A stretch of DNA of 64,000 nucleotides from Gammaproteobacteria bacterium (GCA_040220855.1 JAVJVZ010000063.1:10-64009), one strand, 5' to 3'. Numbered from the stretch's first letter, positions 1-64,000 are shown. Numbers and translations are program-made. The notes: generated by a model not told the origin, from the sequence alone.

Positions 1-130
1 GACCGTTACGCGAAATCATCGTTGCCGCGCTATCGACGAACTGCTCCGCCATGTCGATCGCTTTCTCGACTTGGCGCAACCGTTCCCCGGCGCGGGCCAC
101 GGTGTAGCACAATTCGGATCAGCTATTTAG
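1..130 (+). mobile_element. 3' end of an IS630-family element (transposase C-terminus plus right inverted repeat), cut by the window edge
   Basis: The frame from nt 2 reads TVTRNHRCRAIDELLRHVDRFLDLAQPFPGAGHGVAQFGSAI*, homologous to TVTRNHRC...VQPFPG in the IS630 transposase at 11740-12777. The end ATTCGGATCAGCTATTTAG (112-130) differs by one base from that element's end. Not in the ORF track. Confidence 0.88.
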
Positions 131-440
131 AAAGATCAGCGTGACCGCGGGCGGTTAAGAATTCGACGGGCGATACGTCGCCCAGGGACTCGTGAGGACG
201 TATCGTGTTGTAGTCCTCGAGCCAGCGCTCAGTTTCCTCGCGGACGTGATCGAGGCTGAGAAAAGACCAGACATCGAGCACACCGTCTCGGTATATCCCG
301 TTGAAGCGCTCGACGAACGCATTTTGTGTAGGTTTGCCGGGTTGGATTTGCTTCAGCTCAACGTGGCTCACCTGGCAGGGGGTCACGAATGCCGCGCTGG
401 CGAACTCCCGGCCGCCATCAACGCGGAGCCGCTCTGCCTC
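123..440 (-). pseudogene. IS3-family transposase remnant (integrase core C-terminus)
   Basis: ERLRVDGGREFAS...IQPGKPTQNAFVERFNG...WLEDYNTIRPHESLG are typical IS3 OrfB motifs. No N-terminus. The stop codon lies inside the IS630 inverted repeat. Confidence 0.88.
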
Positions 441-563
441 CTTTTAACTCAGACCAGAGTGCGACATCCCCGCGCAATACTTCGCCCTACTTTCTGCATC
501 CCTGGATACGTTGGAACACGCCGCGTCCTATCGCCTAATCGAACCTCACCTGATTTCTAAGAA

Positions 564-580
564 TGTAAAGATTCTTGACT
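564..580 (+). promoter_or_regulatory. Putative enhancer (PEP-CTERM box, PrsR-type activator site)
   Basis: TGTAAAGATTCTTGACT is a TGT-N11-AC(A)-like dyad about 140 bp upstream of a sigma54 motif that precedes a PEP-CTERM gene. Confidence 0.55.
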
Positions 581-719
581 GGAGTCAGAAAGATCAATGA
601 CCTGGGAGTGGCGATAGACGTTTGGTTTTCTAGGAAACTGTACATATTCCGACTGGACAGACCGTTTCGCAGTTGACGTATTTCGCTAACAAACGGCTTT
701 TTTCAACGCTTCCTTAATT

Positions 720-734
720 TGGCGCGAATCGTGC
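720..734 (+). promoter_or_regulatory. Sigma54 (-24/-12) promoter
   Basis: TGGCGCGAATCGTGC has exact GG-N10-GC spacing and ends 64 bp before the PEP-CTERM ATG, which has a GGAGG RBS. Confidence 0.68.
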
Positions 735-798
735 TCAGTCGTGTTCGGTACGATTCCTAAGACAAGAACCCTAACAACTCGAGCCATGGGAGGCTGTT

Positions 799-1449
799 AT
801 GTCCTGGCTTACCAAACCTACCCGGTCGCTAGTTCTCGCTTTTCTCCTCTGCCCGCTGATGGTATCCGCGGTTCCAATCACTGACACGGTGGTCGTCGGG
901 GGTAAGGATTGGGCTCAAGTAGCCCTGTTCACGAACCTATCCTGGAATGATATCGATGCCGTCTGCTCTGGTGGCACTTGTGGCGCTGGGACACTTAATG
1001 GCTGGGACATGGATGGGTGGTCATGGGCATCAGTCACCGAAGTAGGCGCATTCCTCGCGTCGGTTTCCCCTTGGGATGGCGCCATAGGTTCTATACTTGA
1101 GGTCGCCAACACATCAACGTGGGCACCAGCATTCTTCGATACATTGGGTTTCAACCCGACGCTGACCGCCCCATCTATTAGGCAGGTCCAAGGTCTGACG
1201 TCGACAATCCGTGACCCGCAAGGTCCCGACGCATGGTGCGGTTTCTTATCAGATGCTGCAAGTGGAGGGCCGCTCAACGACACGGTTGGTAGTCTCTGCG
1301 GGATACAGTTGAGCTTTAGCCGCGATTTCATCGGCGCCTGGTTTTACCGTGACGTTTCTATAAGTTCTGTCCCGGAGCCAACCTCCCTGGCCCTCGTCGG
1401 TCTCGGCCTAGCAAGCTTCGGATATAGCCGTAAGCGCAAAGCTAGCTAA
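799..1449 (+). CDS. PEP-CTERM sorting-domain protein
   Basis: N-terminal signal peptide. C-terminus VPEPTSLALVGLGLASFGYSRKRKAS has the motif, TM helix and basic tail. Confidence 0.93.
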   Translation: MSWLTKPTRSLVLAFLLCPLMVSAVPITDTVVVGGKDWAQVALFTNLSWNDIDAVCSGGTCGAGTLNGWDMDGWSWASVTEVGAFLASVSPWDGAIGSILEVANTSTWAPAFFDTLGFNPTLTAPSIRQVQGLTSTIRDPQGPDAWCGFLSDAASGGPLNDTVGSLCGIQLSFSRDFIGAWFYRDVSISSVPEPTSLALVGLGLASFGYSRKRKAS

Positions 1450-1472
1450 GAGCGGTTATCCATTAGCTTCCA

Positions 1473-1500
1473 AGAGACCCGCTTCGGCGGGTTTCTTTTT
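1473..1500 (+). terminator. Rho-independent terminator
   Basis: AGAGACCCGC-TTCG-GCGGGTTTCT followed by a T-run, just after the PEP-CTERM stop. Confidence 0.85.
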
Positions 1501-1692
1501 GCCTGACTGAAATCCTCTCTGAAGTACGAGAGCAGGTCTGTCTGTCAGGCTACAAGCAATCCAGGGCCCCCGGTGGGGTGCCCGACGAGGAGGCCTTCTA
1601 GGGCCTTCTGGTGGCCAATTTAGACGACTTCTCCCCGCCCAGGTAGCCGGGGTAGGGTCAGCCGAGAAGTCTCGTGTTTTGCCTTGTACAGC

Positions 1693-1717
1693 GCCTACAC
1701 GGTGCCTACAATCTACC
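1693..1717 (+). repeat. Short direct repeats, candidate integrase arm-type sites
   Basis: GCCTACA at 1693 and 1704 and TCTACC at 1712, 65-90 bp inside the att-like tRNA fragment. Confidence 0.4.
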
Positions 1718-1780
1718 CGTCGAGGCAGGCAAGGTTGGCGTAAGTAGTTCAACCCCCTTGGGTTCTCCAACTCGGGCAAT

Positions 1781-1829
1781 GTGACTGTTAATCACTAGGT
1801 CGGCGGTTCGAGCCCGTCCCGGGGAGCCA
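1781..1829 (+). mobile_element. 3' half of tRNA-Asn(GTT): att site marking an island boundary, not an intact tRNA
   Basis: GTGA-CTGTTAA-TCAC anticodon arm, GGCGG-TTCGAGC-CCGTC T-arm and CCGGGGA-G-CCA end. No 5' acceptor strand or D-arm upstream. Confidence 0.88.
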
Positions 1830-1981
1830 CTCCAAGGCGCTGATTTCCTTGAAGCTGGTCGGTCTAGCCCACCGTGGACTCGAACTTAACTTTACTAATT
1901 CGCGCGCGGCCGCGATTGCCATCCGGGCTTCGACAGGCGCAGCCGTCCACGGACGTGGGTCGCGATGACGTCTTGTTATCG

Positions 1982-3295
1982 TCACGGAGCGCTTCTGCAC
2001 TTTGTCAGTTTTAGATGCGCAGCAACACATGGCGGCCCCGTCTCCTGACCGTCTAGCGCGCGCCGCATACGAGCGACCGGGATCGCCCGTGGCCAGGCAA
2101 TCAGGCTCCCTAGGCCGGCCGATAGCAGCCATACCGAAAGCGGCAGGGGTACTGCCGTCGGTGTGCTCAATGCGGCGTAATCGACACCGAGAGGAGACTC
2201 GGCGCTGAAATCGAGCAGCGAACCGTCATTGTCCAGCATGTCGACGGCAAGCAAGGTGATGGTACTGCCGAAATCCGCGAATACTTCGATGGCATTGGCA
2301 TCTGCGGCATCGATTGCGCTCAGACGGACCTCTCCCGTGTTCTTCAGGAAGAACTCAATCTCACAGGGTTGATCGAGTTCGCAGGACACCGTCCACGGAT
2401 AGACATCGTCGAAAGGGAAATATTCGATGGAAGCCTCGGAATCACCTTCCGGCTCGAGCAGCTTCGTGACCGGATCGATCTGGTAGTTGCGCTTGGTAGT
2501 GCTGGACAGCGGATTTGTGACCGGTTCGAGCTGGGTTGTCTCCGAGGCACGGAGTTCGCTGTACAAGATTGGCGCAACCGTTAAGGAACCGGGATTCCTG
2601 ACGACTTCGAGCGGACATCCGAGCGGCATGCATGCGGGCAAGGAAGGCTCTTCGTGCGTATACACGAAGCCGTCTGCTTCCATTTTCTCCTTCTTAGCGA
2701 GGTTCCAGGCGTCCAGCATGAGGGCTGAGCTTATCCGATCGACCTGTGCCGGAAAGATCCGGTCGGGCTCCTGCAGTTCGTTGCGAATTCGCTGCTCACC
2801 TTCGAGCAAGAAAATAAAGCGGATTGTCTTCTCGCCCTGCGTTCCGGGAGACCGGAACGTCGGGGTATCCAGCATCGAAGCATAGTTCTCGACCGAGACG
2901 TCCAGCGTCGTCCAACCCGTCGGATAAACCGACTCACCGATGAGTTGCTCGTCCAAGGCCTTGATATCGATCGACATGTCGAGTCGGGACTTGAACCTGG
3001 GCTGTTCCGAAACGTCGGTGACCGAGGCGAGACTGTTCACTCTAACATCGGCGAACCAAGTCGACGCATCGAGCGGGCGCCCGGGGCTCGCAACCAGGTG
3101 GCTCGTCTTCGAGATGGCGGTTTCCGTCGTTAGGCTGTCGGCGACCGTGTAAGTCGTCCGGTCTTCGTACCAGCTGCCCGACCTGCCGACTGCCGACACG
3201 TCGTTTCGCACCTCGAAACCAACCCCGAGGCAGGGCTGGCTGACGACCATGATGCCTCCGAAGATGAACGTGACAGACAATTTCTCAGCTCGCAT
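1982..3295 (-). CDS. VPLP-type PEP-CTERM surface protein with an extended C-terminal tail
   Basis: Signal-like N-terminus, acidic Ser/Thr-rich body, AVPLPLSVWLLSAGLGSLIAW sorting segment. Confidence 0.8.
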   Translation of the reverse strand: MRAEKLSVTFIFGGIMVVSQPCLGVGFEVRNDVSAVGRSGSWYEDRTTYTVADSLTTETAISKTSHLVASPGRPLDASTWFADVRVNSLASVTDVSEQPRFKSRLDMSIDIKALDEQLIGESVYPTGWTTLDVSVENYASMLDTPTFRSPGTQGEKTIRFIFLLEGEQRIRNELQEPDRIFPAQVDRISSALMLDAWNLAKKEKMEADGFVYTHEEPSLPACMPLGCPLEVVRNPGSLTVAPILYSELRASETTQLEPVTNPLSSTTKRNYQIDPVTKLLEPEGDSEASIEYFPFDDVYPWTVSCELDQPCEIEFFLKNTGEVRLSAIDAADANAIEVFADFGSTITLLAVDMLDNDGSLLDFSAESPLGVDYAALSTPTAVPLPLSVWLLSAGLGSLIAWPRAIPVARMRRALDGQETGPPCVAAHLKLTKCRSAP

Positions 3296-3521
3296 GATGG
3301 TTCATCCTCGCTTCTTACCTGCGCGGCGAGTTTATTTAGCACACAGACTCGATTGCAAACCAACAACCCAATCTATTTATACAGTAGGGTCTGCTCTTGG
3401 TCGGCCATACCCCGTCGCAGTTTTTTGCGCGAAAGCCGGCGCGGCTGCGGCCAGTCGAGCCCAGGACCTGGGAGCTTTCCCAGCCGATTGTCAAAAAAAG
3501 CAGTGGACAATTGAGGGCAGC

Positions 3522-4013
3522 TCACAGCAGCCAGGCGAGAAAAGAAATTGCTCCGCCGAGCAGCGCAAGTGCAATGACCGTGCGGGGGAACAGGAAGAAG
3601 AGTACGGCCGCGACGCCACCGGCGCAGATGTTTTCGATCAGGGCGAACGTCGGGCTGTCCTCGCTCATCGCATAAGCTCCGCCAGTCTCGGCCTGAACGG
3701 CACCGAACACCAACACACCGAGCATGCCCGCTGCCACGAGCAAGGCAGCCAGGACCCCGAGCATCCGCCACCGTCGCCACCCGTACAGCAGGTCCACTGT
3801 GACGAACCAGAGAGCAAAGACAGGAAGAAGCAGCAGGAAGAGAAAGCCGCTGACGTTGAACATCGGCCTGGGCAGCCCAATACGGGCGAGCTCGCCCCCG
3901 TCCCCCGCCATCGCCTTGGTCATATCCTCGGCATAATCCTCGTGGCGATACGCGCGATGGGTCTCGGGGTTGCACCCGAGCTTCCGCTCGAGATCGCGCT
4001 GGCAGTCGTGCAT
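3522..4013 (-). CDS. Hypothetical multi-pass membrane protein (start uncertain)
   Basis: Three to four hydrophobic segments in the C-terminal ~115 aa. Confidence 0.55.
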   Translation of the reverse strand: MHDCQRDLERKLGCNPETHRAYRHEDYAEDMTKAMAGDGGELARIGLPRPMFNVSGFLFLLLLPVFALWFVTVDLLYGWRRWRMLGVLAALLVAAGMLGVLVFGAVQAETGGAYAMSEDSPTFALIENICAGGVAAVLFFLFPRTVIALALLGGAISFLAWLL

Positions 4014-4625
4014 CGGCCAGCCCTGCGACTAAGAAGCCCAGTGACGATATATGGTTTTTCGCGCTGAACGCAAAGTCAGGGCGCCGGCGCGTGACCGCAG
4101 GGTCGCTGCGCGGTGAGAATCGATCGATCTCGGCATGGAGTGCTCCCTAAGCCTCGACCATGATCGGGCTCCGCAGTTCTCCCAGGAACCGGCGAGATGC
4201 GCGATCTTCTCGGTCGTCGTCCTGAGGTCCGAGCGACTGATCAATATTGTCTGATGAGCCGCAACAAGCGGTAGCCAGGGGCCGCGGCGACGTCAGTTCA
4301 GGGCCAACCGATGTGCTCTGTGGTACATCGTGCAAAGGCCGCTGGCCGACCAGAGCCTGATGCCGATTGCTCCGCGCTTACCAGATTCCTAGGGCACCAC
4401 GGTCGATAGAGCGGCGAAGGTTGTCCGGATCTGCCGCGTCGGCGCAATGCAGAAAGTTCGATATGCGTCCACGAAAGGGAGCCATTCCAATCCTTCGATT
4501 CACTTGGCGCACCTCTCGTACTCCAGACAGTACTGGAACAAGGTAGGCTGGGCCGGCCATGGTGCACAAGGTTTCGTTGTCGCTTATCGATGGGCGCCGT
4601 CGACGAGCGCGGCCATCGAATCGAT

Positions 4626-5045
4626 CTAGGCAGCGTCCAGTGCCTGCCCCGACAAAATCAAGCGATACCACATCGACCCCGCGATCAGCTCAGCGAGCTG
4701 CGCAGCATCCTGCTCGGGGCCGCAGGCTGCAGCCACCACCCCGATCAGCCGTTGATGGCGGCGTTCAAGAAAGCGCTCGCGAAAGCGCAGCGCGAATGCG
4801 GCATCCTGCTGAGCAAGCGCGACGACGGCTTTCAGGCAGGGGGCGGCCCAACGGTTTAGCACATCGTTGAGACCGGTGACGTACATCGTTAGCCGCGTTC
4901 GAGCATTCGAGACGCTCTCGCCTTCATCACTGCCGATTTCTCTTTCGGCACGCACCAGCAATGCCTCCAGGACGATGTCGCCCACGCTCGGCCAGCGGTT
5001 GTAGAGCGTCTGCAAGTTCGATACGCGTTCACGAAGGGCCGCCAT
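4626..5045 (-). pseudogene. Degenerate TetR/AcrR-family regulator
   Basis: QTLYNRWPS resembles the TetR recognition helix and LIAGSMWYRLIL a TetR C-terminal motif. The first HTH helices are missing or eroded. Confidence 0.7.
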
Positions 5046-5238
5046 TCAACGGTGCGAGTTGTCTTTGGCTCCGTTGTTTGAAGGTAACGCGGACTGAAAC
5101 TCGAACCGCCGAGCTGACGTTGCCCACGGCCTGATTCGGCACCGCAGTCGGAAGCCCTTCACACTCGGCCACATCCGCGCGCTAAAGACCGTAGCTTGGC
5201 GTACGAACCCCGTGGGTCCCAGCTATACTCTGCCAACC

Positions 5239-7209
5239 ATGCGACGCAATCCCCATCCCAGCGTGGAGGTGCTGCACGGCGAAAGTACCAGCGCGCGCCA
5301 TCAGAGCAGCACTCCGAGATTTCGACGGGCGTTCGTCTTTGGACTGACCCTCGTCGTCTCCGCAACTGCAGGACTGCTCTGGAATTACTCGCGACCTGCC
5401 ATCTACGAAGCAGTTGCGACGGTGCAGACGGTCAAGCCAAAGTCTGTCGACCAACCGAGCACGAGCGCAGACGTGGAACACGTCACGATCCAGAGGCGCA
5501 CCCTGCTCGGCAAACGTTTGCTTGGGCGCGTGGTCGACGAGATGGCCTCCCTGCTTCCAGAACGTGGCCTCGACGCCGAGGAGCTCGCATCCATGCTCTC
5601 GGCAGTGCCGCTCGAGGAAACCAACCTGGTCGAGCTGCGGGCCGTGGGCACCGAGCCGGCTATCCTGCAGACCATCGTCAACACGTGGGCCGACGGCTAC
5701 GAAGCCCTGCGCCGCGAGCAGATCGCGGGTGCACGCGACGCTACTCTGGACGAAGTGCAGGAAGAGTACGATGCCCTGCAGCAGACCATCGCTGCGAAGG
5801 CCGACGAGTTGGCTGCCTTCCGCGAGGCACACGACATCGTCAGCTTGCGCGACAGCGAGAACCGGCCCGCGGCCAAGCTGCGCGGGCTGAACAACGCTCT
5901 GAACGAGGCACAGTCGCGGCTGGTCGAAGCGGAAGCCCGGCGTGAGGCGCTGGCGGTGTCCATCGAGCGCGGCCAGACCGTGGTGCCACGGGATCAGCAG
6001 GCGAACTTGTCACAGAAGATGGCCGAGGCACGCAAGCTCGAGACCCGGCTCGACGACCTGCTGTCGAAGTACACGAGGAAGTTCATCGAGAGCGACCCCG
6101 AGCTGCGCGATTTGCCGAAGCAGCTCGAGGACGCTCGGGTCGAGATCGAGCAGCTCGAGACAGTCGGCCAACGACAAGCCATCGCGCAGGCAGAACAGGA
6201 GGTCGCAGCCGCCCGTGCAGCAGTCGCTCGGATCACCGCCGAGCTCGACGCGCACGAACGGGCGGCTGCCACGTTCGCCGACCTGTTCAGCCGCCACGAA
6301 GCGCTCCACGAGGAGTTGGCAGAGCTGCGTGGCCTGGCCTCCGACAAGCGAGAGCGTATTGCCGCTATCGAGGCGCGCAACTTCAAGAAGTACCCGCCGG
6401 TGGACGTCGTGCAGCGCGCACTGCTGCCGCAAGCGCCTGTCCGTCCGGACTATCATCGCGATGCCGGCCTGATCATTGGTGGTTCGCTGGCTTTGGCGCT
6501 GTTCCTGACCTGGCTCGTCGAATACCTGTTCGGACGGCAAGGCGCGTCGGCGCCGGCGTCACCCGACCTTCGCATCATCGGCACTCAAGGCACTCGTTCT
6601 GTGCTTGAATCTTCGCCTGCGGACAGCGCTATCACCCATACGCCACACGCGCTTGTGCTGGAAAGCGCGCGGCTGCATGTGCTCGCCCCTGCGGAGGTAC
6701 GCCAGCTCCTGGCGGCCGCAGACCCCATGACGGCCGCCTGCATTGCCCTGTTACTGAGTGGCCTGTCCGACGAGGAACTCGCGTTGCTCGACGCCGAAGC
6801 CATCGACCTGCCGTCGCGCACCGTGCGTCTCGAGCACCCGAGGTCCCGTGACATTCGCCTCCCGGAGCCGGTAGTGGCGCTGCTCGGCGAGTGCGTCGAC
6901 GAGATGGGCAGCTACCCCACTCGCGTAGCGGTTGACGAGTTCGACGAGGCGGTGACGGCAGCCGCGATAGACGCCGGACTGGAAGGCGCGAACCAGATGA
7001 ACGCGGCTGCCCTGCGCGCGTCGTATCTGGTCTTCCTTGTCCAGCAGGGCGTGCGGCTATCCGAGCTGCACCGCCAGACCGGCAGGCTCAGCGACACGTT
7101 GTTGAAGGAACTTGCACGCCACGCGCCGCCGGGCGACAAGCTCCCGCTCGCCGAGATAGACACCACCTATCCCCTGTTCGCCACGGGCGACGAGCCAAGC
7201 GCCAAGTAG
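5239..7209 (+). CDS. Wzz/GumC-like polysaccharide chain-length determinant fused to a degenerate tyrosine-recombinase catalytic domain
   Basis: TM1 followed by RPAIYEAVATVQ, a long coiled coil, the Pro-rich VVQRALLPQAPVRP and TM2. Then LAPAEVRQLL..IALLLSGLSDEELALL..IDL..RDIRLP..AGL..AALRASYLVFLVQQGVRLSEL..TGR. ATG 5239 preferred over the ORF-track GTG at 5212. Confidence 0.85.
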   Translation: MRRNPHPSVEVLHGESTSARHQSSTPRFRRAFVFGLTLVVSATAGLLWNYSRPAIYEAVATVQTVKPKSVDQPSTSADVEHVTIQRRTLLGKRLLGRVVDEMASLLPERGLDAEELASMLSAVPLEETNLVELRAVGTEPAILQTIVNTWADGYEALRREQIAGARDATLDEVQEEYDALQQTIAAKADELAAFREAHDIVSLRDSENRPAAKLRGLNNALNEAQSRLVEAEARREALAVSIERGQTVVPRDQQANLSQKMAEARKLETRLDDLLSKYTRKFIESDPELRDLPKQLEDARVEIEQLETVGQRQAIAQAEQEVAAARAAVARITAELDAHERAAATFADLFSRHEALHEELAELRGLASDKRERIAAIEARNFKKYPPVDVVQRALLPQAPVRPDYHRDAGLIIGGSLALALFLTWLVEYLFGRQGASAPASPDLRIIGTQGTRSVLESSPADSAITHTPHALVLESARLHVLAPAEVRQLLAAADPMTAACIALLLSGLSDEELALLDAEAIDLPSRTVRLEHPRSRDIRLPEPVVALLGECVDEMGSYPTRVAVDEFDEAVTAAAIDAGLEGANQMNAAALRASYLVFLVQQGVRLSELHRQTGRLSDTLLKELARHAPPGDKLPLAEIDTTYPLFATGDEPSAK

Positions 7210-7263
7210 GACTCACCGGCGTGATGTCGTTCTGCGCACTGACAAACGAGACCGCATGATGGA

Positions 7264-8136
7264 TTACGGTGTCGCACCTCTCCTCGCTCGCACGCTCATC
7301 AGGCCGATGAGCGCACTGCCGAGCAGCCATGCCGCGCCCGGTAAGGGCACAGACGTGAACGCAGGGGTGAGCAGTGGCGCGCCATCGAAGTCCGCGACCA
7401 GGGTGCTCAGGGATTCGGCCGTTGCATTGCTGCCGCCGGCGCCTGCCATCAGTCCCATGGCGAGGTAGAACTCCTCACCGTTGGTGACGTCGATGCTGAT
7501 ATTGCCTGATTCGACAACGTTCGCGTTCGTCGCGGTGAACTCCAGGAAGTTGTCATCGGGCGAGACGAGCGCCAGCGTGGCGAGCAGGAAAGCTGTCGCA
7601 GAGGGATCCGACGGGTCCACTTCCGGGAATGCCGGTAACTCCGCCTGCGAGAAGAATCCAGCGAAAACGACCAGGCCGGTGAGCGTGTCCGCGTCGGGAT
7701 TGTTGACGGAGCCGGTGAGATTCCACGTCAGCGATAGCGTCTCGCCTGGTCCCGTGTATTCGTAGGCCTGCACCGCTAGGGCCTGCCCGCTGATCCAGCC
7801 GCTGGTGTCTGACGCCGCACCGGCCCTGAGCACAGGAACACCAAGGCCACCCGCGGCGGTCGCGGCGCCGGACGCGAAGCCCGGCGCCGGATAGGCGCCA
7901 CCGAGCGAGACCGCGGCCGACGTGACGTTGTCCCCGCCATCGCTTGCATCCACAGCGAGGGTCGTTGTCAAAGCCAGCAACTCCGGCACGGTGTCGGCGC
8001 CGCAGAAATCGCTCGAACAGGTATACGAACTCGCCGTCGCGAGAGTCCCCCATTCGGTCAGGGTGGTTGCGGCATCGACACTCCTGGCCAACAGGAGCGG
8101 GCAAGCCGCGAACAGGGCAAATGCGATGAATCTCAT
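7264..8136 (-). CDS. VPLP-CTERM sorting-domain protein
   Basis: Signal peptide; C-terminus VPLPGAAWLLGSALIGLMSVRARR. Confidence 0.92.
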   Translation of the reverse strand: MRFIAFALFAACPLLLARSVDAATTLTEWGTLATASSYTCSSDFCGADTVPELLALTTTLAVDASDGGDNVTSAAVSLGGAYPAPGFASGAATAAGGLGVPVLRAGAASDTSGWISGQALAVQAYEYTGPGETLSLTWNLTGSVNNPDADTLTGLVVFAGFFSQAELPAFPEVDPSDPSATAFLLATLALVSPDDNFLEFTATNANVVESGNISIDVTNGEEFYLAMGLMAGAGGSNATAESLSTLVADFDGAPLLTPAFTSVPLPGAAWLLGSALIGLMSVRARRGATP

Positions 8137-8472
8137 GGCGTCGTCCTCTGGCGTGGGCAGCTACCGTGATCTGTCTTCTCGACAGTCTTTAACCCTAGCG
8201 CCGAATCGCAAGGCGATGCCGTCGCCGCGATTGAACACATGGTGGTTCTGCCAGCCAGTTCTCAAAACGCGCGTCGCGGATCCTGAGACGAGCGAGGTGG
8301 CAAACGTCAAGTATGCACTCCAGCGCGATGCCATGCGTTCAGTAACCTGACCCGCGGTAGGGCCCTGCCACGTCGAGCCCACCCACGGCAAGTAGATTCA
8401 ATAAAGTGATAGCCCTCTGCCAGCTAAGGGCCACGGCGGTGCCGAACGCCACCTCCAGCACCGTCTCCTGCA

Positions 8473-9564
8473 TCAACGCACGACGATGCCGTTGAGATCG
8501 CCTTGTTCGCGCCAGGCCTTCAGCAGGCGGAAGAACGGTACCGCACCTTCTGGATACAGGTTGTCGAGAAAGCCCTGTCCCTCGTTCTTGCCTTCCTGGT
8601 TGTAGTATCCGGGCGTGCAAATCGCCTGGTATTCGCGCATCGGGCTCGGCCCGGTCACGGGCTTGACCCAGTCAGCCTCGGCCTGCGCCGTGGGCTCGAT
8701 GGACCTTGCATCCCGGTCGAACACTTCCTTCACCAGGTAGGCGATGTGGCGCGCCGGTCCACCCAGCGAGTAGGTGAAATTGAAGGCGAGGCCCGTCTAC
8801 GTAAGCCCCATGTGGAAGCAGTTCGGGAAACCCTGGCTGAGAAAACCATGGAAGGTTTTCACTCCGTCCGCCCAGTAGTCGGTGAGGGTTACGCCGTCGC
8901 GGCCGTAGACCTCGCACTCGGAACTCCGCGTGTAGGCCGTGCTGACCTCGAAGCCGGTCGCGAAGATGATGCAATCGACCTCGTACTCGACGCCGTCGAC
9001 CACGACACCTTTCTCCGTGATGCGCTCGACGCCCTTGCCGTGCGTGTCGACCAGCTCGACATTGGGCTGGTTGAAGCAGGGCAGGTAATCGTCGTTGAAC
9101 AGCCGCCGCTTGCACCATTGGCCGAACCACGGCTTGAGCGCCTCGGCCGTCTGCGGATCCTTGACCGTGCGGGCAACGCGATCGCGCACGTCGTTACCCT
9201 TCTTATAGTCGGCGACTTCGGAGATCAGCCTCATGCGCTCGTCGGAGACATCGCCGCCGTGGGCGGCTAGGATCTCGTAGGTCAGGCGGAAGAAATCCGT
9301 CCACTTGTCCGCGACCATGTCCTCGTCGACCGGCAACCCGGCCAGAATTGAGCAGAAATTCTCGTTGCGCTCGGCCTGCCAGCCAGGCTCGAGCGATTGC
9401 GCCAAGGCAGGGTCGGTCGGCCGGTTCCAGCGCTCATCGACGAACGACGGCATGCGCTGGAACACGTAGAGCTCATGCGCCGACTTCGCCACGCGTGGCA
9501 TCGCCCGCACTACCGTCGCGCGGGGTCCTATGATTCCGCAACTCCGAGCGCCCTTGCCGCGCAA
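8473..9564 (-). pseudogene. Baeyer-Villiger monooxygenase pseudogene
   Basis: Eroded GIIGxxAT, LYVFQRMPS, WCKR, DCIIFATGF and GFPNCF motifs. An in-frame TAG at 8797-8799 splits two same-frame ORFs. The N-terminal FAD-binding part is absent. Confidence 0.9.
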
Positions 9565-9711
9565 GCCAACAGGCTGCCCCTCTGACCGACTACCATAGTC
9601 CTAGCAAGGGCTCTGGCAAAGAACTGGCAGCGCTATTATCTGCCGTATGCGTGCTATGATTACAAGATGTCACGCTTGAATTCTCGTGGGGCATTTCCCA
9701 CTCGCCAGCGC

Positions 9712-10452
9712 ATGCCCAACGACCCGTCTCTCTCCGAACAGGCAACTTTTTACGATGAACGCTGGGCTCGGGATGCCAACGAGGACAGGCTGAACGGTTA
9801 CCAGTTGGCCCGCGCTGCAGCGATATTCGACGCTCTATCCTTCCTAGATCTCAATTTCACCATCCGGAAGATGGAGCCATTTGACATCTGTGATTTCGGA
9901 TGCGGCCGCGGCTGGATTGCAGCGCAGCTCGCGGCCATAGGTCGGGTGACCGGTGTCGATTTGTCGCCACATGGAGTCGCAATTGCTGAGAAGCGCTGGC
10001 CCCACATTCGATTCGAATGCGCAGACATCCTGGAGTACTCGGCACGTGAGCCGTTCGATTTGCTGGTATCGTCAGAAGTGATCGAGCATATCTTGGAAAA
10101 GGATCGATTCGTCGCGGCCGTGGCGCGCAACCTCAAACGCGGCGGCTTCGCCATAATCACAACTCCGAATGCGCGTGCTCGTAGGGCATGGGAATTGGAC
10201 GGCCAACTTTCGCAGCCTATCGAGGAATGGCCATCTCTTTCCGAATTGCGGGACCTGTTCGTTAAGGACTTCGAGATTCTCAGCCACAAGACTTTCGTAC
10301 AGCAGTACACCTACCGCGGCATACACCGCGTTCTAAGTGCGCCCAAGCTCATTAAGTTTCTGCGACAGATCAGGCTTCTGGAGGCTTATGAGGGTTTAGA
10401 GCGCACGATCGGCATAGGACTACATCAAGTCCTCGTTGCGCGGCGGCGCTAG
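9712..10452 (+). CDS. Class I SAM-dependent methyltransferase
   Basis: DFGCGRG, GVDLS, FDLLVSSEVIEH, LKRGG..ITTPN. Alternative start 9667. Confidence 0.92.
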   Translation: MPNDPSLSEQATFYDERWARDANEDRLNGYQLARAAAIFDALSFLDLNFTIRKMEPFDICDFGCGRGWIAAQLAAIGRVTGVDLSPHGVAIAEKRWPHIRFECADILEYSAREPFDLLVSSEVIEHILEKDRFVAAVARNLKRGGFAIITTPNARARRAWELDGQLSQPIEEWPSLSELRDLFVKDFEILSHKTFVQQYTYRGIHRVLSAPKLIKFLRQIRLLEAYEGLERTIGIGLHQVLVARRR

Positions 10453-10461
10453 TGCATCGCA

Positions 10462-11691
10462 GTGAATGAGTTTGGCCTCGACGCCATGGTGCCCGAAGAT
10501 AATCACGGTGCGCTGCCGCCACTCGTGGTTTTCTCGCCAAATCGCTGGGAGGAATCTTGGACCAGTCGCCATCGTATTGCGACTGGACTAGCGGCGCGCG
10601 GCTGGCCGGTAATGTACAACTCCGGACCATTGTCGACTTGGGAACGCCGCTCGGAGTCCTGGACTAAGGCTCCAATTCTTGGCGGCATACGCCGTGAGAA
10701 CGGCCTACTGGTCGATGTGCCGGGGCGTATTGAAGCCTATTGGCCCCGCTCACCTATTTGGACACAGATTGCAGTTCGCCGCCACGCGCGGAGGCTCCGC
10801 CGAACTGTCTGCCGCGAAACGTCGCGACAGCAACCTTTCACGGCATTCCTGTTTCATCCTCGCTACTGGCCCGAGGCCCAGGCCCTAAAGCCTGAGCGCA
10901 TTGTATACTTCGCGTACGATGCCATCTCGCTCGCCCCGGGCTGGACTGAGGAGCAAGCCGGGCTTGAGCGCGCGCTAGTAGCCCGCGCGGATCTTATCGT
11001 TGCCTATTCTCGCAATATGTTTGATTACATGCCGCAGCGTGCTGCTCAAATCGGCCGCGAGATACCGACAGGAGTCGACATCGAGCATTTCGTAGGCGCG
11101 CTGGCTGAACCATGCCCGAAGGATCTCGCACTCATTCCTCGGCCCAGGATCGGGTATACAGGCAATATCAATCAGAAGCTCGACCTCTTAGGGATGTACG
11201 CGGTTGCCCGGGCGGCCCCGGAGTTGAATTTCGTGTTCGTCGGGCCAGCAGGTCCAGGTAACGGAGGAAACTTTCCCGGGCACCCGGTTGAGACGCAGGC
11301 ATGGGAAGACCTGCTAGCGTTGCCCAACGTCCGACACCTTGGGCCAAAGGCATTCACCGACGTTCCCACGTACATGGCAAATATGGATGTTAACGTCATG
11401 TGCTACCGCCTAGAAGGGGGCTGGTGGCAAGCGGGGTATCCTCTCAAAATGCATGAATATTTGGCAGTGGGAAAGCCGGTCGTCGGAACTGCGCTACCAA
11501 CAATCCGTCCCTTTGGTAACGTGATCGATATCGTTGCGGACATAGACCAATGGCTGACAGCACTGCGGCGCGCGCTTGAGCAAGGGGGTATCGGAACGCC
11601 CGAGGAGCGCCGAGCAGTCGCCCAGGAGAACAGCTGGGATTCGCGGCTCGACGTTCTAGACGGCTGGATGAGAGAAGTGATAAGCCCTTAA
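10462..11691 (+). CDS. GT-B glycosyltransferase (GT4/TuaH-like)
   Basis: IPTGVD, PRIGYTGNI, YPLKMHEYLAVGKPVV, ENSWDSR. Confidence 0.92.
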   Translation: MNEFGLDAMVPEDNHGALPPLVVFSPNRWEESWTSRHRIATGLAARGWPVMYNSGPLSTWERRSESWTKAPILGGIRRENGLLVDVPGRIEAYWPRSPIWTQIAVRRHARRLRRTVCRETSRQQPFTAFLFHPRYWPEAQALKPERIVYFAYDAISLAPGWTEEQAGLERALVARADLIVAYSRNMFDYMPQRAAQIGREIPTGVDIEHFVGALAEPCPKDLALIPRPRIGYTGNINQKLDLLGMYAVARAAPELNFVFVGPAGPGNGGNFPGHPVETQAWEDLLALPNVRHLGPKAFTDVPTYMANMDVNVMCYRLEGGWWQAGYPLKMHEYLAVGKPVVGTALPTIRPFGNVIDIVADIDQWLTALRRALEQGGIGTPEERRAVAQENSWDSRLDVLDGWMREVISP

Positions 11692-11717
11692 TCCCGCCGC
11701 CGCTGACAACTGGGCAC

Positions 11718-12879
11718 TAGATAGCTGATCCGAATCCCACTACACCTTGAGTGTAGCGAGGGCCTGGTGGTTGCCTGGGAACGGCTGCACAACTTCGAAG
11801 AATCGGATGATGCGCTGCGCGAGGTCGTAGAACCGCGTGCACCGATGATTCCGAGTCACGGTATCGTGCATGGCCTTCCACAGGCGCTCTATCTGGTTCA
11901 CCCACGGCGAGTAAGTAGGCTGGAACACCACCCGGAACTTCGGGTTCTTGCTCAGCCATCGCTCGGTGAGTTCGCTCTTGTGGATGATGTAGTTGTCGAG
12001 GATGAAGTTGATACGGTTGGCCGCGCGATAGGTTTTGCGAATGGCCTCGAGCAGCTTGATGAACAGCGTGCTGTCCTTGGTCGGATGCTCGGCCCAGACC
12101 AACTTGCCGGTATGAGCATGGAGGGCACCAGCCACGTAGTGCTTCTCGTTCTGGCCAGGCGTCAGCACACCGACCTGCTGACCATGACGGGTCCACACCG
12201 CACCGGTCTTCGGATTGAGGTCGATGTCGGCCTCGTCGGCATAGAAAGTCTCGGCTCCCCGCCGTCGCTGCAATGCCCGCCGGACCGCCCGCATCTTGCT
12301 GTTTTTGTTTGGGTCTCGCCGAACCAGAATAGGACGCGTTCGGCGCCAGACATAGCCCAGCTGCGGCAAAATGCGGCGCACCGTCGAAGCATGGATGGAG
12401 ACGCCAAGCTGCCGTTCGAGCTCCAAGGCGAGAAGCTCGGAGGTCCAGCTCGCGCGCAAGTACCCATAGTCTTCCGGCGTCTTTTCAAGCAGTTGGATCA
12501 ATTGCTCGAGCACTTCGTCGGTTACCGTCCAGCGACTGCGTCCCACCGGCGCCGGCTCCAGCCCAGCTTCCCCGTATTCCTCATACAACCCGCGCCAGCT
12601 CTGCACCGTCGAGCGCGCCGCGCAAACCGACCGCGCCACCTCGCTCACCGTTTTCCCCTCAGCAAGGTGCAACAGCGCCAAAGCGCGTCGCACATGGTTC
12701 TTATCCTTCGATTTCTGCACCGTACGCTGCAACCGACGACGCGTCGAACGCCGCATCGCCTGTATACTCGAGTCCATCGGGTGACCTCTTCTCGATCTTG
12801 GGTTGGGTAGCAGCTCCCATGATCGCAGAATGTCACCCGTGTTTGCTTCAAGTGATCGGGATTTCGGAACAGCTATCTA
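11718..12879 (-). mobile_element. Complete IS630-family insertion sequence
   Basis: Ends CTAGATAGCTGATCCGAA (11717) and TTCGGAACAGCTATCTAG (to 12880): inverted repeats in a CTAG context with duplicated TA. Length about 1.16 kb. Confidence 0.95.
11740..12777 (-). CDS. IS630-family transposase
   Basis: N-terminal HTH; DDE motifs YADEAD, ILDNY, NQIERLW. Confidence 0.96.
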   Translation of the reverse strand: MDSSIQAMRRSTRRRLQRTVQKSKDKNHVRRALALLHLAEGKTVSEVARSVCAARSTVQSWRGLYEEYGEAGLEPAPVGRSRWTVTDEVLEQLIQLLEKTPEDYGYLRASWTSELLALELERQLGVSIHASTVRRILPQLGYVWRRTRPILVRRDPNKNSKMRAVRRALQRRRGAETFYADEADIDLNPKTGAVWTRHGQQVGVLTPGQNEKHYVAGALHAHTGKLVWAEHPTKDSTLFIKLLEAIRKTYRAANRINFILDNYIIHKSELTERWLSKNPKFRVVFQPTYSPWVNQIERLWKAMHDTVTRNHRCTRFYDLAQRIIRFFEVVQPFPGNHQALATLKV

Positions 12880-13260
12880 GATTAGCCGCGACGCGACTGC
12901 CTTCGTCGAGAACCAAACAAAGCTCCGTCGCCGATCCAACTTCTGCTACGCGACAAAACGGCTACCTCGCTGGAGATTCACCGCCAAATTTGAGTCCTGA
13001 AAGGACAGTAAATGAATGCACGTCATATCACACGTCCCGCTATGACAATGGCATCCTTCGGGATCTTGAGCAAACGGGCTATTAGCCTAGGCGAGAGCTT
13101 TGCGTGATAGAGGCGCAAGTCTCGAGAGGAAAAGGAGGTGCAGAACAGCCGCCACATTAGAACGAGCATTCTACCGCATACTGTAGCGTGGGAAATATGT
13201 GAGGATCCGTGTGACTTTCAGAGGGTTGGCAAGTCTATCTGTCCGCTGCAATTGCCACCT

Positions 13261-13845
13261 TTAATTGTGTTGTCGGGCCGCCCCGGTCTCCAGGTCGACC
13301 TTCAAGCCGATAACCGCCGACTGAATGACCCGGTAGCAAGTCTTGAAATACTCGTCACTCAAAGACATCGGATCATGAATGTGCGGGCGTGCAGGCTCGG
13401 CCCATAACCCGAGCAGTGCGACCTGTGCGCCGGTGCCGTTCAGTTTCTTTTGCAGAAAGCGAGCTTGGCGGACTTCCATCACCAGGAAAAGATCGGATCC
13501 TCTAACCGCAAAATCGGAAAGATCGGTGGCGCTATGGCTGGTCAAATTGTGCCCAAACGCACCGGCGATCTCGATCGCCTTCGGGAAGGCCGGAATCCCA
13601 GTGGATGTCGAAAGTCCAAGCGAAGCACTGTTCAAGCCGGCCTCACGGGCTAGGAATTCGCCATAGGGGCTGCGGCAAACATTACCCAGACAAACGAAAA
13701 CGAAGCGTTCCACACGCAGCAGATCGACATGTTCAAATCGTTTCAGCCGCCCAACCATCCGCTCAATATTTGCCAACTGGAGCCGAATCCATCCGCGGTA
13801 TGTACCGTAGCGCGCGTTCATCAATCGATCGTACAAGCCAGACAT
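13261..13845 (-). CDS. Low-molecular-weight protein-tyrosine-phosphatase family protein
   Basis: P-loop FVCLGNVCRSP; HIHDP acid motif. Confidence 0.92.
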   Translation of the reverse strand: MSGLYDRLMNARYGTYRGWIRLQLANIERMVGRLKRFEHVDLLRVERFVFVCLGNVCRSPYGEFLAREAGLNSASLGLSTSTGIPAFPKAIEIAGAFGHNLTSHSATDLSDFAVRGSDLFLVMEVRQARFLQKKLNGTGAQVALLGLWAEPARPHIHDPMSLSDEYFKTCYRVIQSAVIGLKVDLETGAARQHN

Positions 13846-13850
13846 TTTGC

Positions 13851-14553
13851 GATCGTGTCCCCAGCAGCAATGTAAGAAGCGGCCACAGTGATGGTTCCGG
13901 TGCCGTTCGAGTCACCACAATTCGACGAACTAGAGGGGACCACCACGATGACCAAGGTCAGCATGCCGCTTAAAGAGCTATTTGAGAAGGGCGCGAAGGC
14001 GGATTTCGTGCGCGAAATGATCCAGTTCATGGCCCAGTGGATGGAAGTAGACGTCGAGGGCCTGTGTGGGGTGGTCCATGCCAAGCGCAGCGAAGAGCGC
14101 AACAGCTACCACTATAGCTCACTCGAGCGACGCTGGGACACGCGGGCCAAGAGCACCCCGATGAAGGTCGCGAAGCTCCGCGGCTTGATGGACGAGGCTG
14201 AGCCTGACTTGCTCTCCTATCTCGACTTCCCGCGCGAGCATCGTACGATGCTGCAGAGCACGGACACGCTAGAGCGGCTGAGCAGCAAGGTCGAACGGCG
14301 CTCGGACGTGATTGGCACTTTCCGCAACAAGGTAGCCATCATCCCTCTGGTCGGGGCGCTGCTGCTCGAGCAGAGCGACGACTGGGCGATTCATCGACGG
14401 TACATCTGGCTGGAAACGCTTGCCACCGTTGCGGAGAACGGCTCGGTCAGGCTCGCGGCTACCGCTAGCTAACGCTAACAGACACCACGTATCCCCACGG
14501 CATCAACATCATAGACAGACGCCGTTTTTTGCTCCATGTCTCCGGACACAACC
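13851..14553 (+). mobile_element. Internally deleted IS256-family element (remnant ORF about 13948-14472)
   Basis: The N-terminal ERRWDTRA...KLR is joined directly to the C-terminal LMDEAEPDLLSYLDFPREH...STDTLERL...LLEQSDDW. Ends GATCGTGTCC and GGACACAACC are imperfect inverted repeats. Confidence 0.85.
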
Positions 14554-14877
14554 CTTGCTTAGTCTTCGACTTGTGCAAGCTCCAACCCACGCAGTCATTG
14601 TCAAAGGACGGAATCGTCGCGCGCATAGAGCCGCTAATGAGCGAGTACAACAGCAAGGGTGCTTGGCGCGCCAATGGCAGGTAGCCCACGTCCCCGCAGA
14701 TGACCGGCTTAGGCTAGATTGATCGCTGCCGCATGCAGTCGATCTCGTACTAATCCTAGTCACGGGATAGACTCATGCGTGGTGTTCGGCCATGTCCTCT
14801 TGCAATGGCCGCATCTGTTGCGGTCGCAACACGCTCTGAGACCACCAAGAACCGTGTGTTCCAATCCCCTCGATGGC

Positions 14878-15843
14878 ATGAAAGTCAAAGTTTTTTTTAC
14901 GGTAGATGTCGAAATTTGGTGTCACGGCTGGCACGACCTTGATCGCGCTTTTCCACAGGCATTTGAGAGATATATCTACGGTCCGACCCGCAATGGCCAT
15001 TTCGGCCTGACCCGGACTCTCGAAAGGCTCAATGCATACGGGCTGCAGGGTGTTTTCTTCACCGAGCCACTGTTCAGCGCGCGCTTTGGTGTTGCAGCCC
15101 TGCAGGAAATTGTCGGGTTGATTCAATCAGCAAACCAGGAAGTCCAACTGCACCTGCATACTGAATGGGCCGACGAGGCGATACCCCCTCTCATCGCAAG
15201 CGTTACGGAAAAGCGTCAACATCTGTGGATGTTCTCGCTGGCCGAGCAAAAGCAGCTTATAGAAACCGGCATCTCACTGATGCAATGTGCTGGCGCTGGA
15301 TCTCTCAAAGCATTCCGTGCCGGCAGCTTCGCAATGAACCATGATACTTGGCTAGCGTTGGAGCAACTCGGCATCCCGTTCGACGCCAGCTTCAATGCCA
15401 CGATGACACCACTCTCAGGCCCCTTGCGCGATTATCACGACATGACCCACCCGCGTCAGATAGGTGCTATCACTGAATACCCGATTTCGGCTTTCCGAGA
15501 CGGACTAAACCAAGTCCGCCACGCGCAGCTCGGTGCATGTTCATATCGGGAGCTGGAATGGCTGTTATGGACGGCTGTGGCGGAACACTGGGATTCGGTT
15601 GTCATCCTGTCTCACAACTTCGAACTGATGAACCAGGCCAAGACCCGTGCTGATTCGATCGTTGACCAACGTTTTGAGAAGCTGTGTCGGTTCCTGGCCC
15701 TCAATAGTGACCACTTCCAAACTTGCGGATTCCAGAACCTCGAGGGGAACCCCAACCTAGAACAACGGCTTCTGCCACGTACACATTGGTCCCTGACTGC
15801 TGAGAGAGCTTCACAGCAACTTCTCCGCCGTATCTTCGGCTAG
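14878..15843 (+). CDS. Polysaccharide deacetylase-like protein
   Basis: FFTVDVE, GVFFTEP, EVQLHLHTEW, AFRAGSF, ILSHNFE. Start inferred at MKVKV. Confidence 0.85.
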   Translation: MKVKVFFTVDVEIWCHGWHDLDRAFPQAFERYIYGPTRNGHFGLTRTLERLNAYGLQGVFFTEPLFSARFGVAALQEIVGLIQSANQEVQLHLHTEWADEAIPPLIASVTEKRQHLWMFSLAEQKQLIETGISLMQCAGAGSLKAFRAGSFAMNHDTWLALEQLGIPFDASFNATMTPLSGPLRDYHDMTHPRQIGAITEYPISAFRDGLNQVRHAQLGACSYRELEWLLWTAVAEHWDSVVILSHNFELMNQAKTRADSIVDQRFEKLCRFLALNSDHFQTCGFQNLEGNPNLEQRLLPRTHWSLTAERASQQLLRRIFG

Positions 15844-15862
15844 CCAATCGTAAAGCGATCGA

Positions 15863-17071
15863 TCAAATAATAAGCCTGTGCAGACGGCGGCGGATCATTC
15901 CTACAACATCTATCAGGAATGGCCGTGGGTCGGTCAGCGAGAACACGTAGTAGCGCGTCCTCGGATCCAGAAAAAGCAGGACGAAGCGTGCCAACTCGCG
16001 AAACCGGCTAAACTTGAAATCGCGGTTCTGAATACGAGACGGCGAAAACAACAGAATCAGGAGGCGCTTGATTTCCGGTGCCGCGTAGCGGCATTGTATG
16101 CCAACCCGGTACGGTGTCGGGTGCTCTGGAACCGCGCCCGTCCCTACCTGATAGGCAAGCCAAGCAAACTCAGCGTTGGCATGATAAGCCAATGGCATGC
16201 TTCCCCAGAACCGTCCGTTGACCTCCATCAGACAGGCTTGCCCTGAAGCGGCATCGTATCGATACTCGACCATTGCAGGGCCAGACCATTCGAGACGCCT
16301 AAGCAACTCGATCGACTTCGCCATTAAGCCGGCGTGAAGATCCGGAGCCAGAGATCGGCAAACCGCCGACACGCCACCCTCGGGGGGCATTTCCAGCAAG
16401 CGCGCGTGCTGGAATCGTTGCACGGGCTGCCCTTGATACATAAACACCATCTGCCCTAGACCAGTGCCGCCGCAAAATTCCTGGATCAACGGCATCTGGC
16501 CAACCGATTCAAACCGAGCCAGGTATTCGACAAGCTCTTTGAACGAGTATACATAACGATACTTGTCCAGCGGCAGACCGGCCGCCTGCAGCTTTGCTGC
16601 GACGTCGTGTGGATTAGACCATTTCAAGACCAACGGGAAAGGTAACTCAGCGCGCAGCAGAGCAAGTTGCTCCAGCGAAGCAACAGACCACGAACGGGGG
16701 ACGCGTATACCAATCTTCCGTGCCTCGGCGAAAGTGACAGATTTGTCGAGGACCTTGTGGAAGCTAATCGTATCAGGAATGATCGGCTTCACTGCCCTGA
16801 GGTCTCCGGCGCGACGCTGCAACATCAAGATGTCGGACTCGCCGATGGTCATCACCCAACGACAACCCAACTGTCGCCCCATGTCATCAAGTTGTCGCAC
16901 CAAGGCTTCTTCGTCGCAGGCACGAATATGTCGTGTAGCTGCAAAACGCGAATTCAACCCAACACTATCTTTCGACCTCCCAATTGCATGTACGCGCACG
17001 CCGTGTCTGGCTAGTTCGCGAATGACGCTCAACCCTATCGGCGTGTCAGCACCAAGGAGTATCACTTGCAC
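15863..17071 (-). CDS. ATP-grasp carboxylate-amine ligase
   Basis: LDKS, FPLVLK, PLIQEF, AMVEYRYD, LMEVNGRFWGS. Confidence 0.92.
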   Translation of the reverse strand: MQVILLGADTPIGLSVIRELARHGVRVHAIGRSKDSVGLNSRFAATRHIRACDEEALVRQLDDMGRQLGCRWVMTIGESDILMLQRRAGDLRAVKPIIPDTISFHKVLDKSVTFAEARKIGIRVPRSWSVASLEQLALLRAELPFPLVLKWSNPHDVAAKLQAAGLPLDKYRYVYSFKELVEYLARFESVGQMPLIQEFCGGTGLGQMVFMYQGQPVQRFQHARLLEMPPEGGVSAVCRSLAPDLHAGLMAKSIELLRRLEWSGPAMVEYRYDAASGQACLMEVNGRFWGSMPLAYHANAEFAWLAYQVGTGAVPEHPTPYRVGIQCRYAAPEIKRLLILLFSPSRIQNRDFKFSRFRELARFVLLFLDPRTRYYVFSLTDPRPFLIDVVGMIRRRLHRLII

Positions 17072-17391
17072 TGCGTCAATTCTCTATCTTCTTCGCGACC
17101 GAACTGTCTTCGTACGAAACCTCGCTGAATCAAACGCAAGGCGACAAACGAATATCTATAAATAAGCCAACGCATAGGAACCTCCGCAGCGATAAAGCGG
17201 ACTGGAAACGATACATCGGATCGAAACACCAGTTGCTCAATCCGCGCCTGGATTTCAGTTGGCAATAATGTGGGGCACGGCTAGGCGTGACGATACGCGG
17301 CACCAAGGGGAAACATCACCTCGTGGCCGCATTGCATGCTGCGACCGACCAAGCCGCCTAATGCTCAAGTTAAAAGTATCGACACGGGAAT

Positions 17392-18387
17392 CTAGTGCCC
17401 CTCGGTTCTGCGGCTCTTTCCGAGATGATCAAGTCGCCGGAGCGGATAGCGCAGCAGCTCGCACATCACGAATGGATCGAGCATCATCTGACGCGCAAGT
17501 TGCCGCAATGGGAGACGAAAGCGAACGAGCATATGCCAGAAAATAGCCGCGAAGTCGCGCCGTTGCGTGCACAACTGTCTGCGCAGCATAGTTTTGGCCT
17601 TTTCGTGGTGAGTCAGTTGATCGCGCGCCTTTAGGGTTGCACTTGTTTGATCGTACACTATCGCAAGGCTCGAGACCCCGCCCCAAGGCACTGATTCATA
17701 TACGTTAATCCCGCGTCCTGAATACACCTCAATTATTTTAGAGATCATTACTTTCGGTCGACTCATCATCATCATATAAACGAATAATCGGTCCTCCGAT
17801 GCGTTTCGCAAGCGAGCGTCAAAGCGTAAAGAAGAAAACCGGCTCATACGGTAAGCCAAGCCTGAGAGCTTGCACATTGGCGCGTTCATCTCGCTGATTA
17901 GCGGATCACCGACGATCTCTCCAGCGTCGCCGAGTATCGCGCTCGGGGTGAGAGTGAGAGACCGACGAGACGGCATTCTCATTACATCTTTGGTTGCATT
18001 TAGCGGGATCCAGTTGCAAGCGTAGACGTCATAGCCACTTTGCAAAGAAGTGACCGCCCGCGCAAGGTGATCCGGGCCCCATTCATCATCGGAATCCAAA
18101 AAAGCGATGAAGCCATCCTTGTCGGCAACATCGAGCCCTCGGTTGCGAGCGCCAGCAGGACCCTGATTATCTTGATGAATAATGCGGTATTTGAGATGAA
18201 CGGGGAATTGCACATCATTCAACTCGCTTTCCGCCCTAACCGGAGAAGCATCGTCCACCACAATCAGCTCAATTCGCTCAACGTCTGGGTGATCGAAAAT
18301 CTGACGTTGGGCACATACAGAACGGATTGCCCGCGCAAGGATACCTCGCTTATGCTGGAAAAATGGCACGATTATGTAGACCTGCAT
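17392..18387 (-). CDS. GT2 glycosyltransferase
   Basis: IVVDDAS, NQGPAGARNRG, FLDSDD, SED. Confidence 0.93.
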   Translation of the reverse strand: MQVYIIVPFFQHKRGILARAIRSVCAQRQIFDHPDVERIELIVVDDASPVRAESELNDVQFPVHLKYRIIHQDNQGPAGARNRGLDVADKDGFIAFLDSDDEWGPDHLARAVTSLQSGYDVYACNWIPLNATKDVMRMPSRRSLTLTPSAILGDAGEIVGDPLISEMNAPMCKLSGLAYRMSRFSSLRFDARLRNASEDRLFVYMMMMSRPKVMISKIIEVYSGRGINVYESVPWGGVSSLAIVYDQTSATLKARDQLTHHEKAKTMLRRQLCTQRRDFAAIFWHMLVRFRLPLRQLARQMMLDPFVMCELLRYPLRRLDHLGKSRRTEGH

Positions 18388-19185
18388 GGGCCTTGGTCTT
18401 CTCTTGCTTCCATAAACAACGGCTCTATCATCAGACTGCTTGGTTCGCGCCCCAAGAGCAGAGACTAAACATTGCGACTGATCACGACACCAATATTGTT
18501 GGCTTCGGCGTGTAAACCGGCGATGGGCGCCAATGGTATCCCCTTACGGACAGACGTCGCTGCTACACCACCTACCGGACCACGACCGGGCCTTTTGATT
18601 GTTCAGGCTCTACATGCGGTACAACGCCAGTACGACCGGTAGCAGCTGCGGAATTGGGAACCGAAACTGCGAACGCGCCGACCCACAGGAGTGTTAGCCG
18701 CAGCGCGCAATCAAGTTTACGGCGCAGCCTCCGATATCTCGCATAATCTCTAACATCCTCCCGAAAAAGGGTGAGGGTGCCGATTACACTTTCTCCAAGA
18801 GTAACTTGTCACCCACCGGACGCAACTCAACGAACTGGAGCTCAAACACAATCTCAGTCTGCTGCACCTCGATATAACTGGCTAACAACGGGTGACCTAG
18901 CGCGGCCGCTGTAACGGCGGTCAGATATCCGTCGCCCGGGCCGGAGTGGAACGGCCGTACGATAAGGCCGGTAGGCAATAGGAGCCGCACATGTCGGGAG
19001 TGACCGATCGCAGTATATCGGTCCGGCTCATTCGCGGAGAACCGCCGGTAGCCGATTATCTGAAGCGCCCCTTTCGCCTCATCAACCGATCCCGCGTAAA
19101 GCGTGAACAGGCTGGCACATTCATGCATCTTCCTCACGTGCGCTGGTAGCTGCATCGAATTTTTCCACCGTCGGATGAAACTGGA

Positions 19186-20022
19186 ATGCTTTATCGTTTG
19201 AGCAAGTTGCCGAAATATCTCAAGGCCTTCGGGATAGTGCCAGGTCTGCGCCTATGGCGCCAAGTGGAACTGCGCTGCCAAGCCAATGCGGGTTTGGGGC
19301 TGCGCCGGCTCGATGTGCCGGGTTACGAAGCACCCATTCATCTGAGGGCCACAACCGCTGACCACGCCACATTCTGGCAGTGCATGGTAATGGAACAGTA
19401 CGACTTCTTTGCTTTTCCTCAAGCACAGCACCTTATGCGTGCCTATCGCAAAATGCTGGACGAGGGCGAGAAGCCGCTAGTAATCGATCTCGGCGGTAAT
19501 ATCGGGCTCGCGACAGTCTGGCTTGCGCACAAGTTGCCAGAAGCGCAGTTCGTCGTTGTCGAACCGGATGCCGACAATCTCGAGCTCCTCCGCCGCAACA
19601 CGGCGCATCTGCGCAGCCGCGTCAGGCTGCTCCACGGTGGGATCTGGCACCGGCCGGCGATGCTGAGGATCGTCAATCCCGAATCCGGATCCGCAGCCTT
19701 GCGGGTGGAGGAACACCCCGTCGGCGAAGGTCGGGGTATCCGCGCCTACACAGTGTCCGAGGCCTGTGCGATCGCCGGAGCGAGCAGCCCGTTCATCGTC
19801 AAGATAGACATTGAGGGCGCGCAAGCGCATCTATTCAGCGAGAATACTGAGTGGGTCGGCGGTACCCACCTCGTCACGCTCGAACTGGATGATTGGCAAT
19901 TCCCCTGGGGAGGCACCAGTGAAACGTTCTTCAAAACCGTAAGCCGATTTCCATTTGATTACCTCATGCGAGACGAGAGCATCTTCTGCTTTCGCAATTT
20001 CGGTTACAAGAGCACCACCTGA
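19186..20022 (+). CDS. FkbM-family methyltransferase
   Basis: VIDLGGNIG, VEPDADN, IVKIDIEGA. Confidence 0.92.
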   Translation: MLYRLSKLPKYLKAFGIVPGLRLWRQVELRCQANAGLGLRRLDVPGYEAPIHLRATTADHATFWQCMVMEQYDFFAFPQAQHLMRAYRKMLDEGEKPLVIDLGGNIGLATVWLAHKLPEAQFVVVEPDADNLELLRRNTAHLRSRVRLLHGGIWHRPAMLRIVNPESGSAALRVEEHPVGEGRGIRAYTVSEACAIAGASSPFIVKIDIEGAQAHLFSENTEWVGGTHLVTLELDDWQFPWGGTSETFFKTVSRFPFDYLMRDESIFCFRNFGYKSTT

Positions 20023-20023
20023 A

Positions 20024-21481
20024 GTGTCCCGCACGGCGCTGTTCTTTTCTTTTATTGACCGTTACTCAGGACTCATCGTGACGCTAGCAACCTCAATGGT
20101 GTTGGCGCGCCTCCTCACGCCGGAGGAGATTGGTGTGTTTTCAGTAACGATGGTGTTCCTCGGGATCGTCGCTACCGTTCGCGACGTCGGCGCCGGCCAG
20201 TACATCGTCCGCGAACCTAACCTCACCGAAGACGGCGTTCGAGCCACCCGGACGATTCAGGTCAGCATCGGCTTGGCGCTTGCCGTCCTGACATTCCTGA
20301 CAGCTCGGCCACTTGCAGCGTTCTACGAATCCGAAGAAATCACGGCGATTATGCATATCCTAGCCGCAAACTTCGCGGTTATACCCTTTGGTGCCGTGAT
20401 GGTTGCGGTCTGGACCAGGGAACTGCAGTTCCAGAAGATCGCAGCGATGCGATTCAGCGGCGCGATCGCCGGCTCTGCCACCGGCATTTCGCTGGCGTAT
20501 CTTGGCCACGGGGCAGTAAGCCTTGCTTGGTCGGCGCTGGCTACTCAGCTCACAGGAGTTGCGGTGGCTTCATTATTGTGGCAAGGGCGTTTCACCCTGA
20601 TGCCTGGTTTGCGAGAGATTGGCAAGGTCTTCGCTTTCGGCGGCAGAGTCACTGCTTATTCTGTTATCCGCAGTGTAATGGAGGGAATTCCGGAAATGTT
20701 CCTCGCACGTTTGCAGGGAATGACTGCGACCGGTTTGCTTAGCCGCGGCCACGGTCTTGTTCTTTTATTCGATCGCCTCGTGATGGACGCGGTTGGGTCT
20801 GTGGTGTTCCCGGTATTTTCGAAGACCATGCGGGAAGGTGGCGACCTTACCCAAACCTACATGCGTGTGCTCGCGATGGTAACCGTATTAGGCTGGAGTT
20901 TCTTTGCAATACTAGCCGTGTCCGCGTTTCCAGTAATCCGCATTCTGTTTGGCAATCAATGGGACGGGGCAGTCAGCATCACGCGGATACTCTGTTTAGC
21001 GTTCGCCATTCAGCTGCCGCTGCGGCTAACGGTGACGCTTCTCGTCACCAAGGGCGCTATCGGACTCGTCGTTCGCACTGCTCTCATCTCGCTGATCGTG
21101 ACCGCAGTGCTTTGTTTGATTGGCGCGTCGTACGGACTGCATGAATTAGGCTGGGGGCTGGTGATCGCAAATCTGGTCAACCTAGGACTATGGATGCATA
21201 CTGCCCACCGCGAAATCTGCTTCGCGCTCGCTCCGATGTTCAGGCTTACGACCGTGAGTTTGCTCATTGGTGCCGCCGCAGCAGCACCTTTCCTCGCGGT
21301 AGCTCAGCTGTTTCGCTTTGACGGGGATCTAGAGGATCTATTTCTCTTAATTCCCGCTGGCGTGATGGCGATGTTGTTGTTCATTATGCTCGCACGCCGA
21401 ACCCGGCACGCGATTAACAGTGAGATCGAGCATGCGGTCAATGCCGCTAGCGCGCTGGTGAAGCGTTCGATGAAGAGGTAA
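20024..21481 (+). CDS. wzx: Wzx-type oligosaccharide flippase
   Basis: VLARLLTPEEIG, many TM helices, ILFGNQW. GTG 20024 follows the FkbM stop. Confidence 0.9.
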   Translation: MSRTALFFSFIDRYSGLIVTLATSMVLARLLTPEEIGVFSVTMVFLGIVATVRDVGAGQYIVREPNLTEDGVRATRTIQVSIGLALAVLTFLTARPLAAFYESEEITAIMHILAANFAVIPFGAVMVAVWTRELQFQKIAAMRFSGAIAGSATGISLAYLGHGAVSLAWSALATQLTGVAVASLLWQGRFTLMPGLREIGKVFAFGGRVTAYSVIRSVMEGIPEMFLARLQGMTATGLLSRGHGLVLLFDRLVMDAVGSVVFPVFSKTMREGGDLTQTYMRVLAMVTVLGWSFFAILAVSAFPVIRILFGNQWDGAVSITRILCLAFAIQLPLRLTVTLLVTKGAIGLVVRTALISLIVTAVLCLIGASYGLHELGWGLVIANLVNLGLWMHTAHREICFALAPMFRLTTVSLLIGAAAAAPFLAVAQLFRFDGDLEDLFLLIPAGVMAMLLFIMLARRTRHAINSEIEHAVNAASALVKRSMKR

Positions 21482-21635
21482 TAGGGTCTGCTTTGCTGCA
21501 CCTGCGTGTTACGCTTTATGAATGGCGCTCCTTCGTGTCCCGCTTGTTTCCTTCGCAACCACCTTATCCTACTCAGGGCAAACAAACCGCAACGGACCAG
21601 ATAGAATCCGATCCTGAAGAAACGTGATATTGAAA

Positions 21636-22836
21636 TGTAGAAGTTCAGACCCGATCTGACAGTTCCCAGTTTTGAAGAGTTGTCTGTCAGCCGGAGTCTA
21701 AGCCAGCTTCTTCTCCTTCCAGATGGCCTTGCCATCAATCAGCGTCTGCATCGGTAAGCATCCACAGCACATCTTGCCTCGATGCGTACGCTCAGTATTG
21801 TATTCCTCGACCCAGGCATCAAGGTCGTGTTGCAGCGATTCGATGTCTGCGTAGACCTCCTTGCGGAACGTCACTTGGTAGAGCTCCTGCAACAGCGTCT
21901 TATGGAAGCGCTCGCAGATACCGTTCGTCTGCGGTGACTTCGCCTCGGTCTTCGTATGGTCGATGTCGTTGACCGCCAGGTACAGCTCATAGTCGTGTTG
22001 CTCGACGCGGCCGCAGTACTTGGTACTGCGGTCCGTCAGAATGCGCAGCAGTGGCAGCTCGTGCGCTTCGAACAACGGGAGAACCCGGTCGTTGAGCAGA
22101 TCGGCCGCGGTGATGGGCGTCTTGGTCGTATATAGCTTCGCCGCCGCCACCTTGCTGTAGGTGTCAACGAAGGTCTGCTGGTAGATACGACCAACGCCCT
22201 TCAGTGTGCCAACGTAGAACGTGTCCTGAGAGCCGAGATAGCCCGGGTGGGCCGTCTCAATCTCGCCGGCCGCTTCGTCGTCGTAGCGCCTTTTCTCCAA
22301 TGCCGCGACCTGCGCTTCGGTCAGAATGAGGCCCTCGGCGGCCACCTTCTCCTTCAGCGCCCGTAAGCGGTCGCGGAAGCAGTCCAGGTTGTTCCTCATC
22401 CAGGCCCCGCGGACACCGGTCGGGGAGACGAAAATCCCGCGCTTACGCAGCTCGTTGCTCGCCCGCACCTGGCCATGGGCCGGCTGCTCGAGCGCGTAGG
22501 TGATGACCGCTTCCTCGACCGCCGAATCGATACGATTCTTCGGATTCGGTTGACGCCGATTCGAATCGACCAACGCCTCGACACCACCTTCGTCTACCGC
22601 CGCTTTGCAGCGATAGAATGTATCCCGCGACAGGCCCATGACCTTGCAGGCCCGGGACACATTGCCCAGCCCTTCTGCCAGATTGAGCAAGCCGACCTTG
22701 TGCTTAATGACTTTCTCGCTAATATTCAACATGAGGGTTACCTCTCTATGGTTTTGATGTGGCTTGGTAACTCCATCAAAATCGGGAACCCTCGCTTTCT
22801 TCAAGCACGGCGTCAGATCAGGTCGAGACTTCTACA
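21636..22836 (-). mobile_element. IS481-family insertion sequence
   Basis: 25-bp inverted repeats TGTAGAAGTTCAGACCCGATCTGAC / TGTAGAAGTCTCGACCTGATCTGAC (4 mismatches), TGT...ACA ends. Flanks ATTGAAA / ATCGAAA look like an eroded target duplication. Confidence 0.93.
21698..22732 (-). CDS. IS481-family transposase
   Basis: KHKVGLLNLAE..NVSRACK HTH; GSQDTF, ILTDR, SPQTNGICERF. Confidence 0.95.
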   Translation of the reverse strand: MLNISEKVIKHKVGLLNLAEGLGNVSRACKVMGLSRDTFYRCKAAVDEGGVEALVDSNRRQPNPKNRIDSAVEEAVITYALEQPAHGQVRASNELRKRGIFVSPTGVRGAWMRNNLDCFRDRLRALKEKVAAEGLILTEAQVAALEKRRYDDEAAGEIETAHPGYLGSQDTFYVGTLKGVGRIYQQTFVDTYSKVAAAKLYTTKTPITAADLLNDRVLPLFEAHELPLLRILTDRSTKYCGRVEQHDYELYLAVNDIDHTKTEAKSPQTNGICERFHKTLLQELYQVTFRKEVYADIESLQHDLDAWVEEYNTERTHRGKMCCGCLPMQTLIDGKAIWKEKKLA

Positions 22837-23737
22837 ATCGAAAGTTTAAATCAGCGACCAACTTCTGCGCTAACCTCGCATACAGTCCCCCCTCGAATCG
22901 CGCATGTCCGTAGAAATGGATGAGCTTGCAGCGCTCTGGTTCCACCTTATCGGACATGAAGGGATAGCTCTCCACGGGAAGTACTACCGGTTCTTCGGAA
23001 TTGGCTATGAAGAAATTCGAGGTCAGCTGTTCGCTGCCCCACTCTGCCCACTTTTTTGCCCCGACAAGGCCTGACATCGTCTGACTGAAGTCACTAACGG
23101 CCTCCAGCCGCGCCGCCGTCTTGGCGAAGCCGGCGAACCCCGCGCAGCCGCGCACGTAGCGATGTGCTTCCTTGTCCGGATAGCGGGCAAAAGCGGCCTC
23201 ACCCAAAACCTGGACATGCTGACTGTCGAGCGAACTCGCGTACTCGCTTGCCGACTCCAAGCTGACGAGCTCGCGTCCGCGGTAGGTTCCGAGGGTGAAA
23301 CTGCGATTCGTCGCGAGACAGTCGAGCACTTCATCCGGTCGGCATAACGTCAACGTATCGGAGTCCAGCTGGATGACGTAGTCGTACTCGTTCAGCGAGG
23401 AAATGGCACACAGTCGTTCCCAGCACCCACCGGAAGGGCAACTACCACGTTCCACCTCACTAACACTGAGGAAACGTACACGATCAACGTTTCGTGATAT
23501 CAAAGCCCGGTCAGCTGCTGACAAACCGTCATCGACCAGCACGTACTCACGCGGTATCACAAAGCGGGCGAACGACTTCAACGCGACCATGTACATTGTC
23601 AGATGCGGTGCATGCAGCTGGCTTAAGACGACAAAATCGGCTTCCGGATTGCACGGCGCCGGTGGGGTCTCAAAGATCCCCCTCACGCGCATATCAAAGT
23701 AGCGCTTGTGCAGCTTGGCTCGAATGGAATCTAACAC
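22832..23737 (-). CDS. EPS-locus hypothetical protein, probable GT-A-fold glycosyltransferase
   Basis: VLVDDG, IQLDSDTL (DxD), SEQ, LIHFYG. GTG 23737 follows AGGAG. The stop codon lies in the IS481 end. Confidence 0.65.
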   Translation of the reverse strand: MLDSIRAKLHKRYFDMRVRGIFETPPAPCNPEADFVVLSQLHAPHLTMYMVALKSFARFVIPREYVLVDDGLSAADRALISRNVDRVRFLSVSEVERGSCPSGGCWERLCAISSLNEYDYVIQLDSDTLTLCRPDEVLDCLATNRSFTLGTYRGRELVSLESASEYASSLDSQHVQVLGEAAFARYPDKEAHRYVRGCAGFAGFAKTAARLEAVSDFSQTMSGLVGAKKWAEWGSEQLTSNFFIANSEEPVVLPVESYPFMSDKVEPERCKLIHFYGHARFEGGLYARLAQKLVADLNFRL

Positions 23738-24293
23738 TGCAACTCCTATAGGGGCCTCCAGGTGGCCCAACAATAAAAACCCTAGGGACTTTACCAGGAA
23801 GGGCTCCTGGCCCACTATGCGCTGCTGTAGATCCATCGACAAGCTGGCAAAAACATGAAGCCTCAGGTACCGTCCACCCTGAATTTCGGCGCGGTCATTA
23901 TCGAGAGCCGGATTGCGTAGCAACCTCGTTTGCCGGGATGCGGGCTGGCGGACTCACTGCGAGACACTCAAGGTTGCTCTGGCCTCTTACAGTAATGGCC
24001 TCTTCCCGCAGTTTCCACGCTGAGCTTTTGCCGCTCAGATCGGTGACAGTCACGCTACCTCCGTGACGGCCGTAGGCACTTGGGCAATGGTAGCGTCGTC
24101 GGCGCCGAGGACATCAAGACCCTTCAGACCATGCAATATCTCTGGACCCGATCAAGTACTGAAAGACAGGTGTAACAACAAACTTCACGCCCTCCCTGAT
24201 GCGCAATTCTGTCGTCGTGGAATGATCGCGAACGACATGCTGCCGAAATGTCGCGATTTCTGACGGCGCACCAACAATAAGAAAGCTCGCACG

Positions 24294-25148
24294 CTAAGTC
24301 GTTTCATCTACCAGGTTGCGCAACCAGGCGAGCGTGGCGTCCTCGACCTGCGCGCGCCAGGCGGCGCTCGAGAAGGTGTGGTTGGCCTCCGCCAGCGCGA
24401 CGGTCTGCACGCAGTCGCGTGCCGCTGCGACCTGCCACGCGCGACTCTGTGCGGCGAGCGCGCGAAATTCTGCAGCGGTCAGGTCGTCACCGCTGAGGAG
24501 CAGCAGCGACGGTCCGGTGAAGCGTTGCCAGCCCTCCAGCATGCGTACGATGAATTGCTGGGCGCCTTGCCCGGACACGGGGCGGCCGCGACCCATCGCG
24601 CGCCCGAGGTACCCGGCGAGGCTTTCGAACGAGTCGCGCCAGTCGACATCGAAGCGCGCCAGCTTGTGCCAGAAATCGCGGCTGCCAAGCCGTCCCCAGT
24701 AGTAGGTCTGCAGACGCGCACGTGCCTCTGTGTGCGGCGAGTGCACCCAGGGGTTGGCCAGCGCAAGCGCGCTCACACGGGCATCACGGTGCGCGTACAT
24801 CATCGCCGCCGACGCGGCATCGCACAGTCCCCACAGTACGACCCGCGTCACCCCGGTCCGCTCAACGAGCTCATCCACGGCGACGCGAACATCCTCGTCG
24901 ACGGCTTCGAAGTCGCGCGCCGTTCCGCCACTGTCACCGATCCCGCGGTAATCGAAGCGGAACACGGGGTAGCCTGCCGCCGCGAGACGGCGTGCCAGCA
25001 GCACGAACTGGCGGTGGCTGCCCACGCGGGTCTGCGGCCCACCGACGATGATAACCACGCCAAGGTCGGCAGCGGCCTGCGCGGTATGCAGGATGCCGAT
25101 CGCCGTGTCTTCCCCAATCGGGAATGCGAAGGCCGCTTCTTCAGGCAT
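24294..25148 (-). CDS. Hydrolase 1, exosortase A system-associated (alpha/beta fold)
   Basis: VGGPQTRVGSHRQF, FDYRGIGDS, WGLCDAAS, NPWV, ANHTFS. Confidence 0.92.
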   Translation of the reverse strand: MPEEAAFAFPIGEDTAIGILHTAQAAADLGVVIIVGGPQTRVGSHRQFVLLARRLAAAGYPVFRFDYRGIGDSGGTARDFEAVDEDVRVAVDELVERTGVTRVVLWGLCDAASAAMMYAHRDARVSALALANPWVHSPHTEARARLQTYYWGRLGSRDFWHKLARFDVDWRDSFESLAGYLGRAMGRGRPVSGQGAQQFIVRMLEGWQRFTGPSLLLLSGDDLTAAEFRALAAQSRAWQVAAARDCVQTVALAEANHTFSSAAWRAQVEDATLAWLRNLVDETT

Positions 25149-25161
25149 CACACTCACCGCG

Positions 25162-25971
25162 TCAATCTTCCAGCAGCGCGGTGCACGTCGCCGCGGTGAC
25201 TGCTCCGGGTGCGGCAATCTCCTGGCTGGTCCAAAATTGCTCGGCGGAAACGACCCGCGTCTCGACCACGGCGCCGCAGGACGTCGCCGCTGCCGCGAAG
25301 CGAGAGAAAGGCGGCGTCGGCGTCGCGTCACCACCCGTGCGGACCTCGAGCAGCGTGGTCCGCGCCGCGGCCGCCAACGTCGCCGGGTCGAGGCGGGCTG
25401 CCGCAAATCCCTCGCTCAGCGCCGGCCCAAGCGGATAACCAGCGATTTCGACCGACCGGCCCGCTGTCAACTCGCTCTTCATCCACGCAATGGACTCATC
25501 GCGGCCGGCGAACTTCGCCGCCATCACGCGCAGGCGCATGAATTGCTGCAGCAGGCGCTCGCCGTCGAAGACCGGCTGCCAGGCGACCACGCGCGCATTG
25601 GCGACCAGTCCCGACACGTGGAGGAACAGCGCACCGCTACGGATCGCGAGCAGTGCCGGAGCACCCGCCCCTGCTGCACCGTGAAACTGGCGAGCAAGCG
25701 TGGCAACCTCCTCGCACCAATCGGGCCACGTCACCTCGCCAAAGCTGCCCGCGCTATCACCGGTTCCGGACAGGTCGGGCACCAGCACTTCACACCCCTG
25801 CAGGGTAAGCGTTCGTGCCGTCTCGGCAAGCAGGCGCCGACTCTTGTTCATTTCCTCGGCGAAGGGCGGCAACACCAGCACGCTCAGCCGAGGAGGACAC
25901 GTGGGGCGGAAGTGGAGCGTGAACAGGCGCCTGCCTGCTACCTCCCGGAAGGCGGGTTCCATCACCACCAT
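25162..25971 (-). CDS. Hydrolase 2, exosortase A system-associated
   Basis: PPFAEEMNKSRR, DLSGTGDSAG, WQPV..G, EIAGY, FW. Confidence 0.92.
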   Translation of the reverse strand: MVVMEPAFREVAGRRLFTLHFRPTCPPRLSVLVLPPFAEEMNKSRRLLAETARTLTLQGCEVLVPDLSGTGDSAGSFGEVTWPDWCEEVATLARQFHGAAGAGAPALLAIRSGALFLHVSGLVANARVVAWQPVFDGERLLQQFMRLRVMAAKFAGRDESIAWMKSELTAGRSVEIAGYPLGPALSEGFAAARLDPATLAAAARTTLLEVRTGGDATPTPPFSRFAAAATSCGAVVETRVVSAEQFWTSQEIAAPGAVTAATCTALLED

Positions 25972-26021
25972 GATCTGGTCGTCAACGGTTGCGGGTCGCT
26001 GCCGTCGGGATCCTGCCGTCG

Positions 26022-26273
26022 TCAGTCGCCGACCTTGTGCGCGACAAATGCACTGAGCGACCCAACGGTCTCGAACACCGAGGCATCGACCTCATCGTCC
26101 TCGATGACGATGCCGTAGTGATCCTCCAGCGCCGTCAATACCGAAACCACGGCCATGGAGTCGAACTCGGGCAACTCCCCGAGCAGCGCCGTATTCTCGG
26201 TCAACGTGGTCTGAGCCGGATCGAGGCCGAGGACATCAGAAAGAATTCGACAAACGTCTTCGTTCATGGTCAT
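26022..26273 (-). CDS. Acyl carrier protein
   Basis: LPEFDSMAVV phosphopantetheine Ser motif; FETVGSL. Confidence 0.93.
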   Translation of the reverse strand: MTMNEDVCRILSDVLGLDPAQTTLTENTALLGELPEFDSMAVVSVLTALEDHYGIVIEDDEVDASVFETVGSLSAFVAHKVGD

Positions 26274-26308
26274 GACTGGTAAGCTTAAGAGAAACCTGTG
26301 GGCTGCGG

Positions 26309-27562
26309 TCAGCGGCGATCACGGCGCGCCACGTCCTCGACGAGCGCGATGAAGCGCTCGGCCTGGGCGCCGCGAGAACAGGAAGCCGCAAAAGCCGGGT
26401 TCCCATACGCTCGATCACGATCGGGTGCGATCTGCGCAATCGCCTCGCGGAGCACGCCGGCAATCGCCACCGCGTCATCCAGCGGCGCGATCCATTCTAC
26501 ACCGCCAGCGCGCAGGACACCGGCCGTGTCGCCGTCCGGATCGGTGAAGCCGAGGATAGGCCGCCCAGTCCGAAAATACTCGTAGGCCTTGGCCGGAATC
26601 TGGAAATTGCAGCCGGCCGACTGGAACAACAGCAGGCCGTCGGCACGGCTCATCTCGACCAGCGCCTCACGGTAGCCCACGGGCGGATCGAGAGATATGA
26701 CGGCGGACAACCCGAGTTCTTCGATGAGCGGCCGATACAGCGCATCGTGCCCGGTCGCGCGCAGTGAGAACACCACCTGTCCGGGTGTCACGATGCCCTC
26801 GTCGATCAGCCTCCGCACAGCGGCGAAGAAGCTGCGGGGATCCCGTTCCTCCGGATAGAGCACGCCCGCATGCACGAAACGCAACGGCCCGCTGCGCCGA
26901 TAGCCGTCGCCGACCTCCCCAAGCGCCTCGTCGAACAGGATCTCGTCGTAGCCGTTCTCGATGACGTGGGCACGGTCCTGCAGCGCATCACCGAAGGTCT
27001 CGCGGTAAAAGGCTAATGCACCGGGAGCGGTGAAGAGCAAGCGAGAGGCGTGCTTGACGGCGCGTTCTTCGATCCAGCGAAAGGCTCGCCATTTGCGCGG
27101 CTCGTTCGGATAACCATCTTGCGCCATAGGATCGCGGAAATCTGCGATCCACGGGATGCCCGTTAAACGATGCAGGAAAAAGCCGATGACGTGAGCGGTC
27201 GCTATAGGATAGGTAGAGAATATAACATCTGGCCGCGATCTGACGACGCGCCAAAATCCGAGCATAGCGCCAGATATGCTCCAGGATGACCAAGGATCCG
27301 GGATCGCCAGACTCCTGAGATACCTTCCGCGCCAGGAGAGCGCTCGTGTAGTGTCGACCGCAGGCGCGCGCTCTACGCGCGTGCCTGCAGGAATCATTTG
27401 CGAGTTAGTCTCGCGGTAGTCCGGAAGAGCGTTTCTGGTAACGGTAAGCACCGTGACCTCGTGCCCTTGACGCCTCAGCTGACGAACGAAACTCAGGGTC
27501 CTATGCACTCCGCTACTTTGTTGAATCGGAGGAAAGTGAAACGCAATCACGAGCACGTACAT
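26309..27562 (-). CDS. GT4 glycosyltransferase
   Basis: IAFHFPP..SSGV, PWIADFRDP, IENGYD, IPAKAYEY. Confidence 0.92.
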   Translation of the reverse strand: MYVLVIAFHFPPIQQSSGVHRTLSFVRQLRRQGHEVTVLTVTRNALPDYRETNSQMIPAGTRVERAPAVDTTRALSWRGRYLRSLAIPDPWSSWSISGAMLGFWRVVRSRPDVIFSTYPIATAHVIGFFLHRLTGIPWIADFRDPMAQDGYPNEPRKWRAFRWIEERAVKHASRLLFTAPGALAFYRETFGDALQDRAHVIENGYDEILFDEALGEVGDGYRRSGPLRFVHAGVLYPEERDPRSFFAAVRRLIDEGIVTPGQVVFSLRATGHDALYRPLIEELGLSAVISLDPPVGYREALVEMSRADGLLLFQSAGCNFQIPAKAYEYFRTGRPILGFTDPDGDTAGVLRAGGVEWIAPLDDAVAIAGVLREAIAQIAPDRDRAYGNPAFAASCSRGAQAERFIALVEDVARRDRR

Positions 27563-27612
27563 GGGGTTATCCTGGCTTATGCTTAACCGTCCAACCGGAT
27601 AAGCATCTCGAC

Positions 27613-29991
27613 TTAGTCTCCGAAGCGTTCCGGCGAAGCCCATCGCTGAAGTAGCCTTTTTCCCTTGATCAACGGCGTCATCCAATGTCTCGGATCGAGC
27701 GCTTCCACTCCCCAGATGATATCCCTCGTGTCCGCCCAGTACTGCTTATAGCCGTCGTCCCCGGTGAGGAAGTCGATGCACGAAACGCGATCTTCATCGA
27801 TAAAATGCCGAATGAGCCACCCCATTAACACTGAGCCCACGGAATGTTTCTTGAACTCACGGTCGTAAGCCAGCTTGAACAAGCATGCCGATAGACTTTC
27901 GATCAGCCATATCTGAGCTGCGACGGGCTTGCCGTTCAGAAACAACAGTCCGAGCCTCAATTTACCCTCGCGCGCCCAAGTTGTGCAGATATCCCGAATG
28001 AAATTGGGGAAGGGTTCCCTCGTCTTCCAGCTTCGTTGATATACCGCGTCGTATGCGTCTAACGCTCCTTGGAGATCGCTCGTATCCGTCACAAGTCGAT
28101 ACTCGACATCGAACATAGCAGTCAGGCGCTTAGCTTTACGAATCAGAAGGTTACGCAAGAATCCCGGCCGCCCTTCAAGATAATCAGTGAAATGCCCGGG
28201 AACCACATTGCTGCGCCAGTTCGCATAACACTTGTATGCCCGAGCTGAGTAGCCTGCGCCTCTGAACGCTACGACCAACTGCTCAATTATCACCGGATCT
28301 GTTCCGACCGCAGCCAATTCAATCTTGGGAAACGGACTGCGTTGGGCTATCAAGTAGCGAGGAATGCACTTCAGGAGTTCGTCTAGTTCTCCTTCATCAA
28401 TGTCAATGTCGGCCAAATACGAGTACGAAGCGGCATAGAAGTTGGCGAGGTTTTTCAGTTTCCACGCGCCGAATAAGCCACTCCTCTGAATCATCAGAGG
28501 CATCACCACCCTGTTTCCGCTCGGTCCCCTGGAAATCAGATAAATCGGATCGTCGTTTGCTCGTAGGAGGTGCTTTTCTACCGACGAGAACCAAGCTTTG
28601 CTCGAGAACGCAGCGACGCTCCGCGCCCCCCCCGGCGCCGATAAAGTGCTCGTTGGTATATCCGCAATGGACTTCTCAATTAATATCTCTGAATCTGCTC
28701 CGGGTCCTATCAACGTTGCCGCATCGCCTTGAGAAAAGTGCGGGATAACCATGGAGGGGTATCTCCACAAAAAACGCAAGCGGGTGCGGAAAGCGCTCCC
28801 AATGCGATACAGGAGTCTAAAGAGCGCAATGCCAAATGGGAGAAGGTCATCATTGTGGAGATACGGAAACGTAACTGAACGCCCATGGAAACTAAAGCTG
28901 CCAACTTGCCAAGCCTGTTGCAAATAGAGCAAAGGCTCACGCTCCGTATCCAGCCATACAGCTTCCCGGCTCGGTCGAATTACTTCGTCGCCTGTGCCCA
29001 TGGTTTGTTGCGTAAACTCGATCAGGGGCAGTCGAACGCCGCCCGCAACGCATAGATCAACCCAGTAGTCAGATCGGCCCACTGTCGGCTCTATGACCCA
29101 CAAAGTTCCGTCGCAAGCCATCTTTACTTCAAGCGATACAGGACCACTCAAGTTCAACCCATTAAAGAATCTAAGCGTCTGCTCCCGCACTTCGGGTTCC
29201 CACACGACTTCCGCTGCAGTCGTCTGCCCCATGGCGCGCGGTAGCGATGCAAGCTTTCTGCCGACAACATCGGCAACAACCCGTCCATGATCTAAGTACA
29301 TCGCACAGAAATAGAGGGCCGTATCGCCTCCTCCGATCCATCTCTGAAGCAACAATGGAAACGCGTCGGGAAATCGGCGCGCAACGTTCAAGCACTCCTG
29401 CACACTTTCTACGCGCAGCGCCTTGAAAGCCGACAGCGGCCTTACCGGCTTGATAATGGCTGGGTAAAAATCACCTTGCAGTGAGGATTCGTAAATGTCG
29501 CTTTGGGTAGCCAGCGTCACGGACTCAGGGTAGGGCAGCCCCGCAGCTCGACATCGAGCTTCAATGTTGTCTTTCGATAGGAGAGGTATAATCCGGTCAC
29601 GACAACCGCTCCAGCTAAGACGATAGCTTCTCTCTAATTGTGGCCAGTTCTCCGCGAAGAGCCGAACCATATTGTCGTTTGTCGGGAACAAGATGGGCCG
29701 CTCTGCCCAATTCTGAGATTCCTTGAGGTCTACCAGCTCTGCTATCACGGATTGGGCGTTGATATTCTCCGATGCACGCACTTCAGCAAGCCGGGTTCGA
29801 AATCCAGGCAGGCGCGGATTGCTTTCCAATGCGATGACTCGGATTCCAGCTCGTGCGAGATCCCGCACAACCGCCAGACCATGTGCGCACAGTCCGACAA
29901 CGATTGCCGGAGGTGCCGACCTTCCCGGCAACTCCAGCATCGTTGGTAGGCTGGGCTCGCCCTTACTGATTCTAGATTTATCGTCCGGCAT
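27613..29991 (-). CDS. ATP-grasp ligase fused to a GNAT (CelD/BcsL/FemAB-like) domain
   Basis: N-terminal half PILFPTND, PAIIKP, LLLQRWI, SLEVK, IEPTVGR. C-terminal half PVAAQIW, FKLAYD, SVGSVL, IDFLTGDDGYK. Start inferred at MPDDK. Confidence 0.85.
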   Translation of the reverse strand: MPDDKSRISKGEPSLPTMLELPGRSAPPAIVVGLCAHGLAVVRDLARAGIRVIALESNPRLPGFRTRLAEVRASENINAQSVIAELVDLKESQNWAERPILFPTNDNMVRLFAENWPQLERSYRLSWSGCRDRIIPLLSKDNIEARCRAAGLPYPESVTLATQSDIYESSLQGDFYPAIIKPVRPLSAFKALRVESVQECLNVARRFPDAFPLLLQRWIGGGDTALYFCAMYLDHGRVVADVVGRKLASLPRAMGQTTAAEVVWEPEVREQTLRFFNGLNLSGPVSLEVKMACDGTLWVIEPTVGRSDYWVDLCVAGGVRLPLIEFTQQTMGTGDEVIRPSREAVWLDTEREPLLYLQQAWQVGSFSFHGRSVTFPYLHNDDLLPFGIALFRLLYRIGSAFRTRLRFLWRYPSMVIPHFSQGDAATLIGPGADSEILIEKSIADIPTSTLSAPGGARSVAAFSSKAWFSSVEKHLLRANDDPIYLISRGPSGNRVVMPLMIQRSGLFGAWKLKNLANFYAASYSYLADIDIDEGELDELLKCIPRYLIAQRSPFPKIELAAVGTDPVIIEQLVVAFRGAGYSARAYKCYANWRSNVVPGHFTDYLEGRPGFLRNLLIRKAKRLTAMFDVEYRLVTDTSDLQGALDAYDAVYQRSWKTREPFPNFIRDICTTWAREGKLRLGLLFLNGKPVAAQIWLIESLSACLFKLAYDREFKKHSVGSVLMGWLIRHFIDEDRVSCIDFLTGDDGYKQYWADTRDIIWGVEALDPRHWMTPLIKGKRLLQRWASPERFGD

Positions 29992-30556
29992 AGCGATCCT
30001 TTGGTTCAACGGCGGGGTGTGATAGCGCACGTCTTGTCGTTTCTGCCGGAGTTTTGAGGAGCGCACCAAGCGCAGAAAATATAGCGGCTGAGCAAGACGC
30101 GTCTTGAACGGATTCCGTTGGTCGCAATAAGACCATAAGGGCTCTGTTCCGCCAAACGGCACAAGGTGAGTCCACCGTGGTTCAGGGGGCACCGCAACGT
30201 GATTGCGACATTTCCGACATCCAGGCGACGGATATCGTAGGCATGCGGGTGCCCACAAAACAGTAGCGCCGCTGCATGTGGGCTTACTGGACAACCAGCA
30301 CTACCGTCGCGTCGGCGGCCCGGTGAATCTTCAAAAAAAGGCTTTTCGAAATTTGAATACAGACGGTTCTAGGGCGTCCCGGGTTGGCCTGTGGAATGTT
30401 ATATCGCTCTCCAGTAACCCGACGAGCGACGCACTCAAGTAGGTCCATTAATGACCGCGCGGCATCGGAAGCTCAGACGATTGAAACAGATGCTCCAATA
30501 GTCCGGAACGTGGAAGGTTGCGTGCCGAGTTTCTTACACGAACTATTTGGCGGCGA

Positions 30557-30977
30557 CTCGAGGCTGAAGCCATCGACCGGCCGTCGCGCCGAGTGCGTTT
30601 CGACGATCCGAGAGCGCGTGACATTCCCCTGCAAGAAGGTCATAGATATGCTACTCGGCGAATGTATCGACGAGACGGGCAACGTGCCCACGCGGATTGC
30701 AAAGAGCGAGCTCGACGAGTCGGTGACCGTTGCCGCCATAGACGCCAGGTTGGAGGCCGCGGGCCATGACGACGCGATCACCCTGCGCGTGACCTACCTG
30801 ATGTTCCTTGTCGATCTGTGCGCGCGGCTATCCAAGGTACCCGCCACGGCGGTCGGCTCCACGACACGTTGATGAACGAGCGCACGCTACGCGCCTGCTG
30901 ACCGCAGCCTCTTGCTTACCGAGGCAGGCACTGTCTACCCGCTGTTCGCCACAGACGATGGGTCACGGGCCACATGA
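30557..30977 (+). pseudogene. Frameshifted copy of the C-terminal recombinase-like domain of the 5239-7209 gene
   Basis: Successive frames give LEAEAIDRPSRRVRFDDPRARDIPL / LLGECIDETGNVPTRIAKSELDESVTVAAIDARLE..TLRVTYLMFLV..RLS / GRLHDTLMNE / TVYPLFATDDG*, colinear with 6787-7209. 60 of the first 74 nt are identical by hand alignment. Confidence 0.92.
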
Positions 30978-31113
30978 GCGCAGCCGCCCCTGGCGGTGAT
31001 GAACAGCAGCGCAGGCCCGCCGTGCTCCCCAGCATCACGGCCTGGCGCCGAACGCTGACGCAGACCTGCTATCCTGAGAGCAACCACGAACTGGACTTTG
31101 CAGGGGAGCGACG

Positions 31114-31602
31114 ATGACCGAGACCACCAGCGCGCGCGCCGCGCGGCCCAGCGGCACACTGTTCCGATACGACACCTCGGACGTCGAGTGGGCCGACTTC
31201 TTCACGCCTGGGACGTACTATCGAATCCTCAATGTCGACCTCGCAGCACGCACGGCTGACATGCTGGTGAAATTCTCGCCGAACAGCCAGTGCATGTACC
31301 ACCGCCATGTCTGTTGCACCACGACACTGGTTCTCGAGGGCGAGCTGCGCATTCGCGAGCAGATCGAAGGTGGCAGGGAAGTGATCAAGGTAAAGCCCGC
31401 CGGCAGCTACTCGCGGGGCGGCGAGAACGAAGTACACATCGAAGGCAGCGGCAACGAAGACGCCATCATCTTCTTCGGCATGCGCACCGACGGTGACGTG
31501 ATCTACGAGCTCCTGAACCCGGATCTCAGCCTGCGTCGGGCGGTCACCGTCGAGGATTTCCACCGCGACTGGCTCGAGCACTGGCCGCAGGATTCACGCT
31601 GA
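31114..31602 (+). CDS. Cupin-domain protein
   Basis: HRH..TTTLVLEGEL and EVHIEG cupin motifs; GGGGAG RBS. Confidence 0.85.
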   Translation: MTETTSARAARPSGTLFRYDTSDVEWADFFTPGTYYRILNVDLAARTADMLVKFSPNSQCMYHRHVCCTTTLVLEGELRIREQIEGGREVIKVKPAGSYSRGGENEVHIEGSGNEDAIIFFGMRTDGDVIYELLNPDLSLRRAVTVEDFHRDWLEHWPQDSR

Positions 31603-31662
31603 TGCGCGCCTGGTCCGAGACCGCGCGACACATTAGCGCGACGGCTGCAATTCGCGCACCGT

Positions 31663-32145
31663 TCAATCGATGCGCGACAGTGAAAACAAGGGAATCTCGC
31701 GCGTGGTTCGCGCCTGGTAGTCCTCGTACGGCGGATACAGTGCCGTCATCAGCTGCCAGATATGCACTCTTTCCGCGCCGGACACGAGTGTGGCCCGCGC
31801 CGCGTAGACGTCGGGACCGACCTGTAGCTCGACCTCCGGCTTCGCCATGAGGTTGTGGTACCAGGCGGGGTGAACGTCGGAACCACCCTTCGAACCGACG
31901 ATGATCAGGTTCTCGCCGTCTTCGCCGTAGAGCAGCGGGTGCGTGTAGCGCTTACCGCTCCGGCGTCCGATGGTCGTCATCAGGAGGCAGCGCTGCTGGC
32001 CGGCGCCGCCGAACGCGGTCGAGTCCCAGTAGTGACCGGACTTCCCGCCGGATTCCCGATACTCGCGCAAGTGATCGGTAATCCATTGCGGCACCTCCCC
32101 GGCATCCAGCGCAGCGGCAGACTCCTTGACCATCTTCGTAACCAT
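31663..32145 (-). CDS. F420-dependent nitroreductase (DDN) family protein
   Basis: LLMTTIGRRSGK, GSKGG..HPAWYHNL, YQARTTREIP. Confidence 0.92.
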   Translation of the reverse strand: MVTKMVKESAAALDAGEVPQWITDHLREYRESGGKSGHYWDSTAFGGAGQQRCLLMTTIGRRSGKRYTHPLLYGEDGENLIIVGSKGGSDVHPAWYHNLMAKPEVELQVGPDVYAARATLVSGAERVHIWQLMTALYPPYEDYQARTTREIPLFSLSRID

Positions 32146-32460
32146 GCTCGGACCTCGCGCGTTCGACGTCTGCCGATGGTCGCGAATCGCGAGAAGCGGC
32201 GCAACGCCGCCTGTTACCCGAACGGGATGCCTGCTCGCCCGGTGCAGCCAGCACACTGCCCCACGCACAAGGGTTTCGACGGTCACCGCTTTCGCACCCT
32301 GCCGCGGTGCTAGGATTGTAGGGAGTAACGATGGTTAGGAGAGCCCCACCCTTGTCGCAGCGAAGTCACCGGTCGCGGGAACTGCCTGGGCGTCGGCGCG
32401 GCCCGGCGTGCCCGCCGCGTGTACCAACCGCACTATGGTGACCGCGCCATCCAGTCCACC

Positions 32461-33258
32461 ATGTGGTTGCACACCTCTACTCAGCTCGAGTTCAATGCGG
32501 CCGTCGCCACCCCTTTCCTTCTGATGCTGCGGCCGCGCAGCGGCTGGCAGCAGTGGGTCGGGCGCGAACAGTACGTGCTGGCACCGAGTGTCACGGTGGT
32601 GGAGTTCACCGACATGTTCGGCAACCTGTGCCAGCGTCTGGTGGCGCCGGCCGGGCCGTTCTCGATCCGGGCGAGCGCTGACATCGAGTGTCCGGATGCA
32701 TCGGACGCCGCACCCGGCGCGCCATTCGTCGATGTGCAGTTCCTGCCCGACGACGTGCTGCCCTTTCTACTGCCGTCGCGTTACTGCGAGTCCGATTGCT
32801 TCTACGAGATGGCCGCCGACCTCACGGCCGGCCACGTGCCGGGCTGGAACCAGGTGCGAGCAATCGTCGATTACGTGTCACGCACGATCCGTTACACGCC
32901 CGGCAGCGGGGCGGCGCTGCGCAGTGCCCGCGAGGTCAATGATGCGAGCGACGCCGTGTGCCGCGACATGGCCCACCTCGCGATCAGCCTGACACGCGCG
33001 CTGTCGATCCCGGCACGCATGGTCGTCGGTTACCTCGAAACGCTGCAGCCGATGGACCTGCACGCCTGGTTCGAGGCGTTCGTGGGCGGGCGCTGGTACA
33101 CCTTCGATCCGACGCAGGCCGGCCTCGACGGTGGGCGCGTCGCGATTGCCTATGGGCGCGATGCCGCGGACGTCGCACTGTTGACCCAGTTCGGCGACCC
33201 GGTCCCCCTCACCCGCATGACCGTGACTGTCCAGCGCATGGCGGCGCCGCCGTGCTGA
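32461..33258 (+). CDS. Transglutaminase-like protein
   Basis: [31 protein letters not shown] (Cys-His-Asp triad). Confidence 0.92.
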
Positions 33259-33383
33259 GCAGGTAATGCCGCGCGCGAACGGCTAGGATTACGGCAGGTT
33301 ACATCGGCTCGCGTCTGCGCCGCGGGTGTCATACGACCACCGTGGCTCTGCCGCGGCCAGGCAGCTTTGGGAGGTTCACCAGC

Positions 33384-35324
33384 ATGTCCGTCATCGAACA
33401 AGACGTCCTCGGGCGCTTTGCCGAGGCGCCACGCGGCAGCAAGGGGCCGGTCACGGCGGCCCGCCATCGCCGCAACGCCATCGTCTACGCCGCGCTGTTC
33501 CTGCTCGGCCTCGCGCCGACCTGGTCGGGCGCGACGGCCGCATGGCAGGCCGCCGGACTCGGCCTGCTGCTGCCGGGTGGCGGCTTTCTCGCGCTTGGTG
33601 CGCCCGGCATCGCGCTGCTGGTACTGACGCTGGCGCTGTTCTGGCTGTCCTGCGTGGCCTGGTTCTGGGCCGGCATGGTGATCGCACCGCTCACCGTGTG
33701 GCTCGGCAGCGCGTTGCTCGCCGGCGCCGTCGTCGGCCCCGTCGCCTGGGCACCGGCGCCCTGGCTCGCGCCGCTCGCAGCCGGCGCCATCTTCGCCTGG
33801 TTCCAGTTCCGTGGGTTCAAGCGCCGCGCCGCCGATCAGGCCAGCTACGCGCTGCGCCAGACCTTCTTCGAGGCCTCGCGCAGCGAGGTCGCCGGGCGCG
33901 TTCAATCCGCCGCCGAGCCGGGCACGCGTGAACTCGACCTCGAGCAGCTGAAGAGCCTGCGCTATGTCTACGACCGCGCCCTGCAGCCGGTCGGCGAATA
34001 TGCCGGCTACACCGTCATCGACCAGTTCCAGCCGGCGGCCCTGCGCTACCAGATCAATCACCTCGGCTTCGCGCTCGCCATCGCACAAACGCATTATGCG
34101 CCGAGCTTCACCGGCTACCTCGGCCAGGCCCAGCGCAACCTGGTCGAGACCTACCTCGATCCCAAGGTGTGGAGCTACTGGGTGCTGGAATCGATGTGGG
34201 GGCACTTCAACTTCAGCAACTTCGACCCGGCGGCCGAAGACAACATCATGCTGACCGGCTGGTACGGCATGCACGTCAACGGCTACATGCTGGCGAGCGG
34301 CGACCGCCGCTACGGCGAGCCGGGCAGCCTCACCTTCCGCCTCAACGAGCGCACCGCCTTCGCGCACAGCTCGCACACGCTCGCCGAATCGGTGGCAGAC
34401 AACCTGCGCCGCTCGGACTTCTGTCTCTACCCTTGCGAGCCGAACTGGATCTATCCCGTGTGCAACATGTACGGCATGAGCTCGCTCGCCGCGCACGACG
34501 CGGTGTTCGACTCCGACTACGTCCGCGAGCTCCTGCCACGCTGGCTGAGCCAGCTCGAGCGCGAGTTCACCGACGGCAAGGGCTCGATCATCGGCTTGCG
34601 TTCGCAGTGGACCGGCCTCGAGATCCCCTTCTATGCGGGCGAAGCCGGTTTCGCGTTCTTCGCCAACGTGTTCTCGCCCGCGCTCGCCCAGCGCCTGTGG
34701 GCGGTGGGACGCAAAGAACTCGCCTTCTGTATCGCCGAGGGTACCGCAGGGCGGCCACGCCTGAGCATTCCGGCGGAGGCGATGAGCTTCATCGACACCA
34801 TCGATCCCGGAAACTACCGCAAGGGTGTCCTGTTCCCCTACGCCGCGGTCGCCATCTGCGGGCGCGAGTTCGGTGACGATGACCTCGCCGGCGCCGCGCT
34901 GCAATCGATGGACGAGGACTGCGGGCGCATCGAGCAGGACGGCGTCGTCTCCTACACGCGGGCCTCCTGCCTGGCCAACGTGTGGGCGGTCGAAGGCAAG
35001 CTGCTCGGTACCGGCGACTTCCGCAATACCTTTGTCAAGGGCGCGCCGGAGGCCGCACTGCGCGGTCCGGCACTCGCCGAGGCGAGCTATCCGGAGGTGC
35101 TGGTGGCGAAGGCCTGCGGTGACGGCGCGGCGCTCGACCTCGTGCTCTACCCGGGCCGCGCCGATGGGCCGCAGGCGCTCGGCTTCGCGCGCCTGGTGCC
35201 GGGTCGCAGCTATGCCGTCGACGGCGCCGTCGAGACCACGCTGACGGCTGACGCCGACGGAACGGCCCGGCTGAGCGTGCCGCTCGCCGGCCGCACGGTG
35301 CTGCGCCTGCGCCCGCGCGACTGA
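33384..35324 (+). CDS. Membrane-anchored linalool dehydratase/isomerase-family protein
   Basis: About four N-terminal TM helices. [18 protein letters not shown] and [11 protein letters not shown] (the C-E-P-x6-C-N pair of the Ldi family). GGAGG RBS. Confidence 0.8.
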
Positions 35325-35403
35325 GGCGCCACAGCCTGACCGTGGTCCCGGTCGGCCCCAGCAGTCGTACGGGACGGTGTCGCCGCCTTGTCAGAGTTTG
35401 CCG

Positions 35404-37206
35404 CTATGCGCGTCGATCGTGCGCATCGAGCCACAGCGCCAGCACACTCAGGATCCAGACCAACTCACCGTAGTAGCCGGCCGCGCCCTCGCCGTGCAGG
35501 CGCTGCACGTCGCGCAGGAAGGCGACATCGAAGATGCCGCGTCGGGCGAGCAAGTCGAAGGCGTCCGCGGCCAGCGCGCGCAGGCCGTCATCGCGTTGCA
35601 TCCATACACCGAACGGCAGGCCGAAGCCGTGTTTGCTCTTCTCGATCACGGCGTCCGGCAGGAAACCGCGCGTGGCGTGCTTGTAGAAACCACGCAGCAT
35701 GCCGTCGCGCAGCAGCGCCGATGGCGGTACCCGGCAGGCCAGTTCGACCACCCGCTCGTCGAGCATCGGGTAAGCCACCTCGACGCCGGCGAGGTCGCAC
35801 ATGTGACTGACCTTGACCAGATCGTTGTCGGCCAGGGTGAACTTCCAGTCCAGGTAGAGCATGCGTTGCAGCGCACTCGGCGCGGTGCAAGCGGCATAAC
35901 GCGCGCGCCACAGTGCCCAGGGCGCCGAACGATCGACACCGGCGAGAAACTCGCCAGAAAACACGCTCTCCGGCGCGAAACGGTTGAGAAAATTGTACGA
36001 CTGCAGCCGGTCGGGCAGGCCCATCTCGGCCTGCGCGATGTAACGCGCGCCCTTGCCGGCGAGCGGTAGCTGGCCCATGAACGGCAGCAGTCGGTACCCC
36101 CCCTTGAGCAGGGCGCGCAGCATGCCGGGCACGCGAAACCAGGCCTCGAACACGTTCTGATCCGTATAGCGCGTGTTCCCGGCAAACAGCTCGTCGCCGC
36201 CGTCGCCGGCCAGCATCACTTCGACACCGTGCTCGCGGGCGAACTTCGCGCAGTAGTAGGCCGGCACCACCGAGGAGTTGCCGAAGGGCTCACCGTAATG
36301 TGCGGCGATCAGCGGCAGCGCCTCGGCGACATCACGCGGCGTGACGAAATAGGCGTGGTGTCGCGTGCCGAAATGCTCGGCGGCGATGCGCGCGAAGCCG
36401 GACTCGTCGTACCCCTCCGCATCGAAGCCGATGGTGAAGGTCGCGGCATCCTCGCGCGCGCGCTTGAGCATGCCGGCCACCGAGGAGCTGTCGAGGCCGC
36501 CACTGAGAAACGCCCCACAGGGTGGCCGCGCGGCCTCCCTCACGGCGGCTTCGAGCGCCTCGAGCAGGGCATTGCCGGACGGCACGGGTGCGCCGTCGGC
36601 GGCAAACTGGGGCTGCCAGTAGACCCCGGTCTCGGGGTTGCCACCAGACCAGCTCAGGCAGTGCGCCGGCCCGAGCTTCACGATGTCGCGATAAATGGTC
36701 CGCGGTGCCGGAATGCAGTGGAAGAATACGTAGTCATAGATGGCCTGGTCGTCCAACACGGGACGCGCCGGCAACCCGGCGACGAGGGCGTCGAGATCGG
36801 TGGCGAAGCGCAGCGAGCCACCATCGGCGGCGACATATACCTGGCAGATGCCGAAACGGTCGTTGGCAACCGCCCAGCTCGTGCGTTGACTGTCGTAGCC
36901 ACAGGCGACGAAGGGACCATGCAGGGCCGATGCATCGAGCATGCCGCTCGATGCGAAACCGGCAGCGAGGCGCTGGAGGACGTCGTCGGCGGGCGCAGCC
37001 GCGCCGTGCGGGCAGAACACCGCGAGCTGCGCGACACCCGCCTCGGCGGTGTACACGGCGCAGCCGCTGCTCGCGAGCGCCGCGGCGCCGAGTTCGTGCA
37101 TGGCGGCCGCGCCGCCGCCGGTGCGGCGGCCGGCGGCCATGGTCGCGACAGTGGCGCTGCCGGCGGCAGGCGCGCTCGCGTCGATGCTTGCGCAGACGAA
37201 GATCAT
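35404..37206 (-). CDS. Asparagine-synthase-like amidotransferase
   Basis: DRFG, FLSGGLDSS, EPFGNSS, GDGGDELFAG, KHGFGLP. No Cys at position 2. Confidence 0.9.
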   Translation of the reverse strand: MIFVCASIDASAPAAGSATVATMAAGRRTGGGAAAMHELGAAALASSGCAVYTAEAGVAQLAVFCPHGAAAPADDVLQRLAAGFASSGMLDASALHGPFVACGYDSQRTSWAVANDRFGICQVYVAADGGSLRFATDLDALVAGLPARPVLDDQAIYDYVFFHCIPAPRTIYRDIVKLGPAHCLSWSGGNPETGVYWQPQFAADGAPVPSGNALLEALEAAVREAARPPCGAFLSGGLDSSSVAGMLKRAREDAATFTIGFDAEGYDESGFARIAAEHFGTRHHAYFVTPRDVAEALPLIAAHYGEPFGNSSVVPAYYCAKFAREHGVEVMLAGDGGDELFAGNTRYTDQNVFEAWFRVPGMLRALLKGGYRLLPFMGQLPLAGKGARYIAQAEMGLPDRLQSYNFLNRFAPESVFSGEFLAGVDRSAPWALWRARYAACTAPSALQRMLYLDWKFTLADNDLVKVSHMCDLAGVEVAYPMLDERVVELACRVPPSALLRDGMLRGFYKHATRGFLPDAVIEKSKHGFGLPFGVWMQRDDGLRALAADAFDLLARRGIFDVAFLRDVQRLHGEGAAGYYGELVWILSVLALWLDAHDRRA

Positions 37207-37362
37207 GGAATGAGCGATGGGATCAATGGGCGCGTAATGTATCGGCCGGGCCGGGCCAAGTATAAATGCTATGCTCCGCGCGGCCGCTAAGTCCGTCTCC
37301 AGGTACCGTAGAAGCGCCTCCCGCGCGGGACTGCCGGGGATACCACGAGGCACACGTCTTCC

Positions 37363-38352
37363 ATGATCGTCACCGCATCCAGACTGGCCCTAGACGCGGC
37401 CGCGCTGCTGCAGCGTCGTCTCTCAATCGTGCTCTTCCATCACGTCCTCCCGGCACCGGATCCACTGCTGCCGGACGAACCGGACATCGCGCGATTCGAC
37501 GAACAGGTCGGCTGGCTGGCGCGGACCTTCGAGATCCTGCCGGCCGGCGAGGCGCTCGCCTTGCTCTATGCCGGCAAGCTGCCTCGGCGCGCGCTGTCCA
37601 TCACGTTCGACGACGGCTACCGCGACAACCTCGAGCACGCACTGCCGGTACTGCAGCGCCACGGCGTGCGCGCCACCTTCTTCGTCACCACCCGCCACCT
37701 CGACGGCGGCATGATGTGGAACGACCGCGTGATCGCGGCCGTGCGCGCGTGGCCCGAGGACACACTCGACCTGCGCGAGCACGGTCTCGGCGAAGTGGCC
37801 CTGGAAGGCGATCGCTGCCGCGCACTGCATGCCCTGCTGCCGCGCATCAAGTACCTGCCCGCGGCCGAGCGCGAGGCGCTCAGCCTGGCGCTGCTCGCGG
37901 CAAGCGGCGCTGCCGATACGCGCCTGATGATGAATGCCGAGGAGATTCGCGCGCTGCATGCGGCCGGCATGGAGATCGGCGGGCACACCGACGGCCATCC
38001 CATCCTCGCCGGACTCGCCGATGCCGGCGCGCGCGACGAGATCGTGCGCAACAAGGATACGCTCGAGCGTATCCTCGACGCTCCACTCGACATCTTCGCC
38101 TATCCCAACGGCACGCCCGGGCGCGACTACGACACCCGTCACGTCGCCATGCTGCGCGAATGCGGCTACCGCTACGCGCTGACGACCGCGGCCGGCACTG
38201 CGAATACGCTTACCGATCCCTTGCAGGTACCGCGTTTCACGCCGTGGGATCGCGAGCGTGCACGCTACCTTGCACGCATGACGATGAACTACTTCCGCCC
38301 GGCGGAGTATGCGCCAGAGGCGCCCGCGGTCACGGTCGACGCAGCGGACTGA
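37363..38352 (+). CDS. Polysaccharide deacetylase (NodB/CE4)
   Basis: ITFDDGY, EIGGHTDGH, FAYPNG. Confidence 0.93.
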   Translation: MIVTASRLALDAAALLQRRLSIVLFHHVLPAPDPLLPDEPDIARFDEQVGWLARTFEILPAGEALALLYAGKLPRRALSITFDDGYRDNLEHALPVLQRHGVRATFFVTTRHLDGGMMWNDRVIAAVRAWPEDTLDLREHGLGEVALEGDRCRALHALLPRIKYLPAAEREALSLALLAASGAADTRLMMNAEEIRALHAAGMEIGGHTDGHPILAGLADAGARDEIVRNKDTLERILDAPLDIFAYPNGTPGRDYDTRHVAMLRECGYRYALTTAAGTANTLTDPLQVPRFTPWDRERARYLARMTMNYFRPAEYAPEAPAVTVDAAD

Positions 38353-39527
38353 GCGTCCAGCACGCGGCAGAAGAGTTCGTACTGCCCGATGCTGGTCGAT
38401 CGCCAGTCGAAGCGCTCAGCGTAAGCGCGCGTCGCACCACGCTCGGGGCGCGCAGCAAGGAGCTTGCGCACCCCATCAGCGATGGCACTGGGCGTACGGG
38501 ACTCGACCAGAACGCCAGCCTCGGGCGCCGCCACCACTTCCGGTGTCCCCCAGATTGCCGTGGCAACCACCGGCGTGCCGCATGCCATCGCTTCCAGCAG
38601 CACGTTGGCCCACCCCTCGCGGCTCGAGGCGAGAACAAGAGCATCAGCGGCGGCGTAGAGAGCAGCGAGCTGCCCCTGTGGCCGCGCACCGAGAAAGCGC
38701 ACCCTGTCAGACACGCCACAGCGCCGCGCCAGCGCGCGCAGCGCACCTTGCTCGGGACCATCACCAACCAGCAACAACGTCGTATCAGGTAGCTCGCGCA
38801 ACGCTTCGATAGTGACGTGGTTGCCTTTGCGCTCGATGAGGTGCCCGACGGATAGCAACACGTCTCCCGTGAGCCCGAATTCGGCCCGAGCCGCATCCCG
38901 GTCGACTGGCCGGAAGACTTCCAGATCGACTCCATTACGAAGCACCGTGACCCGTTCCGGCCTTCCCCCGAGCGCGACGAGCGCATCTGCCAGCGCGCTA
39001 CACACAGTGATGGAGGCTGCTGCCCGGGCCTCAGCCCACTGGATCGACTGACGAGGCCGCCGGAATGAGGGCAACAGGCTGAGATCGTTGCCGCGGGCCG
39101 TGATCACGACGGGGACGCCGAGTTCACGCCCAAGCATCACGGCAGCGACGCCATCCGGATAGTAATAGTGGGCGTCGATGAGGTCGAAATCGTAGCCCTC
39201 CTGACGCAACCGTCGTACAGTTTCGCGGGCGCCGTGGTACAGCAACCGCGGAGCGACGTGCCAGGAAAGCCCGGGCACGACGAGGTACCGCGGGTGCAGG
39301 ATCGTAACCCCGTGCCGTTCCTCGCTGCGCGGCACGCGTGTGTACGCGGCATAGGCGCCGAATACCGGTGCGCTCGAAAAGAACCACGGCACCGGTGCGA
39401 CGACCTGCGCGGAGACCGGGCAGTCCGCCAGCAGATGGCGTAGCCGGTTCTCGACGAAGATTCCGTGGCGCGCCTGCTCGCTGTTCGGAAAGAGTGTAGA
39501 GAACAAAAGAATCTTGACAGCGCGCAT
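38289..39527 (-). CDS. GT4 glycosyltransferase
   Basis: DAHYYYPDG, RNGVD, EGWANVLLEAMACG. Convergent 64-bp overlap with the deacetylase. Confidence 0.93.
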   Translation of the reverse strand: MRAVKILLFSTLFPNSEQARHGIFVENRLRHLLADCPVSAQVVAPVPWFFSSAPVFGAYAAYTRVPRSEERHGVTILHPRYLVVPGLSWHVAPRLLYHGARETVRRLRQEGYDFDLIDAHYYYPDGVAAVMLGRELGVPVVITARGNDLSLLPSFRRPRQSIQWAEARAAASITVCSALADALVALGGRPERVTVLRNGVDLEVFRPVDRDAARAEFGLTGDVLLSVGHLIERKGNHVTIEALRELPDTTLLLVGDGPEQGALRALARRCGVSDRVRFLGARPQGQLAALYAAADALVLASSREGWANVLLEAMACGTPVVATAIWGTPEVVAAPEAGVLVESRTPSAIADGVRKLLAARPERGATRAYAERFDWRSTSIGQYELFCRVLDAQSAASTVTAGASGAYSAGRK

Positions 39528-39913
39528 GCTCAACTCGATGGCTGGCGCGTCGCGGCGCGCCGGTGGATATTGCCGGAGGTATCGGCACTTTAACGCGATA
39601 ACCTCACTGCGCATCCCGGCTCGTGCGGTCAGGCCCATGACCAGCGCCTTCCCGAATCGCCAGACTTTCGACTCGGCCTCCGTGCCGGCAATATTCTAAC
39701 CGTGCTTCTGCAGTGACTGGATGTACGCGGCAAGCGCCTGGGCCCTGCCGCAGGGCGTGCTTACGGGCAGGACTGCGCGTGGCGGTGCGTCTGTTTCCTG
39801 CCCCATGGCGGGTCATCGCACCCGCCGCCTGGCGTCATGCCCATGCTAGAGTGCCCGACCGCGCGGCCGCGAGCCGCCTCCCGTCAAGCCCACGCAGGAG
39901 ACCTTCACAGTCC

Positions 39914-41011
39914 ATGTCGAAGAAAAAAGTCCTCATCGCCGGCGCCTCCGGCCTGGTCGGCCAGGCCGCCATGCGCGCCTTCGCCGAGCACGGCGACTAC
40001 GAAGTGATCGCGGTATCGCGCCGTGCGCCGTTCAAGACCTTCGGTGCCAGCTTCGTCCCCGCCGACCTGCAGGATGCCAGCGCCTGTGCCGAACTGTTCG
40101 GCACCATGCGCGGCGTTACCCACGTCGTCTACGCAGCGCTGTTCGAGAAGCCTGGCCTGGTCGGCGGCTGGCGCGAGCGCGAGCAGATCGAGACCAATGC
40201 GCAGATGCTGCGCAATTTCTTCGAGCCGCTCGAACGGGCCTCCGGCGACACGCTCGAGCATTTCTCGCTGTTGCAGGGCACCAAGGCCTACGGGGTGCAC
40301 ATCGAACCGTTCAAGGTACCGGCGCGCGAGAACCGCTCGGAGCGACACGACCTGCCGAATTTCTACTGGGAGCACGAAGGCTACCTGCGCGAGAAGCAGG
40401 CCGGGCGCGACTGGCACTGGACGATTTTCCGCCCGCAGATCATCTTCGGCCTCGCGCTCGGTGCGGCAATGAACCTGATCCCGGCCATCGGCGCCTATGC
40501 CGCCATCCTGCGCGAGCAGGGCAAGCCGCTGATCTACCCGGGCGGTCCGGGCAACCTGCTCGAAGCCGTCGACGCCGACCTCATGGCCAACGCACTGGTG
40601 TGGGGCGCGACCAGCGCCGCGGCGCGCAACGAGATTTTCAACGTCACCAACGGCGATGTCTTCACCTGGAAGAACATCTGGCCGGCGCTCGCCGACATGC
40701 TCGGCATGGAGCCCGGTCCCGAGGAGCCACGCGCGCTCGGTCCGAGCATGCCCGCGGAGGCCGCGGCCTGGGACCGCATCCGTGAAAAGCATGGCCTGGT
40801 CGCGCCGGAACTGGCCCCCTTCGTCGGCGAATCCTTCCACTACGCGGACTTCTGCTTTGCGTACGGCGCCGAGGGCTTCAGCGTCGAGCCGGCAGTGGTG
40901 TCGACCGTCAAGCTGCGCCAGGCCGGGTTTCACGAGGTGATGGACACCGAGGCGATGTTCCGCAAGTGGTTCCGCTACTTCGAGCAGGAGAAGCTGTTAC
41001 CGCAGCCGTGA
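39914..41011 (+). CDS. SDR oxidoreductase, PRISE/progesterone 5-beta-reductase-like
   Basis: GASGLVG, SRR, GTKAYG, PNFYW, FNVTNGD. Confidence 0.87.
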   Translation: MSKKKVLIAGASGLVGQAAMRAFAEHGDYEVIAVSRRAPFKTFGASFVPADLQDASACAELFGTMRGVTHVVYAALFEKPGLVGGWREREQIETNAQMLRNFFEPLERASGDTLEHFSLLQGTKAYGVHIEPFKVPARENRSERHDLPNFYWEHEGYLREKQAGRDWHWTIFRPQIIFGLALGAAMNLIPAIGAYAAILREQGKPLIYPGGPGNLLEAVDADLMANALVWGATSAAARNEIFNVTNGDVFTWKNIWPALADMLGMEPGPEEPRALGPSMPAEAAAWDRIREKHGLVAPELAPFVGESFHYADFCFAYGAEGFSVEPAVVSTVKLRQAGFHEVMDTEAMFRKWFRYFEQEKLLPQP

Positions 41012-41254
41012 GCCGGCACACGGACGCCGCGGTACGCGCCGTGCTGCCGCCGCGGCGTCTTCAAGTGTGCCCCACATGCCGTCGATAGACCGATCGAGCG
41101 CGACACGGGATGGCGGCATGGAGTCGGAGTGGCGCCGCCGCGAAGCAGGATCACGGCACAGGAAGACCCAGGGCATGGCAGCAACCGACACCACGTGGAC
41201 TTCGCGTCGCAGCCGCGTACGCAGCGCGACGCACCAGGCACCCTCGACGCTGGC

Positions 41255-42409
41255 ATGAACGCCTCCCCTGCTCGGCTGCTCGTCGTCATCGGCACGCGGC
41301 CCGACGCGATCAAGATGGCGCCGGTGGTCGAGGCTCTGCGCGCTGCGCCAGGGTTTGAGGTCGTGGTCTGCGCGAGCGGCCAGCACCGCGAACTGCTCGC
41401 ACCGGTCCTCGCCGATCTCGCGCTCACCCCCGACCTCACCCTGCCGGCACCCGCGGCTAGCGCTTCGCTCGGCGCCACCTGTGCGAGCCTGGTCGGTGCC
41501 TTCGACGACTGCCTGGCACGCACGCAACCCACGCGGGTCATCGTGCAGGGCGACACCAATACCTGCTTCGCCGCCAGCCTGGCCGCCTTCTACCGGGGCG
41601 TGCCGCTCGCCCACGTCGAGGCCGGGTTGCGCAGCGCGCGGCTCGACGCGCCGTGGCCGGAGGAATTCAACCGGCGTGTCGTGACACTCGCCGCGGACCT
41701 GCACTTCGCGCCCACCGCAACGGCGGCACAGGCGCTGCTTGACGAGGGCGTACCCGACGCACGCATCCATGTCACCGGCAACACGGTCGTCGATGCGCTG
41801 TTCGCTACGCGCGCGCGCCTCGATGCCGATGCCGAACTTGCCCGCCGTGCGGCGGCCGACCTGCCACGCCCCGCGCCGGGGCGCCGCCTGATCGCAGCCA
41901 CGCTGCATCGGCGCGAAGCAATCGGCCACGAGCTCGAGGGCATGTGCCTGGCACTGCGTGATCTCGTCGCGCGCCAACCGCTCGATGTCGCGCTACCGGT
42001 CCATGGCAACCCGGAAGTGCGCGCGGCGATTGAACGTATCCTCGGCGGCGTCACGGGAATCCACCTGCTCGCACCGCTCGGTTACCTGGCCTTCGTCACG
42101 CTGCTGCGCCGTGCGTGGGTGGTGGTGACGGATTCCGGTGGCGTCCAGGAGGAAGCACCGTCGCTCGACGTACCGGTCGTCGTCGCCCGCAACGTCACCG
42201 AGCGCTCGGAGCTGGTGGTCGCCGGCGGCGCAGTCCTTGCCGGCACCGCGCGCGGGTCGATTGTCTCAGCGGTCGAGAGCCTGCTCGCCGACGAGGCCCG
42301 TTACCACGCCATGCAAGTGGCGCCGAATCCGTTCGGCGACGGGCACGCCGCTGCACGCATCGTCGACGTGCTCAGACGCGACGGCGCCGCCAGCGCGCCA
42401 GCAGCGTGA
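41255..42409 (+). CDS. wecB: UDP-N-acetylglucosamine 2-epimerase (non-hydrolysing)
   Basis: GTRPDAIKMAP, GQH, QGDT, HVEAGLRS, PEEFNR, HRRE, TDSGGVQEE, NPFGDG. Confidence 0.95.
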   Translation: MNASPARLLVVIGTRPDAIKMAPVVEALRAAPGFEVVVCASGQHRELLAPVLADLALTPDLTLPAPAASASLGATCASLVGAFDDCLARTQPTRVIVQGDTNTCFAASLAAFYRGVPLAHVEAGLRSARLDAPWPEEFNRRVVTLAADLHFAPTATAAQALLDEGVPDARIHVTGNTVVDALFATRARLDADAELARRAAADLPRPAPGRRLIAATLHRREAIGHELEGMCLALRDLVARQPLDVALPVHGNPEVRAAIERILGGVTGIHLLAPLGYLAFVTLLRRAWVVVTDSGGVQEEAPSLDVPVVVARNVTERSELVVAGGAVLAGTARGSIVSAVESLLADEARYHAMQVAPNPFGDGHAAARIVDVLRRDGAASAPAA

Positions 42410-43913
42410 GCATCGCCAGCACCGGGAGCAATGGCGCCGGCAGCGGCACGGCGGTCACCGCGAGGCGGTAGAAATCGCTGCCAATGACGGTGCTGAAACG
42501 CAGCCCCGCGGGCAAGGCCGGCAGCAGCAGGTCGGCGAAATCACCGCCAATGCTGGCCGCCAGCACGATGTCGAAGTAATCACCGAGCGTCGGCACGAAG
42601 CCATTCACGAGGCCGACCTGCAGCGTGCCGCCGAGCAGCGCTGCTCCGTCGGCGTCGAGCTGGTCGAATCCACCGGGCGCTGCGCTGCCGAGATCGACAC
42701 GGAACAGGCCCGCCAGCGACAGGTCGCCGAGGACGTCGAAGCGACCGACGGGTACAAGCTGCTCACCGGGGTCGAGGATGCCTCCCGCGCCGACGCTGAG
42801 CGCACCATCGATGACACCCCGTCCCCCGAGCGTGCCGCCGGCAACGTCGACGCCGAACGGGCTGCTCGCACCGAGCGTCCCCCCGGCGAGCAGGGTTGTC
42901 CCGTCGAGCTGCTGGAAGCGATCGGTCAGTAGCGCTGCGCCCGCGTCGACCTCGAGCACGCCCCGGTTCAATGCAAGGTCAGTCACCGCGACGCTGGAGG
43001 TACTGCGCAGCCCGAGCGTCGCGCCCGCATGGTTATCGAGCTCTGTCAGCGTGGCGCCGGCCGCATCGACTTCGAACTGACCAAAGTTGTCGAGCGTCGC
43101 CAGTGTTGCATTGGCGCCGGCCGCGAGCGCGACGTCGCCGTCGTTGGTCACGACATCGCTGGCATTCCACGTGGCGCCCGCGCCGCGCACGTCGACGCTA
43201 CCCTGGTTGTCCAGGCTCCCGGTCACGAAGTGGCCGCCGTCGATGGCGATGACAGCGCCGTTGTCGACGCTGACCGTGCGCAAGGTACCACCCGCGCTCG
43301 CCCGCATTTCGCCGGCGTTGGTCAGATTGCCCGCGATGTCCAGCTCGCTGCCGCCGGCTGCGATCGTCGCCAGTGTGCCGGCGTGGTTGATCATGCTGTT
43401 GGCTCGCGCCACGGCTGCGCCGTCGATGGCGACCGTGGCGAAATTGTCGAAGCTTTCGGCCTCGAGCAGCGCGGCGTCATGCAGCTGCCAGTCGCCGCTA
43501 CTGAACACGCCTTCGGTCACGCTGACCGTGGCGCCAGGTCCGTCGACCACCAGCGCTCCCGATGCCTGCACGAAGATGCGGCCGAAATCGCCCGTAGCGC
43601 CGGCGGCGATCCCGAGCGAACCGAAGCTGTCGATGGTGCCCGTAACGCTGAGCTGGCCGGCGGCGACCGTCAGCGCGGCGTGGCTGACGAGTTCCAGCGC
43701 GACGTTGCCGGCGGCGGACGAACTCACCGCACCGGTGTGGTTGATGGTGACGAAATCGCTCGCCGTCGGCACTGCCGCTCCGGACCAGTTGGCTGCGTCT
43801 TCCCAGGCGCCGTCCTCTCCGATCCACTCGACCGGCGCTGCGGCGCCGGATACCGCGTGCCAGGCGGTTGCGAAAACGAGGCCGAGAAGGGCTGCGCGGG
43901 GGAGATGTTTCAT
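42372..43913 (-). CDS. VPLPA-CTERM protein with beta-helix/passenger-like Gly-Asn-Ala repeats
   Basis: Signal peptide, WEDAANW, repeated NxG strands, AVPLPAPLLPVLAMLTLLARWRRRR. Confidence 0.88.
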   Translation of the reverse strand: MKHLPRAALLGLVFATAWHAVSGAAAPVEWIGEDGAWEDAANWSGAAVPTASDFVTINHTGAVSSSAAGNVALELVSHAALTVAAGQLSVTGTIDSFGSLGIAAGATGDFGRIFVQASGALVVDGPGATVSVTEGVFSSGDWQLHDAALLEAESFDNFATVAIDGAAVARANSMINHAGTLATIAAGGSELDIAGNLTNAGEMRASAGGTLRTVSVDNGAVIAIDGGHFVTGSLDNQGSVDVRGAGATWNASDVVTNDGDVALAAGANATLATLDNFGQFEVDAAGATLTELDNHAGATLGLRSTSSVAVTDLALNRGVLEVDAGAALLTDRFQQLDGTTLLAGGTLGASSPFGVDVAGGTLGGRGVIDGALSVGAGGILDPGEQLVPVGRFDVLGDLSLAGLFRVDLGSAAPGGFDQLDADGAALLGGTLQVGLVNGFVPTLGDYFDIVLAASIGGDFADLLLPALPAGLRFSTVIGSDFYRLAVTAVPLPAPLLPVLAMLTLLARWRRRRV

Positions 43914-43996
43914 ATTGAAAACGCTCAAGAATGTCGTCTCCGGGAGGAAGTCTGCAGGCAGGCTAACGCAACCGCTTCGGCGGTGTCGGCGCGCGG

Positions 43997-45121
43997 TCAC
44001 GCGTTTGCAAGAGTTTGCGTATCGGCCGTAGCCGTCTCTACAAGGCCGTGCTCGGTAGCCCAAATCGTACCAGAGACCTGTGATCCCGCCGCGACATGGA
44101 TTCGCGGCGCGGTAATCGTGGTCGGCATGGCGGGTGTACCCACCACGCAGCCGGCGGCAACGACGACCTCGCTTTCCGAGATCACCGGCCCCTTGACCAG
44201 GCACCCTTCGCCCAACACCACCGCCCCGCGGCACACCACCGCGCCACGCAGCACGCTGCCGGCACCACTGACCAGCTGCTCACGCGCCTTGAGATTGCCG
44301 TCGACACGGCTGCCGGCGCCAATCAGCAGGTTGCCGCGGGCCACGAGATGGTTCCGCACTGCGCACTGCGTGGGCAGTACGAGGTCGCCCGCCGCGCGCA
44401 GCGTACGCTCGTCCAGTGCGTGCAGCGCCGCCGTCGCCTCAGCATCGGGCCACGGCGTTCGGCGACTGCCCAGGGCCGCGGCCGGGCCACGCACCGCGCC
44501 ATCGGAAGCGAACCGGATCAACGGCGCATTGAGGCGCTCGAAGCGAGTGCCCGCGCCGAGTGTCATCGACAAACCACTCGAAACCCGGCCGTACACCGTG
44601 CAGTCGGCGCCGATGTGCACGTGCCCCTGCGAGTGCAGCCAGCGTGCCACCGTGCAGCCGTCACCGAGGAGCACATCGGTACCGCCATAGAGAGCACGGT
44701 AGGTGGCGTTCGACCCGGCCACGATCTGGCCGCGTGCATAGACCTCCTGCGCGTAGACGAAGCCGCCCTCGAGGAGCAGGTCGCGCAGCGCGACGAGCAT
44801 TACGTCGACCACCCGCGAGCGCTGCGTCGCCGCCGGCCAGGATGGTGGCGACGAGGCGCCCAGCACCCGGAAACGCTCGCCCGGGCGGTACTCGCCCTGG
44901 TGATCGGCGGGCGGATTGTCCGCATCGATGCCTTCGCGCTCGAGCAGGTCCTGTACACGATCGCAGAAGCCGAGCGCGAAATGCCTGATGTTGGTGTCCT
45001 GTTCGCGCACCACGACGAGCGGCTGCGCATCGGTACGCGCGATCCATTCGATGATGGCCGGTAGAAAGGGCGCGCTGCATACGAGCGCCGCGAGCAGCCA
45101 GAAAGCCACGATCGCGCTCAA
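43997..45121 (-). CDS. Membrane-anchored bactofilin-like beta-helix protein
   Basis: N-terminal hydrophobic helix; two blocks of ~17-aa repeats (IGAGSRVDGNL, SGAGSVLRGAV, LGEGCLVKGPV). Confidence 0.72.
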   Translation of the reverse strand: MSAIVAFWLLAALVCSAPFLPAIIEWIARTDAQPLVVVREQDTNIRHFALGFCDRVQDLLEREGIDADNPPADHQGEYRPGERFRVLGASSPPSWPAATQRSRVVDVMLVALRDLLLEGGFVYAQEVYARGQIVAGSNATYRALYGGTDVLLGDGCTVARWLHSQGHVHIGADCTVYGRVSSGLSMTLGAGTRFERLNAPLIRFASDGAVRGPAAALGSRRTPWPDAEATAALHALDERTLRAAGDLVLPTQCAVRNHLVARGNLLIGAGSRVDGNLKAREQLVSGAGSVLRGAVVCRGAVVLGEGCLVKGPVISESEVVVAAGCVVGTPAMPTTITAPRIHVAAGSQVSGTIWATEHGLVETATADTQTLANA

Positions 45122-46518
45122 CGCCCCACCTCGCCGGCCGCGCCGTTCACGTGACCACCGTTGCCGTTGCCGTTGCCGTTTCCGTTGCCACGATACCGCG
45201 CGGTCTTCTCCCAGCGCAGCTCGCGGCCGAGCAGGATGTCATGCACCAGCAGCGAGTAGCAGGCGCGGCAGACGTTGAGCACGCTGGCGAGAAAGTTGAC
45301 GAAGTTGAGCGGCAGCAGGCGCAGGCGGCGGCGCGAGTTGTCGAGGTGGAGCGCGGCGGCGATCTCGAAGAACGCGGCGTAGTTGCCAATCGAGCTGAAG
45401 CAGACTACGCCGAGCACGGCAAGCGCCTCGTTCGACAGCAACGGGTCGCCCATCAGGTAGAGCGCGAAGGCGCAGGCGAAGCCCACGACCAGCAACGGCG
45501 CGAGGAGGAACACGCCGAGCAGTAGCAGCGCATCGATGCGCTCGAGCCGGCCGACCATCGGCGAGCGCAGCACGCGCCAAGCATAGCGCAGTGCAACCTG
45601 GTTGTGTCCCTTGGCCCAGCGCATGATCTGGCGGTTACGCTCCTGCCAGACCTCGGGCACCTCTTCGTAGCATTCGCTGCGGTTCTCGTAGACGGTCTTG
45701 AAGCCATGCAGGAGCAGACGGAAGGTCAGATCCGTGTCCTCGGCATAGGCGTCTTCGCTCCAGCCGCCGACGGCACGCACGGCGGACACGCGCACGCCGC
45801 CGACCGAGCCGCCGTACTGCGGCACCAGCTCGAGATTCATGCGCGCCTGCTGGTCGACCTGGTAGCCGCCGGCGCGCTCGAGATCGAGCAGGCGCGTGAG
45901 CAGGTTGCGCTCGGTGTTGTGCGGCACCACGCGGCCCATCACCGCGCCGACCTCGGCATCGAAGAAGGGCGCGGCGAGTTGCTTGACGAGGCCGCGACCC
46001 GGTACGTAGTCCGCATCGAACACGATCATGAGCGTGGCATCGAGCTCGGCAGTGACCTCCTGCAGCACTGCGGCCTTGCCCGGCCGCCCGCCCTCGCGGC
46101 GGCGCGGCCGTACGATATCCGGGGCCCGCGCCGCCCACGTCTCGATCACGGCCCAGGTGGCGTCGGTACTGCGGTCGTCGACCGGGATCACGAGATAGCG
46201 GTCGCGCGGGTAGTCGACGTCGATCAACGCTTCGAGTGCAAGGCCGATGACGTGCTCCTCGTTGTGCGCCGGCACGACCACGACGACGCTCGGCCAGTCG
46301 GCACTGTCGACGTCGAGATAGGGGTGGCGCTGCCGACCGAGCAGGCGGTTGAGGGCGAACAGCACGTGGCGGCAGGTGTAGAGCGCAACCAGGGCAACGA
46401 CGAATGCCAGCACGAGCTTCAACACCCAGTTCACCGGCCACGCCGCACTCGCCGCCATCGCGGGCGCCGGTACCGTGGCAATTGCCCAGGCGGGATGTGC
46501 GCGTCGTCTGCGTGGCAT
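45118..46518 (-). CDS. Processive GT2 glycan synthase
   Basis: DDRSTD, GKA, FDADY, EDTD, QIMRW (QxxRW); N- and C-terminal TM helices. Confidence 0.92.
   Translation of the reverse strand: MPRRRRAHPAWAIATVPAPAMAASAAWPVNWVLKLVLAFVVALVALYTCRHVLFALNRLLGRQRHPYLDVDSADWPSVVVVVPAHNEEHVIGLALEALIDVDYPRDRYLVIPVDDRSTDATWAVIETWAARAPDIVRPRRREGGRPGKAAVLQEVTAELDATLMIVFDADYVPGRGLVKQLAAPFFDAEVGAVMGRVVPHNTERNLLTRLLDLERAGGYQVDQQARMNLELVPQYGGSVGGVRVSAVRAVGGWSEDAYAEDTDLTFRLLLHGFKTVYENRSECYEEVPEVWQERNRQIMRWAKGHNQVALRYAWRVLRSPMVGRLERIDALLLLGVFLLAPLLVVGFACAFALYLMGDPLLSNEALAVLGVVCFSSIGNYAAFFEIAAALHLDNSRRRLRLLPLNFVNFLASVLNVCRACYSLLVHDILLGRELRWEKTARYRGNGNGNGNGNGGHVNGAAGEVGR
45158..45189 (-). repeat. Hexanucleotide tandem repeat encoding (GN)5
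   Basis: About five GGCAAC units, one with a substitution, in the GT2 tail. Confidence 0.85.
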
Positions 46519-46524
46519 ATCGCG

Positions 46525-47325
46525 TCAGGGCTCCCAGCTCACCACCCAGGCATAGAGCGCGACGAACACGGCGATGTCAAACAGCAACCCGAACAGCACG
46601 TAGAGCGGCGGCATGACGACCAGCGAAAGCTGCTCGACGAGCATCGTGTGTACGAGGTACTGGTACGGTGCGACGAGCACGATTCCGGCACCGATGACGG
46701 CCGTGCCGAACGCTTTACGCGTAATCGAATGGTCGAAGACGTAGAACGAGAAGGTCAGCAGCAGCGGCGTCGCCAGCAGCAACAGCAGGGCGAATTCGAG
46801 ACCGTTCGCGACGTGGCTGGCGACGGTATGGGGAAACTCGGCGGGCGCCAGCCACAGCATCGCGCAGCTGGCGAGTTCGAGTACACACCCGGCCCACACC
46901 AGGTAGGCGAGCGGCAGCGCGCGTCCGCGCAACAGCAGCCAGGACAGGAGCATCAAGGCAAGGCAGCTGCCGCCCACGGTAACCAGCAGCGAACGATCCG
47001 GCAGCGCACCCTGGAGCAGCGGGAAGGGAACCTCGTAGACCACGTGACCGAGCACGTCACGTTCGCGCACCCCGATGTCATCCGGCAGCCCGAGTCGCGG
47101 CAACCAGAACCGCAATGTCGTTGCCCAGCCTGCCGTGATGGGCGCGCAGGCGACCAGCAGCAGGGCATAGCTGCCGGCGACCAGGGTGACCGGGTGCACG
47201 ATGCTGGCGCGCTCGAAATCGAGCCGCCGCAATGCGCGGTGACGGCGGATTAGGCGCCCCGAGTGACTCTGGAAGCGCAGGCGCTCGAGCAGTCCCCGCG
47301 ATGTCGAGGGCCGGCGCGGTGCCAT
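46525..47325 (-). CDS. Hypothetical polytopic membrane protein
   Basis: About six TM segments; start overlaps the upstream stop (TGATG). Confidence 0.8.
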   Translation of the reverse strand: MAPRRPSTSRGLLERLRFQSHSGRLIRRHRALRRLDFERASIVHPVTLVAGSYALLLVACAPITAGWATTLRFWLPRLGLPDDIGVRERDVLGHVVYEVPFPLLQGALPDRSLLVTVGGSCLALMLLSWLLLRGRALPLAYLVWAGCVLELASCAMLWLAPAEFPHTVASHVANGLEFALLLLLATPLLLTFSFYVFDHSITRKAFGTAVIGAGIVLVAPYQYLVHTMLVEQLSLVVMPPLYVLFGLLFDIAVFVALYAWVVSWEP

Positions 47326-48149
47326 CAGAACTCCTGGAACAGCCCGAACTCGACGCCGTGCTGATCGTAGACGTCGCTGAGGTAACTGTCGGCGGCGAGC
47401 TGCACGCCCCAGTGCGTCCCGACCCACTGCTTCCACGTCACGCGCACCGAGGTGAACGGGATATCGACCTGGAAGCTGTCCGCGCGTAGCGGCTGGTAGG
47501 CCTGGTGCCCGGCGCCGACACGCAGGGTGACGATGTGCGAACCGCCGCGCACATGGGATAGCGCGCCATACCCGGACGTCGAACCGACACCACCGGGCTC
47601 GCTGATGTTGTACGTCACACCGCCCTGCAGGACCCACGGCGAGGGCGTGTAGTAGCTGGCCTCGAGGCGGTAACCGGTGTCGGAGTGGATGTCCTTGGCG
47701 TCGAAATGAGCGACGCCGGCGGTGACCACGAGGTTGCGCTGTGCAAGCAGCCGATGGCTGACGCTGGCGTCGACGCGCAGTTCCGGCCAGAAGAAGCCAC
47801 CGCTGGAGCCGCCCAAGTAGAGCTGGGTGAACCAGCGCTCGCCGAACTGGTGGATGTTGCCGACCTGCCCGTAGGTGCCGTTGTCGTCGAAGCGGTCGAG
47901 CCAGGCGACTTCCGCCAGCCACTCGTCGTTGCCGATCGGGCCGAGGCGGCCACGTACATTGACGCCGGAGGTCGGCGCGAAGCCGTCACTGAGCTGGTAG
48001 TGCAGACCATTCAACTCGAGGCTGCCGGTCGGCGGTTCGGCATGGGTTGCCACGCTACTGGCGAGCACCATCGCCGCGGCCACGCGCGCACGCCGCCGCG
48101 TCCCCGGGGGGCGTCTCGGAGTTAGTCCTTCGCGCTCTGGCATAGGCAC
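47325..48149 (-). CDS. YaiO-like outer-membrane beta-barrel protein
   Basis: Signal peptide, alternating aromatic beta strands, SSGGFFWP, terminal Phe. Confidence 0.78.
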   Translation of the reverse strand: MPMPEREGLTPRRPPGTRRRARVAAAMVLASSVATHAEPPTGSLELNGLHYQLSDGFAPTSGVNVRGRLGPIGNDEWLAEVAWLDRFDDNGTYGQVGNIHQFGERWFTQLYLGGSSGGFFWPELRVDASVSHRLLAQRNLVVTAGVAHFDAKDIHSDTGYRLEASYYTPSPWVLQGGVTYNISEPGGVGSTSGYGALSHVRGGSHIVTLRVGAGHQAYQPLRADSFQVDIPFTSVRVTWKQWVGTHWGVQLAADSYLSDVYDQHGVEFGLFQEF

Positions 48150-48443
48150 AAAAATAATTCATTTTTTCAATAAAATACAGTTACATCCTAAGATAAATAA
48201 TTAGATATCCCGTGGCGCTCGCCGACGCCGTGACGAGGGCGCGTCCCGATCGCCTCCACCACATCGATGACGCCAATGGCGGCGCACTCGTCTGCGACCG
48301 CGCGCAAGGCCGTGTCGCCGGGAACGTCACGCAGCCTGACCGCCGGCCCGGCGGTTCCACGCTGGATTTGACCCGCGCGCTTCGGCGCGTGCCGCGGCGG
48401 CGAGGAACCGACGCGCCTCGTGGCGCCGGCACGCATCTGGCTT

Positions 48444-48459
48444 GGTGTAACGTTGCACC
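48444..48459. promoter_or_regulatory. Near-perfect 16-bp palindrome, candidate operator
   Basis: GGTGTAACGTTGCACC lies between divergent genes, about 30 bp before the ligase ATG. Confidence 0.4.
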
Positions 48460-48488
48460 CTGTCGCCAGCCGAGGAGTCCATCCAGCC

Positions 48489-50036
48489 ATGCCCGCTTAC
48501 GTTCCACCGTCCGCCGTGATGAGCGCGCGCCTCACCAACGTCGGCGCCCTGTTCCACGCACGTGTGCCGGCGCACCCTGACCATCGCGCGGTAGTGGACG
48601 GCGAGCGCACGCTGACCTATGCCGAGCTGGAGGCGCGTTCCAATCGCCTCGCCAATAGGCTGCTCGCACGCGGCCTCGAGCCCGGCGACCGCATTGCACT
48701 GCTCGCGCGCAACCGCCTCGAGTACCTCGAGGTCGAACTCGCCGCGGCCAAGAGCGGCCTCATCCTCGCCGCGCTCAACTGGCGCCTTGCGGACCGCGAG
48801 CTCGCCCACTGCATCAACCTCGTCGAGCCGCGGATCGTGATCGCGGAACCCGGCTTCGGCGTGCAGCTCGACCGCCTCGACATCGGCGCGCTCGAGCGCA
48901 TTGCGCTCGGCGACGAGTACGAGGCCGTGCTGGCCAAAGCGCCGGAGCACTATCCCAATCGCGTCATCGACCCCGAGAGCGGGCTGGTCATCCTCTACAC
49001 CTCGGGCACAACCGGCCTGCCCAAGGGCGCGTTGATCAGCCACCGCGCGATGATCGCGCGCGCGCTGTGCATGGCGTCCGAGATGAACATGCCGATTGGC
49101 GACAATTTCTGCGCCTGGGCCCCCTTCTATCACATGGCCTCGACCGACACCGCGCTCGGCACGCTGTTGCGCGGTGGCACCGTGCACGTCGTCGACGGAT
49201 ACGACCCCGACCGCCTGGTCGCAGTGCTCGAGCGCGAACGCATGCAGTGGTTCATCCTCATGCCCGGCATGGTCGGCGAGTTCGCCGCGCTCCTGCGCGA
49301 GCGCAAGGTCGCCGTCAAAGGCGTCGGCTGCTGCGGGGCGATGGCCGACCTCGTGCCGCGCGAGGACATCGCGGCGGCCTCGGCCGCGCTCGGCGCGCCC
49401 TACGTCAACACCTTCGGCGCCACCGAGACCGGCCTGCCGCCGGCGACCTCGAGCCTGCTGCCGATCGGCGTCGCGCCGGTATCGCTGTCGAAGCGCCAGT
49501 CGGCGTTCTGCGAACTGCGCCTGGTCGACCCGGACGACAACGACGTACCTGTCGGCACCCCGGGTGAGGTCGCCCTGCGCGGGCCGACCCTGTTCAGCGG
49601 TTACTGGAACGCGCACGAGACCAACGCGCACGACTTCCGCAACGGCTGGTTCCACATGGGCGACGTGCTCCGACGCAACCCGGACGGCACGCTCGACTAC
49701 GTCGACCGCGTCAAGTACATGATCAAATCGGGCGGCGAGAACATCTATCCCGCCGAGATCGAGCAGGTCATCCTGGCTGACACGCGCGTGCGCGAAGCGG
49801 TCGTGGTGCGCCGCCCCGACCGCCGCTGGGGCGAGGTTCCGGTGGCTTTCGTCGTTCCCGCCGGCACGCCACCATCGGCCGACGAGCTCCTCGCCTTGTG
49901 CCGCGAGCAGCTGTCGAGCTACAAGCGGCCCAAGGACATCCTCTTCGTGCGCGACGACGAACTGCCACGCTCGACCACCGGCAAGATCCAGCGCCACGCG
50001 CTGGAAGCGCGCCTGCAGCGTGCCGCAGACGCGTGA
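48489..50036 (+). CDS. Acyl-CoA synthetase (AMP-binding)
   Basis: YTSGTTGLPKG, FGATE, WFHMGD, SGGENIYPAE, TGKI. Confidence 0.95.
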   Translation: MPAYVPPSAVMSARLTNVGALFHARVPAHPDHRAVVDGERTLTYAELEARSNRLANRLLARGLEPGDRIALLARNRLEYLEVELAAAKSGLILAALNWRLADRELAHCINLVEPRIVIAEPGFGVQLDRLDIGALERIALGDEYEAVLAKAPEHYPNRVIDPESGLVILYTSGTTGLPKGALISHRAMIARALCMASEMNMPIGDNFCAWAPFYHMASTDTALGTLLRGGTVHVVDGYDPDRLVAVLERERMQWFILMPGMVGEFAALLRERKVAVKGVGCCGAMADLVPREDIAAASAALGAPYVNTFGATETGLPPATSSLLPIGVAPVSLSKRQSAFCELRLVDPDDNDVPVGTPGEVALRGPTLFSGYWNAHETNAHDFRNGWFHMGDVLRRNPDGTLDYVDRVKYMIKSGGENIYPAEIEQVILADTRVREAVVVRRPDRRWGEVPVAFVVPAGTPPSADELLALCREQLSSYKRPKDILFVRDDELPRSTTGKIQRHALEARLQRAADA

Positions 50037-51293
50037 TCAGTTCCCGCGTGCCGCGACCGTGGGCCGCCGCAACAGGTTCAGCACCGCCAGCGTGACACCC
50101 GCGGCGACGACCAGGAACGGCACGCGGTAGCCGCCGCTCACCCCCACCAGCGCCGAAACCACGGCGGGCCCCGCGACGAGCCCGCCGTAGAGAAAGAACA
50201 GGCTGCCGCCGGTCGCCGCGCCGACCCCGGCCGCCCCGGGCTGGCTGGCGACCTCGGCGAGGAACACGCCGTTCCAACCGAAACTCGCCGCGCCGGCGGC
50301 AATGGCAACGGCCGCGACGACGAAAAGCGGTGTACCCGGCTCGAGCATGGCGAGCCCGGCCAGCGCCGCGGCGGCGGCGAGACCGAGCAGGGCAAGCGTG
50401 GCACGCGCACCGAGAAAGCGATCGGACAGCCCGCCCATGACGACGCGCAGCAGCGCGCCGGCAACCTGCGCGGCGGAGAACAGCGCACCCGCCGCGGCGA
50501 GCGCGAAACCGAGCACCTCGACGAGGTAGATCACGAGGAAGGTCATCAACGTCGCCTGCGTCGCGGTCAACGCGAAGGCCACGAGCAACAAGCGGCGCAG
50601 GCGGGAGTCGACGAGCACTGCCCGCACCGCCTGCCAGGGTGCGGCAAAGCGCAGCGGTGCGCGCGGGTCGCGGTCATTGTCGAGTACGCCGCGCAGGGGT
50701 TGTACCGCGATGGCTGCGAGGAGCACGACAGCCGCGGTGCACGCGAGCGCCCCGCGCCAGCCGATCGCGTGCACCAGCGCCGGCACCAGCAGGCCGGCGA
50801 GGAAACCGCCGAGCGGCGCACCGCTCTGCTTGAGCGAGAACACCAGCGCGCGCGACCGCGCCGGCGCAACCCGCGCGAGCACATGCGAGCCGGCCGGCGT
50901 GTGCGGCCCGTAACCGAGGCCGACCAGCACGGCGGCGAGGTACAGCAGCGGCAGCGATCCGGACAAGGCGAGCAGCAGTGCGCAGGCCGAGAAGGCCATG
51001 CCGAGCTGGTTGGTGCGGATGCCGCCGCAGCGCGCGATGAGACTACCGCTCGCGGCGGAGAAGAACATCGAGGCGACGAAGCTGAACGAGACGAACACCG
51101 CGATGTCCTTCGCCGCCACGCCGAAGGCGGGGGCAATCTCGGTTGCCATCAGCGGCACGGTGAGAAACAGCAGCACCGTGACCATCTGCGTACCGAGCAT
51201 GGCGCCGACCACGCGCGGCAGCGGAACGTCGGGGGCAGGCGCGTCGCGGGTCACGGTGGGCGGGGGAGTGTCGACAAGGAGGGGGCGACCCAT
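50037..51293 (-). CDS. MFS transporter
   Basis: About 12 TM helices; GGLSDRF, FSLKQSG. Confidence 0.9.
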   Translation of the reverse strand: MGRPLLVDTPPPTVTRDAPAPDVPLPRVVGAMLGTQMVTVLLFLTVPLMATEIAPAFGVAAKDIAVFVSFSFVASMFFSAASGSLIARCGGIRTNQLGMAFSACALLLALSGSLPLLYLAAVLVGLGYGPHTPAGSHVLARVAPARSRALVFSLKQSGAPLGGFLAGLLVPALVHAIGWRGALACTAAVVLLAAIAVQPLRGVLDNDRDPRAPLRFAAPWQAVRAVLVDSRLRRLLLVAFALTATQATLMTFLVIYLVEVLGFALAAAGALFSAAQVAGALLRVVMGGLSDRFLGARATLALLGLAAAAALAGLAMLEPGTPLFVVAAVAIAAGAASFGWNGVFLAEVASQPGAAGVGAATGGSLFFLYGGLVAGPAVVSALVGVSGGYRVPFLVVAAGVTLAVLNLLRRPTVAARGN

Positions 51294-51407
51294 GATAAGC
51301 GCACGGCGGTGGCCGCGCGCGGTCGGTTAGAATCCCGCCTCCAAGCGGAATCACCGCGTCCCGAACGGCGCCGGCGCCGCACCGGCGCGCAGAGGAGAAG
51401 ATTGCAC

Positions 51408-53033
51408 ATGCATAGCCCGAACACCGCCCCCAGAACGACCAGCACCGACGTCGACGCCATCGTCATCGGCGCCGGCTTTGCCGGCCTCTATGCCGTCTAT
51501 CGCCTGCGCGAGATGGGGCTCAGCCACCGCGGCTTCGAGCAGGGCAGCGGCGTCGGCGGCACCTGGTACTGGAACCGATATCCGGGGGCCGGTTCAGACT
51601 CCGAGTCATGGGTCTATTCGTACACCTTCTCCGAAGCGCTCGAGCAGGACTGGACCTGGAGCTCGCGCTTCCCGCCGCAGAGCGAGATTCTCGGCTACCT
51701 CGAGCATGTCGCGGAGCGCTTCGATCTGGCGCGCGCCTTCACTTTCGACACCCGCGTCACCGGCGCGCGCTACGACGAGGGCGCCAACCACTGGCTGGTC
51801 GAGACGGCCGCCGGCGAGACGCTCACTGCCACCTGGCTGATTACCGCGGTGGGTTGCCTGTCGGCGGCCGCGGTACCGGACATCCCCGGGCGCGACGACT
51901 TCGCCGGCCCCTGGTACCACACCGGCGAATGGCCGCACGACGGCGTCGACTTCAGCGGCAAGCACGTCGGCGTGATCGGTACCGGCTCCTCCGGCATCCA
52001 GGCCATCCCGGTCATCGCGCGCCAGGCAGAACACCTCACCGTGTTCCAGCGCACGCCGAACTTCAGCGTCCCCGCGCGCAACCGCAAGCTGTCCGCCGAG
52101 GAAGTCGTCGAGCTCAAGCGCAACATCAAGGAAATCCGCGAGTTCTGCCGCTGGTCGACGATCGGCCAGCCATATGACTTCCAGGATCGCAACGCGCTCG
52201 ATCTCGATCCGGCCGAGCTCGAGGCACGCCTCGAGGACATGTGGCAGAAGGGCGGCTTCGAGTGGATGTTCGGCGGTTTCCCCGACATGCTCTACGACCA
52301 GCGCGCCAACGACATTGCAGCAGACTTCGTGCGCCGCAAGATCCGCGAGACGGTCACCGATCCGGTCGTCGCCGAGAAGCTGATCCCCAAGGACTACCCC
52401 ATCGCGACCAAGCGCCTGCCACTCGACAACGGCTACTTCGAGACCTACAACCGCGACAACGTCACGCTGGTCGACCTGCGCGAGACGCCCATCGAGCGCA
52501 TCGTTGCCACGGGCGTGCGCACCACGGCGCAGACCCACGAGATCGACATGCTGGTCTTCGCCACCGGCTTCGATGCGCTCACCGGCCCGCTCACCCGCAT
52601 CGGCATACGCGGTCGCGGCGGCCGGCGCCTCGAAGACAAATGGGCCGAGGGTCCGCGCACCTACCTCGGCGTCGCCACCGAGGGCTTCCCCAACATGTTC
52701 ATGGTGACCGGCCCCGGCAGCCCCTCGGTGCTCGGCAACATGCCGACCTCGATCGAGCAGCACGTCGACTGGATCTGCGGTCTCATCGCGCATCAGCGCG
52801 CGGCCGGCGCCGAGCGCGTTGAGCCGACCCCGGACGCCGAGGTCGATTGGGGCGCGCACGTGCAGGAACTCGCCGCGGCGACCCTGTTCCCGCAGGCAGA
52901 CTCGTGGTACCTCGGCGCCAACATTCCGGGTAAGCCGCGCGTGTTCCTGCCCTATATCGGTGGTTTCGGTACCTACCGCAAGTTGTGCAACGAGGTCGCC
53001 GAAAAGGGCTACGAGGGCTTCACCATCGCGTGA
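51408..53033 (+). CDS. Type I Baeyer-Villiger monooxygenase
   Basis: GAGFAG, GGTWYWNRYPG, fingerprint FAGPWYHTGEWP, GTGSSG, ATGF, SWYLGANIPGKP. Confidence 0.95.
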   Translation: MHSPNTAPRTTSTDVDAIVIGAGFAGLYAVYRLREMGLSHRGFEQGSGVGGTWYWNRYPGAGSDSESWVYSYTFSEALEQDWTWSSRFPPQSEILGYLEHVAERFDLARAFTFDTRVTGARYDEGANHWLVETAAGETLTATWLITAVGCLSAAAVPDIPGRDDFAGPWYHTGEWPHDGVDFSGKHVGVIGTGSSGIQAIPVIARQAEHLTVFQRTPNFSVPARNRKLSAEEVVELKRNIKEIREFCRWSTIGQPYDFQDRNALDLDPAELEARLEDMWQKGGFEWMFGGFPDMLYDQRANDIAADFVRRKIRETVTDPVVAEKLIPKDYPIATKRLPLDNGYFETYNRDNVTLVDLRETPIERIVATGVRTTAQTHEIDMLVFATGFDALTGPLTRIGIRGRGGRRLEDKWAEGPRTYLGVATEGFPNMFMVTGPGSPSVLGNMPTSIEQHVDWICGLIAHQRAAGAERVEPTPDAEVDWGAHVQELAAATLFPQADSWYLGANIPGKPRVFLPYIGGFGTYRKLCNEVAEKGYEGFTIA

Positions 53034-53069
53034 GCGCTGGCGGCGGGCGCTGTCGCGGCGCCCGCCCCT

Positions 53070-54293
53070 TCACGGTCCCGGCGACGGTGCCTGCAGGATC
53101 TCGAGCCGGCCGGCCAGGCCGCTGCTCACGCTGACCGCGTTGTCGGCGCCCACGAACACCGCCTTGAGCCCGGGCAGACGCTCGGCAAGCGGCAGCCCGC
53201 GCCCGGGGCCGAGTACGAACAGCGCCGTCGACCACATGTCCGCTCGCATCGCGCCGGCCGCGATCACGGTCACCGAACGGCTGCGCCGCGCCGGGTGCGC
53301 GGTGGCCGGATCGAGGATGTGGTGATAGCGGATGCCGTCGCGCACGAAGCCGCGCGCGTAATCGCCGGAGGTCGCTGCACCCGCATTGCTCAGCGATAGG
53401 CGCGCGAAAGCATGCTCGCGCGGCCCGCGCGGATCGCGGATGCCGACGCGCCACGGGTGGCCGTCACGTCGTCCGCCGACGTAGGTATCGCCGCCCGCAC
53501 GGATGACGAAATCGGCGATGCCGTGGCCGCCGAGTACCACGCGTGCGCGGTCGACGGCATAACCCTTGGCGGCACCGCCGAGAGTCAGGCGCATGCCGGT
53601 GCGCGCGAGCATGACCTGGCGGCTGTCGCTCTGCACGATGACGTCGTGGTAGTCGACGAGTGCGCGACGTGCCGCGACCGCGGCCTCGTCCGGAAGCGAA
53701 CCGTCCATGTCCTCGTCGAACTTCCACAGTCCCCGGAACGCGCCGACGGTAATGTCGAAGGCGCCGTCACTGCGCCTGGCGACCTCCTGCGCCGCGGCGA
53801 TGACCGCGACGACCTCCGCCGAGACCTTCACGGGATGCTGCCCGGCGGCGGCATTGATGCGCGCCACCGCGCTGTCCGGTCGCCAGCTGCTCATGAGGCG
53901 ATCGAGTCGCGCGAACTCGGCAAACACCGCGCTCGCGGCCACCGCCGCAGCGTCCGGGTCGGCGCCGCGGATACCGAGTTCGACCACCGTGCCCATCGTC
54001 CGGGTAGCGAACTCCAGCGTCCCGGTAGCGGATGGGCCGGTTCCGGCGACGGCGGAGGCAGCACCCACCCAAACGCCTGCCAACAGTACCGGCGGCGCCA
54101 GCAGCGTCCGCACCCGGCGACCACCACGGCGCGCGCGCCACGAAGACACCGGATCGAAAACGGTAACGCTCGCCCTCGCGAGCCGCTTTCCGCGTGTTCC
54201 CGGCACCGTTCGAAGCCGCGCACGCAGGCGCGCGCAGCACCGCGCTGCAAGTAAGTGGCGGAGACGTCGCAGCCGACGCACTGGCGCCCTCAT
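53070..54293 (-). CDS. nosX: ApbE/NosX FAD:protein FMN transferase (true start may be GTG 54113)
   Basis: TMGT, GAFDITVG, LGGAAKGYAVD, ATSGDY, YHHILDP; last gene of the nos run. Confidence 0.88.
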   Translation of the reverse strand: MRAPVRRLRRLRHLLAARCCARLRARLRTVPGTRGKRLARASVTVFDPVSSWRARRGGRRVRTLLAPPVLLAGVWVGAASAVAGTGPSATGTLEFATRTMGTVVELGIRGADPDAAAVAASAVFAEFARLDRLMSSWRPDSAVARINAAAGQHPVKVSAEVVAVIAAAQEVARRSDGAFDITVGAFRGLWKFDEDMDGSLPDEAAVAARRALVDYHDVIVQSDSRQVMLARTGMRLTLGGAAKGYAVDRARVVLGGHGIADFVIRAGGDTYVGGRRDGHPWRVGIRDPRGPREHAFARLSLSNAGAATSGDYARGFVRDGIRYHHILDPATAHPARRSRSVTVIAAGAMRADMWSTALFVLGPGRGLPLAERLPGLKAVFVGADNAVSVSSGLAGRLEILQAPSPGP

Positions 54294-54299
54294 GCGCGC

Positions 54300-54623
54300 T
54301 CAGGATCCGCCCAGCGACAACACCCAGTCGACCAGCGCGCGCGCACCCTCCGGCGAGACCGCGACGTTGGGGGGCATCATGACCTCTCCCCATACGCCGG
54401 CGCCACCGTTCAGCACCTTCTGCGTCAACGTCTCGGGCGCCGCCGCATCACCCCGGTACTTCTCCGCGATGTCCTCGAAGGCCGGTCCGACGATCGCATG
54501 GTCGATGCCATGGCAGGCGAGGCAGCCCATCTCCTGCGCCATGGCCTCGTCGGCGTGGACGCCGGGGGCGGCGAAGATGGCGAAAGCAGCGAGCATCGCC
54601 GCGTGCTTGATATTTCTTGGCAT
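54300..54623 (-). CDS. Monoheme cytochrome c (c551/c552-like)
   Basis: Signal peptide, CLACH, VGP, GVWG..MMPPN. Confidence 0.92.
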   Translation of the reverse strand: MPRNIKHAAMLAAFAIFAAPGVHADEAMAQEMGCLACHGIDHAIVGPAFEDIAEKYRGDAAAPETLTQKVLNGGAGVWGEVMMPPNVAVSPEGARALVDWVLSLGGS

Positions 54624-54675
54624 GTTGTCCTCCGGGTCGTTGCAGTACGGGAGAAGATGGGGGCTCACGTTTACC

Positions 54676-55509
54676 TCAAGGCTCGTAGCGCCCGAGCAGG
54701 ATGGCGACCAACGCGAGCGGTGCGAGCAGCCAGGCGAACAACACGCCGAGCTCGGCCCCCTGGGGCAGTGCGAGGTCGGACGTGACACCGAGCAGGCCGG
54801 CGACGCGGGCCACTTCGGCATCGCCAGCGAGCGTGAGCAGGCGGTACGCATCGGTCGGGTTGAGCGCGACCAGCCATGCAAAGAGGCTTGCGTCGAGCCA
54901 CTCGCCGCCGCCGGCCAGCGCGACCCCGATCAGCGCGAGGTCGTAGATCACGACCAGCAGCAGCCACACGCCGATCGCGATGGCGCCGGCCGTCGTGCGC
55001 TCGCGCGTGCCGATGCTGACGAGATAACCGAGCGCGACGAAGACAAGCCCGAGCAGCCAGGAGCCGAGCATCATGCGCAGGTAGGCCGCGCCGCCTGCCC
55101 AGGCGGCGCCGCCGTCGCCGCCGAAGGCGATGACCAGGGCCGCGCCACCGAAGCCGAGGGCGATGGCGAGCCCGAGCACCGCGGCGTGGCCGAGCAGCTT
55201 GCCGGCGACCAGGGCAGCGCGGCCGACCGGCGCCGCCAACAGTAGCGCCAGCGTGCCACGCTCGCGCTCGCCGACGAACGCGTCGTGGCCCAGCATCACG
55301 CCGAGCAGCGGCAACAGGTAGACACCAAGCGAAGCCAGGCTGACAACGGCAACACGGAAGGCCGTGGCTTCCACCGCGCCCGCGGGCAGCGTGCCCAGCG
55401 CGTGCAGCGCCAGCGCCAGCACGAGCAGCAGGCCGACCGCCGCCAGAACCCAGCGGTTTCTCAAGCCGAGGCGCAGCTCCCGCCCGGCGATTGCCATCAT
55501 CGCGCTCAC
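54676..55509 (-). CDS. nosY: ABC permease NosY
   Basis: LRNRW, GERERGTL.LLL, LNPTDAYR. Confidence 0.93.
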   Translation of the reverse strand: MSAMMAIAGRELRLGLRNRWVLAAVGLLLVLALALHALGTLPAGAVEATAFRVAVVSLASLGVYLLPLLGVMLGHDAFVGERERGTLALLLAAPVGRAALVAGKLLGHAAVLGLAIALGFGGAALVIAFGGDGGAAWAGGAAYLRMMLGSWLLGLVFVALGYLVSIGTRERTTAGAIAIGVWLLLVVIYDLALIGVALAGGGEWLDASLFAWLVALNPTDAYRLLTLAGDAEVARVAGLLGVTSDLALPQGAELGVLFAWLLAPLALVAILLGRYEP

Positions 55510-56450
55510 TGCGCCGCGTCCTGCCGGCCCAGTTCGGCGTACACCGCGTCGAGCCGTGCGGGCGTGATCTCGACGTCGCGTACAGCGTCGCCGCAGGCCG
55601 CGATGGCCTGCACCAGGCCGGGCAGACGGTGTTGCATGCAGGCCGTTTCGGCGACGTCCTCACCGAGCGTACGCCAATGCAGCGCGCTGCCGAGGCGCGC
55701 GGCGAGTGCGGCGAGAACGCTCGCCGGCGCCGTCACGCGCACACGAATCGGCAGCGCCGCCTGTTCACGCAACGTCGCCGGCGTCCCGGCGGCGCACACC
55801 GTGCCACGGTGCAGGAGCACGCAGCGGGTCACCACGTGCTCGACTTCGTTCAAGGCGTGCGATGACAACAGCACCGTGCCGCCGGCCGCACGGTGGGCTT
55901 CGATGCGCGCGTAGAGTGCGCGCCGCAGGGCCGGGTCGAGGCCGCTGGTCGGCTCGTCGAGGATCAACGTGGCAGGGCTGCCGAGCAACGCCTGGGCCAG
56001 TCCGAGACGCTGACGCATGCCCTTCGACCAGGTCCGCACGCGCGCGTCGGCGGCATCACCGAGCTCGAGATCCTCGAGCAGCGCGTCTGCCTCCTGCGGC
56101 GGACAGCCCTTGAGGCGCGCATGAAAGCGCAGCGTCTCGCGCCCACTCAGGTTGCCCGGGAAAGCCAGGCTCTCCGGCAGGAAGCCGACGCCGCGCCGCC
56201 AGTATGCCCCATCGACGGCCCGCCCCTCCGCGTCGCGGTAGTCGATGGCGCCGCCACTCGGACGCACCAGCCCGAGCATCAACTTGATCACGGTACTCTT
56301 GCCGGCACCATTGTGGCCGAGCAGCGCGAGCGTCTCACCGCGCGGCAGCGTGAGATCGAGTCCCGGCAGTATCACCGTGCGCCGGTAGGCCTTGCGCACG
56401 CCGCGCAGGATGACTTCGGCCGCGTGCTCTTCAGCGAGTGGCATCATCAT
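55506..56450 (-). CDS. nosF: ABC ATPase NosF
   Basis: GHNGAGKS, WSKGMRQR, LDEPTSGLDP, SSH. Confidence 0.94.
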   Translation of the reverse strand: MMMPLAEEHAAEVILRGVRKAYRRTVILPGLDLTLPRGETLALLGHNGAGKSTVIKLMLGLVRPSGGAIDYRDAEGRAVDGAYWRRGVGFLPESLAFPGNLSGRETLRFHARLKGCPPQEADALLEDLELGDAADARVRTWSKGMRQRLGLAQALLGSPATLILDEPTSGLDPALRRALYARIEAHRAAGGTVLLSSHALNEVEHVVTRCVLLHRGTVCAAGTPATLREQAALPIRVRVTAPASVLAALAARLGSALHWRTLGEDVAETACMQHRLPGLVQAIAACGDAVRDVEITPARLDAVYAELGRQDAAQ

Positions 56451-56456
56451 GCCTGC

Positions 56457-57728
56457 TCACGACCCGCTCGCCGGCGGCACCAGCAGCGGTGCACTGTCGA
56501 TCACGCCGCCGGGGTGCAGCGCCGGAAAGTTGCGCTGTGCCCACGCGAGCAGATGCCAGGCCGGTGTATTGAGCAGCAGGCGAGCGACGGGATAACGCCA
56601 GATCAGGGTGTCACCGAGCGTGTTCGGACGATACGGCCGCTCCCCGATGCCATCGCCGTCGAGGTCGAACGTGAGCGCGTCACTCCAGTAGTTGCCGCGC
56701 TGCCCGTGATCCGTTGCCACGCTCCACTCGAGCAGGCGCGACCCGACGTACTTGACCTGGTCGCGGCTGCCGATGAACGCGTTGCCCGAGATCGCGTTGT
56801 CGGCGGAGCCCGCCGTGTGGTGGATGCCGATGTCGCAGCCGCGGAACACGTTGTCGCGAATGATGTTGCCGTTGGCGTTGTAGACGAACGTGCACTTGTG
56901 CGGACCGGGTGCGACGACATTGCGCTCGATGGTGGAGTAATTGGCGAAGTGGAGCATCAGGCCGTGGTCGCGATCGCCCTGAGAGCGATTGCCGCGCACT
57001 ACCAGGTTGGCCGAGTACATCAACGCGTAGCCAACGTGGTTGCCGCGCGAGACGTTATCGCTGACCTCGCTGTCATTCGTATACATGTAATGCACCGCAA
57101 AGCGCACGCCCGCGATATGGTTGCCGCTGAAGCGATTGCCGGTGCTGGTGGTGACGAAGATGCCGTCGCGCCCGCCGCTGATGCGGTTGTCGACGATCAC
57201 CGAGCCCGGCGTGTTCCACATGTGCACCCCGTCACCACGCTCGTTGATGCGCAGGTCGGTGCGGCCGTGGATACTATTGCCGCGCACGACGGCCGTCTCG
57301 GGTCCCTTCAGATCAATGCCGATCAGGTTGCCCTCGAGGCGATTTTCCTCGATGCGTACGCGGTCACCGGCCTCCGTGACGTAGATGCCGCTGTCCTCCT
57401 GGGAGAGATCCGTGCCGGAGTTGCGCACCAGGAGGCCGCGCAGCACGACGTCCGGGGCATCCACCGTGACGACGCTGCCCGCGCCGCCGCCGTCGATGAT
57501 CGCCACACCGTCGCCCTGCACGGCTAGCGGCCGGCGCAGGACCACCGGCCCAGCGTAGGTCCCGGCGGCGAGTGTCAGCGTCGTCCCTGCCGGGGCGGCA
57601 TCGATGCGCGCCTGCAATGCGCCGGTCGCCGGCGCGCCCGCGCTCCTCGCCGCGCAAGGCGCAACGAGCAGCACCGCGGCGATACCGGCGCAGACGACAC
57701 CGGCAGGTACTGGCAGGCGGCGCTTCAC
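56457..57728 (-). CDS. nosD: N2O reductase maturation protein NosD
   Basis: Beta-helix; [31 protein letters not shown] overlaps the nosZ stop. Confidence 0.94.
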
Positions 57729-59668
57729 GCGGCGCGCGGCTCGACCAGCATGCGACCGCGCATCTCCATGTGCAGCGCGTGGCAGAACCACTGGCAGTAG
57801 TACCAGTGCACGCCGGGCCGGTCGGCGGTGAAGGTCACCGAGGCGGTGGCCTGCGGGCCGACCTCGAATGCCACGCCGTAGTTCGACAACGTGAAGCCGT
57901 GGGTGAGGTCCTCGATGCGATCGAGATTGGTCACGAACACGGTCACTTCGTCGCCCTGCTGCACGGTGAACTTCTCCATGCTGAAGCTCGGCGCAATCGA
58001 GTACATGTAGACGCGCACCTTGTTGCCGTCGCGCACCATCTTCGATTCACGTTCGAGCGTCACCCCGTCCGCCTTGGCCTGCTCGACGGCGGCGGCGAAC
58101 ATGGGGTCGTCGCGTGTCCACACCGATTTCGGTTGCAGGATGTCCGGGCGCACGATGATGCAGTCATGGGGTTCGGCGAAGGTCGGACCATCGTGGACCA
58201 GCGTCATACCCTCGCCGGAGATGTCGATGAGCTGGTCGTTCTCCGGTTTGAGCGGCCCCACGTTGATGAAGCGGTCCTTGGAGAACTTGTTCAGCGACAC
58301 CAGCCACTTGCCATCGGCCTCCTTGGTCTCGCCCATCGAGGTGTGGTTGTGCCCGGGCTGGTAGTGGACGTCAATCTTCTCGAGAATCGGGTCGACGTCC
58401 TTGCCATCGAACGCCTCGACCGCCTTGGCGATGTTCCATTTCGCCATCTGGCTGTCGAGGAAGAGCGTGGTATACGCGTTGCCCTTGTCGTCGAAGGCGG
58501 TATGCAGCGGACCGAGACCGACCTCGGGCTCGGCGACGATGCACGAGCGCGGCTCTGCGCCCTCGAACACGGCGTCGACCTTGGTGACGTCGATCACCGA
58601 GCAGGTCGGCGACAGTTTGCCGTTGACCACCACGTGGCGCCCGTCGGGCGCAGTGTTGCAACCATGTGGGCTCTTCGAGATCGGCACGTAGGCGGTCAGC
58701 CCCGAGCCGTGGCGGCCGTCGAGTACCGGCACCCCGTTCAGCTCCTTGAAATCGCCCTTCTTCACCGCCGCCTCGATGCGCGCAATGTTGAAGATGACCA
58801 CCCAGTCCTGCTCGCTCTTGGTCATGCCAGCGAGATTCATGCCCATCTCGGAGTTGTAGCAGGTCGAGAAGGCGTACTTGCCCTGGTAATCGGCGTCGCA
58901 GTTGTCGAGATTGCCGTCGACGATGACCTGCCAGGCCACTTCCATGCTGTCGCCATCGATGGCCGTGAAGATGGCCGCGTACTGGCTGGGGTCGTCGAGC
59001 ACCGAGCCGTCGTTCGGGATCGGGATCTCGTGTTCGCCGTTGATGAAGATGTAGCCGGTGCGTGGAAATTTCTGCGGGCGCAGACCATGCATGTCGTTGG
59101 CATTCGGCACCTCGATGATCTTGTCGCACTTCATGACATCGCAGCGGATGCGCGCGACGCGCGTATTGGCCTTGTCGTTGACGAAGATATAGCGACCATC
59201 GTAGGTGCCGTCGGTGAACGACATGTGCGGATGGTGCAGGTCTCCGTTGAGATAGATGCCGCCGCGGGTGGAGAGGAACTTCCGCGTCTCCTCGGTCAGT
59301 CCCTCGGTGAGGATGCGCCGGCTCTCGTTGGTGAGGCCCCAACCGGTCGCGCTGCAGCGGTTGAAGACCGGGATGCGCATCAGCTCGCGCATCGAGGGCA
59401 TGCCGAAGATGCGCACCTCGCCCGTCTGTCCGCTGCTCCAGATGCCATAGTAGGCATCGAGGTCGCCCGGTTCGACCATGGCGTGCGATGCCGCGGGTGC
59501 GGCTGCGCGGGCCGGCGCGAGCGCCGCCCCGGTCAATGCGCCACCGCCGCCGGCGAGCGCGGCAAGCGTCGCCGAGCTGCCGAGGAAGGCGCGGCGGGTG
59601 GTGCCCGCGGCGCCATCGCGATCCGCGTCAGGGGCCTGCGGGGTATGCGGTTTGTCGTCGTCGTTCAT
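57725..59668 (-). CDS. nosZ: Tat-dependent (clade I) nitrous-oxide reductase
   Basis: TRRAFL Tat motif; CuZ His motifs DLHHPH, MHG, PHG, PLH, YQPGH, EPH; CuA motif [12 protein letters not shown]. Confidence 0.98.
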
Positions 59669-61905
59669 CTCGCTCCTCCTCTCGGTGAATCGTCTTCGCG
59701 GGCACGCGCTGGCGTGCCCGCCGTCCGTTCGATTGCCGCCACCGCGTCGGCGAGGCGTGGCGTCGTGTCGCGGCGCGCCGCGCGTTGTTCGCGCTTGAGC
59801 CGCTGCTGGATGAGCTTGTAGCAGCGCTGGTCGTCGACGTAGACGACCTGGCAGTGCAGGCAGTAGATGCACTCGTTCGGGTTGATGTAGCCTTCCGGGT
59901 GAATCGCCTCCACCATGCATTCGCGCGCGCAGCGCTGGCACGGCGAGCCGCACTCGCGGTAGCGCTTGAGCCATTCGAACAGGCGCAGCTTGCCCGGGAT
60001 GGCGAGCGCCGCGCCCAATGGGCAGGCATAGCGGCAGTAGAACCGCTCGATGAACAACCCCGGCAGCAGCATGCCGACGGCGAACAGCACGTAAGGCCAT
60101 TCGCGGTCGAACTTGAGCACGATGGCGGTCTTGAACGGCTCCACTTCGGCAAGACGCTCGGCGAGACCGAGCGAATGCAGCGAGACGCCGAAGAGCACCA
60201 GGAAGAGCACGTACTTCAGCGCCCACAGGCGCTCGTGCAGCCACCAGGGCAGGCGTCTCTGCGGGATACCGAGACGCTTGGCGAGCTTGTTGATGAGTTC
60301 CTGCAGCGCGCCGAACGGGCACAGCCAGCCGCAGAAGGCGCCGCGCCCCCAGAACACGAGTGAAATGGCCACCGCGCCCCACAGGATGAAGATGAGCGGC
60401 TCCATCAGGAAGTAGCTCCAGCTGAAGCCGGTCATCGCGGCGTTGGCGACGGTCAGGACGTTGACCACCGAGAGCTGCGCATTGGCGTACCAGCCGATGC
60501 CGACCAGGGTGAAGATCATGAACGCAAGGCGCACGCGCTCGGTCAGCTGCTTGCGTCGAACCAGCCAGCCCTGGAAGAAGAAGATCGCGGTCAGTATCAG
60601 CAGGGCGACGCCGAGCACGGCAATCTGCCAGTTCTTGTGCCGCCACAGGGTGTGCCACAGGGGGCTCGTCGCGGGCGCCGCGGCCGTCTCCGCGACCGGC
60701 GGCACCGCTGCTGCCGGAGGTGGCGCCCGCGGTCGCTCGAGGAAGCGTTCCGGCACGGCATAGTCGAGTGTGAAACTGACGAAGGCTTTGCGCGTGCCGC
60801 CGATCTCGCGACCGACCAGGAGCTCCAGCTGCCACGGCGCGGCGGCGTCGAAGTCGACGTCCGCCGGCAGGATGAACAGATCGTTCTCCTTGAGCTGCGG
60901 CGCGCCATCCGCCTGCAGGCGCCGCAGGCGCTGGTGATCGGTGTCGCGGAAACGCACGGTGACGTCGCCCTGGCGCAGCACGAAGCGGTCGAAGATGCCG
61001 CCACGCACGTAGCCCGAGCCCTTGAAGGAATAGGGCCCCTGCGCAGCGACGATGATGGCGTCTCGATCGTCGCCGAGCGTTTCGCGCAGGCGCGCATAGG
61101 CCGCTTCGCCGAGCAGGCTGCGGCCGACGGTCGGAACCGACACCACGGCGGCGAAGAGTTCGATGAAGGTATCGTCCGCGGCGCCGCGTACGCGCCGTCG
61201 TGCGCGCTCGCCGTGGCCGGCTTGCTCGAACGCGGCGTCGACCTCGCCGATGTCGAGGCCCAGGCGCTGGACGGCGCCGCTGTCACGCAGACTCTGCCAA
61301 TCGACGATCTCGCCCTCGCCCATCGCGATGCGCGCCCGGGGAGCGCGGCCGCCGGCTGTGCCCGGCACCTGCAGGCCACCGAGCCCGAGCGCCCGCGCGG
61401 CCGCCGTCGCTGCCTGCACGATGGTGTCGTCGATGACCATCACGGTTACCGTGGCGCCGCTGACGACATCCACCTGCGCGCGCTCGGCGCGCCCGCCTGC
61501 GAGCGCGGCGATGTCGACACCGACATAGTCCGCCAGCGTCGCCTCGATGCGCGACTGCGGAATGCCCGTCAGCACGATGGGCTCGTGATGCTCGACGAGA
61601 TGGGCCGCAGTGATTACCGCATGCTCGTCGAGCGCGATGACGACGTGGATGGGCTTGCCCGAGTAGCCGGTGGTATCGGTGTAGTCGGAATTCGCGATAA
61701 CCCAGCCCACGCGTGCGTCGCCGCGAAAAATCGGCGCCGCCGGCGGCGACGCCTGCACCGGGCCCAGCCGATCGGCGCCGCGCACGAGCTGGGCCGGATC
61801 GAGGCCGTCGACGAAGCGCGCCAGCGCAGTCTGCGCTTGCGTACCGGGTGACATCGCGACCAGCACGATGACGAGCCAGGGTTGCAGAAAGTGGCGGCCG
61901 GTCAT
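59665..61905 (-). CDS. nosR: NosR flavo-iron-sulfur membrane protein
   Basis: [15 protein letters not shown] flavinylation motif, CGWLCP, CRYACP, two ferredoxin-type Cys clusters. Confidence 0.96.
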
Positions 61906-62115
61906 GCGACCGCGGCGGCTCGTGGTTCGTTGTTGCTTGTTGTGCGAGAGTCCGCGCGGCCTCCACTCATGCTGCCGGGTCCACTGGGGCCACGCGGTCC
62001 GTCCGTTCCACGCGCAGCGTCGTCTACACTTCGGTTGGGCCCAGGCTCAGCAGTGGGCGCGACCTGATGCTTCCGTGCCGGGCCCATAGGAAAACCGTAG
62101 ACGAGACTGCGCACA

Positions 62116-63048
62116 TTGCAAGCAGGCCGCACACCGGGGGACGAGACGACGACGTTCGAAACGCTGCTCGCCATCGCCATGGCAGCCGAGCGCAACGCCG
62201 CGCGGACTTACGTGTCGCTCGCCCAGACGATGGCGGCTCACGGGCGTGACGACATTGCCCGTGTGTTCGAACGCCTCGCAGACGAAGAGACACGCCACGA
62301 CCGCGAAGTGAGCGACATCGCCGTGCGTTACGACGTCACTGCGGCAGACGCGGCAACCGCGTTGCCGATGTGGCCGCGCGGCGAGGCGCCACGCCTCGAC
62401 CACGACGTGGCCACCAACCCGGCCACGTCGACACCCTACCGCGCGCTGGCCTACGCCGTGGACAACGAGGAGCTCGCGTTCCGCTACTACAGCTACGCCG
62501 CGACGATGGCCGCCGATGCGCGCACACAGGCGCTGGCCGAAGCGCTCGCGCGCGAGGAACTCGGCCACGCCGCGTTGCTGCGCAGCCTGCGCCGCGAGGC
62601 ATTCCACGCCGAGGGCGGCGCCGAGGCGCGCGACAGCCTGCGCCTGGCGCGTGCGATTTCGAGCGTCGACGAACTGCTGCGCGCGGCCCTGACCATCGAG
62701 GAGGGGCTGGTCAGCTGCCTGCGCGCCGCGGGCGACGGCGATCCCGTCGTCGCCGCGCTCGTCGAAGACCTCGCAGCGGGTGTCGCCAGCTTGCGCGACG
62801 AAATTCCCACCGACAGCCGGGTCCCGCCGACCTCCGCCCATGCTGAAGATCGAAGCGCGGTGCCGGCCGAACCAGCAGCCATCGATGCCTTCGAACGTGC
62901 CTTCGCGTTCTACGACGCGGTCGTCCATCACTCGCGCGACGAGGCCACCGGCGAGCGCGCGCAGGCGCTCGCGGCCGATACCCTCGCGCGCCTGCTCGTG
63001 CTACGCCGGCACGCAGGGATGGCGGGCGGCGCACGCCTCAGCGCATAG
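62116..63048 (+). CDS. Rubrerythrin/ferritin-like di-iron protein (start uncertain)
   Basis: AERNAARTY..EETRH and NEELAFRYY..EELGH, plus a degenerate C-terminal bundle. Confidence 0.82.
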   Translation: MQAGRTPGDETTTFETLLAIAMAAERNAARTYVSLAQTMAAHGRDDIARVFERLADEETRHDREVSDIAVRYDVTAADAATALPMWPRGEAPRLDHDVATNPATSTPYRALAYAVDNEELAFRYYSYAATMAADARTQALAEALAREELGHAALLRSLRREAFHAEGGAEARDSLRLARAISSVDELLRAALTIEEGLVSCLRAAGDGDPVVAALVEDLAAGVASLRDEIPTDSRVPPTSAHAEDRSAVPAEPAAIDAFERAFAFYDAVVHHSRDEATGERAQALAADTLARLLVLRRHAGMAGGARLSA

Positions 63049-63177
63049 CCGTGCGCCACAGGTGAATCCGGCCTGGGAGGCAACGCCTGCGCGCCGGCCG
63101 TTCTGCGTGGCACCGCTGCGCCCGGCCCGGGCTGGTCAATGTGCCTTGCGGGTGGCGCAGCGGCGTGCGCCGTTGAC

Positions 63178-64000
63178 CTAGTCCGCCAACGCCTCCAGGG
63201 CCCGCCAGCACGGCAGCGCCGGGTTGTCGACATCGACGGAGAAGATCGGCACGTGGTCGGCGCCCGCGGCGAGGTGTGCGTCGATGCGTGCGCGCAACGT
63301 GTCCTCGTCGCCCCAGGCGAGCATGGCGTCGACCAGGCGGTCGCTGCCGCCGTGTTCGAAGTCCTCCGCCGTGTAGCCGAGACCGAGCCATACGTTGCGG
63401 TAGTTCGGCAACTGCAGGTAGAAGGCGATCATCTGGCGGCCGATGGCGCGCGCACGACTCGCATCACGCGTCAGGCACACGCGCTGGAACGGTGCCAGCC
63501 ACGGGCCCGGCCCTAGGATCTCGCGGGCCCTCGCGGTATGCTCGGGCGTCGTATTGGCCGGGTGCGAGCCCTGCGCGATCTCGCCGGACAGCGCGGTCAT
63601 CTTCGGGCCCAGGGCAGCGAGGATGATCGGCATCTCGCCGGCCGGCGTCGTGATCGCACCGCGCTCGCCGCGACCGACCGGTTGTTCGTCCATGCCGTCG
63701 ACGAGCAGGTTGCGCGTCACCGAGATGTTCGCATGGCAGGTACGGATCCCCTCGACGTACGCTCGCATCGCCGCGAGCGGCTTGCCATACGCATGCCCGC
63801 GCAGCTCGACGAGCAGGCTGTGCGAGACCCCGAGGCCGAGCAGGAAGCGCCCGCCGGACTGCTCGTTCAAGGTCTGCTGGCCCATCGCGCAGACCATCGG
63901 ATCGCGCCCGTAGATGTTGACGATGCCGGTCGCGGCGACCAGTCGCTCGGTGTTGGCGAGCACGAAGGCCGCCTTCGCGAACGGTTCGCGTCCCACCGCT
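63178..64000 (-). CDS. LLM-class, probably F420-dependent, oxidoreductase (5' end outside the window)
   Basis: ATGIVNIYGR, GRFLLGLGVSH, LAALGPKM, LPNYRN, SDRLVD, AGADHV. Confidence 0.88.
   Translation of the reverse strand, partial: AVGREPFAKAAFVLANTERLVAATGIVNIYGRDPMVCAMGQQTLNEQSGGRFLLGLGVSHSLLVELRGHAYGKPLAAMRAYVEGIRTCHANISVTRNLLVDGMDEQPVGRGERGAITTPAGEMPIILAALGPKMTALSGEIAQGSHPANTTPEHTARAREILGPGPWLAPFQRVCLTRDASRARAIGRQMIAFYLQLPNYRNVWLGLGYTAEDFEHGGSDRLVDAMLAWGDEDTLRARIDAHLAAGADHVPIFSVDVDNPALPCWRALEALAD

Follow-up and report, generated by a model that had tools for sequence, protein, structure and literature searches.

A truncated, frameshifted copy of a fusion gene beside EPS-type genes as the likely scar of a rearrangement in a gammaproteobacterial genome

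The window analysed here, a stretch of 64,000 nt from a gammaproteobacterium, contains an intact fusion gene (5212–7209, + strand) and, further along, a second, incomplete version of its 3' end. The part of the intact gene that is common to both is called copy A (6787–7209) and its counterpart copy B (30557–30977), with all coordinates being positions in the window. Copy B is probably a non-functional relic of a second fusion-gene copy from the organism's own lineage, gained either through a duplication or through capture of an almost identical allele, which was truncated at an illegitimate junction and has been drifting since; on this explanation the DNA between the copies is a patchwork of several events.

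Copy A (+ strand) consists of the final 140 codons of the fusion gene together with the stop. Copy B (+ strand), which lies 23.77 kb downstream in the same orientation, corresponds to these last 140 codons, without the first helices of the encoded domain. The first-pass annotation had described B as a frameshifted, 5'-truncated paralog of A, and this is confirmed, including the identity of 60 out of 74 nt at its start (6787–6860 against 30557–30630, 81% in the repeat search). In a local MAFFT alignment of the complete copies 298 of 420 ungapped columns are identical (71%), and blastn within the genome matches A to B with an E value of 3e-51. The longest identical run is 13 nt. Three indels are present in B relative to A (+1 near 30637, -1 near 30841 and -2 near 30883) and its reading pieces are spread over three frames, but read in A's register it has no in-frame stop. 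The endings are those originally reported, YPLFATGDE in A and YPLFATDDG in B. The edge of the homology of copy B is exactly at 30557, preceded by junction DNA (30295–30556, GC 0.53) that is neither homologous to the fusion gene nor repeated elsewhere in the genome. Beyond the copies themselves the sequences to either side show no relationship, with 42 of 300 shuffles reaching the observed local score upstream and 266 of 300 downstream. A search of the whole genome found A and B as the only copies of the fusion gene.

At only 71% identity, the copies are unlikely to be an assembler duplication, and a collapse is equally unexpected. A contig joining the DNA of different organisms through assembly or binning, with the second copy coming from another genome, is very improbable as well. 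The assembly is a draft (85 contigs, contamination estimated at 1.9%), the GC content shifts strongly along the contig, and no public sequencing run with the junction was found (2 runs, word share 0.06 each). Against this, there is no repeat at the 30556/30557 junction, and genus-type genes flank the block on both sides. In addition, A and B are most closely related to one another among 151 domains of a family whose members usually share 30–40% identity, which points to one lineage.

The tree of both copies with their homologs that had been suggested in the first-pass annotation was built from these 151 C-terminal domains, being 150 near-complete domains and B read in the frame of A, its breaks masked as X; 11 of 161 rows were left out as incomplete. 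A and B pair as sisters with an SH-aLRT of 100, no other row being nearer than 1.26. The end branches are 0.054 for A and 0.50 for B, a tenfold asymmetry that rests, together with the root on the A–B branch, on 134–138 alignable residues and a distant nearest outgroup. Over 138 codons A and B have a dS of 0.50, a dN of 0.33 and a dN/dS of 0.66. For four orthologous genes compared with the congeners dS is 0.51–0.89 and dN 0.06–0.14. In a genome with so strong a GC3 bias, dS values may be too low. With a dS like that of congener orthologs and a dN that is far higher, copy B has therefore about three times the usual replacement load. Residues conserved in the family and retained in A have been replaced in B, among them G109 (invariant) and Q108 (nearly invariant); also lost is the G of the DAGL motif, which is invariant in a nine-row alignment (A3). 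Copy B thus appears to have drifted unconstrained since the split from A, over a time roughly equal to that since the species of the genus diverged. The claim that B is a decayed, 5'-truncated paralog of the fusion gene's 3' part is supported, and the old duplication that was one of the two origins first offered for it fits the sister relationship in the tree.

The fusion gene product is 665 aa, having a Wzc/PslE-like co-polymerase body, two TM segments (hydropathy peaks at 40–58 and 418–436) and a C-terminal tyrosine-recombinase fold, the domain encoded by the copy A region. The Met at residue 10, nearly invariant among homologs, is probably the true start. Over the periplasmic part, a profile of the full-length family hits Wzc (PDB 7nhr and others; E 2.5e-13) and PslE (PDB 9v6l; E 9.1e-12). 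As in polysaccharide co-polymerases, the two hydrophobic segments lie around the homologous periplasmic part, but the BY-kinase domain is absent. Pfam Wzz and GNVR do not match the protein at E ≤ 0.01, and its match to TIGR03007 (E 2.5e-12, 45.8 bits) is below the cut-off of 278.85. Bona fide TIGR03007 proteins are encoded elsewhere in the genome, with Wza and exosortase genes, on contigs C11 and C16.

The recombinase-like nature of the C-terminal domain, proposed from the sequence at first reading, is borne out by several comparisons. The full-length profile matches Xer/Int proteins at 1e-10 to 1e-12, and a profile of 32 domains matches IntI4 at 1.9e-12, XerD at 1.2e-11 and XerA at 5.3e-10. 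The AF2 model of the domain has a pLDDT of 92.3, and its top Foldseek matches are XerA (E 4.4e-6, TM 0.65), a Staphylococcus aureus integrase, XerD and Tn1549 Int. The domain is therefore homologous to the tyrosine recombinases (XerC/XerD/XerA, IntI4, phage integrases; PF00589) and has the fold of their catalytic domain. It differs from them, however, in having no N-terminal core-binding (SAM-like) domain and in being joined to a membrane protein. Tyrosine recombinases are about 300–400 aa long, whereas the proteins of the fusion family are 625–796 aa with the domain as the last ~170 residues; all 80 of the 80 proteins of at least 600 aa carry it at the C-terminal end.

The positions of the catalytic set Arg-Lys-His-Arg-His/Trp-Tyr were compared in an alignment of 149 rows of the domain family with 14 Xer-like ORFs. 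At the first catalytic Arg position the family has Ser, Thr or Ala (Ser in A), and Arg is not among the five commonest residues. Neither of the two catalytic Lys positions is conserved. The first His position has Glu or Ala (Ala in A), again with His outside the five commonest, and the second has His in 11 of 149 rows and Arg in A. The second catalytic Arg is retained in 123/149 and in A, and the nucleophile Tyr in 117/149, with Leu in copy A. Lacking most of its catalytic residues, the domain is predicted to be catalytically dead. Copies A and B would also now be too different for efficient homologous exchange. With this divergence, DNA homology should not be able to drive exchange of the block between them, and nor should the protein, whose domain is without the catalytic residues. 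A further reading of B is that of a silent donor, a promoterless partial copy acting as a sequence source for gene conversion of the C-terminal domain. Silent copies of this kind are known from pilS in Neisseria. Copy B resembles them in being 5'-truncated, in the same orientation, confined to the most variable C-terminal part and free of in-frame stops in A's register. There is, however, a single copy only, it has three frameshifts and has lost family-invariant residues, its blocks of identity are at most 13 nt and too short for RecA-type exchange, and its branch is of a length that neutral drift could produce. Hardly any credence can be given to a donor function.

The interval of 23.8 kb is not a single cassette but a mosaic, in which there are at least five segments and genes that have been truncated. 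Next to the fusion gene is orf290 (7264–8136, - strand), a genus-conserved, non-EPS gene with 80–81% nt identity to congener sequences (G002:C100 and G003:C5), a dS of 0.51–0.55, a dN of 0.10 and no match in Pfam or NCBIfam. In the congeners it adjoins genes that are on another contig, C57, in this genome (G000). It is followed by a fragment of a Baeyer-Villiger monooxygenase (BVMO) gene (8479–9564, - strand) that is missing about 256 N-terminal codons and is 85% identical in nt to G001:C13. This fragment has an NCBIfam PtlE-like match over profile positions 227–475 of 587, and in tblastn with the BVMO of G050 residues 257–620 are covered. The BVMO gene is cut at ~9565, at the start of low-GC DNA that begins with genes for a methyltransferase and a GT1 glycosyltransferase (9667–11691, + strand, GC 0.56–0.59). 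Further along are a gene for a low-molecular-weight phosphotyrosine phosphatase, Wzb-like (13261–13845, - strand; Pfam LMWPc, E 3e-17), and the low-GC EPS-type genes for orf374, ATP-grasp, GT2, an FkbM-type methyltransferase and a Wzx flippase (14719–21481, GC 0.52–0.58). A segment of higher GC (24294–27685, - strand, GC 0.61–0.69), with an alpha/beta hydrolase, orf269 and a GT4, is collinear with congener contig G003:C191, which it matches between 24.3 and 27.2 kb in three collinear pieces (67–72% nt identity, 48–61% aa identity). The last gene before copy B is again of low GC (0.54) and encodes an 893-aa ATP-grasp plus FemAB-like GNAT protein (27613–30294, - strand).

Three IS elements had been reported between the copies. 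Three are present, but only two have an intact ORF: an IS630-family transposase (11740–12777, - strand; Pfam DDE_3, 6.4e-26, plus HTH domains) and an IS with an rve-type integrase core (21698–22804, - strand; Pfam HTH_29 and rve_3), of which a partial copy that is 92% identical is found on C41. The third (13888–14472, + strand) is an internally deleted fragment of a Mutator-family transposase gene covering Pfam profile positions 304–377 only; compared by blastn with the full copies on C29 and C39, it matches two pieces that are separated there by ~650 nt. The GC content of genes in the interval ranges from 0.52 to 0.69. The claim of lower GC between the copies and host-like GC after B holds in outline, with 0.52–0.61 over most of 9–24 kb and 27–31 kb and 0.63–0.73 from 31 kb. 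However, GC is also host-like at 24–27 kb and at 5–9.5 kb, the latter being the fusion gene, orf290 and the BVMO fragment, and it is also low at 1–4 kb, to the left of copy A and outside the bracket.

The contig starts inside an IS. Positions 1–130 are the end of this multi-copy element (IS630-like inverted repeat), at which the contig breaks; 100% identical copies are present at the ends of C60, C68, C66 and C18, and it is an inverted-repeat match to 11717–11749. A gene for a PEP-CTERM sorting-signal protein (799–1449, + strand; Pfam PF07589, E 7.1e-7) is also outside the A/B bracket. At 1781–1831 (+ strand) is the 3' half, 51 nt, of a tRNA-Asn(GTT), an att-type repeat marking the right end of an integrated island. 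The fragment is 96–100% identical to sequences in all five congeners and to C11:39899–39947, and ARAGORN finds no whole tRNA at this location. The intact tRNA-Asn is at C11:39872–39947, where the next ORF is interrupted by an IS at the contig end; from its N-terminus, read by eye, we take this to be a putative P4-type integrase. Islands linked to tRNA genes and carrying P4-type integrases are a familiar kind of integrative element. The window shares with them the 3' tRNA-Asn fragment, with the intact tRNA and the putative integrase start on C11, but the A/B block has neither a second att repeat nor an integrase. The tRNA-Asn-linked island ends at 1831, left of the block. The block itself (7.2–30.6 kb) was considered as an integrase-mobilised island and rejected, since it has no att repeats at both ends and no integrase; the window's sole tRNA-Asn repeat was located at 1805–1829, and the block has no integrase gene. 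Between the island end and the fusion gene is a TetR-family fragment, C-terminal domain only (4626–5045, - strand; Pfam TetR_C_11, E 5.5e-11). The first host-like gene past copy B is a ChrR-like cupin gene (31114–31602, + strand; Pfam Cupin_7) with 81–82% nt identity to G004 and G001, where its neighbours differ.

This arrangement bears on the other origin first offered for copy B, a one-step displacement in which a cassette brought its own allele. Incoming DNA with a fusion allele and downstream genes would have recombined with the resident gene, or with the DNA upstream of it, by a homologous crossover, and an illegitimate join would have formed inside that gene, leaving the resident 3' end beside the cupin gene, a mechanism known as homology-facilitated illegitimate recombination. 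The geometry fits, with the relic downstream in the same orientation. The left edge of B is exactly the right edge of the low-GC DNA, as expected from one-step capture with an illegitimate right-hand join, and this stands as a counterpoint to the preferred explanation. In addition, the flanks of A and B differ, the DNA at 1832–7272 that holds A has no nucleotide match in the five congeners, and the gene after B is present in congeners. Nevertheless, A and B are sisters with nearly all of the divergence on B; the alleles would have been almost identical at the event, which is hard to square with a donor of differing downstream genes. Two genus-type genes, orf290 and the truncated BVMO gene, separate A from the low-GC EPS genes, and several separate events are evident from the three IS or IS fragments and the high-GC insert collinear with G003. 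One-step displacement is therefore unlikely, though it retains some plausibility. A distant donor is disfavoured by the sister relationship and the branch asymmetry, while a donor with a nearly identical allele remains compatible; such a replacement, close to what was first proposed, fits the data as duplication in place does.

The fusion gene is accessory. With one genome per species in the comparison set, neither the protein query nor the profile found it in any of the five congeners, and the profile found a true member in 16 of 81 genomes of the family, in differing contexts. No EPS neighbours of the homolog were found in 10 same-family relatives and one other MAG. When 28 window proteins were searched by tblastn in the 10 family relatives, only the fusion gene (10/10) and BVMO (1/10) were found. 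Annotated neighbours, 20 in six genomes and 9 in one MAG, include no glycosyltransferase, flippase, polymerase or exporter, and in five genomes none of 12 Wza matches, and of 80 GT2 matches only the weakest one, falls within 20 kb of the homolog. In the window, two unrelated genes and a distance of 2.5 kb separate the fusion gene from the low-GC EPS gene nearest to it. The argument that the gene sits twice beside EPS genes, and is thereby functionally linked to them, is not supported. A and B are one lineage-specific pair and so not two independent observations of EPS adjacency; A is cut off from the EPS genes by orf290 and the truncated BVMO gene, B touches an EPS gene only across the truncation junction, and homologs elsewhere have no such neighbours.

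The proposal that the gene anchors glycotype swapping fares no better. The fusion gene and its partial copy would be conserved flanks between which EPS sets are swapped by homologous recombination, as at O-antigen and capsule loci. The two copies are directly oriented, EPS-type genes and IS lie between them, and the N-terminal part of the encoded protein has polysaccharide co-polymerases among its relatives. Anchors of swappable loci are, however, conserved at the locus in related genomes, which the fusion gene is not, and their flanks are similar enough for homologous recombination, which A and B are not. The relic is frameshifted and without its invariant residues, the interval between the copies is a mosaic, and the homologs in family relatives lack polysaccharide neighbours. 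A standing anchor is thus highly doubtful.

On the preferred explanation, a second fusion-gene copy would have arisen within the lineage. Low-GC accessory DNA would have become joined to it illegitimately at 30556/30557, with the loss of the 5' three-quarters, after which the remaining 3' end would have drifted. The DNA between the copies would have been assembled by several events in an IS-rich variable region carrying the tRNA-Asn-linked island end. These would have brought together two genus-conserved non-EPS genes, one truncated, the EPS-type genes of low GC, the IS (two intact, the third a fragment), and the higher-GC segment shared with a congener. The analysis itself shows the homology with its exact bounds, the frameshifts, the sister pairing with its unequal branches, the invariant residues missing from B, the mosaic make-up of the interval and the homologs elsewhere without EPS surroundings. 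We infer the order of these events, and likewise whether B originated by duplication in place or by a one-sided illegitimate join.

Relic gene fragments and IS are generally known at the edges of capsule, O-antigen and EPS loci and of genomic islands. Copy B is like these in being a truncated, frameshifted remnant between low-GC polysaccharide genes and the backbone, with IS and truncated genes nearby. Unlike them, it has an intact paralog 23.8 kb away, and the fusion gene is no conserved flank of the locus, being absent from the five congeners and in non-EPS contexts in 11 other genomes. Copy B is most likely the scar of a duplication or replacement event in a tRNA-Asn-linked, IS-rich variable region, and should be seen as an ordinary trace of genome rearrangement rather than as a device for swapping sugar-coat types.

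The two direct copies of the recombinase-like domain, copy A at 6787–7209 and copy B at 30557–30977, form a real repeat, far above chance. A repeat search of the window matched 6787–6860 with 30557–30630 at 81% (60/74 nt), and local alignment extended this match to the whole of both copies, with 298 of 420 ungapped columns identical (71%); the gaps amount to four columns, from three indels (+1 near 30637, -1 near 30841 and -2 near 30883). The copies match each other at E 3e-51 (blastn) and are the only two in the genome. The left edge of the homology is exactly at 30557 and its right edge is the stop codon; comparison of the flanks found no homology on either side, and the 5' part of the gene to which copy B belonged has no match elsewhere in the genome. 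Read in the register of copy A, copy B keeps 77 of 138 residues and has no internal stops; as it stands, its pieces are spread over three frames. The first-pass annotation described copy B as a 5'-truncated, frameshifted paralog of copy A, which the 71% identity, the three indels and the three frames bear out, and translation confirms the endings it quoted for both copies. The genome is a draft of 85 contigs with 67.8% GC, and the contig (C63) starts 9 nt before the window, within an insertion sequence (IS). Among public sequencing runs, two metagenomes were the only ones to match, each with a word share of 0.06. For a repeat diverged to this degree, an origin as an assembly artefact is very improbable, as is a role for the frameshifted copy as a silent cassette.

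A maximum-likelihood tree was made from 151 domains, these being 150 near-complete domains and copy B, with 11 of 161 rows left out because their domains were incomplete. In this tree copies A and B are sisters (SH-aLRT 100), on end branches of 0.054 and 0.50, respectively; the outgroup to the pair is distant, the closest other sequence being 1.26 away. Between the copies dS is 0.50 and dN is 0.33 (dN/dS 0.66). For the four genes compared with their congener orthologs, the linalool dehydratase/isomerase-family gene (Ldi), the cupin gene, orf290 and a Baeyer-Villiger monooxygenase (BVMO) fragment, dS is 0.51–0.89 and dN only 0.06–0.14. The invariant G109 and the nearly invariant Q108 are kept in copy A and replaced in copy B, as is the G of the DAGL motif, which is invariant in a nine-row alignment. 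Together, the tree, the rates and the lost residues indicate that the copies separated inside their own lineage, at an age that is roughly that of the species splits of the genus, and that copy B has been unconstrained for essentially all of the time since. One earlier proposal was that a cassette had entered carrying its own allele. A distant donor is disfavoured, as it would have left both copies on long branches or put them apart in the tree; a near-identical allele is indistinguishable from duplication in place. The other proposal, an old duplication, stands with the sister pairing.

No single cassette makes up the interval between the copies. Next to copy A on its right are orf290 (7264–8136), an ORF without a named function, and the BVMO fragment (8479–9564, minus strand), which have host-like GC3 (0.77–0.85) and 80–85% nucleotide identity to congeners, the BVMO fragment being at 85%. 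About 256 N-terminal codons are missing from the BVMO gene, which is cut at ~9565, exactly where low-GC DNA begins; no match to the absent N-terminus was found on the contig. Several intact BVMO paralogs are present on other contigs of the genome (C61, C17 and C56). Beyond the BVMO gene lie low-GC EPS-type genes for two methyltransferases, a GT1, a GT2, an ATP-grasp protein, a Wzx flippase and a low-molecular-weight phosphotyrosine phosphatase (LMW-PTP), interspersed with two intact insertion sequences, one of the IS630 family and one of rve type, and with a Mutator-family fragment that has an internal deletion. At 24.3–27.7 kb (24294–27685), genes for a hydrolase, orf269 and a GT4 have a GC of 0.61–0.69 and are collinear with contig C191 of congener G003, where the trio adjoins genes that in the source genome are on contig C64. 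Part of the 'EPS block' may therefore be older genus DNA rather than imported. The A/B bracket could also be read as a single illegitimate capture facilitated by homology, which, set beside so composite an interval, is considered unlikely.

The last gene of the block (27613–30294, minus strand) is of low GC and encodes an 893-aa ATP-grasp/GNAT fusion, the FemAB-like GNAT part being Acetyltransf_6; 262 nt of unrelated low-GC DNA separate 30294 from copy B. A separate ATP-grasp gene is present at 15863–17071. The two ATP-grasp genes and the FemAB-like GNAT suggest amino-acid or peptide decoration of a polysaccharide. Neither Wza nor a bona fide polysaccharide co-polymerase had a match in the block or elsewhere on contig C63, and hydropathy gave no multi-TM candidate for a Wzy-like polymerase among its unannotated ORFs. 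The block is therefore incomplete as an export system. Elsewhere in the genome, contigs C11 (4.7–12.4 kb) and C16 (23–42 kb) each carry one complete exosortase (EpsH/XrtA-type) locus that includes a TIGR03007 chain-length determinant and Wza; the window block has no match to those families save the sub-threshold TIGR03007 match of the fusion gene.

Left of copy A the GC is low again, and a PEP-CTERM protein gene and a 51 nt 3' fragment of tRNA-Asn(GTT) (1781–1831) are present. The intact tRNA-Asn is on C11 and is followed by an ORF (both within 39872–40888) that is cut by an IS at the contig end and has an N-terminus that we take to resemble that of a P4-type integrase. C11 probably lies beside C63, on the other side of an island that integrated at tRNA-Asn. 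No second att repeat was found within the window, including at the right border of the block. On contig C147 of congener G003 there are two copies of the same tRNA-Asn repeat 10 kb apart, therefore this tRNA may be an island hot spot in the genus. The first 130 nt of the window are the end of a multi-copy IS that is 100% identical at five contig ends, including those of C60, C68, C66 and C18, which explains several of the assembly breaks. In its inverted repeat, this IS end shares 82% identity with the related IS630-family element (11717–12810).

On the right side, the cupin gene, the Ldi gene (33342–35324; Pfam Ldi, E 1.3e-84) and the genes between them have no synteny with the congeners. The Ldi gene has two matching places in each of congeners G001 and G004. 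Neighbours of the cupin gene in these same two congeners map to other contigs of the source genome, and neighbours of orf290 in congeners G002 and G003 map to contig C57. From these congener neighbours, compared at one genome per species, the ancestral (empty-site) arrangement is not reconstructable.

Catalytic residues were compared in an alignment of the fusion family (149 rows) with 14 Xer-like ORFs of the same bacterial family. The only ones kept by the fusion family are the second Arg (123/149 rows) and the Tyr (117/149), and copy A itself has Leu at the Tyr position. No conservation is seen at the first catalytic Arg, the Lys or the first His, and 11 of 149 rows have the last His. On this residue pattern the C-terminal domain is not a working recombinase. 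The suggestion that the gene anchors glycotype swapping does not stand, given this loss of recombinase chemistry and a longest identical run of 13 nt between the copies; a role as an exchange anchor is thus most improbable. The functional link drawn from the gene sitting twice beside EPS genes fails as well. The copies represent one duplication, not two associations, unrelated genus-type genes lie between copy A and the EPS genes, and copy B is in contact with an EPS gene solely across its truncation.

In the preferred reading, either another copy of the gene or an almost identical allele would have stood upstream of the cupin gene, and one or more illegitimate events would have removed its 5' part. 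These events may have been tied to the build-up of accessory DNA here, in an IS-rich, tRNA-Asn-linked region, and the same processes may have truncated the nearby BVMO, TetR and Mutator genes. At first sight the bracket seemed a ready model of surface-polysaccharide type exchange; what the evidence shows is a commonplace scar in a variable region rich in IS, and no new exchange mechanism should rest on it. As a by-product there is a boundary map of the region, which places the island end at tRNA-Asn, the cut BVMO gene, the patchwork of EPS genes and the relic.

The fusion gene is absent from all five congeners. Weak profile matches in four of these are to ORFs of ~310–325 aa, taken as Xer-like. 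A profile search found true family members in 16 of 81 genomes of the bacterial family, and up to 40 kb around the gene was taken from 10 of the 16. When 28 window proteins were compared with these 10 regions (tblastn), the fusion gene was found in all 10, BVMO in one, and nothing else. Neighbour sets are common only within genera. The 20 annotated neighbours from six genomes include DUF898 with an M48 peptidase, SPFH proteins, malate synthase, cNMP-binding regulators, LemA and SDR, as well as one acyltransferase_3 and one tyrosine phosphatase; no glycosyltransferase, flippase, polymerase or exporter is among them. In genome G007, the family gene adjoins a Y_phosphatase3 gene. Within 20 kb of the gene lie one of 80 GT2 matches, the weakest, and none of 12 Wza matches (five genomes). 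A single-protein scan added two MAG loci. Around the gene in a Gammaproteobacteria MAG, nine ORFs were scanned; they matched topoisomerase IV, cytochrome c, a CHASE histidine kinase, an ATP-cone/AAA protein, polyprenyl synthetase and CNP1, with two ORFs having no match. The family gene is usually encoded alone, mostly in housekeeping contexts and outside polysaccharide loci.

The intact gene, rather than the relic, is the unusual object. Copy A is the final 140 codons of a 665-aa ORF (5212–7209), which at E ≤ 0.01 has no Pfam domain match except a sub-threshold one to Occludin_ELL. That match covers the coiled-coil part only, at 20.7 bits against a cut-off of 31.2, and was taken as spurious. 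There is also the weak, sub-threshold match to TIGR03007, an XrtA-system chain-length determinant. A word-based search for homologs gave three proteins only, and exhaustive HMMER was used instead; with the last 161 residues as query it gave 337 representatives (E ≤ 0.001) from a library clustered at 50% identity, with the top non-self homolog at 37% identity. The domain is at the extreme C-terminus in all 80 homolog proteins of at least 600 aa; the 68 shorter than 350 aa are probably fragments. Proteins of the family are ~625–796 aa (window 5212–7209; homologs P0005–P0152, L003–L006 and L075), and the family is widespread, mostly in Pseudomonadota, and uncharacterised.

Against solved tyrosine recombinases, a profile of 32 domains matched IntI4 (1.9e-12) and XerD (1.2e-11), and the AlphaFold model of the C-terminal domain (pLDDT 92.3) has Foldseek matches to XerA, XerD, Tn1549 Int and Cre. 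The full-length family profile matched Wzc (2.5e-13) and PslE (9.1e-12) over the stretch between two hydrophobic segments. Because both parts have such matches, the reading of a recombinase-like domain fused to a co-polymerase-like body is correct. The dead recombinase domain is predicted to be on the cytoplasmic side of a Wzc/PslE-like membrane protein, at the place that a kinase occupies in Wzc. ESM Atlas clusters of 654–691 aa named 'putative GumC family protein' have PF00589 on 20–24% of members and PF02706 on 13%, so that databases already carry automatic annotation of the architecture. Judged by title and opening lines of the abstract, none of the papers found concerns a co-polymerase/integrase or chain length determinant/tyrosine recombinase fusion. 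It is a tentative possibility, held with low confidence, that the recombinase-fold domain has kept the ability to bind DNA or some ligand resembling a nucleic acid and that the protein is a membrane-anchored link from envelope polymer to chromosome or gene expression, with the relic being the record of a lineage-specific duplication of the module. The intact gene, which joins a co-polymerase to a dead recombinase domain in a fusion not yet studied, may merit an experiment of its own.
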